A DNA stretch of 64,000 nucleotides, taken from positions 1,557,988 to 1,621,987 of the forward strand of contig NC_068994.1 of the NCBI RefSeq assembly GCF_001194135.2, in the 5' to 3' direction. This DNA comes from Octopus bimaculoides (lineage: Eukaryota). This document shows positions 1 to 64,000 of the stretch, one piece after another (position 1 is the first letter of the stretch; the number at the start of each line of letters is the position of its first letter). Made by a program: the position numbers and the translations under genes. Under the pieces are notes generated by a model, which was not told where the DNA came from, ran no database searches, and saw nothing but the letters and a program-made list of their open reading frames with translations.

Positions 1-2500
<2,500 letters not shown>

Positions 2501-4559
2501 AATGATTGGGATGAGGATGGGGGAAGGGCTTGAGGGCAAAACATGAAAAAAAAAAACAAAATAACTGTTGGCCCCTTCTTCTTCTTGCTGTTGTTCTTGT
2601 TCTCTTTCTTCTTCTTTTTTCTACTGTGTGTGCGTGTAGGAGTGTTGGTCGTTGCTGTTGTGGTGTTAATTCATTTCCTCANNNNNNNNNNNNNNNNNNN
2701 NNNNNNNNNNNNNNNNNNNNNNNNNNNNNNNNNNNNNNNNNNNNNNNNNNNNNNNNNNNNNNNNNNNNNNNNNNNNNNNNNNNNNNNNNNNNNNNNNNNN
2801 NNNNNNNNNNNNNNNNNNNNNNNNNNNNNNNNNNNNNNNNNNNNNNNNNNNNNNNNNNNNNNNNNNNNNNNNNNNNNNNNNNNNNNNNNNNNNNNNNNNN
2901 NNNNNNNNNNNNNNNNNNNNNNNNNNNNNNNNNNNNNNNNNNNNNNNNNNNNNNNNNNNNNNNNNNNNNNNNNNNNNNNNNNNNNNNNNNNNNNNNNNNN
3001 NNNNNNNNNNNNNNNNNNNNNNNNNNNNNNNNNNNNNNNNNNNNNNNNNNNNNNNNNNNNNNNNNNNNNNNNNNNNNNNAAGACAACATTTTAGGTGATG
3101 TGTCTTTCTCCATTCAAAACAATGGGGTGTGATTTGAGGACAATTTGACTGCCGTTTCCAGCAGATCTGCCCACATAGAAGTGCTGTTGCCAAAGCTGAT
3201 GACCAGAGATTAAGCAACAACAACAACAACACCACTACCGCCAACACTAACCCTACACCCTCGACTGCCACCGTCGCCATGACCACAACCACCACCACCA
3301 CTACCACCACCACCACCAACACCACCACTACTACCAACACCAACACCACCACCACCACCGCTGTAAAAAATAATAGAGAAAACAAAGGGAAAAACAAAAT
3401 GTTGTTTTGGTGTCCAAATGTGGGGCGGGGGGAAGGTTTTTGTCATGGTTTCTGGACACAAAAACCACAAGAACAACAAAAAAAATACAACAAAGAAATA
3501 ACGAAAACAACATGTGTGGATGTGTGTGTGCGTGTGTGGATCTGGATGTATGTTAATGGGGGGGTTGAGGAGTAAGAATAGGAGGTGGAGGAGGAGGAGG
3601 GGAAACAGGCAGGTTAAAAAAAGAAAAAAAAGAGGGGGATGTGTAGTGAGTGTGCTATGTGGGGGGAAGGAGATAGGAAGATGAAAGAGGAAGGAACAGG
3701 GGTGGGGGTAGAGATGAATATATGAATGAAAGGGTTGGATGAATGAAAAGGGTTGGATGTATAAAAAAGAGAAGTCTTGGGACTTATTGCTATAGACTAA
3801 ACCTTACTAGAGAAACCCACTAGTGTTTAGGTGGATTCTGCCTACGGTCACCAAGGTGTCACCTTCTAAAGGATCACACTTTGGGAAAACAATGTCTTCT
3901 TTTTAAATTTATTTTTGGGGTTTATTATTAGTATTATTAACATTTTTTTGTATTTTTGTTTAATTTTCTTTTTTTTTAATATGTGTGTTTATTTCTTTAC
4001 ATGACAATATATAAAAAGAATGGAAACCATGGAATTTGAAACCTTCAAAGCTAGACTTAAATAATGATAGAATTCTTCTGCACTATGTTGGTCTTGTTTA
4101 ATAAGGGCAGGAAATGAAATGGCATATTAGACAACAGCAACAGAAATAACAACATCAACAGTTATAATAATAATAATAATAATAGTAATAATAATAATAA
4201 TAATAATAATGATAATAATGATAATAATAATGGCAACAATATCACATGAGTGATAACTGCTTGGTCAGGCATGACTATTAGCAATCAGTCAAGCGTGACT
4301 TGTAATGATGTATACAGGGTCTCAAGGAAGAAACATTGAGCTTTTAGTTAACAAAAGTTCAGCAGGGTGTGGGGTTGCCAAAGAGGTTTTTGGGGGTATG
4401 TAGGAAGCTGACATGACAGTATGGGTATAAGGGTGGGTAAGGAAGCTTGCATTTTGCCACAGTTTCATTGGAACAAAATAAACACCCTGTGAAGCCAATG
4501 AATTTGAAGTTTAAAAACCAAAACACCTCAGTTGGCAACGATCTCTAATATGAAAGGTT

Positions 4560-5050
4560 TATGGTAAATAAAACAATTTTCCCATGAAAAACAATTTGTT
4601 TCTTCCCCCCCCCCCCTGGGGTCTACCCAAGGAACATTAAAACAATATCGACTTATTCAGTTCTTTGCAAAACAACTTATCTTATCAAGGATATATTATA
4701 AAACAATTTATATTCCCAGGTGTTTATTTAAAACAACTCATATGTCCCTTGCAGGTTAATAATATTAAAACAACTAATGCTTCACAGGGTTTCCTGTAAA
4801 ACAAATTATGTCACTAGGGGTTAATTATTTTAAAAACAATCATATTTTAAAACAGCTTATGGTCCCAAGAGTTTGCTGTCTAACAACCCATGTCTCTAGG
4901 GGTCAATTATATTAAACAACTCAGATTATATTCTCAAGGGTGTGTTTTGAAACAAGTTACGTTCCCAAGGTTTTGTTCTTAAACAACTTCTGTGATCCTA
5001 TGGGGTAAATATATTAAACACTTATGTCCCCAAGGGTCTCTAATAAAAGC
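4560..5050. repeat. Degenerate minisatellite with a ~30-37 bp unit (aaaacaacttatgtccccaagggt...att), about 14 copies
   Basis: The AAACAA core recurs about every 30-37 bp, followed by ttatgtc and aggg/agggg. Confidence 0.75.
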
Positions 5051-5892
5051 CCCTCATGAAGGTTCATTATATAATAATGCATATCCCCAATGGTTTGGGA
5101 TTAAAAAAAATAGGGAGATGTGTGAATGAATAATGGTGGGTGGCCATGTTAGGATTTATCGTTGAATGTCAGGGTATTTTGTCATTTCTGATGGGGATTT
5201 GTTAAACAGGATTGCAGACAGAGCCTTATTTTTTCGAAGTCCTTGTTGGAAGCTGAAAAAAAAGAGAAAAACGTTAAGAAGTCCTCCATTGAAAAAAACT
5301 GTTTTCAAGTGAAGAAAACTCCAAACTACCCCATGGTACTCCATGGTACTCCATGGTACACTATATCATAATCTAACACGGGGTATTATAATCACAGCAG
5401 AGTGTATTGTGCTACAGCATACAATAGCATACCATGCCATACCATACCATACTGCATGATATCATGTCATACCATTATATATCACACCATGGGGCCATGC
5501 CATAAACATACCTCACTAAAGAATACATCAGCAGAACCTTGTACAAATACGGTTTCACCTACATACACTCACATATATACACATACATGTACACACAGGC
5601 ACACATGCACACACAAGTTTAAGAAAATTGATCTTTGTTACTTTCATCAATAAATAATCTAGCCTTTTGACTAACTACAAACTCATTGTACTGTAGTAAA
5701 TGGTCAAGTATTCCACAGCCATATATATAGGTGCTCTGAATGTAATCTTCTCACAGTATCAATATGACAGAGTGTGTCACAAATTTAACCATTTCATTTG
5801 CAAGTAGAGTCCATCCAGAGGGCTTCCCCATTGTTTCCTTACTCCGTGTTTCGCTTACAACAGTTGGGTATGACCAGAGACATACATATATT

Positions 5893-5956
<64 letters not shown>

Positions 5957-6039
5957 TTTCCACATGCACACACATATATATGCACGTGTATATATACAAA
6001 GTGGCTATAGTGAAATGCTGGCCTTCAAATTGAAATGAG

Positions 6040-6366
6040 CAATTTGTACCAAATGCCGAGGCCTATTGTCAAAGCACGTGATATTATTGCACAACAATGC
6101 ACACCCACATACGGCCACTCTCAGTGCTGAAACCATTGGAAAAATTGAGTTTCAAGTTGCTGGAACACCCGGGGACAATCCAGATTTCAACCGTTCTGGC
6201 TATCACCTCTTTGAGCGACTCAAACATCCTTTACAAGATGGATGAAGAAGAGTAAGAAGCAGTGCATAGATGGCAGCACGATCAGCCATAAACCTTTTTC
6301 TCTGATGGAAGATGCCAGTTTGTGATCTGCTGGAAGAACTGAATCGAAAAGCCAAACGACGATGTT
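6040..6366 (+). mobile_element. Decayed mariner (IS630-Tc1-mariner) transposase 3' fragment
   Basis: Frameshifted translation resembles GLLSKxVILLHxNAxPHTA...TIxKLxFxxLEHPxxxPDxxxSxYHLFxxLK...DEExxEAVHxWxxxQPxTFFSDG...WKxxIEK, the mariner C-terminal catalytic region. Confidence 0.8.
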
Positions 6367-6714
6367 GCTCTCTTTTTACCCCTCACCTAGATAAATGTTG
6401 GGACAACAATGAGATGACCATCACCTCCAAAAGTAGTGCAACTCTACACTTGCTCATCATCACAAATCTTTTGCTAGATCAATGCTGACCCAAGACTGAA
6501 GTCGCTCATCCTTTTGAAGGGCTCCCTTTTTTTTTTTTTTTTTTGCTCTCCTGGGTTTTTTTCTAGTAATTCCCTTCACCTCTGGCGGGTAGGTGATTGG
6601 GGCAGGGGGTGGGAAGTGCCAGTTTGGCTGCTGACCACCCCTCACCATCCGACTCAAATTGTACTGGATTGCGTTAACCACAGCAGCACTCAGAACACAC
6701 ACACATGCGTGCAT
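6364..6714 (+). repeat. ~350-bp repeat, copy 1 (inverted partner at 41352-41714)
   Basis: Reverse complement of 41352-41714, with about 6 substitutions plus poly-T and (CA)n length differences by manual alignment. Confidence 0.95.
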
Positions 6715-7459
6715 TCATACACACACACACAAGGTCACCAGTGAGGTTGATGTGATATATATTTAGTTTGAACTTCTGAAGTTTAGTGTAGGTGTAAAAA
6801 AAAATCCTGGGGTAGGAAGGGACTTCCAAACAAATCTTAGTAGTGGGCAGAAAGGATCGGTTCCTTATTTAATTTGGGATGTGAGGGGTGCAGACAATAA
6901 ATTAAGAGCAGGACTCTCATGGGGTTTGGGATGAGCAAACAGGGGTTTTATAAATTCACTGAACAAAATCAGGGGACAAGTGAGAAGGTTTAGTAGCAAG
7001 AGTTGATTAAAGGTGGATTAAGCCTGACTGAGCCAAACTTTGAAGAAAAGACTTCCAGTTATGGCTATCCCTGCTCTCTTCTAGCCACTTAACATATCTA
7101 CAACTACCTTTGCCAGTGTGTCACTTCTCTTTGTCGACAGTAGAGAGTAATCAGAGAGTAATCTGAATTGATCCAACAGCTGTGTGGAGGCTGTAGGGGC
7201 TCCAACAGGCTCTGATTTCGGTCAGTAGTCAAAGCCACAGCACCATCCTATATACATTATTAGCATGGCATGTGGGTCTTAGTAAAGGGTCAGAAGGTGG
7301 CCAGCAAGTGGCTAGTAAATGGTCACTAAATGGTCAGTAAGTGATCAGTCGGTGGTTAGTAGGTGGTCAATAACTGAAGCAATTTCTGACACTGAAGAAG
7401 CAACCTGTTCTCTGGGATGTGCATCAATCCATTGATGATGGATGAACTCCACAACTTTG

Positions 7460-7670
7460 ATTGGCTTTCATGTTTGCAGATGGCTAATGAGATCAATTCT
7501 GGCCCTGATATAATAATGATTACATGTAGCATACATGTGACTGATGGTTTCATTTGAGGTTTTGGTTAACCAGACTCTGTGAAATATACCTTTACTTTCT
7601 GCTGCCTGAAGGCATGTCTCTTGTGAAGATTTAACGCCCTTTACAATTGACTGGGGATGCACAATAGGGG
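7460..7670 (-). mobile_element. RTE-clade LINE ORF2 3' end remnant
   Basis: ORF 7468..7662 reads SIVKGVKSSQETCLQAAESK...CNHYYIRARIDLISHLQT, matching the RTE C-terminal C..C..RARIGLISHLRTH motif. Confidence 0.65.
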
Positions 7671-9562
7671 ACCATTATGAGCCAGCAGTTTCTAGGATTC
7701 TGTCTTTCAATATTACAAAAGCCTATCCTCCTTCCGTGTTTCTTCTGGCCATAACTCGCCTTCCTCTTCTCTACATCAAATTCCTCACAATGGAATTATT
7801 TCGGTGTGACATATTGTGCATCCAGATGATGTCATTGGTCCAACTAAGCTGGTTCTTTTGCAACCAAAGTATTGAGGAATTCCAGCTATGGGAGCACTTC
7901 TATGCTTGGAACCTTGCCCTGCCATTTATTGTGGGATTGTCTGTGAAGACACGGAATAGAAGTGTAGAATTTGAGGAAACAGATGGTAGTTTGTGTCAGC
8001 AGAAAGTAAGAGAAATTATTGAAACTTTGGAAGAGATTGAATAGCACGAAGAAGGAAGGAAATAGAAACTTCTGGGGACACAATTTGTTTTTGTTTTTTT
8101 TTCAGGGAGAAAATAAATATCAAGTAGTGATGAAAGATATAAATATATATACAGGAAGAGGTTATTGTTTGAGATATGTTTCTGGTAATGTTATTAAGGG
8201 GGTAGCGGCCATGAGGAAACAAAAGAATCACAAGGACTAGCATTGGTAGTGACATTAAAGATTTTATTTCAGTTATTTTTCTGTCAAGACAAGGGAGGGG
8301 TTTGTGTGACTGTTTCTCAATCTGGGTTTCAGTCTTTGTTCTGCTGTAGAAAAAAAAATGTGGTCCAGAAGATATTAGATACTTTTGAGTTTGATAACAT
8401 TTGTAATAGATATTTCTGAGTGTGATAACATGTATATTACATACTGATTTCTACCATAGGCACAAGGCTTGACATTTTAATGGGGAGGGTGGATTAAACG
8501 AAGATCATTACATGACTGGTATTTTATAAATCAAGCTGCTGGGAAGGAGGAATATCCAAATAGACCTCAGCAGGATTTGAACTTGGAACATAAAGGGCCA
8601 AAACAAAATACCACAGGGCACTTTATTTGATGTTCTAACAATTTCAGCCAAGCCATTCTATATACTAAGGAATAAATAGCAAAGAAATAAAGTTGTGTTA
8701 TGTGAGGGACAACTTGATATTTCTAGGGGACAAACAGTGACAAAGCATTGACTATTGGCTGGAACAGGCTACAGCAGCCACACCTAGTGGACGACAAAGG
8801 AGGTAGTTTCAGAACAAGGAATAGAAATTGGAAGGAATTAGGTAAGAAGGGACTAAATCTAACATCTTGGAGATAAATATTTGATACATTTCAGCTGAGT
8901 GTTGGTAAGGATGAGGAGCAGCACATGGCTAAGGGGTCAGAAACTGGAAGGAGATGGGAATGATGATGCTGTTTGCTAATGTTATATATTATGGGGTAGT
9001 TGGGGGACTAAACACTATGCCAGGGGCAGAGTGGGACTACGGGAGTCATTTCTCTGGAAGAACATTGGTGGAGCAAGGGGAAATGGTGAATGTGAGAGTG
9101 TTACTATGAGGAGTTTCACAACAATGTGTATTAATTAGGCAGGGAGATAATGGAAAATAATGAGTGATGTGATTAATGATTGATCAACTTTAATGATAAC
9201 AAGAAACAATGAAAGTACGAAGACAGTTTGACTGACATACGATGATATTCCTTTCACTGGTGAAGAAGTTTCACATCATAACAATGGGGTTTTAAGTTCA
9301 GTCCCACTGAGGGGCACCTTAAACAAGTATCTTCTTTCATAGCTTTGCACCAACCAAAATCTTGTGTGGAATTTGGTCAGCGAAAACTGTGTAGAAGCCA
9401 ACCAAGAGAATTATTCCTTTTCTTGGGTGGTTTAATACCACTAGTGGCCTTCTAGCAGAGTGTGTGCCAGCATTTGGGTAAGGTTCCTATCCACCCTTGC
9501 CCATCATGCTCTGAGGCCATACATATGCTCTCGGGCAGTTCCTGCCTTTTCTATCTAAACCA

Positions 9563-9593
<31 letters not shown>

Positions 9594-12500
9594 GCTTGTT
9601 CCAGAAGGTGTTTGTAGAACTGATTAGTACAAAGCAGGTACCAACTGGTAGGGGTGGGATGGGGTAAATACTGGACCCAAATCACAAGATTAAACAATAA
9701 AGGTATTTAAAGTGGGAAAATAATAGTGGACGGCAGAAGTGGGTTCAATATCACAGAATGTCGGTTATATTACTGTACGTCAATGGAAATATATATTTGG
9801 TGGAACAACATTTATAGAAATTAGGGAATTGAAAACATTCAGCATAGAAGTGACCTTTGACTTGGTCCTTTAACAATGTAAAACAACAAGAATACATTAA
9901 AGGGTGGGTTGGATGGGAAACAGTTAAAACCAGGAGGACAAAGGTCAACAAAAGTCAGTATGGAATTTAATAGAGGGACAATTAATTGCCCCTTTTTCTT
10001 CATCCTAATACTGAATACAACCACATGGAGGTTCAGAATATAATGCAGGGGGGTGACTATGGGGGCAGCATTTCTAGCTAGGTTCAGTTCATTGTTGTAG
10101 GGGACACAACCACTTTGGGATTCAGGGTTGGAAGACAAGGAGAACTTCTGAACGCTGATGGAATTGGTTATGCAGAAGGTGCAACGGGACAAACAGAAAG
10201 AGTGCATCAGATGCACCAACAGAAAATACCAGCAACAATGATGCACTTTTGAACCAGGTCAAAGGTGAACGCCAAATGGCAAGACACATTTACAAATGTG
10301 GGGTCTAATAGAAGAATCAACAAAAGAAGTAAATGAAGATGATAACAACAACAATGATGATGATGATGATGATGATGACAATGACGATGCAATGACTGTG
10401 TTAATGTTGTTTATGATGATGATGATGATAATTGCAATGGTGATGACAATGACAATAGTGATGATGATGATCATGTCGATGATGATGATGATGATGGGGT
10501 TCTTAACTGGTCATATAGTATGAGGTAACCGTACACAACTGCAGAGTGTCCTCCTTCACTCACTCCAATGTTTGTTATTACAATAGGACTGTGGAGTGCG
10601 CACTTATACTCCACTCCAATTTTGGATACTTCTATACAACTTACAGAGTACGTACTTCCACTCAAATGTTTGTTATTTGCATGGGACCCAAAAGTGAAAG
10701 AGCAGCAATTGGGGCTATTACTGTTGTTTAGCCCCTGGTCAGCACTGATTAAACTTATTTACAAAGACATTCCAACCACGACCATTTCCTGTGGCTGCTG
10801 TTTGATAGAAACGAGGCCACCATTCCTATCATGTCATTGGAGCTCCCTGATGGATTTGTTGCTGATCACCATTGGTCAGCTCTGGTCAAGCAGAACCATG
10901 TTACTGTGCAGGGACCACTAAAGGAACTCTTACGATTCCACTTTAACAAGGGGCCATTGACAGACACAATTTGTGTTAACCACAGATTAGAGTATGTTTG
11001 TGTGTGTGTGGACATATATACGTATGTATGTATGTATGTATGTATGTATGTATGTATGTATGTATGTATGTATGGAGCAATCAGCTGTAATGATGTGATG
11101 TCATAGGAGCTGAGGTTGCCATTCATGAGATAAATGGTATAAAAAACAAAACCAAGAGTATGGCAATGACAGTTGACATAAAAGAGTATCCAGAGTTTGG
11201 TAGCAAGTTAGTTGTAGGAATGTTTTGTTTTGTTTTTTTTTTCTCTTTTTTTTTAAAAAAAAAATGTTTGTAATTAAAAATGTCAGCAGATAACTACAAT
11301 TAGAAACAGAATAAGGAACAACAACAGCAGTCTTTTTTTTCTTTTCCTCCCACATGGTATTGACCCTGAACCTTTGGGATCACTTCTGCCCAATTTAAAA
11401 AAACCCGTCACACTAAACCTACAAGTGGTTCAGTCGGTATTAAATATTTATAAAATAAACATTAATTAGCTAATTAAAAATAATTATTTAATAAGGAAAA
11501 GACCATATTAATTAAAAGACTAACAGTTATTTCAGCAAGCAGGCCACATAACTCAGACAAGTTCCAGTCTTATTAGACCTTATAATGTAGTCATTAGAAT
11601 ATCACATAAAAATTTGACATTAGTTCCTCCCTTTTATACTCTATCAAGGCTTGACAATACCTTTCATCCAACAAGTGATTAATAAAATATATACCAGTCA
11701 TATACTGAGGGAAACACACCAACAATACCATCATCGCACCCCCACCAAAATTTGTGGTCTTGTTATAAAATGTTAAAATCAATATTATAATTATTGTTAT
11801 TGAGTGAGAGAGCAGTGCATGCCATCAAAAGGACACTGGTGTACAAACATATGAAGCCCAAGGTACCCATCATAACTACCCGTCTGATAAGGGGTACACC
11901 AGGCACATGCATCACAACCATATGTGTGTGACATAGTGACCTCATATCAAGATAAACAGCACACATGACTTTGCAGTTGGGGGGGGGGGGGCTCTCTTAA
12001 AATTTTCTTCAGGTTGAATAGACCATCTCACTCAAAAGATTCCTGAAGGAGGGTTGTTTTAGGATGTTGAATAAAACACCCATGTTTCCAGAGGTGAATT
12101 ATTCAAACCCCAAAGAATTCTTCTCAACACATGGCTATGATGCTCCCCCCACTACTTCTGCTTGTGATCAGAGATACACATATCATCAGCCACTAGGGGA
12201 CACTCTACTGGTTAGGGTCAAACAACTGACAAGAAATTCTGTGGGGTTAAGCAGAATATTTGCTGTAGCCCATCTTTTATGCCAAGAAATGTACAGGATA
12301 ACACTTCAAATCAATTAAGGATGAGAAGTCATGAGAGCCATTGCCTGGTTCTGCATCAGGACATTTCTTCTTCTTCTTCTTCTTATTATTATCATCATTG
12401 TATTGCATTGTATCACATCACTACAATACTCTGAGATCAATTTCCACCATGTCTGATTCCCTTTCTACCCTTCCAGGTTCAAGAAAATAGAACTCAATTG

Positions 12501-13578
12501 AATTCTGGGATTGATTCAATTAACTGATTCCCTCACTGTCAACCAATTCATGTCAGTACATTAAGAATCATTATTCATCCAAATATTTTTGCATCATTGA
12601 AGATTTAGTGGTTGTAATTGTCCAACTTTACATTCTTTGTATAAACATTTCTTAATTCCGTCTGTCATCTTTTGCTTTCTTTCTTTCGGTTTTGTTTTCA
12701 AATAATTCATAGTGAGTCAAATAAAATAAGATGGAGTTTTTAAAGAATTTTTACTAATCCCAGAAGATAAAAGATAAGGAGTCAACCAACTATTTCAAGC
12801 AACAAAATTAAATTTTATGTACACACACACACATATATGCATGCACATATGCACACACACACAAATATATATATATATACACAAATACGTATACATATAT
12901 ATGAACTTTGATGATGTGAAGATCCAATTAACACCTCAAGCTAGAATTATATAATTCATCTTTTTATTCAACACTGACACCGATGTACGAATGATCCACA
13001 GCCTGGTTTCCTTAACCTGGAACCACAAAGGCACGAGTTTAAAGACCATAAATAAAGGACATACCTATAACTGAACAAAGTGTCTCCATCGTAACATATA
13101 CTTATTTTTTGAAATAATTGTTGGGGCGGGGGACAAGATAGAATTAAAGACATCATCCGCCACCCCCTTTTCACTAATCTCCCTCTAACACATTGACTTG
13201 TAACAAAAGTATAAGACCACACAGTTTTTGTTATTGTGGGCAGCTTTTGGTAATCAAATTTAACCCCAATATATATCTGGTATTTATTCATAGTAGTGAT
13301 GTTGGAACAGAGAAAGGTATGTCAACCATGATGTTAAAATATTAACCAAGAAACGAGCTTGTTGTTGATGTTGTTTGTGTTGTTGCTGTTGTTGTTATTG
13401 TTGCCTTTATTGTTGTTGTAGTTGTTTCAATTGTTGTTGTTGTTGTTGTTGTTCAGGTATTTAATAGATGAATATCACCCAGTTCTTTGTTGTCTTGAAG
13501 TGTCGTCTGAAACTGTCCAGTTTTTTAAATTTTTTTATCACCAACAGACCAGGTCAGGTTGAGACAGAGTCTTTTTTC

Positions 13579-13618
<40 letters not shown>

Positions 13619-14240
13619 TTAGTAGTAGTTGTTGTTGTTGGTGGTGTTGGTGTTGTTGATATTGTAGTTAAGTAAGCTCAGTCAGTTTCGGTCAAACTGA
13701 CCGATGGAAGGGAAGTAGGAACCTACTATGGAACGTCTTGGAAAGTTGGTCACTTGTATTCCATGGTTTTACCAGCAACGGGCAGGGATAGGTTGCTGCC
13801 GAGTCTAGCTTGTGGTAGATGGTTGTTGTTGTGGTTGAAGTTGGGTAGCCCCGGTCAGCCCTGCTCAAGTAGACCTGTGGTGGGTAAAACACTGGAGTAA
13901 GTCTGACCTACCTCATCACAGATGCCCTACCCATAATATATACATACTCCACACACACACATACACCAACACTGCATTCATCATCATCATCACCACCACC
14001 ACCACCACCACTACCATCACCACCAGCACCAGCACCACCACCATCACCATCATCATCATCATTGCCATTTCTGGATTCCCAAATGAATTCGAGTGGATCT
14101 GTTCCACACAGTATATTGTATGCAATAGTTGTAGAAAGTCCCACCACCATCTTCTATAAACAAGCACTCTCTCTTTCACATTCTCTCTTCTCTCTCTCTC
14201 TCTCTCTTTCTTCAGTCCTTATATGTAATTGAAGTCTTCG

Positions 14241-14480
14241 TACAGGTGGAACATTGCTTGCAAAGGTGCAAAATGGTTCACACCAGAGAAAAACTGCTCA
14301 CGCAGGTGCAACATTGTTTACAGAGGTGCCACATTGCTCATACAGGTGGAAAATTACTCATACAGGTGCAACATTGTTCACACAGGTGGACCATTGCTCA
14401 CATAGGTGCAACATTGCTCACACAGTGCACAGGTGCAACATTGCTCAAAAAGGTGGGACAGACCACACAAAGGTGTAACA
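14241..14480. repeat. 20-bp tandem repeat (acaggtgcaacattgctcac), about 11 copies, with degenerate extension to ~14730
   Basis: Direct 20-bp periodicity is visible, e.g. units at 14341, 14361, 14381, 14401. Confidence 0.9.
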
Positions 14481-15433
14481 TTCATTGTGCATATCTAACA
14501 TTCTCAACAACAGTGCAACTGGCTCCACACACCTATGACATCATTCACAGGTGTGTGACTGTCTACATTCCTACCCAGGTCATCACACAGGTGTGACTGT
14601 CTCCACGCAGAATGGTTTATATCCACACATGTTTGACATTCTCCAAGCAACTGCAGCATTACCATAAGTAAAGGGTCTCAATATAGCTGTGTAACCTGTT
14701 ACAGGTGTGTCCCTTGTCACACAGGTGTAACAATTCTCATATGGGTGTGAATCACAACACAGATTTTTTTAACCCAACAACACTAAATGCTGCCAACACG
14801 TTTGTACCCCTATAAAATCCCACATTTACAATATATAAGGCAGATTGGCAGAGATGTTAGAGCACTGGATAACATGCCTTGTGGTATTTCTTTCAACTCT
14901 TTATGTTCTGAGTTCAAACCCCACCAAAGTAAGTTTTGCCTTTCATCCGTTCAGGACCGATAACGATACACTAAATCCTGTAGAATGAGTTGGAGAAACT
15001 GTTAGAGGATGGGACATGATACCTTGTGGTATTTGATCCCTCCCTCTGTGTTCTGACAGCAACACATGTGACCACACACTAGTACCAACCTGTATCAACT
15101 TTTCCCTTGTATAAACATCGGTGATGAAGAGGGGTGGATGGGGGGGGAGACTTGTATGTTTGGACAACTGACCGTCTTCCGCACAAAATATTCTCCAGGC
15201 TTGCACACGCATGTGTTGGGGCATGGTATACCTTGACCAATGGAAACCCCATAGAGATACACATTTACTCAACAACAACAACTCACGTCTATTTCTGGCA
15301 AGTTGTCCTCGATCTCACAATACAATCTACAAAGATATCTTGCAAAAGCTCATAGTCACCAGTCTCAAATACTGCAACACTTCAGGCCATAACAAGCTTA
15401 TTATTGATATCACAACAAACTACTGAAGACATC

Positions 15434-15442
15434 ACTTACCAG
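15434..15442 (-). promoter_or_regulatory. 5' splice donor of the Pcdh large exon
   Basis: Minus strand CTG|GTAAGT, a consensus donor lying 9 codons before the in-frame stop. Confidence 0.8.
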
Positions 15443-27586: not shown

Positions 27587-30111
27587 ATATATATATGTAT
27601 ATAGATATATATGCATATACATATATGCATATATATCTTTATATATATATATATATATATAGATAGATAGATATATGTATGTATATACGTATATTCCTAT
27701 ACAACCAAGGCACAATGGCCCCTACCCCCATTATACATTATACATACACGAACCAACAAAGCAGCCACTATAGGGCAGTTCAAGTTGTTAAAAATAGCAG
27801 CGAAATCTCCCTCAAATCATACTGTACAGTCTTTGAAAAATACTTAAGGGATAACATGGTCCAAGGTGCCATAAACATAGAGAAAATGTGATGGCCACGG
27901 TTGGAAAGCCTTTACTAGATTTGTTCATTTAGGCTCACTAAAGGGAATACCACAGTACACCCACATAAAAACACATATACATGTTTATGTGTTCTGTTGT
28001 TTTATGAGTGCATGTATGTATATCCATGCATGCAATGGTATACATATTCATACACACACACACACACACCCCCCACACCCATATGTGCCCATTCACACAG
28101 AAATCATTGGAACGTCTTCACTTAAACGAAAAAGCTTCATTGCTTTGGTAGAGACCGGCTGGAATTGTGTGTAAAACACGCATACAATATACATACATAT
28201 GCATATACACAAACATATATACAATATACATACATACACACAAACATATACAATATACATACATATGCATATACATGCATACATACCTACAGATAAACAT
28301 GCATATATATATATGTATATATATATATATACACACACGTATGTATACACTGCTACACATATGTAGATAATGTGTATATACACGTTTACACATCAGCTAG
28401 AGCAGGAACAAATAAGAAAACCTCTTTGTGGAACAAATTGCTAGAAATAGAAACCAAATCACCTTCAAACTGCAACCTTACTGTCTTTCAAGAAAAGGAC
28501 ACATTCTGTTATATATTTCAAGGTGATGGGCATGGTTCGGATAATTCTGGCAACAGGTCTGTTGAATTGGAAATGAATTTGGGCCTAACAACAGCAACAA
28601 CACAGCGTATTAGATACAGTACACACACAGGTACTATGTACAGACCATAACGTAGATACACACACACAACATACAAATATACACTAGTTGTAAGCATACA
28701 TACTATGTATATACACACATCATTTAATACAAGGATACTGCTATATCTTAATATCATAACATATATTTTCATATATATGTGTATATACACATTCACACAC
28801 TCCTATATACACCATACACACACATACATGCATTTATATACGTGTGTTCTGTTCTATTTTAATTATTTGAAATCTGCCTCTGACGAAAGAGTTGGACTCT
28901 TCTTAACAAAGACGCAAAGCTCCATCGTTGGAATGGAGAAAACAAAACCCAAGTCACATTCTGAACTTGACAAAACTCTTGCATATCACATGTATATATG
29001 TCTGTGTGTATGTGAGTGTGTATATACAACTTTATAATAATTATTATGTATAAAGTTTGCACACAATATAACGAGAATGTATATAATATGTATGTAGAGT
29101 AGTGTATTGATTGTATTTTGCATACAGTGTGTAACGGATACAGTGGGTATAAATTGGGTGTTATGTGTATATATATATGGAATGTATAATAGGCATAATG
29201 AGTGTAGTGTGTGTATGTATTTATGTATGTATGTATGTGTGTATGTATTTATGTATGTAGGTATGTGTGTATGTATATATGTGTGTACATATCTATGTGT
29301 GTGTATATATGTATGTGTAGATAGATAGATAGGTAGACAGATAGACAGATAGATAGATTTATAAATAAATAGCGGGATAAATAGAGAGATAGGTAGACAG
29401 ATAAATTCAAAGGCAGATAGAGAGATAGACCACTAGCTACCTAGATAGATGAATAGATAGATGTAGAGAGAAGGAGAAAAAGAGAGGAAGATATATATAG
29501 GGAAAGTGAAAGTAGAACTGAAGGGAGATAATTTAACAAAAGAAATGTCTTCTATGGTGTGTTTGTGTGTGTATGTAAGTATCATGTATATAGCCTGTGT
29601 TTTGTACTGTTTATAACTATTGTCTGTGAGTGTTCTTAGTGTGTGTGTGTGTATGTGTGTAATGTTTATGGGTGAGAAAGTGTGTATGCGTGTGTGTTTG
29701 ATAGAAAGGGCAGATTAGGAGAAGCAGGAAATGAGGGGATGTCACCTGCACATGATCTGCTGCTGATCATGTGACTGCACGCCATTCAACAGGATCGAAC
29801 ACACAAACACACACACACAGCAACTGACTAAGATCTTAATGGAAGCTGCATTGTGATTACATACAAATATATACACACCACTATATTGATCAATGCATGT
29901 GTGTATATATATATATATGTGTGATTGTGTGTATGTATCTATTTATGCATGTTTGCATGTATGTATGTATGAATGTATTCCTGTGTATGTATGTGCATAT
30001 CGATCAGTGTATAGTCTCTCCCTACCAATCTATGTGTGTGTGCACTTATACACACACAAACACATTTGTGCACATATATCAATGTATATGTATATATATA
30101 CACACACAAAC

Positions 30112-30147
<36 letters not shown>

Positions 30148-31234
30148 GTATGTATACTTACACATGTGTGTGTGTATCTCTTTCTTTCTTACTATGTATG
30201 GATATATATATATATGCATATTTATTTGTGTATGTGTTCATATATATATGTATATATACATACAATCACGCATAGAAAGAGAGAGAAAGAAAGAGAAGCG
30301 CAGACAGTGTAGTAGTAGGATTACTACATGCATACATACATTCATGAACATACTCACAGACATACACACACACACATACATACAATACCATATCGGTAGC
30401 ACTATCATACAAATGCCGTCAAAATGTAGTGGCAGTAACTGACACACACACACACACTTACACATATGTATAGGCATATGTATGTATATACACACATGCA
30501 TATATGCATATATATATACATATATACAGAGAATTACAGACTTGTTCCTTCTAAGGTATTTGAGGATGATTTGCCTGTTGATTCTAGCAGTTCGAGGGGG
30601 AACTAAAGAGAGAGAGAGAGAAAAACAGAGACAGAGCAGCCGACAACTCCAGTATGACCACCACCACAGATGGACAGCAATCAACATGTCCACAACAGGC
30701 ACACTGGAACAATAAACTAGTGAATATCAGTGTAGTGGTGGCAGTGGTTGCGATGTTGGTGGTGTTATAGGCAGTTGTATTACACACACACACACACATA
30801 CATAAATGTGTAGTGGCAGCAGTATTCACACACACACACACAGAAACACATAGTCTAACACACATATATTGTATTAGCAGTGCTACACACTAACATCAAG
30901 TGTGATGGTAGCAGTACTACACTTGCTGACACACTCATATGAACATACTCACACACACACTGCATGAATGCAATATAACGGTGGCAGGGTTGTGCACACA
31001 CACACACACACACACACACGCTTATTTGGCATACTGGATCTGTTGATGTCATTTATTCAGAGTAGAGCCAACACCTCATCACCACCCAGACTGTCACAGT
31101 ACATAGCCAGGATACCCAGGGTACTTAGGCTGGTCTGTCATTAGACAGAGATATGAGATAGACAAATAGACGGACAATTGTATCCCACTCAGCCACCCCT
31201 ACCACATTCAGAATGGTCCGATGGATCAGAGAAG

Positions 31235-31280
<46 letters not shown>

Positions 31281-32225
31281 ACACTGGCACACAATAACAA
31301 CAACCACATTCTTTATTTTTCACTCATTCATTCACACACACACTCTCCTTCTCTCTCTCATCCTTTCAATCTTAGCACCTCGCCATCTTTCCCTCCCTTC
31401 CCCCTCCTATCTAATACCACTCCCCTTTAACTCTCTCTCGTCTACCCTCCCCCTCCCTACCATCAGCTATTTATTGATTTCCTTCGTTTTCTCAGATTCT
31501 TTTCTTCTGTCACTCATTCCTTTCACACACACATTCATTCCTTCCCCCTCTCTCTCTCTCCTTCTCTTTCTATACTCATCCTTCTACTCACACTGCACCC
31601 TCTAACTATCCCTACATATCCTTTCTTTTATATCTACAACTCTTCTCCCTCCCCTCAATTTTCCCCTGCACTCTTCTCTCCACTTTTTCCCTCTTCTCTC
31701 ACACTCAACCTCCCTCTATGTCATTTAGAGACCTCACTCCAGTGTCTCACTCACTTAGTGAGGCTCTATTATTACATATGATCTTCTTCTTCTCGCCACT
31801 CACCATCAGCTACACACACACCAAACTGACTTAGCTTCACCTGCACACACACACATTCATATGTGTGCGTGTGTGTGTATGCATATATATGTACTTCTGC
31901 ATATATATATATATATATTTGTATATTTGTAATATAGATAAATGTGTGTGTGCCTGTCAGTCTGTGTATGTGTGTATGTGATTGTATGAATGCTTTTAGC
32001 TTGGTGGTATGTTGTGTTTGTGTGTATATATGTATGTGAATATTGTGTTTATATATGTTTCTTTGTGTGTGCATGCTTCAATTTGCATGGCATTAGTCTC
32101 AGGAGAATAAGATCCCTTTTGAAGGGCTCTGACACTCTGAAATGAAAGGTCAGTGCTCACATGACCTTTCAAGATCCTATTAAGTGTCGGTCTTTGGATA
32201 CACCTGAATCATGTTCTTGGCAATA

Positions 32226-32309
<84 letters not shown>

Positions 32310-33709
32310 CTAGCATATTCAAAGAGTTTACATTACAATAAAAACAAAAGAAAAGAACCTGAAAACCAAGCAAAGAATCATTATGCATTAATAAGGATTC
32401 TAACCACCCTCCCACGATTAGATATTTCACCATCGGTAATATTAGGACTCCAATTCCAAAATTCTCATCAAATATGTAAACACTCAATAAAACCATCTCT
32501 GTGTATCATATCCTTATATAGAGTACATTTATTTATCAAACGCAGTATATTGGACAAACTATACAAAAAACACAGTATGCAGAGAAACAAGGAGATAATC
32601 TGATATTACCTGTCATGTTGCAGAATATTGCTTATAAATATAGCAACAAATTTTGTTATTTGTTTGCATCACTTTCTGATTTCACATTAGTATCATAAGA
32701 TATTTAAGAAGGCATGTGTAAATTTCAGCTTTAGGTGTTTTGATAAAATAAATCTCCAAATTTGTCACTATTACCAAAACCTCAGAAACACCCTACAACC
32801 ACAATAATCTGAAGGCAACTGAAAAAAAAACCCTACATTGTCCTCTCAATAGAAAATACCTATTAAAGGCATTGCTGTACAGATCTAATATATAAAAAAA
32901 AGAAACGCGTGTTACTGGAATGTACATATAGAGGATTGACATAAAACACTTTCAAAACTTGACATATGTAACATATCCATTCATTTAGATCCAGAAATTA
33001 GTTCAACTTGACATCACTCTTTCATTATAAATAGAAACTAAACGATACAAGAACCAATGCGATTACTATATAAGGGAGATTTTTCGAACTAGCCCTGGCA
33101 TACAATAGCAAGAACAATAGATAGAATTTATGGGTGGGAGAGTAATAAATAAACAGTCTTATCAGCTAACATCTCAAAACGAAAAGAAAAGACATTTTCC
33201 ACATATCTATATAAGGAAAATTCAGACACACTCCTCAGTCAGATTCATTAGAAATATAAACAGGATGATTTTTCCTCCTAAATAAACAATTACAATATGA
33301 AACGAGGTAAAAATTAACATCTATGAAATATGTATTTAGAATAGTCTCCCTGAAAAATCAAGAAATCATGCCATATGTAAATTAGGAGTTATCTCCCTTA
33401 GTGAGCCATTAATATCACATGACCTGAGATGATGAATAAAATTCAAATATCCAGTATTTGACAACACCGTGGTATTTTATAAAACTATTTTACCTGAATG
33501 AACTCTGAGAAGCAATGGGGCAAGGCACCAGCTATATATAAATAAATATTGATACTCTGCAATATGTGTTCAATATTTATATATATTCATAGATAAGAAC
33601 AATCATATAGTAATATGTAATGTATATTACATAATTACTTGCACAGTTATTTAATCAAAACCAAATGAACAAATATAACACAGAAATACAAAATGGCTAT
33701 ATAAAGATC

Positions 33710-33743
<34 letters not shown>

Positions 33744-33829
33744 AGATAACTTAGATTGGTTTCAGCCATTATCGTCCCAGGCAATCACTAACTCAATAGC
33801 ACCACCTGGAAAAGTCTTTTAGTTAATTA

Positions 33830-34110
33830 TTTCAGGATACCATGGATCACTCAAGCAGAGAATTGTTGTTGGTGAGGTGTATCCAGGTGTATGTGGTTTA
33901 TCCGGTATTTCCTGGAGGAATTTGTCCAGGTGCTGTTTGAAAGTTGTGAGGTCCTTTTCTACTTTAATTTCTTTCGTGACAACATTGAAAAGTTCAGGAC
34001 CATTTGCATTGAAGAAATTGTGTCGCAATGTTCTTATGTGATGTGATCTTGACCTTTGTAGGGGGTGCATTGCATGGGGGCCTGGCCTTGGCTGAATTGT
34101 AAACATAATA
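33830..34110 (-). mobile_element. CR1/L2-like LINE ORF2 3' end remnant
   Basis: ORF 33819..34130 contains TLRHNFFNANGPELFNVVTKEIK...FKQHLDKFLQEIPDKP..PGY, typical of the C-terminus of CR1/L2-group LINE ORF2. Confidence 0.7.
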
Positions 34111-36559
34111 CCATGTATATGCATGTGCATGTAGGGTGTGTATGTATAACAGGAATGCCGTGATACTGATTATGGATATCCACAATATGAGAATAAAGTA
34201 GTAATGTGAAGTCATGGTGGGTTGTTTTTGCTGTCATTGTGAATATTTACAAAAAATAAAATTTGGAGACTACGACATCTCATATATAAGTCTTGAAATC
34301 ACTGTTGGGAAGCAATATGAGAGATTTTGAATCAATGATGCAAGTCAGTCCAGCTGCTAGAAATAATAGCAATATCCCCTTCCTCAAATCACACATTAAC
34401 ATTTAAAAAAACAGAAATTCAAATTTTACAAGCGGGGGGGGAAGGAGAGGAAGAGAAGAGAGAGAAAGTAAAAGAGAGGGAGTAGGAGTAAGAGAAAGAC
34501 AAGCTTCCTCCTCCAAGACTGGTGAGTGGAGTGGTGGTGGTCGTGGTGGGAGGAATCTGCTTTAGACACTTGCAAAGGAACAGACTCTACTAAAGGTCCA
34601 TATGGGGGTATAAATAGTCTCTGTGACGACTGGGTCAAGCTGAAATGATTATATGAGGGGTACCACAAAATGGGATTGAACCCAGAACCATGTCATCGGG
34701 AAGTGAACTTTTGAAGCACACTTTTTAACCATGTCTGCATCCCTTAAATAAGGAAGGCCATATGAAACAATGTAATCCCAAGCATACAAAATATCATGGA
34801 GGGCATGGCTGGAACGGTTTCAGTCATCAGGTCTGGTTAATTAGAACTGAGCTGGGACTAAACAACAATGCTTTCAAATTAGGGGAGAAGGGGGTATGTT
34901 AATCCCATCATCCCCAGAGCTCAACTGGTCCTTATTTAATCAACTCTGAAAGGATGAAAGGCAAAGTCAACCTCGGTGGAATTTGAACTCAGAACCTAAA
35001 GACAGACGAAAGACCACAATGTATTTTGTCTGACATGCTACCAAGTCTACCTTAGCATCAACAAACTCATATTACTAATGGAAAAAGATTTGTTGAGAAA
35101 GTTGATCTCCGATAATAAAGAAGGAGCCAAGGGAAATAACTCAAATCAGGTCGATGATGATGTACTGAATGATGTCTTCATTAAATTTTCATTAATTTAC
35201 CTCTTTGTTGGAGAAAGAAATCAAAAACCTAGTGGTGCCTGTGAGTGAATCTCAAATACAAGGGGAGCTAATTTCAAGCAATTTAGAACTTAGTTTAGAG
35301 AACGCTCAATGTTGTGGTTATTGTTGCATAACCCTCCACCACTGGAGCCAGCAAATCCATGGTATGTAGTTAAGCAGTAAGTAAAAGGTAAATGAACTTA
35401 ACTGCCCAACAACATTTTACCACCAATCCAACCATAACCACCCTGCTCTGTTGGTGTGTAAGAAACAATATATTCAAGCTAAAAATCGGATTTGTTGTTG
35501 TTGTTGTTACTCGTCACTATTGTTGTTTTTCATAACGAGTCACCTCTAATTGAGTAGGAGCTTCCCAGGAGGCTAACATATAGAATATAGACAATCGCAG
35601 AAAAATTTTATTCAATTAAAATTATACCTGTAATTAATATAAAACTCATTAGCACTAATCATATTTGTTGTCCAGAAAGGCAAGGAGACAACTCCAAGAC
35701 CCGAAATGACAAAAGTTTGATTGAAATATGTATTGTGGAGTGTATAAGATCATTAGTAAATACTGTGGACATGTTTCTGCCTTATTAGTTTTTCTCAGTG
35801 ATATATAATTTTACCATCCCTGATGATAAGTAAAAAAACAAAAAAAACATTTACAAATTAAGGGTTTTAGAGAGTTCACAACATTAACTATGACAGCTGC
35901 CAATTAACTGTATATTCTTCCTGCAAAAGACATCCCTGGGAAATTTTTCCTGTGACATTATTTTGAATTGTGAAAATTACAAAGGATCTATCATCCTTTG
36001 CAGTGATTTGAACTCAAAACATAGAGGGATGTAACTAAATACCAAAAATTGCATGTTGTTAGCTACAAGGAGATATATTGGGGAGGTGAGGCTGGTAGAG
36101 GCTGTTAAATCGATTATATCAATTAACAATAATCAATAATTGATATTTTAAACACTGGGATCATAGTTATTGATTTGTTTGAAAATATATTGATAACTTT
36201 AAAGCCTGAGGCATTTTCTCACTTCCTCCTCCTCCTCCCTCTCTCCTTCTGTATTTCTCTTTCTCCCCTATCTCCCTCCCTCACTCAATCCCCTTCTNNN
36301 NNNNNNNCTGTATTTCTCTTTCTCCCCTATCTCCCTCCCTCACTCAATCCCCTTCTCCCTCTCTCCTTCCTTCTCTCCCTGTTTCTCCTCTCTTACTCTC
36401 CTCCCATTGCTATGTCAGTACCACCCTGGGCCCTTTAAGAGTTTTTGAAATGATTCAAGTCTGTCCGTGTATCTGTATGTGGGGGAGAGAGAGAAAAAGA
36501 GATGGAATGTGTGATGACGAAATAACCACAGACTAAGATGGTGGTAGGTGGGTGTGGTG

Positions 36560-37270
36560 GTGGCGGTGGGCTGGTTGCTGAACATTAAGTGGGACACATT
36601 AATCAGAGCCAGGATAATGAGAGTGATGAGTTTAATATGTTGAAGTAAAAAGACAGGGTGGTCATGATTGGAATGTTTGACAACCTGACGCTAAACAAGA
36701 TGGGACACTTTATACAATGTAGTCCTAGATAGACGATGTCTGAATGAATGAGTGACTTGTTAGTCAACTGGAATGTCTGTGATCATCAGTCTGCTGGATC
36801 AAGACTAATGAGCTTGGTGGGGGGGGGGGGGTACTAAACAACAGCAACAAGGTCTAATTAGGGTAACGAGCTTCTACATGTTCACCGAGCTTGCTAGAAA
36901 TAGAAGCTAAATCCCCTTAAATCACATATTGTCAAAAAAAGGAAAGAACAGATTAGATAATGTAGTCCTAGATACACTATGTCTGTAAAATATGATGGCG
37001 GGAGAATAGTTAGAATGTCTTGATCATAGGTTTGCGAGATCAGGAATGACCTAGGGTTAAACAGCAACAACAGCAAAGCAACATAATCAGAGCAAAAAAG
37101 GGCCTTCATGTGGACACTCGGGCTGGTAGAAATAGCAGCCAAAACTCATTTAAATTACATTCTGCTAACTTATGAAAGAAAGGATATAGTGGATAATCTC
37201 AATGTCTGAAAACTATGTGGGACAGTCATGGCTGGATTTGATGTGATCGCTGACCTTGGGTTAAATAACA
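36560..37270 (+). mobile_element. Cluster of 3-4 copies of SINE-like family C. Other copies: 3085-3170 (-), 10720-10790 (-), 13845-13905 (-), 18400-18560 (+), 23000-23130 (+), 24000-24190 (+), 27780-27910 (+), 28440-28600 (+), 40235-40410 (-), 48255-48330 (-), 61560-61625 (+), 63720-63910 (-)
   Basis: Recurrent consensus gctagaaatagcagccaaatctccctcaaatcaca...aatgtagtcctagatacac...ggtcatggctggaatg..tgatcatagg...gacctggggctaaacaacaac. Confidence 0.75.
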
Positions 37271-38429
37271 ACATGGACAACAAAGTGTTAGCAGGAGAGA
37301 AACCATCACTATATTCTCATGTGGGAAATGGGAAGTGTGATAAGTGGGATTGTGTGGCATTCATGCCTTTCTCAGTAACATTATTAGCAAAATTATAGTG
37401 AAGGTAGTCGAATGTGAAGTGGAAGGAAGTCGGATGTTTGGCTTCGATTCCATGAATTATTGAAATATAGTTTCAATAAATAATGGAAGGTAGATGGAAA
37501 TACAGATTAAATAAAGTACTATCACTTTATTGAAGACTGGGTCTTAGGATTCTCTTGTGGCCTACAAACACACACATATAGCATACTGCAGTTGTTTTGT
37601 TGCCTTCAGGTTAGATAGTCACTAAAATCTCTCTTAATATATAATTTACCTCTGGTCCCCAGTGACGATGTCGGGTTTATTAATGTCGACATTGGAGTGA
37701 TTGAGAGATTTCAGAGGAATGTCTTACAAATATTTATATAAAAGTTTGAATATTTCTGACTGTACCCCAGGGTGACCTCAGTACATTTACAGACATACTG
37801 TCATACTCATATATATATATATATATATACATGTCATGTGTGTGTATAACATTATTGTAGATAATATTTTCAAATATATAGCATAAGACTATATATAAAT
37901 ATATATATGTGTGATAGGCTGAGTACATGTATGTGTGTGTGTGGGGTGTATTTTGGTGTGTGTACATTTTTGTGTCTGCTGTGTGTGCATTTCTATGTAT
38001 GTGTGTTTAGAGGTTAGCAGAAGTGGCCCAGTGTGTAAAGAGCCAGTTTATATGACTGAAAACATGCTACCAACCAATCGATTGCAACAAGATTATTGAT
38101 CACTTAGTGATCAATGATATAAGGAGCAGTCATACAATGGGGTTATGGTTACATTGACATGGTTTTCACTCAAATATAACCCTTTCATTTAAACCATTTA
38201 CACTGACTGAGGTTAAAATGTTGACTTAACGAGCCTATAATTTCCAGTTCAATCTCAGTGCACAGCACTTTGGACAAGTGTCTTCTACCATAGCCTTGGA
38301 TAGACTTAAAGTATTATGACTTGAATTCATCATCATTATTCTTCTCCTCCGACATCCCCCTCTCCCTCCCCTCCTTCTCATCATCATCATCGTCATCATT
38401 CCCTGAGCATTTCTGTCTTCATGTCTTAG

Positions 38430-38655
38430 AACACACGGGGCTGATTACCAAGTTCCCATGGCATATAAGTGACCAAAACTCAAAACATTCTCCCCTGGAT
38501 GTGACACAAGTCCATCGCAGGGGTGACCCATCTACAGCTGAGTGGACAGGAGTGATGTGAAATGAAGTGTCTTGCTCAAGAACTCAATGCACCACTGCTA
38601 GTTTGGGACTCGAAACCATGATCTTCTGATCATGAATGCAACAGCCCAACCACAA
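38430..38655 (-). mobile_element. SINE fragment (tRNA-head type)
   Basis: Plus strand tgaagtgtcttgctcaagaactcaatgc...gggactcgaaaccatgatc is the reverse complement of a B-box-containing SINE head. Confidence 0.5.
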
Positions 38656-39504
38656 TAATGTGTGTAGGAACAATCGATCTGTGGAAGCATTTTAACACCA
38701 CTCTCTCATCCATGGATACCTTTAAGAGGGTCCCCTCTGATGTAAGCCTTTAGTGTATCTCTTTGGTTTCAACCTTCTGGCCCCTTTTTGACTTGTGACC
38801 ATTAAAAGCAGCTGGGACTGAAGGCTTTCAGAGCTAGAACTGATGTAAATGGAGACCTTCATAGGGTTATGTTCTCTGTGTGTGTAACTAGGGGCTGTTT
38901 CCTGGCTGAACTGGTTGGGGGACACCCAGGGATTAAATAGCAACAACAACCTTCAATAGTTCTGTCAAGATATATGATCATTCTATGTGGATTAAGAGAG
39001 ATTAGTAAACTAGTATCAACATGTTACTAAATTTATGCAACAGGTTTCAAGTTGTGTTTATTTCTCCATACACACATACAATACATATGCACATAAATAG
39101 ACATATATATACATGTATGCGTATTTTTTCAATGTGTATAAATAACACGGAAAAAATAAATAGTTACCAGGGTAGCAAAAATTCACATAAGTGCTAAGAA
39201 TGTTACAACCTACTAATAAAGGTAGAAGTTCTAAGGTTTAGTGAAATGTTTAGATATGGCATAGATAAATTAAGAAATGGAGTTAAATGCAGATTACAAT
39301 GGCCTATTGATGTGTTTTCTTTCTCTTTTTTCCTTGACGAGATGATTATGTTGTCTTACATCATTTTCTTCCCTCGGGAATAATACCAATGTTTTCTTCG
39401 AAACATATGTCGGAAGTATAAAGATTTGAATAACATCTGTGTTTAAATCTATTTCTTAATTTATATATATATATGGATGGATGGATGGATGGATAATATA
39501 GATA

Positions 39505-39830
39505 AAACGTGATTGATGCCAGGGCTGCCTGACTGGCTCCCATGCTGGTGGCATGTAAAAAGCACCATCTGAACGTGACTGATGCCAGTGCACCCTGACT
39601 GGCTCCCGTGCCGGTGACACATTAAAAGCACAAACCGAACGCAGTCAATGCCAGGCATATAAAAATCAGCCACTACACTCTCGGAGTGGTTGGCGTTAGG
39701 AAGGGCATCCAGTTGTAGAAACATTGCCAAATCTGATTGGAGCCTGGTGCAGCCTTCTGGCTCTCCAGATCTGTCAAACCGTCCAACCCATGCCAGCATG
39801 GAAAATGGACATTAAACGATGATGATGAGA
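39505..39830 (+). mobile_element. SINE-like family D with internal gtgccggtggcacgtaaaaagcac repeats and a (GAT)n tail. Other pieces: 23560-23715 (+), 27178-27265 (+, runs into a gap), 50180-50220 (-)
   Basis: ggcgttaggaagggcatccag...gcatggaaaatggacattaaacgatgatgatga and its reverse complement recur. Confidence 0.7.
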
Positions 39831-40172
39831 TAGATAAGATTGAAAACTATAGATAGAAGATAGGTAGACAGATAGATAACTATAGATAGATGTAATGGTA
39901 GATAGACAAACAGACAGACGGATAATGCATAGATAGATAGATGTGTGTGTGATCCCATACAAAAATCCCAGTTCAGCAGCCTCTCATCAGTTTATTAGAG
40001 AACAAAAGGGTTCATACAAACTGTGGGTCCCAGCTGGAGAAAAACTATTATTGTAGGACCTTTATTCTCTGCCTTTCTTTCTTTCTCTCCCCACCCCCAC
40101 ATGCATACACATACACACAGTACTGCTATCTCTCATTTTCTCTTTCTCTCTCTCTCTCTCTGTCAAGCACAA

Positions 40173-40214
<42 letters not shown>

Positions 40215-40985
40215 TCTCTCAACTACAGTAGTTTGATGAGCCCTGGGTCAACCCTGATCCACTAGACCTATGATCAAAGGTAGTCCAACCATAACCATCA
40301 TTTAGAAGTGTATCTAGGATTGCACTGCCTAGTGTCTTTTATTCTTTTAAAATATGCTAGGGAGTGTGATATGAGGGGGGATTTGGCTGCTCTTTCTAGC
40401 TGATGGGCCAACCAGAAAGTGGTCCTCCTTGTTAGTTAGTAGTAGTAGTAGTAATGGTAGTACTGGTGATTGAAGTAGTAGTAGTAGTAGTTGTGGCTGC
40501 TGTGTCATGTGAGAGATGCAGCACAGTGCCAACCAAACATGCACTTAACGCGATGCATTGCGTAATTCATGCACAAGTGGTGGTGGTGGTGATGGTATAG
40601 AGCTTGTGATGGTGGCGGAGTAATGCTAGAAATAATGGTGGAGGTGGTGAGGGTGGTGGCATTGGTTGATAGATGTGGTGGTGGTGGTGGTTTGCAGTTT
40701 TGTAGCCCTCTCCTTAATCTGATTGAGCAGTCTTCTGATCCAAGACATTCTTGCCATGACCAACCAGTCTTATTACTGTGTAGAGGACAAACAACCCCAC
40801 ATGACAAGACTGTAAAGCATGGATTGAGGGAAGTTTAATTGTTATTTCTAGCAGACCAAAGGACCACATAATCTATTGTTCATCCATTGGTGGTGGTGGT
40901 GGTGGTGGTGGTGGTGGTTATAGCAGTGCTTGTCTTTGTGGTATGGAGTGATTGTGGTGGTATATATTGGCACTTGCAGTAGTGT

Positions 40986-41031
<46 letters not shown>

Positions 41032-41351
41032 AGTAGTAGTAGTAGTAGTAGTAATAGAAGTGGTAATCCCTTGTATGTGGCGGGGGGGAAGGAGGGTGGT
41101 ATTTGGTGCCATTCAAAGTGTGGTGGTTGTTGTGATGTGACAGTGAACTGTATGTGGTGTGACACAGGGCGAGGGTTGTAGAGAGAGAAAGAGAGAGAGA
41201 AGACTAGTGTTGATGTGGTGATGGGGTGGATACTCTATGGGAGTGGAGGGGTGGAACTGAACCAGATCTTAGCTACAGTCATGTGTGTGTATATGAGAGT
41301 ATGTATATGTATCTCTCTCTTTCTGCATAGTATAACTGAACGTGTGTGCCT

Positions 41352-41714
41352 ATGCACGCATGTGTGTGTGTATGTGTGTGTGTTCTGAGTGCTGCTGTGG
41401 TTAACGCAATCCAGTACAATTTGAGTCAGATGGTGAGGGGTGGTCAGCAGCCAAACTGGCACTTCCCACCCCCTGCCCCAATCACCTACCCGCCAGAGGT
41501 GAAGGGAATTACTAGAAAAAAACCCAGGAGAGCAAAAAAAAAAAAAAAAAAGGGAGCCCTTCAAAAGGATGAGCGACTCCAGTCTTGGGTCAGCATTGAT
41601 CTAGCAAAAGATTTGTGATGATGAGCAAGTGTAGAGTTGCACTACTTTTGGAGGTGATGGTCATCTCATTGTTGTCCGAACATTTATTTAGGCGAGGGGT
41701 AAAAAGGGAGCAAC
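41352..41714 (-). repeat. ~360-bp repeat, copy 2 (inverted partner at 6364-6714)
   Basis: Same alignment. Both loci also give near-identical ORFs in the track (MKGSLFFFFFCSPGFF..., ...LAKDL) on opposite strands. Confidence 0.95.
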
Positions 41715-42667
41715 CTGTATGTGTTAACTCTACTAAAACACACATTCAAAGGGGACCCAATAAAGTTATGCCTGAGGGCCCTTAATACTCTCAGCTCACC
41801 CCTGGATCTCAGTAATGCCGGTTGATGATGTGGCCATTGGGGTATCACACACACACACGTCGGTGACAAATATCGTCAGTTCTATAGTTTGTTGCCGTCA
41901 GATGATACTCAGTGGACAGAACCCAGCAGAGGGTAAGGGTTGGGATTCTCCAATCACCCATGTGGCTGAGTACTCTGCTGGGGTCGCTATCTGAAATGCA
42001 GTCGTCAAAGAATCCATTGTTGACGGAGGAGGTTGACTGAGATGACAGCGACGGTGGCCATTGATTTTCATTACCAACAACACTAAACACGTGTAGGAAT
42101 GGATCTACATACACACATACATACATACCTACATATATATATACACAGACACATAAATACATACGTACAAACACACATACATATTTGCATACATATATAC
42201 ACACATACATTCATGCATGTATGCATACATATACATACATACAAACATTCATACATACATATACACATGTATGTGTGTGTGTGTGTGTGTGTATAAACAC
42301 AGGACAAATTAAGATATTGCTTAAGTTGGTTTTCAAAATGTCCTTCGTTCGGTGGTGGTGGTGGTGGTGGTGGTATTAATTGTTGTAGGTGGTGGTCTCC
42401 ATTCTCGCAGCAAAGTTTGAAGTGACAAAGAGTTTTCCCAAGCAACCGGCTGCGTATTATCCTTTCACACCCACTTCGTTACTCTATTATTATGAATGTA
42501 GAGATGAGACGGGAAAGAGAGGGAGCAGGGAGGCACATGTGGGACCGAGAGCAGTGGTGATGTTGGGGTTAGTCGTGGAGGCGTTACGGTAGTAATGGTG
42601 ACGCCACTGGTACGACTAATGATAATGGCGGTGGAGCAGTCTTTAGTTGACAGCATATTGTATGTGT

Positions 42668-43033
42668 GTTGACGATGACCATGGGCCTCACATGGGAGAA
42701 GACGAGTCACGGTGAGTCTGGCTGTGGTCAATCAGTGCAATGCCTGCTCGGAAGGCTCTGCCACAGGTCAGACACTGGTGGTCTGGTGAGAACGAAGGTC
42801 CAAAGAGTTGGCTCTGAACTTGACGTAGTTTGCATTTTCTTTGTGCTCCTGCAATCCTGTTCTGTTCGTAGGAGGTGGTCATTCTGTTGGTGCAGCTTTG
42901 CCAGGCAGAACGGTTTTGTGCTTGTGTTTCCCCAGATGTCAGGGCTGATCACAAAGGTCTTTACATTGCATGCAAGGTGGACAGAAAAAAAACGCGTCAA
43001 AGACACACTCAAAGCCTCGTTGAAGAGCTTTGA
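42668..43033 (-). mobile_element. RTE LINE 3' fragment with an inverted 5' segment
   Basis: Minus 42970->42690: KTFVISPDIW(E)TQAQNRSAWQSCTNRMTTSYEQNRIAGAQRKCKLRQ...CLTCGRAFRAGIALIDHSQTH. Plus 42971-43033: GGQKK(R)VKDTLKASLKSFE, the segment that normally precedes it in ORF2. Confidence 0.8.
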
Positions 43034-43300
43034 GCTGTAACACATTGGACATAACAGAACAAACACTGGTTCACTTCATCAGGGAGTATAACTCACTGCA
43101 GAACAAATATTTCAAGGACTTCTTTCTTGAAGCACCACTTTTTCAGTTTTCACGTCAATGTGCATATCTTTTGTTGAACATGTGTGTGTGTGTTCGTATG
43201 CATGTTCGTTTGTTTGTTTGTAAGAGTGAGAGACAGACACAGAGCTATGTAGGTAGGTAGATAGATAGACAGAGAGATAGATAGATAGACAGACAGACAA

Positions 43301-43333
<33 letters not shown>

Positions 43334-45367
43334 GAGGCAGATGGACGGATGGACAGACAGCTAGACAAATAGATAGATAGATAGACAGACGGACGGACGG
43401 ACAGACAGACAGACGGATGGACAGGTAGATAGATAGATAGATAGATATTATGCATGTATAAACATTGATGCTTGTTCTGATGCCACTCCTCAATTTCCCA
43501 ACAAAACTACTTTGACAGTTGCAAGCAAATGGAAATTTATTCCTGCAAAATGGAAACCAGATGGAAAGCCGGGGATCGTATCTGTGCATTTCGTCATTCA
43601 CTTCCTCAACTGGAAGCATCCACAGAGTGATGTACTTTTCAGTTTGCTAAACTGTCACCAAGACAACAAAGACAGCTGATAGACATCATTATATATTAGC
43701 AGTGTCTGGATTTGTATGCTTTCAATGAACGCTTCATTACGAATAAGATTCTTTTTCCGAAAGCGTTTCACAACAAATGATTGACCATAAAAAACTTGCT
43801 ATAACTTAGATTTAACAAAATAAAAATGTATTTCCACATATTTCGCAAACCAAATGATGCCTTATGCTGAAAAGTAGTTCGGGATCATTGTATTTCATTT
43901 TTTTAATATTTGTTCCTTTATTTATATACACACAATGTTGCACAGATGCGAAACGTAGATATGACAATGAGAGCATTTAATACTGAAGATATTACTTCCT
44001 TACTGCATTTCTAAATAATTTTTTTATTCACTGGTTCATAATTATAGACAAAATAATTATTTTATAATGAACTGTAAGTTAAGTGATTTCACCTTACCAT
44101 GGATTTTATATACACCTGGCAACCAGATAAAGATGAGCAACTGATCTAGCATGTGTGTGCACACGCACGTCTGTGTGTGTATATATACACATACATACAT
44201 ATATACACATACATATATATATATATAAACACATACATATACACATATATACACATACATATATATATATATATACATATATATATACATATATATATAC
44301 ATACACATGCATACATATATCTATATATATATATCTATATATATATATATATACACACACACATACATACATGAGGTTCACTATTCATCTTCATTGGATG
44401 ATAGTGGTTATACAACATCTCACCAATGCACAAGGATGTTAAAATGTATCAAAACATTTGTAGTGGTTTTAAATAAAGAAGGTCACTCATTCCATTTTCT
44501 ATCATTTATCTATTTTCATTAACTCTACAGATACTATGGAATTCCCTGATGTATATCCAGTAGCAGGAGCATTTCCACTGTGTGATGACATTAGGTAGCC
44601 AATAACTATGGATGAGCTTTCCATAATATCCTTCAAGATTTTTACCTAAATCTTGTATGTGTGTGTGTGTAATAAAGCAGAGAGGGAGAGAGATAAAGAG
44701 GAGAAGAGGAGAGAGAGAGAGAGTGTGTTAATTTCCATTAATCTAGTACCTAATTGTCCAGCAAACCCGACTGTCCGGTACTTTTTTTTATTTTTATTTT
44801 TACGCTTGACCAATTGTTTTTCCAGCCACCATCACCAGTCACTGACGTCACTCTTTCATTGTTTACAGACAAGTTGCCATAAATAAATAAATAAATAAAT
44901 AAAATGACAATGCCAATGGCTGAGTGCTTCTTTATCAGCGTTTATCTACTTCTGTATTGTCTGTCCATTACTAGAAACGTCTTCCAATGTTAATAAATGG
45001 TGTGAAAAGAATCCGTGTAACCCATGCAGTAGCCGTTTTGAAAGAAGTGAAACGGAAATGCTTTGATGCATGAATATAACATAAGTTCTTGAATAATATA
45101 CGACAATATGACACAAAAAGATAAATCAAGGCAATTTAGAACCAATTCAGAGACAAATAAAGGTGTTGATGGACGGCAAACATTTGTAAAAGAAAAAAAA
45201 AAGAAAATCAAGACTTTCAGAACTGGAAATTGTGTTAATTAAGTAGTTCAGAGTAAAGCAATACAGGAGTCTACCAATTTCAGCAGCACAGCTAATTAAA
45301 AATTCCAAGCAATTAGGTTCATGAAAAACATGTGTTAATAGTTGGATGGTTTAAAAATTGTAACATA

Positions 45368-45503
45368 GGCGCAGGTGTGGCTGTGTGTAAGTAGCTTGCT
45401 TATCAACCACATGATTTCGGGTTCAGTCCCACTGCATGGCACCTTGGGCAAGTGTCTTCTACTATAGCCTCGGGGTGACCAAAGTCTTGTGAGTGGATTT
45501 GGT
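45368..45503 (+). mobile_element. tRNA-derived SINE family A (head with Pol III A/B-box-like motifs). Related pieces: 9280-9400 (+), 34610-34740 (-), 38225-38320 (+), 47448-47483 (-), 48885-48935 (+), 61940-62200 (+)
   Basis: ggcgcaggtgtggctgtgtg...gggttcagtcccactgcatggcaccttgggcaagtgtcttctactatagcc, with several diverged copies in the window. Confidence 0.75.
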
Positions 45504-48168
45504 GGTTGTCTTAAAATGGTTGAAGTTGGTTTATTCTTTATATATAAGGAATTGAAAAAGAGAAGCAGCAAATATTCCCGTGCCTATCTCACAGACTTCA
45601 CATACCTGCCACAAAAACGCATTACATTCTTAGAGGAAAATCAACTGGATGGGTAGAAGTTACCACACATATCTTCAACAGCATTACGATTGGCTACAGA
45701 GGCAACAACACGTCAACCAATGAAATGGTGACTTCACAAAAACTGGCAACAAAACTAAACAGCATGGAGTAATATGTCACAAACGATATGATCTCGACAT
45801 AGCTGGAAAAACTAATAGAATGGCTGTATGATTGTTTTAAAGGACAGAAGTCAAGGTGTTTTAGCCAGGGGTGGTTTTGAAAAAGTCACTATTTCTGAGT
45901 GGAATGCTTCGGGGAGTTGTTTTGTTGTAACTATGTTAACACATATCCGTAGTTATTAGAACAGCTCCACTCACTGACTAATCTGATCACATCTAACAAC
46001 CATCAACTCGGAATGTGTCTAAAATGTAGAGAAAGAATTCAATGCTATATTGAAATGAGTTAATAAAACAACATGAAATTCAAAAGCGAAAGTTTCAATT
46101 ATTCTGCTCTCAGTCCTCTAACACATTACAATCTAAATATTAAATGTCAGGAGAGATTGTTAGCCCAGAATTAGAATCTGAGACAAAGGAATTTATAACT
46201 GGTAAGGACACACCATTTCATGTACATATTACCAAGATGGCGTCAGCATGCAGACGACAAGCAAAAAGGATTCTGATAAGATTTATTAGAAAGGAAAATA
46301 AAATAAAGTTGGTCATATAACATACAATAGTGGTCGGTTGTTTGGATTACTGCTCCTTGATTGAGCCTTTTCATAGTGTATGGCTTTCAGAATGGATTAG
46401 AAGCAACCCAGCCGTCCTAGTTAAAGAAAATTGCTTTTATGCAGCGACTTTACTGGGGGAGTTAGGGTTCGGCTTAAGACTGGGTGCTTCATGAAACAAA
46501 GAAACAAAAATAGGAAACGCTGGAAGATCATTGAAAGATATCCGTCACACTATGAGAGGAAAAAAAAAACGCTTACACTCCATAAAATCTTGGAGTGGAT
46601 GCCAACACAAACAAAAAATGTTAAGGGATTCTGCAGTATAAATTCTTAGCTAATGTAAGAGTAAATGGCACACATGCGGTGAATGGGGGAGACAAAGCTA
46701 TACTCAGTCATTGCTGGTGCCACAGCAGGACCCAGAAAATGTTTGGACTCATGAATAATGAATTTTCTTCATATTTCGATGTGGGTAGCAGACCTGGGGT
46801 AGTATTTTACTAGAAACCAATCAAGCAATGAAGATTACAGGAAAATTGATGATAGTGCTACAGCATGACCACACCCAACTCGGTGGATCCAGTATGACAA
46901 CGACAGAAGCAGGTGAGTAGAGTTCAGTGTGAATGAGTGGAAGAAAGAACGGAAAGGAATCTGAAGACGTCCTAATTTATGCTGCAGTCCAGGGGCATCT
47001 GAGACTGACCTGGTTACACCAGCCGAGACAGCCTAGCTCTGGGGGTACCTTGAACAGTCCGCAGACAGTTGCAATACAGGCAATAGCACAGAATGTGGTA
47101 GGAGAGGAGGGTGAGCAGTCACAATCTGAATGCGGCCTGTTTACAGGGCAAGGAGTTAAGGGCTGAAACACTTATATAGGGGATGCATTACTGAAGACTT
47201 GCTGCTCAGCTCTGCCTAACACACACATCACATATACATACATACACATATATGTGTGTGTGTGGGTGTGTATATATATATATTTGCATACATATATGTA
47301 TGCGTATGTATACACACATATACATGAATGCATGTATATAATTGTAGATTGTGAATGTGTGTGTGTATGTATGGGTTTATATAATGTATACAGATATAAC
47401 TACACACATATATTTACTTTTTACTCCATCATTTATATATATGTATAATGGGCTTCCTTCAGTTTCCGTTTGCCAAATCCACTATATATCTTTAGATAGA
47501 TAGATAGATAGATAGATAGAGAGAGATAATTAGATAGATAATTATAGATGGATAGATACATGCTCACATATTTTATAGAATGTACAAACAAGTGTGTGTG
47601 TGTCGTGGGGTGGGTGGGGTTCATGTAAGTAACCCAGTAACCTAGTTCCAGCAGTGGGAGGCTGGACAATAAACATGACAGCCAACACAATCTCAAAACT
47701 ACAAAAGGGAGCTGCCGCAAGGGTTGTAGGACGCTTTTTATTGATCGCTTGCCTCCTTACCGCCTGCCCTCCACACACACACACACACACAGACACACCT
47801 ACGCACACATGGACATACACAGAACCTGTTTACATAAAGAATTTATAATGTTTTCCCCTTTCTCCCTCCTTCACACATATTAGCATGAATCTATGTGAGT
47901 GTGTACATCTATCTATCTGTCTCTCTGTCTAGCTTTCTATCTATCAGTCTGTCTATCTCTATCTATCTATCTATCAGTCTATCTGTTTCATTTTTCTATT
48001 TCATCTGTCTGTCTGTCTATCTGATTGTTTACCTATCTATCTCTATCTCTCTATCTATCAGTCTATCTATCGCTCTATCTATTTCATTTATCTATCTATC
48101 TGTCTGTTTATCTGTCTATCATCTACCTATCTGTGTGTATGCATGCAGCTTGCGCACACGCACACACA

Positions 48169-48231
<63 letters not shown>

Positions 48232-48513
48232 TATAGTCATTCACACGTACATGTTGTTGTTGCTATTGTTTTAGCCCCAAGCAGCTCTGATCAATCAGAT
48301 CTTTGATCAAAGCAGTCCTTCTGTATCGATCTTTGATTCAGACGATCGATCAAACACCATATAATCTTTATGTCCTTCCTTTTATTAGTTGTTATGCTAT
48401 GGCAAAAACAAGATTTGACTGCTATTTGTACCAGATAGGCTGACCACACAAAAAGCTCCTTTCATTAGTTATCCTATGTAATTGTGTGTACGTATATATG
48501 CATATCTGCATGC

Positions 48514-48558
<45 letters not shown>

Positions 48559-48585
48559 ATATTTATCAATCAATCAATCAGTCAA

Positions 48586-48623
<38 letters not shown>

Positions 48624-49589
48624 TTTATCATATCACCGATTCTCCCGTGATCTAATAGGTAACAATTTAAGACGTATGTGTTTTAGGTTCCGCTTGGTCC
48701 CACAGCCTTGTTTAATTACAGACTTTTCCGAGAAACTGTCTTGTAGAGGTAAAAGAAGGAGTTTTCTTTAAATGTCCTGCAAATGTGAGGTGCCAAACCC
48801 AACAGCTGACCTATAAACACACACACACACACACGGACACTATACACACATATATCTGGTTATATATGTATACTCCTACACGAAGGCTGCACCCCAGCAT
48901 GGCCACACACCAATAGCTGAAACCTGTAAAAGAATAAACTCATATACAATCGTTTATATAGGCAGATACACATATACATTTCCACTCATACATGTATACA
49001 TACACATACATGACGATGTAAAACTTTCCGTTATATGCCTCGTTGGCTGAATGAGATCCAGTTTGATGTATGTATACATTTTATACGCAACACGGGCCTA
49101 TATATACATTATACACACATGAGACTGGCTCTGGTAAGCTCATACATATACAGTCAATTAATCAATACAAAAGATCCAGTTTGATGTGTGTATGCGTGTG
49201 CATATATATATGTAAGAGCAATATACATGTAAGTGTATATATACATGAAACATATACACACCCACTTAATGAATGTTAAGGATCCAAGTTGATGTATATA
49301 CATACGTGTATATAAGTATATATAAAGATATGTTTATGTAACGCACCTGAGCAATGTATATAAACATACGGTATCAGGAAATGTAATGTATGTGGTATCT
49401 GCTTGCATTATACGCAAAACCGAATTACATATTAATGTATATACACGAGATTGGATCTTGCAATACTATTCATATATACACCCACTGTTCGATACAAGAA
49501 AACCAGTTTAATATATATACATACAAATATATATGTGTGCATGTATGTATGAATGAATGTACTTATATATGTGTGTGTGTGTGTCTGTG

Positions 49590-49623
<34 letters not shown>

Positions 49624-50002
49624 NNNNNNNNNNNNNNNNNNNNNNNNNNNNNNNNNNNNNNNNNNNNNNNNNNNNNNNNNNNNNNNNNNNNNNNNNNNNN
49701 NNNNNNNNNNNNNNNNNNNNNNNNNNNNNNNNNNNNNNNNNNNNNNNNNNNNNNNNNNNNNNNNNNNNNNNNNNNNNNNNNNNNNNNNNNNNNNNNNNNN
49801 NNNNNNNNNNNNNNNNNNNNNNNNNNNNNNNNNNNNNNNNNNNNNNNNNNNNNNNNNNNNNNNNNNNNNNNNNNNNNNNNNNNNNNNNNNNNNNNNNNNN
49901 NNNNNNNNNNNNNNNNNNNNNNNNNNNNNNNNNNNNNNNNNNNNNNNNNNNNNNNNNNNNNNNNNNNNNNNNNNNNNNNNNNNNNNNNNNNNNNNNNNNN
50001 NN

Positions 50003-50144
50003 CAGAGATGCCTATAATAGGACATCTACTCGCTAGAAATAGCAGCAAAAGACTACATACCACAAAAATTATCCCTAATTTTTGTGGTATGTAGTCTTTT
50101 GCTGCTATTTCTAGCGAGTAGATGTCCTATTATAGGCATCTCTG
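50003..50144. repeat. Perfect inverted repeat with 69-bp arms and a 4-nt loop (TCCC)
   Basis: 50003-50071 is the exact reverse complement of 50076-50144. Confidence 0.95.
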
Positions 50145-51684
50145 CATTTTAAATGAATATATATATATATATATATATATCATCATCAACGTTTAACGTC
50201 CGTTTTCCATGCTGACATGAATCTTGTAATATTATGCAGATAGACAGTTATTTCTTACACACACACAGTTAGGCAGACAGACAGAGGGATAGGTGGACAG
50301 AGAAGTACACACTCACCACACACATGTATGTACATAAGCCTTCTTCTACACAAAAGCAGTTATCTTTACATATTAAAATGTCTACATACACAAGTCTGGT
50401 CCTGGCCGCATAAAACACTCACATAGACAATCACACACGGACACATAGACATATGTACACACGTACATATTCATATACACCTGCACAGAACACATTTTCT
50501 TTCACACACACCTATTCACATACACACACACACCTATTCACATACACACACACCTATTCACATACAGGCAGATATGAAAGGAAAACAAAATATTCTACAT
50601 TTTGTCGACAGGTTCCTCCCACCTCACACTGTCAGGTCTGTGGGTCCTGTCCCTCCTTCAGCCCCATGCCTATGACCACAAACACACTTCGAATCTCGAT
50701 TCCTCTGTCCAGCTTTTGCTGACCGAGCCTGCCACTGTCACCTGCTACCTATATGAATATGAACTCCCACGAAAGAATTGACCCCAATCCTGAAGTCCAT
50801 AATCAATCCAAAAGGGGCCAAGACATTTGGGAACAATGCGAGATCAAACACGGTGTGGGAGGAAACGAGGGGACTACATTGTTTGAAAAAGAAATCCTAA
50901 CAACAACAGATGGCTCTATAGTCACAAGGAAAAGGTCTCCACTAGGGGTTAGAATCAACTAGGGGCATCAGGTAAGATCCAGGAATAATTTGACTCCCAA
51001 AAGGCTAATGATCTTTCCTAGCTGTCATTCCCCTACCAACAGGGTAGTGAGAGAATGTCCAGTTACCATGCCACAATACTCCGCTCCCTATAGCAACAGC
51101 CTGTCCTTTTTTGACCAAAAGAAGTTGGTGGAGGGAATCTTCACACAGGACTCCACCAATAGCCAGATCTGTACTTCATGTGGTTACATGTGGCTACAGC
51201 TGTTTTTCAACATAACTCTATAGGGCAGTTATACTCAAGACACTGGATGAAGGCTGCAGAGCAGTTTTGTCGCTTTGCCTCTATATTTCGGATAGGCTCA
51301 ACTGACAGCATCTCTGTCTCTGTATAATTTATATTGAACTAATATAGACAGCAAGGTCGGGCATTACTAGAAGCTGTTCCTAGGCCTCTGCCCCCAACTG
51401 AAAGTCCAACAGACTAACCAGATTTCCCCCAACAACGTCATCGCACTTCTCCACTGCAGCATCTTCAGAGGATCATCAAAGGAAACCTACATAATGGAAA
51501 CACGGCTTTTTATGGAACTATCTTTTCTTTTTTTTCCCCCTGTTGGCAAAATGACAAATTCAGAACTGTTCTAGACTGTATATATGCGTTCCTATGCATT
51601 ATATATGCCCTGTACTTCATGATATAGCCTTTTGTTTTTCATTTCTTTTTTATATTTGCAGATATTTAAGTTAAAATGTGTGAC

Positions 51685-52697
51685 TGATCTGATTTCCAAA
51701 GAAGACAAATTGCTGAGGAGCAGATAGTTGGAGCTTTAGCCACTAAAAACTGCTGAATCATCTCATGTTTTGACAAGTACAATCTCTAAAATCATATTGA
51801 TATTCAAAAGGCAATGTTATATCAGCTCTTGCAAGCATAATTCTGGAAGGAAAGTAAAGAAGAGGGGCCACAGAATAGCAAAACATACAGTCTCTAAAAA
51901 AAAAGAAAGAAAACCATTGAACCACAGCATTAGCAAATGTGGCAGCAAAGTTAAAGCCCCATCTTGCTAACCCTGAGTCAATCAAAACCGTTTGCTGTAA
52001 AGGTGGACACCATGGGACAGCTGCAAATGCTAAACCTCTCTCCTGTCCCCCATCAACATTGATAAGCAGAAGTAAAAAATGGTGTCTCAACTATCAGAAG
52101 TGCCAATGGCTTAACTGAACAATGTCATCTTCTTTGAAGAATCATCATTCACCCTTTTAACTCCACTTCAGGGTGGGTTTAGCTCTGAAGAAGAAAACAC
52201 AAGGAGGCATTCCTGACTGTTTGACCCCCACCATGAAACATGGAAGTGACTCTGTGATGATTTGGCCAGACGTATCATGGAATTCTCTTGGTTGTTTCGT
52301 TGTTCTACATGGCAGAGTCAATGCCAAGGATTATCTGAGTATTTTGGCTGACCATGTCCATCCTCTGGGACAAAACATTATTCCTTGATGGTAGAACAAC
52401 CTTCCAGGATTGCCCCCCTCCCCCGCCCACTAATCTCTAGATCTCTATAGAATTTAGGGTACATTTAGGAGCAGCAAGTAAAGAGCTGTTTCCTTTCTGC
52501 CAATGTCAAGGAATGATGAGCTAAAGCAGGATTTAGCTTAATGAACGGCTCAAAATTCCTCCAACGGCCATTCAAAATCTTAGTCAATACCACGACGTAT
52601 TTGAGCCGTGCTTGGCGGCAAAGCTGGGCCAATTCCGACTTGAATGATAAAAACTTCCATTTCACTATTTGTTTCCATTATTTTGTCCAAACCTGTA
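51685..52697 (+). mobile_element. Decayed Tc1-family DNA transposon (most of the transposase plus the right TIR and TA target)
   Basis: Colinear motifs SDFQRxQI, STISKI...HNSGRK, VIFxEESSFTL (DES), PDCLTPTMKHGSDSVMIW..SWNSLG..LHGRVNAKDYLSILADHVHP, and LKIPxxAIQNL..SIPRRIxAVLAAK.GP. It ends in gtttccattattttgtccaaacctg followed by TA (52696-7). No left TIR was seen. Confidence 0.85.
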
Positions 52698-53571
52698 TAC
52701 ATACATACATACATACATACATGCATACACACACATGCATGTATACTTATACATGTACATACATATGCATTTTGAGTGAGAGCAGGGGGAGAGAGAGAGA
52801 GGTGAACAAACAACAACCCAGGCCAGGTCAGCAAACTCTCCATCGGTTGCCAACTTCAAAGTAAACTGGTCAAAGTGTGTCAATATGACAAACGCATGCA
52901 CACATACATGTAGAAGAGTGAAAGTGAAACTACCAAAATGCTGATCTGGCTTCTTTTTCTCCCTTTCTCTCTTTCTGTTTCTGTTTTAAGTATACATACA
53001 TATATATATATACATGTGTATATATATTTATATATATACATACATATATGTATGTATACATTTATGTATATGTACGTGTATGTATTAGGTATATATACAT
53101 ACATACACACACACAAGTATGTATGTACGTATCTCTCTCTCTCTCTCTCTCTCTNNNNNNNNNNNNNNNNNNNNNNNNNNNNNNNNNNNNNNNNNNNNNN
53201 NNNNNNNNNNNNNNNNNNNNNNNNNNNNNNNNNNNNNNNNNNNNNNNNNNNNNNNNNNNNNNNNNNNNNNNNNNNNNNNNNNNNNNNNNNNNNNNNNNNN
53301 NNNNNNNNNNNNNNNNNNNNNNNNNNNNNNNNNNNNNNNNNNNNNNNNNNNNNNNNNNNNNNNNNNNNNNNNNNNNNNNNNNNNNNNNNNNNNNNNNNNN
53401 NNNNNNNNNNNNNNNNNNNNNNNNNNNNNNNNNNNNNNNNNNNNNNNNNNNNNNNNNNNNNNNNNNNNNNNNNNNNNNNNNNNNNNNNNNNNNNNNNNNN
53501 NNNNNNNNNNNNNNNNNNNNNNNNNNNNNNNNNNNNNNNNNNNNNNNNNNNNNNNNNNNNNNNNNNNNNNN

Positions 53572-53604
<33 letters not shown>

Positions 53605-54232
53605 TCACCTCCAAAAGCCGTTATCTTCATTTACAAAGTATGACATCCCAACTGCTATATATAGAACCCACTTTCTATAAATGCAAATGTATGTCCGTGT
53701 GTGTGTGTGTGCGTGCGCGTGCGTGTGCATCTGTATGTGTAACAGTGTTTGTGTGTGTGCGTGTGCCTTGCTTTTGTAGTACAATGTATGATACGATGCT
53801 GGAGTGAAGTAGCAGATACATAAAATTAAGGCATTATCCACAGGGCAGTGGGTGTGGTGGTGGTGGGGTGGCAGGATTAATCTGACAGAATAAGTGAGGG
53901 AGGGGGGATGGAATAAGAGAGAGGGGGAAAGCAAATGAAAGAGTAGTGGTGTGAGAGATACAGGATATCAATAGATTATCATTATTGTACTCCACCGAGC
54001 AATGGGACACATGTAGAGACACTAAAACACACACACATATACACACCTACTACAGTGATACATCCATACATGATATATCCATACATGATCATGATATCTG
54101 GGGTTATAAAAGGTGATGGTCCAAACGAGATGCTTTCCATTACAACCTTGCTACCAAGCAGGTGGTCGGTCAAAATTTACTCTGGATTAAAAAGCGAATG
54201 GAAACATACATACATAGACATGTGTATGTATG

Positions 54233-54264
<32 letters not shown>

Positions 54265-54401
54265 TGTATGTATGTATACACTTCATTCCTCCAAGACGCA
54301 TTACAAGACTTCAATAATTACACTTCATACATTTATATATACATCCTGTATGAAAAAATAAATATAATTATCGAGAGAGAGAGAAAGAGCAGGTAAGTGA
54401 A

Positions 54402-54445
<44 letters not shown>

Positions 54446-54749
54446 CAAGGATCTCCACTAACAATGGCGTAAATTCTACACACACACACAAACACATTAC
54501 ACGATCCTCCAATAGTCAGTGGAAGTAACAGTTGTTCACACAGACAGACACACACACAGACACATATACATACACACACATAGTTATACACTCGAACACA
54601 CACACATACATGCATACACACACTCATACACTGTGACACATTTTTTAACTGTTACTCCAGCATACATTAGCAATCGATTTTTACACATACACACAAGCAC
54701 ACATACACACACACTCCCACACAAGCCTATTCAAAGCCACATACACACA

Positions 54750-55069
54750 ATCCAGCAATAAGTAATGGACACTCACTCGCACACACACACACACACACAA
54801 AATTCTTTGTCGTGCAATGAACGCATACACATTCCTCCATCAAGCAATGGACACACACACATGGATATATACACATACACACATACATATTTTCCTCCAT
54901 CAAGCAATGGGCATGCACACACACATACAAGCACACACACATACAAGCACACACACATACAAGCACACACACACACTTTCCTCCATCCACCATATCCGTA
55001 CCCACGTGATTTTCTATCAATCAATAGACACACAGACAGACATGCATATTATCCCCTATCATGCAACAG

Positions 55070-55100
<31 letters not shown>

Positions 55101-64000: not shown

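What the first reader, a model, noticed from the sequence alone, without database searches (positions are those of the whole stretch)
6364..41714. Near-identical ~350-bp element in inverted orientation bracketing the protocadherin exon, 35 kb apart
Seen: 6364-6714 and 41352-41714 are reverse complements with about 6 substitutions (~98%), whereas the interspersed repeat copies elsewhere in the window are visibly far more diverged. The element matches none of the SINE families in the window, has no evident TIRs or ORF, and carries G-rich motifs (GGGGCAGGGGGTGGGA, CCGCCAGAGGTGA). Established: inverted repeats in one pre-mRNA form dsRNA that ADAR edits and that can promote back-splicing, and they can mediate inversion. 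Coleoids edit RNA heavily and have expanded protocadherins. Inference: this is a young duplication or gene conversion that could pair across the Pcdh large exon if both copies lie in its introns, mark an inversion breakpoint, or belong to a young unannotated element family.
Basis: partly seen in the sequence, partly recalled or inferred. Interest (0 to 1): 0.7.

Follow-up and report, generated by a model that had tools for sequence, protein, structure and literature searches.

The report
Inverted repeat pair: probably two haplotypes
The two near-identical inverted 350-bp stretches around an octopus protocadherin exon are really in the assembly, but public reads indicate a single-copy intronic segment whose second copy is seen only in the 2015 reference animal, most likely as its other haplotype or a private rearrangement, so it is not a species-wide hairpin-forming repeat.

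Summary
Window 6364-6706 and 41372-41714 are reverse complements, 337/343 identical and gapless. The match extends to 6714 and 41352 across a 12-nt CA/TG indel.

The window is Octopus bimaculoides, from the 2015 short-read contigs re-scaffolded with Hi-C. By RefSeq annotation both arms lie in introns of a 115.6-kb protocadherin gene.

The element is not a repeat family. Its 31-mers sit at single-copy depth in every DNA run examined, and it has no tRNA or Rfam match, no TIRs and no meaningful ORF.

Arm B is not a fixed second copy. Its diagnostic words occur in only one public run, a mate-pair library of the reference animal. Four non-reference runs show only A alleles, at about 1x depth. In the reference animal A-type and B-type sequence are 1:1 and together make one diploid dose. 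Two B-type variants also occur joined to locus A sequence in other animals.

Both B junctions lie in repeats. One is a TG microsatellite native to that site in all animals. The other is a high-copy repeat.

Best reading (about 0.5): arm B is the reference animal's second haplotype, stitched in by the assembler. Main rival (about 0.33): a real, rare templated inverted insertion. RNA contigs showed no hyper-editing.

The parts
6364..6714 (.). Arm A (element E, locus A). A unique 343-nt body plus a (CA)n-TGCGTGCAT tail. It lies in the last intron of protocadherin isoforms X4/X5.
   Evidence: In DNA runs X1, X4 and X6 one contig (776 nt, 5931-6706) runs from unique left flank into the element without a fork, at flank depth (X1 50.3 vs 50.5). 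Low-depth unspliced RNA contigs are colinear with it.
41352..41714 (.). Arm B, the reverse complement of arm A with six substitutions and a 12-nt longer TG/CA tail. It lies in the first intron by annotation. Its existence as a second copy in cis is doubtful.
   Evidence: B-specific words are held only by X17. In X1, X2, X4 and X6 the only contig on its body is arm A's contig, stopping exactly at 41372 and 41714.
6527..6544 (+). T18 run inside arm A (A18 at 41534-41551 in arm B). It splits the element into two halves of about 165 nt. Contigs often break here.
   Evidence: The X19 RNA contig ends here.
41352..41383 (+). Degenerate TG microsatellite ATGCACGC(ATGTGTGTGTGT)2 at arm B's left edge. 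It is native to this site in all animals. The first 20 nt are identical to arm A's own tail, which has one 12-nt unit instead of two. It is the proposed site of a false join, or of homology-primed copying.
   Evidence: Words 41318-41381 are held by all 15 genomic or unclassified (non-RNA) runs at share 1.00 (X3 0.75). From 41351 to 41384 is 34 nt, so no 31-mer can link the unique flank to the element. The 48-nt unitig 41354-41401 is bounded by forks.
41722..41802 (.). High-copy interspersed repeat fragment starting 7 nt after arm B's right edge. Unique sequence resumes at about 41803.
   Evidence: k-mer depth is 3100-5400 against about 50 for single copy in X1. No contig bridges 41714 to 41766 in any paired-end run.
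41369..41377 (+). TGTATGTGT, a 9-nt direct repeat whose second copy is at 41716-41724. The two copies bracket arm B. This is either a microhomology or target-duplication-like footprint, or chance in TG-rich DNA.
   Evidence: Read directly.
15440..17882 (-). Protocadherin main exon. The ORF spans 15410-17902, the ATG of isoform X2 is at 17848, the upstream acceptor is at 17883/17882, and the donor follows 15440.
   Evidence: It is 100% identical to XP_014776002.1, protocadherin beta-11 isoform X2 of Octopus bimaculoides.
13695..13874 (-). Terminal coding exon of isoforms X1/X2. For these isoforms arm A lies downstream of the gene.
   Evidence: tblastn, 60/60 aa.
5229..5252 (-). Terminal micro-exon LPTRTSKK-stop of isoform X5 (XP_014776006.1), preceded by a polypyrimidine tract and cag. 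Use of this exon places arm A in an intron.
   Evidence: The same C-terminus is found in the Argonauta hians orthologue P0002.
3334..3360 (-). Terminal exon of isoform X4 (RWWWWCWCW), encoded by a triplet repeat. The exon is doubtful.

Best explanation
Element E is an ordinary single-copy stretch of intronic DNA in the O. bimaculoides protocadherin beta-11-like gene. It is not a mobile element. Arm B is not a second genomic copy lying in cis with arm A.

Arm B is the 2015 reference animal's other haplotype of the same segment. That haplotype differs at six SNPs, carries a 12-nt longer CA tail, and has a structural difference immediately left of 6364. The short-read assembly kept both haplotypes.

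The B-type piece was joined between two contig ends through repeats. On one side is a TG microsatellite at 41352-41383, native to that site, which matches the B-type tail of E for at least 31 nt. On the other side is a high-copy repeat at 41722-41802. This is a 'heterotype false duplication'.

Shown: single-copy depth, the 1:1 A:B ratio, reference-only support for the B-specific words, the repeat nature of both junctions, and B-type variants joined to locus A sequence in other animals.

Inferred: that the two joins are false, and that the B haplotype has a structural variant at E's left edge.

Consequence: in a real chromosome there is one E per haplotype, so there is no intramolecular 343-bp dsRNA, and no ADAR or back-splicing role.
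For: (1) Copy number. In non-reference DNA runs the contig carrying the left flank plus E has flank-level depth: X1 50.3 vs 50.5/53.8, X4 42.5 vs 44.2/48.5, X6 54.4 vs 56.4, X3 12.4 vs 13.3/10.2. A true 2x control, 17409-17870, reads 103.4 in X1.

(2) In the reference sample's unbiased library X2, single copy is 15.7 +/- 2.4 and the 2x control is 34.3. The contig lying wholly inside E (6513-6706) is 15.5, which is 1x rather than the 1.4x or 1.8x expected for an extra copy.

(3) X17 unitigs: the A-allele branch with left flank is 4.8, the B-allele branch is 4.55, and shared E is 9.2-9.5. That is a 1:1 ratio. Collapsed (single-path) contigs of X12, X7 and X2 pick A or B alleles at 6499 and 6650 about equally.

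(4) B-specific words (41660-41740) occur in one run only, X17. X1, X4 and X6 carry A alleles at every diagnostic site.

(5) B-type variants occur joined to locus A sequence elsewhere. The X13 RNA contig 6115-6544 joins the A left flank to 6499G. The 48-nt unitig joining E to the 12-nt-longer tail is present in X1 and X4, which lack B SNPs.

(6) Both junctions lie in repeats, and no paired-end contig bridges them. The microsatellite at the left junction is native in all animals. The fork falls exactly where E-specific bases begin (41384), as expected if the same 30-mer has two genomic contexts.

(7) Contig sequence of this assembly is the 2015 shotgun assembly (PMC9068888). Haploid-level depth plus haplotype-specific k-mers in both copies are the published signature of heterotype false duplications (PMC9516828).
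Against: One small mate-pair fragment in X17 (41577-41721) carries all the B alleles it spans (5 of 6) followed by 7 nt (CTGTATG) that match the assembled right flank and not locus A's flank. So the B-type copy really abuts different sequence in the reference animal.

A misplaced haplotig landing only 35 kb away and inverted is what a real local rearrangement would also give.

There is no N gap within 5 kb of arm B.

The 48-nt unitig sits near 1x rather than the 0.5x expected for a heterozygous tail allele.

The depth pattern is also compatible with both copies lying on one haplotype and the other haplotype lacking the left flank and E.

Logan contigs are cleaned graphs. The B branch is pruned even in the reference animal's own paired-end runs, so its absence from other animals rests on depth and allele picks, not on reads.
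Confidence: 0.5

Rival explanations
1. Arm B is a real, recent and rare inverted templated insertion. A break or stalled fork occurred in the TG microsatellite at 41352-41383. The free end annealed to the 20-nt identical CA tail of E, 35 kb away on the opposite strand. It copied about 340 nt up to 6364 and rejoined at TGTATGTGT microhomology (an MMBIR/SDSA-type template switch). It sits in cis with arm A on one haplotype of the reference animal. In carriers, a pre-mRNA spanning both introns could fold into a 343-bp duplex around the protocadherin exon.
For: The assembly is contiguous across arm B with no gap. The X17 fragment joins B alleles to the assembled right flank. The 9-nt direct repeat TGTATGTGT brackets the insert, and 20 nt of identity lies at the other edge. 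Inverted orientation and tens-of-kb distance are typical of template switching (PMC8421209, PMC11724301). The mismatch cluster next to the far junction (4 in 40 nt) fits error-prone synthesis. B alleles seen at locus A in other animals would simply be the donor haplotype.
Against: Total E dose in the reference animal is about 1x, not 1.5-2x (X2 15.5 vs 15.7 +/- 2.4). The A:B ratio is 1:1, not 2:1. To fit these, the other haplotype must independently lack the left flank and E. The 48-nt junction unitig is present in X1 and X4, which show no extra E dose and no B alleles.
Confidence: 0.33
2. The reference animal is heterozygous for an inversion of about 35 kb containing the protocadherin exon, or for another rearrangement that moves E. 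Each haplotype has one E. The assembly is a mosaic showing E at both ends of the inverted segment.
For: One E per haplotype fits the 1x dose and the 1:1 ratio. The junction of the reverse complement of E with the right flank, seen in X17, is the predicted breakpoint. The inverted orientation and spacing follow directly. Short inverted identical microsatellites sit at 6695-6714 and 41352-41371.
Against: A simple inversion keeps the left flank on both haplotypes. But left-flank k-mers are at about half dose in X17 (4.8 vs 9.4), the flank-plus-E contigs are about 0.7x in X2, X12 and X7, and there is no fork at 6364. Arm B's left neighbour in the assembly is not the reverse complement of locus A's right flank, as a simple inversion predicts.
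Confidence: 0.1
3. E is a young mobile element or a fixed segmental duplication, present twice or more in every O. bimaculoides genome, and acts as a conserved intronic inverted repeat.
For: 98% identity, sharp boundaries, an internal A/T run, and transcription of arm A.
Against: k-mer depth is single copy in all runs. The mean depth of the left-flank-plus-E contig is 0.92-1.05x of flanks in four non-reference runs, where 1.42x is expected for two copies. There are no TIRs and no pol III or tRNA-like features. No third copy was found in 64 kb. B words are absent from all RNA runs indexed.
Confidence: 0.04

Closest known systems
Heterotype false duplication in unphased short-read assemblies (Ko et al. 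2022, PMC9516828)
   Same: Two assembly copies differ by heterozygous SNPs. Each copy-specific k-mer set is at haploid depth and the summed depth is diploid. The edges lie in repeats where contig graphs break. The second copy is supported only by the assembled individual.
   Different: The published cases are mostly adjacent and separated by an N gap or a depth gap. Here the copy is 35 kb away, inverted, and embedded in gap-free sequence. One read-level fragment supports 7 nt of its novel flank.
Templated insertion / MMBIR template-switch products (PMC8421209, PMC11724301)
   Same: A short segment of a few hundred bp is copied from a nearby locus in inverted orientation. The junctions lie in microhomology (a 20-nt microsatellite identity and TGTATGTGT). 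There are no transposon hallmarks.
   Different: The dose data in the reference animal do not show the extra copy that such an insertion must add. A germline example of this size has not been documented here at read level.
Intronic inverted repeats that form dsRNA for ADAR editing and promote circRNA (for example inverted Alu pairs in primates)
   Same: As assembled, the arms flank an exon within one annotated transcription unit and would form an almost perfect 343-bp duplex.
   Different: Those repeats are high-copy elements, fixed, and shown to be edited. This pair is single-copy sequence and is not shown to be in cis in any chromosome. RNA contigs of four runs show no A-to-G or T-to-C clusters on arm A. 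The arms are 35 kb apart.
Cephalopod tRNA-derived SINEs
   Same: Size of about 170-350 nt, and an internal A-rich run.
   Different: There is no tRNA-like head or Rfam match and the copy number is single. The genuine SINE-like repeats in this window are 72-82% identical to each other.

Membership tests
Interspersed repeat / transposable element family | Many copies per genome (k-mer depth well above single copy) | tested here: not met
   E-body bins are at exactly the single-copy contig depth in X1, X2, X4 and X3 even at 90% likeness. Only the T-run and the CA tail are high. There is no third copy in the window.
Interspersed repeat / transposable element family | Structural hallmarks: TIRs, a pol III/tRNA-like head, a terminal poly(A), or target-site duplications at both copies | tested here: not met
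   No Rfam or ARAGORN hit. The ends GTTGCTC... and ...CAGAACACACA are not inverted repeats of each other. The A/T run is internal. A 9-nt direct repeat is seen at arm B only, in TG-rich DNA.
Fixed segmental (inverted) duplication | Shared sequence at 2x depth, and both junctions present in independent individuals | tested here: not met
   The depth ratio to flanks is 0.92-1.05 in X1, X4, X6 and X3 where 1.42 is expected. The X2 contig inside E is 15.5 against 15.7 +/- 2.4, with the 2x control at 34.3. Right-junction words occur only in X17.
Heterotype false duplication | Haplotype-specific k-mers in both copies at haploid depth, summing to diploid depth | tested here: met
   X17: 4.8 (A branch) plus 4.55 (B branch) equals 9.2-9.5 (shared). 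The X2 shared contig is at 1x.
Heterotype false duplication | Unsupported joins (a gap, a depth gap or discordant pairs) at the edges of one copy | tested here: inconclusive
   No contig of any paired-end run bridges 41351->41384 or 41714->41766, and both edges are repeats. However, 31-mer contigs cannot bridge them in principle. Raw read pairs were not examined.
Heterotype false duplication | Variants of the extra copy segregate as alleles at the true locus | tested here: inconclusive
   6499G sits on a contig linked to the locus A left flank in X13. The 12-nt-longer tail is joined to E in X1 and X4. The four clustered SNPs were not seen at locus A.
Templated (template-switch) insertion | Microhomology at both junctions, with the donor nearby and often inverted | tested here: met
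   20-nt identity at 41352-41371 and 6695-6714; TGTATGTGT at 41369-41377 and 41716-41724; 35 kb apart and inverted.
Templated (template-switch) insertion | Insert present in addition to the donor on the same chromosome | not testable with these tools
   This needs single molecules or phased reads. The dose data argue against an added copy but allow the case in which both copies lie on one haplotype.
ADAR-substrate / circRNA-promoting intronic inverted repeat | Both arms inside one primary transcript | tested here: inconclusive
   The RefSeq gene range is 115.6 kb. The 5' exon lies outside the window, and the 3' exons at 5229-5252 and 3334-3360 lie beyond arm A. There is RNA coverage of arm A. 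No RNA run holds arm B words.
ADAR-substrate / circRNA-promoting intronic inverted repeat | Clustered A-to-I changes on the arms, or back-splice junctions 15440->17882 | tested here: inconclusive
   RNA contigs of X13, X14, X16 and X19 show only 6107A>G, 6357C>A, 6421T>C and 6499A>G. Two of these (6357, 6421) are also in DNA runs, and there is no cluster. Contigs hide partial editing. Back-splice reads were not examined.

The most novel reading that the evidence does not exclude
Arm B is a genuine germline template-switch insertion, or marks a 35-kb inversion, that segregates in O. bimaculoides. On carrier chromosomes it creates a near-perfect 343-bp inverted repeat across a protocadherin exon. 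That would be a natural polymorphism in which carriers and non-carriers could be compared for intronic dsRNA, ADAR editing and circular RNA output of one clustered protocadherin.
Probability: 0.3. Interest if true: 0.5.

Novelty: not a real feature. Interest (0 to 1): 0.2.

Why it matters
If arm B is a haplotype artefact, the result is a caution. The O. bimaculoides chromosome-scale reference still carries 2015 short-read contig sequence. Near-identical 'young duplicates' or inverted repeats found in it, including inside the protocadherin arrays, where gene conversion and recent duplication are actively discussed, need a dose check before they are interpreted.

If arm B is real, it is a private or rare structural variant rather than a conserved regulatory structure. 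Its main value would be as a natural test of whether an intronic inverted repeat is enough to trigger editing or exon circularisation in a coleoid.

Tried and rejected
(1) SINE or TE family. Rejected by single-copy k-mer depth, the absence of Rfam and tRNA hits, and the absence of further copies.

(2) Coding or exon function of E. Only short low-complexity ORFs are present, and neither the 84-aa ORF in arm A nor the 109-aa ORF in arm B is on record as a called gene.

(3) Using X12 and X7 depths to call dose. Abandoned, because single-copy controls range from 12 to 34 with GC dependence (r 0.65-0.79). X2, X1 and the X17 fork flows were used instead.

(4) Fetching the orthologous loci of O. sinensis and O. 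vulgaris to test conservation of E. The gene ranges, 166.5 and 180.8 kb, are too long, so no DNA was returned. The same happened for the O. bimaculoides locus.

(5) Laying reads on 40800-42300 and 3100-8900.

(6) Counting which animals carry the junction of E with the long tail. This was uninformative. All large DNA runs, including the reference animal's, hold the same 2 of 3 sampled words.

(7) Reading the 2015 genome paper for library and assembler details. The paper is not held. That the 2015 assembly used Meraculous and Nextera mate pairs is my recollection. Only the Nextera adapters are directly seen, in X17.

(8) Pfam on the larger ORFs between the arms. No hits.

Full report
**Observation**

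The two arms are in the sequence as described. The repeat finder gives 6364-6706 against 41372-41714: 343 nt, 98% complementary, 34,665 nt apart. This is far above every other inverted pair in the window; the others are SINE-like, 180-220 nt long and 72-82% identical.

BLASTN of the arms with 400-nt flanks gives 337/343 identities with no gaps. A further 20-nt block follows after a 12-nt indel in the CA/TG tail, and there is no similarity beyond it.

The six substitutions are at 6371, 6385, 6390, 6400, 6499 and 6650. Four of them lie within 40 nt of the left boundary. A relaxed BLAST of the element against the whole window finds only low-complexity matches to its T-run and CA tail.

The window has 11 N gaps. 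None lies within 5 kb of either arm, but three lie between the arms.

**What the element is not**

Rfam finds nothing in the window at gathering thresholds, and nothing in 6250-6800 at E<=1. ARAGORN finds no tRNA-like sequence. The ORFs are short and of low complexity, and the ends are not inverted repeats. Internally the element is two halves of about 165 nt separated by T18 (6527-6544).

**Context**

- The 830-codon ORF at 15410-17902 (minus strand) is 100% identical to Octopus bimaculoides protocadherin beta-11 isoform X2 on a 60.6-Mb chromosome-scale record.
- The chromosome-scale assembly is Hi-C scaffolding of the 2015 shotgun assembly (PMC9068888). Contig-level sequence therefore dates from the short-read assembly.
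- Isoforms X1/X2 end in an exon at 13695-13874.
- Isoform X5 ends LPTRTSKK, encoded at 5229-5252 behind a polypyrimidine tract and cag acceptor.
- Isoform X4 ends in a triplet-repeat exon at 3334-3360.
- Isoforms X1, X4, X5 and X6 start with MKEKQANTST, which is not encoded anywhere in the window. The main exon has an acceptor at 17883/17882.
- The annotated gene range is 115.6 kb and overlaps the next protocadherin gene on the same strand.

By annotation, then, arm A is in the last intron (isoforms X4/X5) and arm B in the first intron. If both arms were in one pre-mRNA they would form a 343-bp duplex with three G-U pairs and three mismatches (-682 kcal/mol).

**Copy number**

Public runs of the same organism hold the element. 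These runs are available as Logan 31-mer contigs.

- In X1, X4 and X6 a single 776-nt contig runs from unique left flank (5931) through the whole element to 6706. Its mean word depth equals that of the flanks: X1 50.3 vs 50.5 and 53.8; X4 42.5 vs 44.2 and 48.5; X6 54.4 vs 56.4. X3 shows 12.4 vs 13.3 and 10.2.
- Two identical copies would raise these contig means about 1.4-fold.
- A genuine 2x stretch, 17409-17870, reads 103.4 in X1 and 34.3 in X2, so doubling is visible in these data.
- E is therefore single-copy in these animals and is certainly not a repeat family.

**Arm B in reads**

- On arm B, the only contig covering the element body in X1, X2, X4 and X6 is the arm A contig. It shows the six mismatches and stops exactly at 41372 and 41714.
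- The sequence just right of arm B (41722-41802) is a high-copy repeat with depth in the thousands. Unique contigs resume at 41766.
- Words specific to arm B's SNP cluster and right junction (41660-41740) are held by one run only in the whole index. That run is X17, a 2015 run of sample S2, evidently the reference-genome sample.
- X17 is a Nextera mate-pair library; adapters are visible. It contains a small fragment, 41577-41721, carrying all the B alleles it spans plus 7 nt (CTGTATG) of the assembled right flank.
- The B branch is pruned from the reference animal's own paired-end contig sets. Its absence from contigs is therefore not proof of its absence from reads.

**Dose in the reference animal**

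- In X17 the unitig carrying the left flank plus the A alleles (5980-6430) has depth 4.8 and the B-allele unitig has 4.55. The shared stretches have 9.2-9.5, so the ratio is 1:1.
- The collapsed (single-path) contigs of X12, X7 and X2 carry A or B alleles at 6499 and 6650 about equally often, which again points to equal dose.
- Six single-copy control contigs give 15.7 +/- 2.4 in X2 with no GC trend. X12 and X7 are GC-biased (range 12-34), and I did not use them for dose.
- In X2 the contig lying wholly inside E (6513-6706) has depth 15.5. This is one diploid dose, not the 22 expected for an added heterozygous copy or the 28 expected for an added homozygous copy.
- The contig of left flank plus E is at only about 0.66x in X2 (10.4), about 0.7x in X12 and X7 after GC correction, and 0.5x in X17. 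It is 0.9-1.0x in non-reference animals.

In the reference animal, therefore, A-type and B-type E are each present once per diploid genome, and the left flank seems to be attached to only one of them.

**B-type variants elsewhere**

- An RNA contig of X13 (6115-6544) joins the locus A left flank to 6499G, the B allele.
- A 48-nt unitig identical to 41354-41401 joins the 12-nt-longer tail to the first 18 nt of E. It is present in X1 and X4, which have no B SNP alleles and 1x E, as well as in the reference runs.
- Words covering 41318-41381 are held by every genomic or unclassified (non-RNA) run. The TG microsatellite ATGCACGC(ATGTGTGTGTGT)2 is therefore native to that site in all animals.
- From the last unique base (41351) to the first E-specific base (41384) is 34 nt, so no 31-mer can prove the join.
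- The 48-nt unitig begins exactly at the first k-mer containing 41384. This is what is expected if the same 30-mer has two genomic contexts.

**Interpretation**

The most economical reading is a heterotype false duplication (criteria in PMC9516828). Its features here are haplotype-specific k-mers in both copies at haploid depth, a summed depth of one diploid dose, support only from the assembled individual, and edges in repeats. On this reading arm B is the reference animal's second haplotype of locus A, joined into the scaffold through a microsatellite identical to its own tail on one side and an interspersed repeat on the other.

I put this at about 0.5, because several facts are awkward for it:
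- The X17 fragment shows that B-type E really abuts non-locus-A sequence, so that haplotype must carry a structural difference at 6363/6364.
- The piece landed only 35 kb away and inverted.
- No N gap is nearby.
- The 48-nt unitig is nearer 1x than 0.5x.

The main rival (about 0.33) is a real, rare templated inverted insertion of the MMBIR/SDSA type (PMC8421209, PMC11724301). It would be primed by the 20-nt identity between the two microsatellites and closed at the 9-nt TGTATGTGT repeat that brackets arm B. It explains the location, the orientation, the junctions and the mismatch cluster near the far end. To fit the dose data, however, the other haplotype must independently lack the left flank and E.

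A heterozygous 35-kb inversion (about 0.1) fits one E per haplotype and the right junction. It does not fit the half-dose left flank or arm B's assembled left neighbour. A fixed duplication or a mobile element is essentially excluded (about 0.04).

**Function**

RNA contigs of four runs cover arm A colinearly with its flanks at low depth and without splicing, as expected for intronic RNA. One 2484-nt contig ends at the genomic A/T run, which suggests internal priming.

The only differences from the genome are 6107A>G, 6357C>A, 6421T>C and 6499A>G. Two of them (6357 and 6421) are also present in DNA runs. There is no editing cluster, although contigs would hide partial editing. No RNA run in the index holds arm B words.

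Nothing here supports a dsRNA, editing or back-splicing role. Under three of the four readings the two arms are never, or only rarely, on one chromosome.

**Limits**

All read evidence is from cleaned 31-mer contigs. Those reads, the original 2015 paired-end reads, or any long-read data would settle the question directly.

**Verdict**

The interpretation as a functional cis inverted repeat or a young element family is not supported. The most likely explanation is an assembly representation of heterozygosity, and the alternative is a private structural variant. Interest is low (0.2).

Noticed in passing
window 17409-17870: The 5' end of the protocadherin main exon (signal-peptide region) has twice the single-copy k-mer depth (X1 103.4 vs about 50; X2 34.3 vs about 16). 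The contigs carry TG>GA at 17767-17768. A near-identical copy of this exon start must exist elsewhere, from recent duplication or gene conversion between protocadherin paralogues.
   Followed up: partly
window 1-64000 and beyond (gene range): The RefSeq gene range is 115.6 kb and overlaps the next protocadherin gene on the same strand. The orthologues in O. sinensis (166.5 kb) and O. vulgaris (180.8 kb) show the same layout. A far-upstream 5' coding exon (MKEKQANTST) lies outside the window. This looks like upstream-exon usage spanning neighbouring genes, and sits oddly with the statement that cephalopod protocadherins are simple duplicated genes (PMC9068888).
   Followed up: partly
window 5229-5252 (-), 13695-13874 (-), 3334-3360 (-): There are three alternative C-terminal exons. 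The 8-aa LPTRTSKK micro-exon, 10 kb downstream, is conserved in Argonauta hians and has a good acceptor. The RWWWWCWCW exon is encoded by a triplet microsatellite and is probably an annotation artefact.
   Followed up: partly
window 6527-9005 approx.: A 2484-nt RNA contig in X19 is colinear with the genome and ends at the genomic A18/T18 run inside arm A. This suggests oligo-dT internal priming on intronic RNA rather than a discrete transcript.
   Followed up: no
window 41722-41802: An interspersed repeat fragment of about 80 nt has k-mer depth 60-100 times single copy but no other copy in this 64-kb window. Its family was not identified.
   Followed up: no
window 1125-1314, 1752-1988, 27473-27694, 44163-44372, 57008-57201: A SINE-like repeat family of 180-220 nt, 72-82% identical between copies, occurs in both orientations. 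At least two copies abut N gaps (1125, 27473), which shows where the short-read contigs broke.
   Followed up: no
window 6004-6309: The left flank of arm A contains a moderately repeated segment, 3-13x extra depth at 90% likeness. A diverged relative appears at single-copy depth in the reference sample: contigs match 6085-6109 and 6220-6239 at the same 110-nt spacing.
   Followed up: no
window 6357, 6421: The SNPs 6357C>A and 6421T>C are seen in DNA (X1, X4) and RNA (X13, X14) of non-reference animals. They are ordinary polymorphisms that could be mistaken for RNA editing if only RNA were examined.
   Followed up: yes
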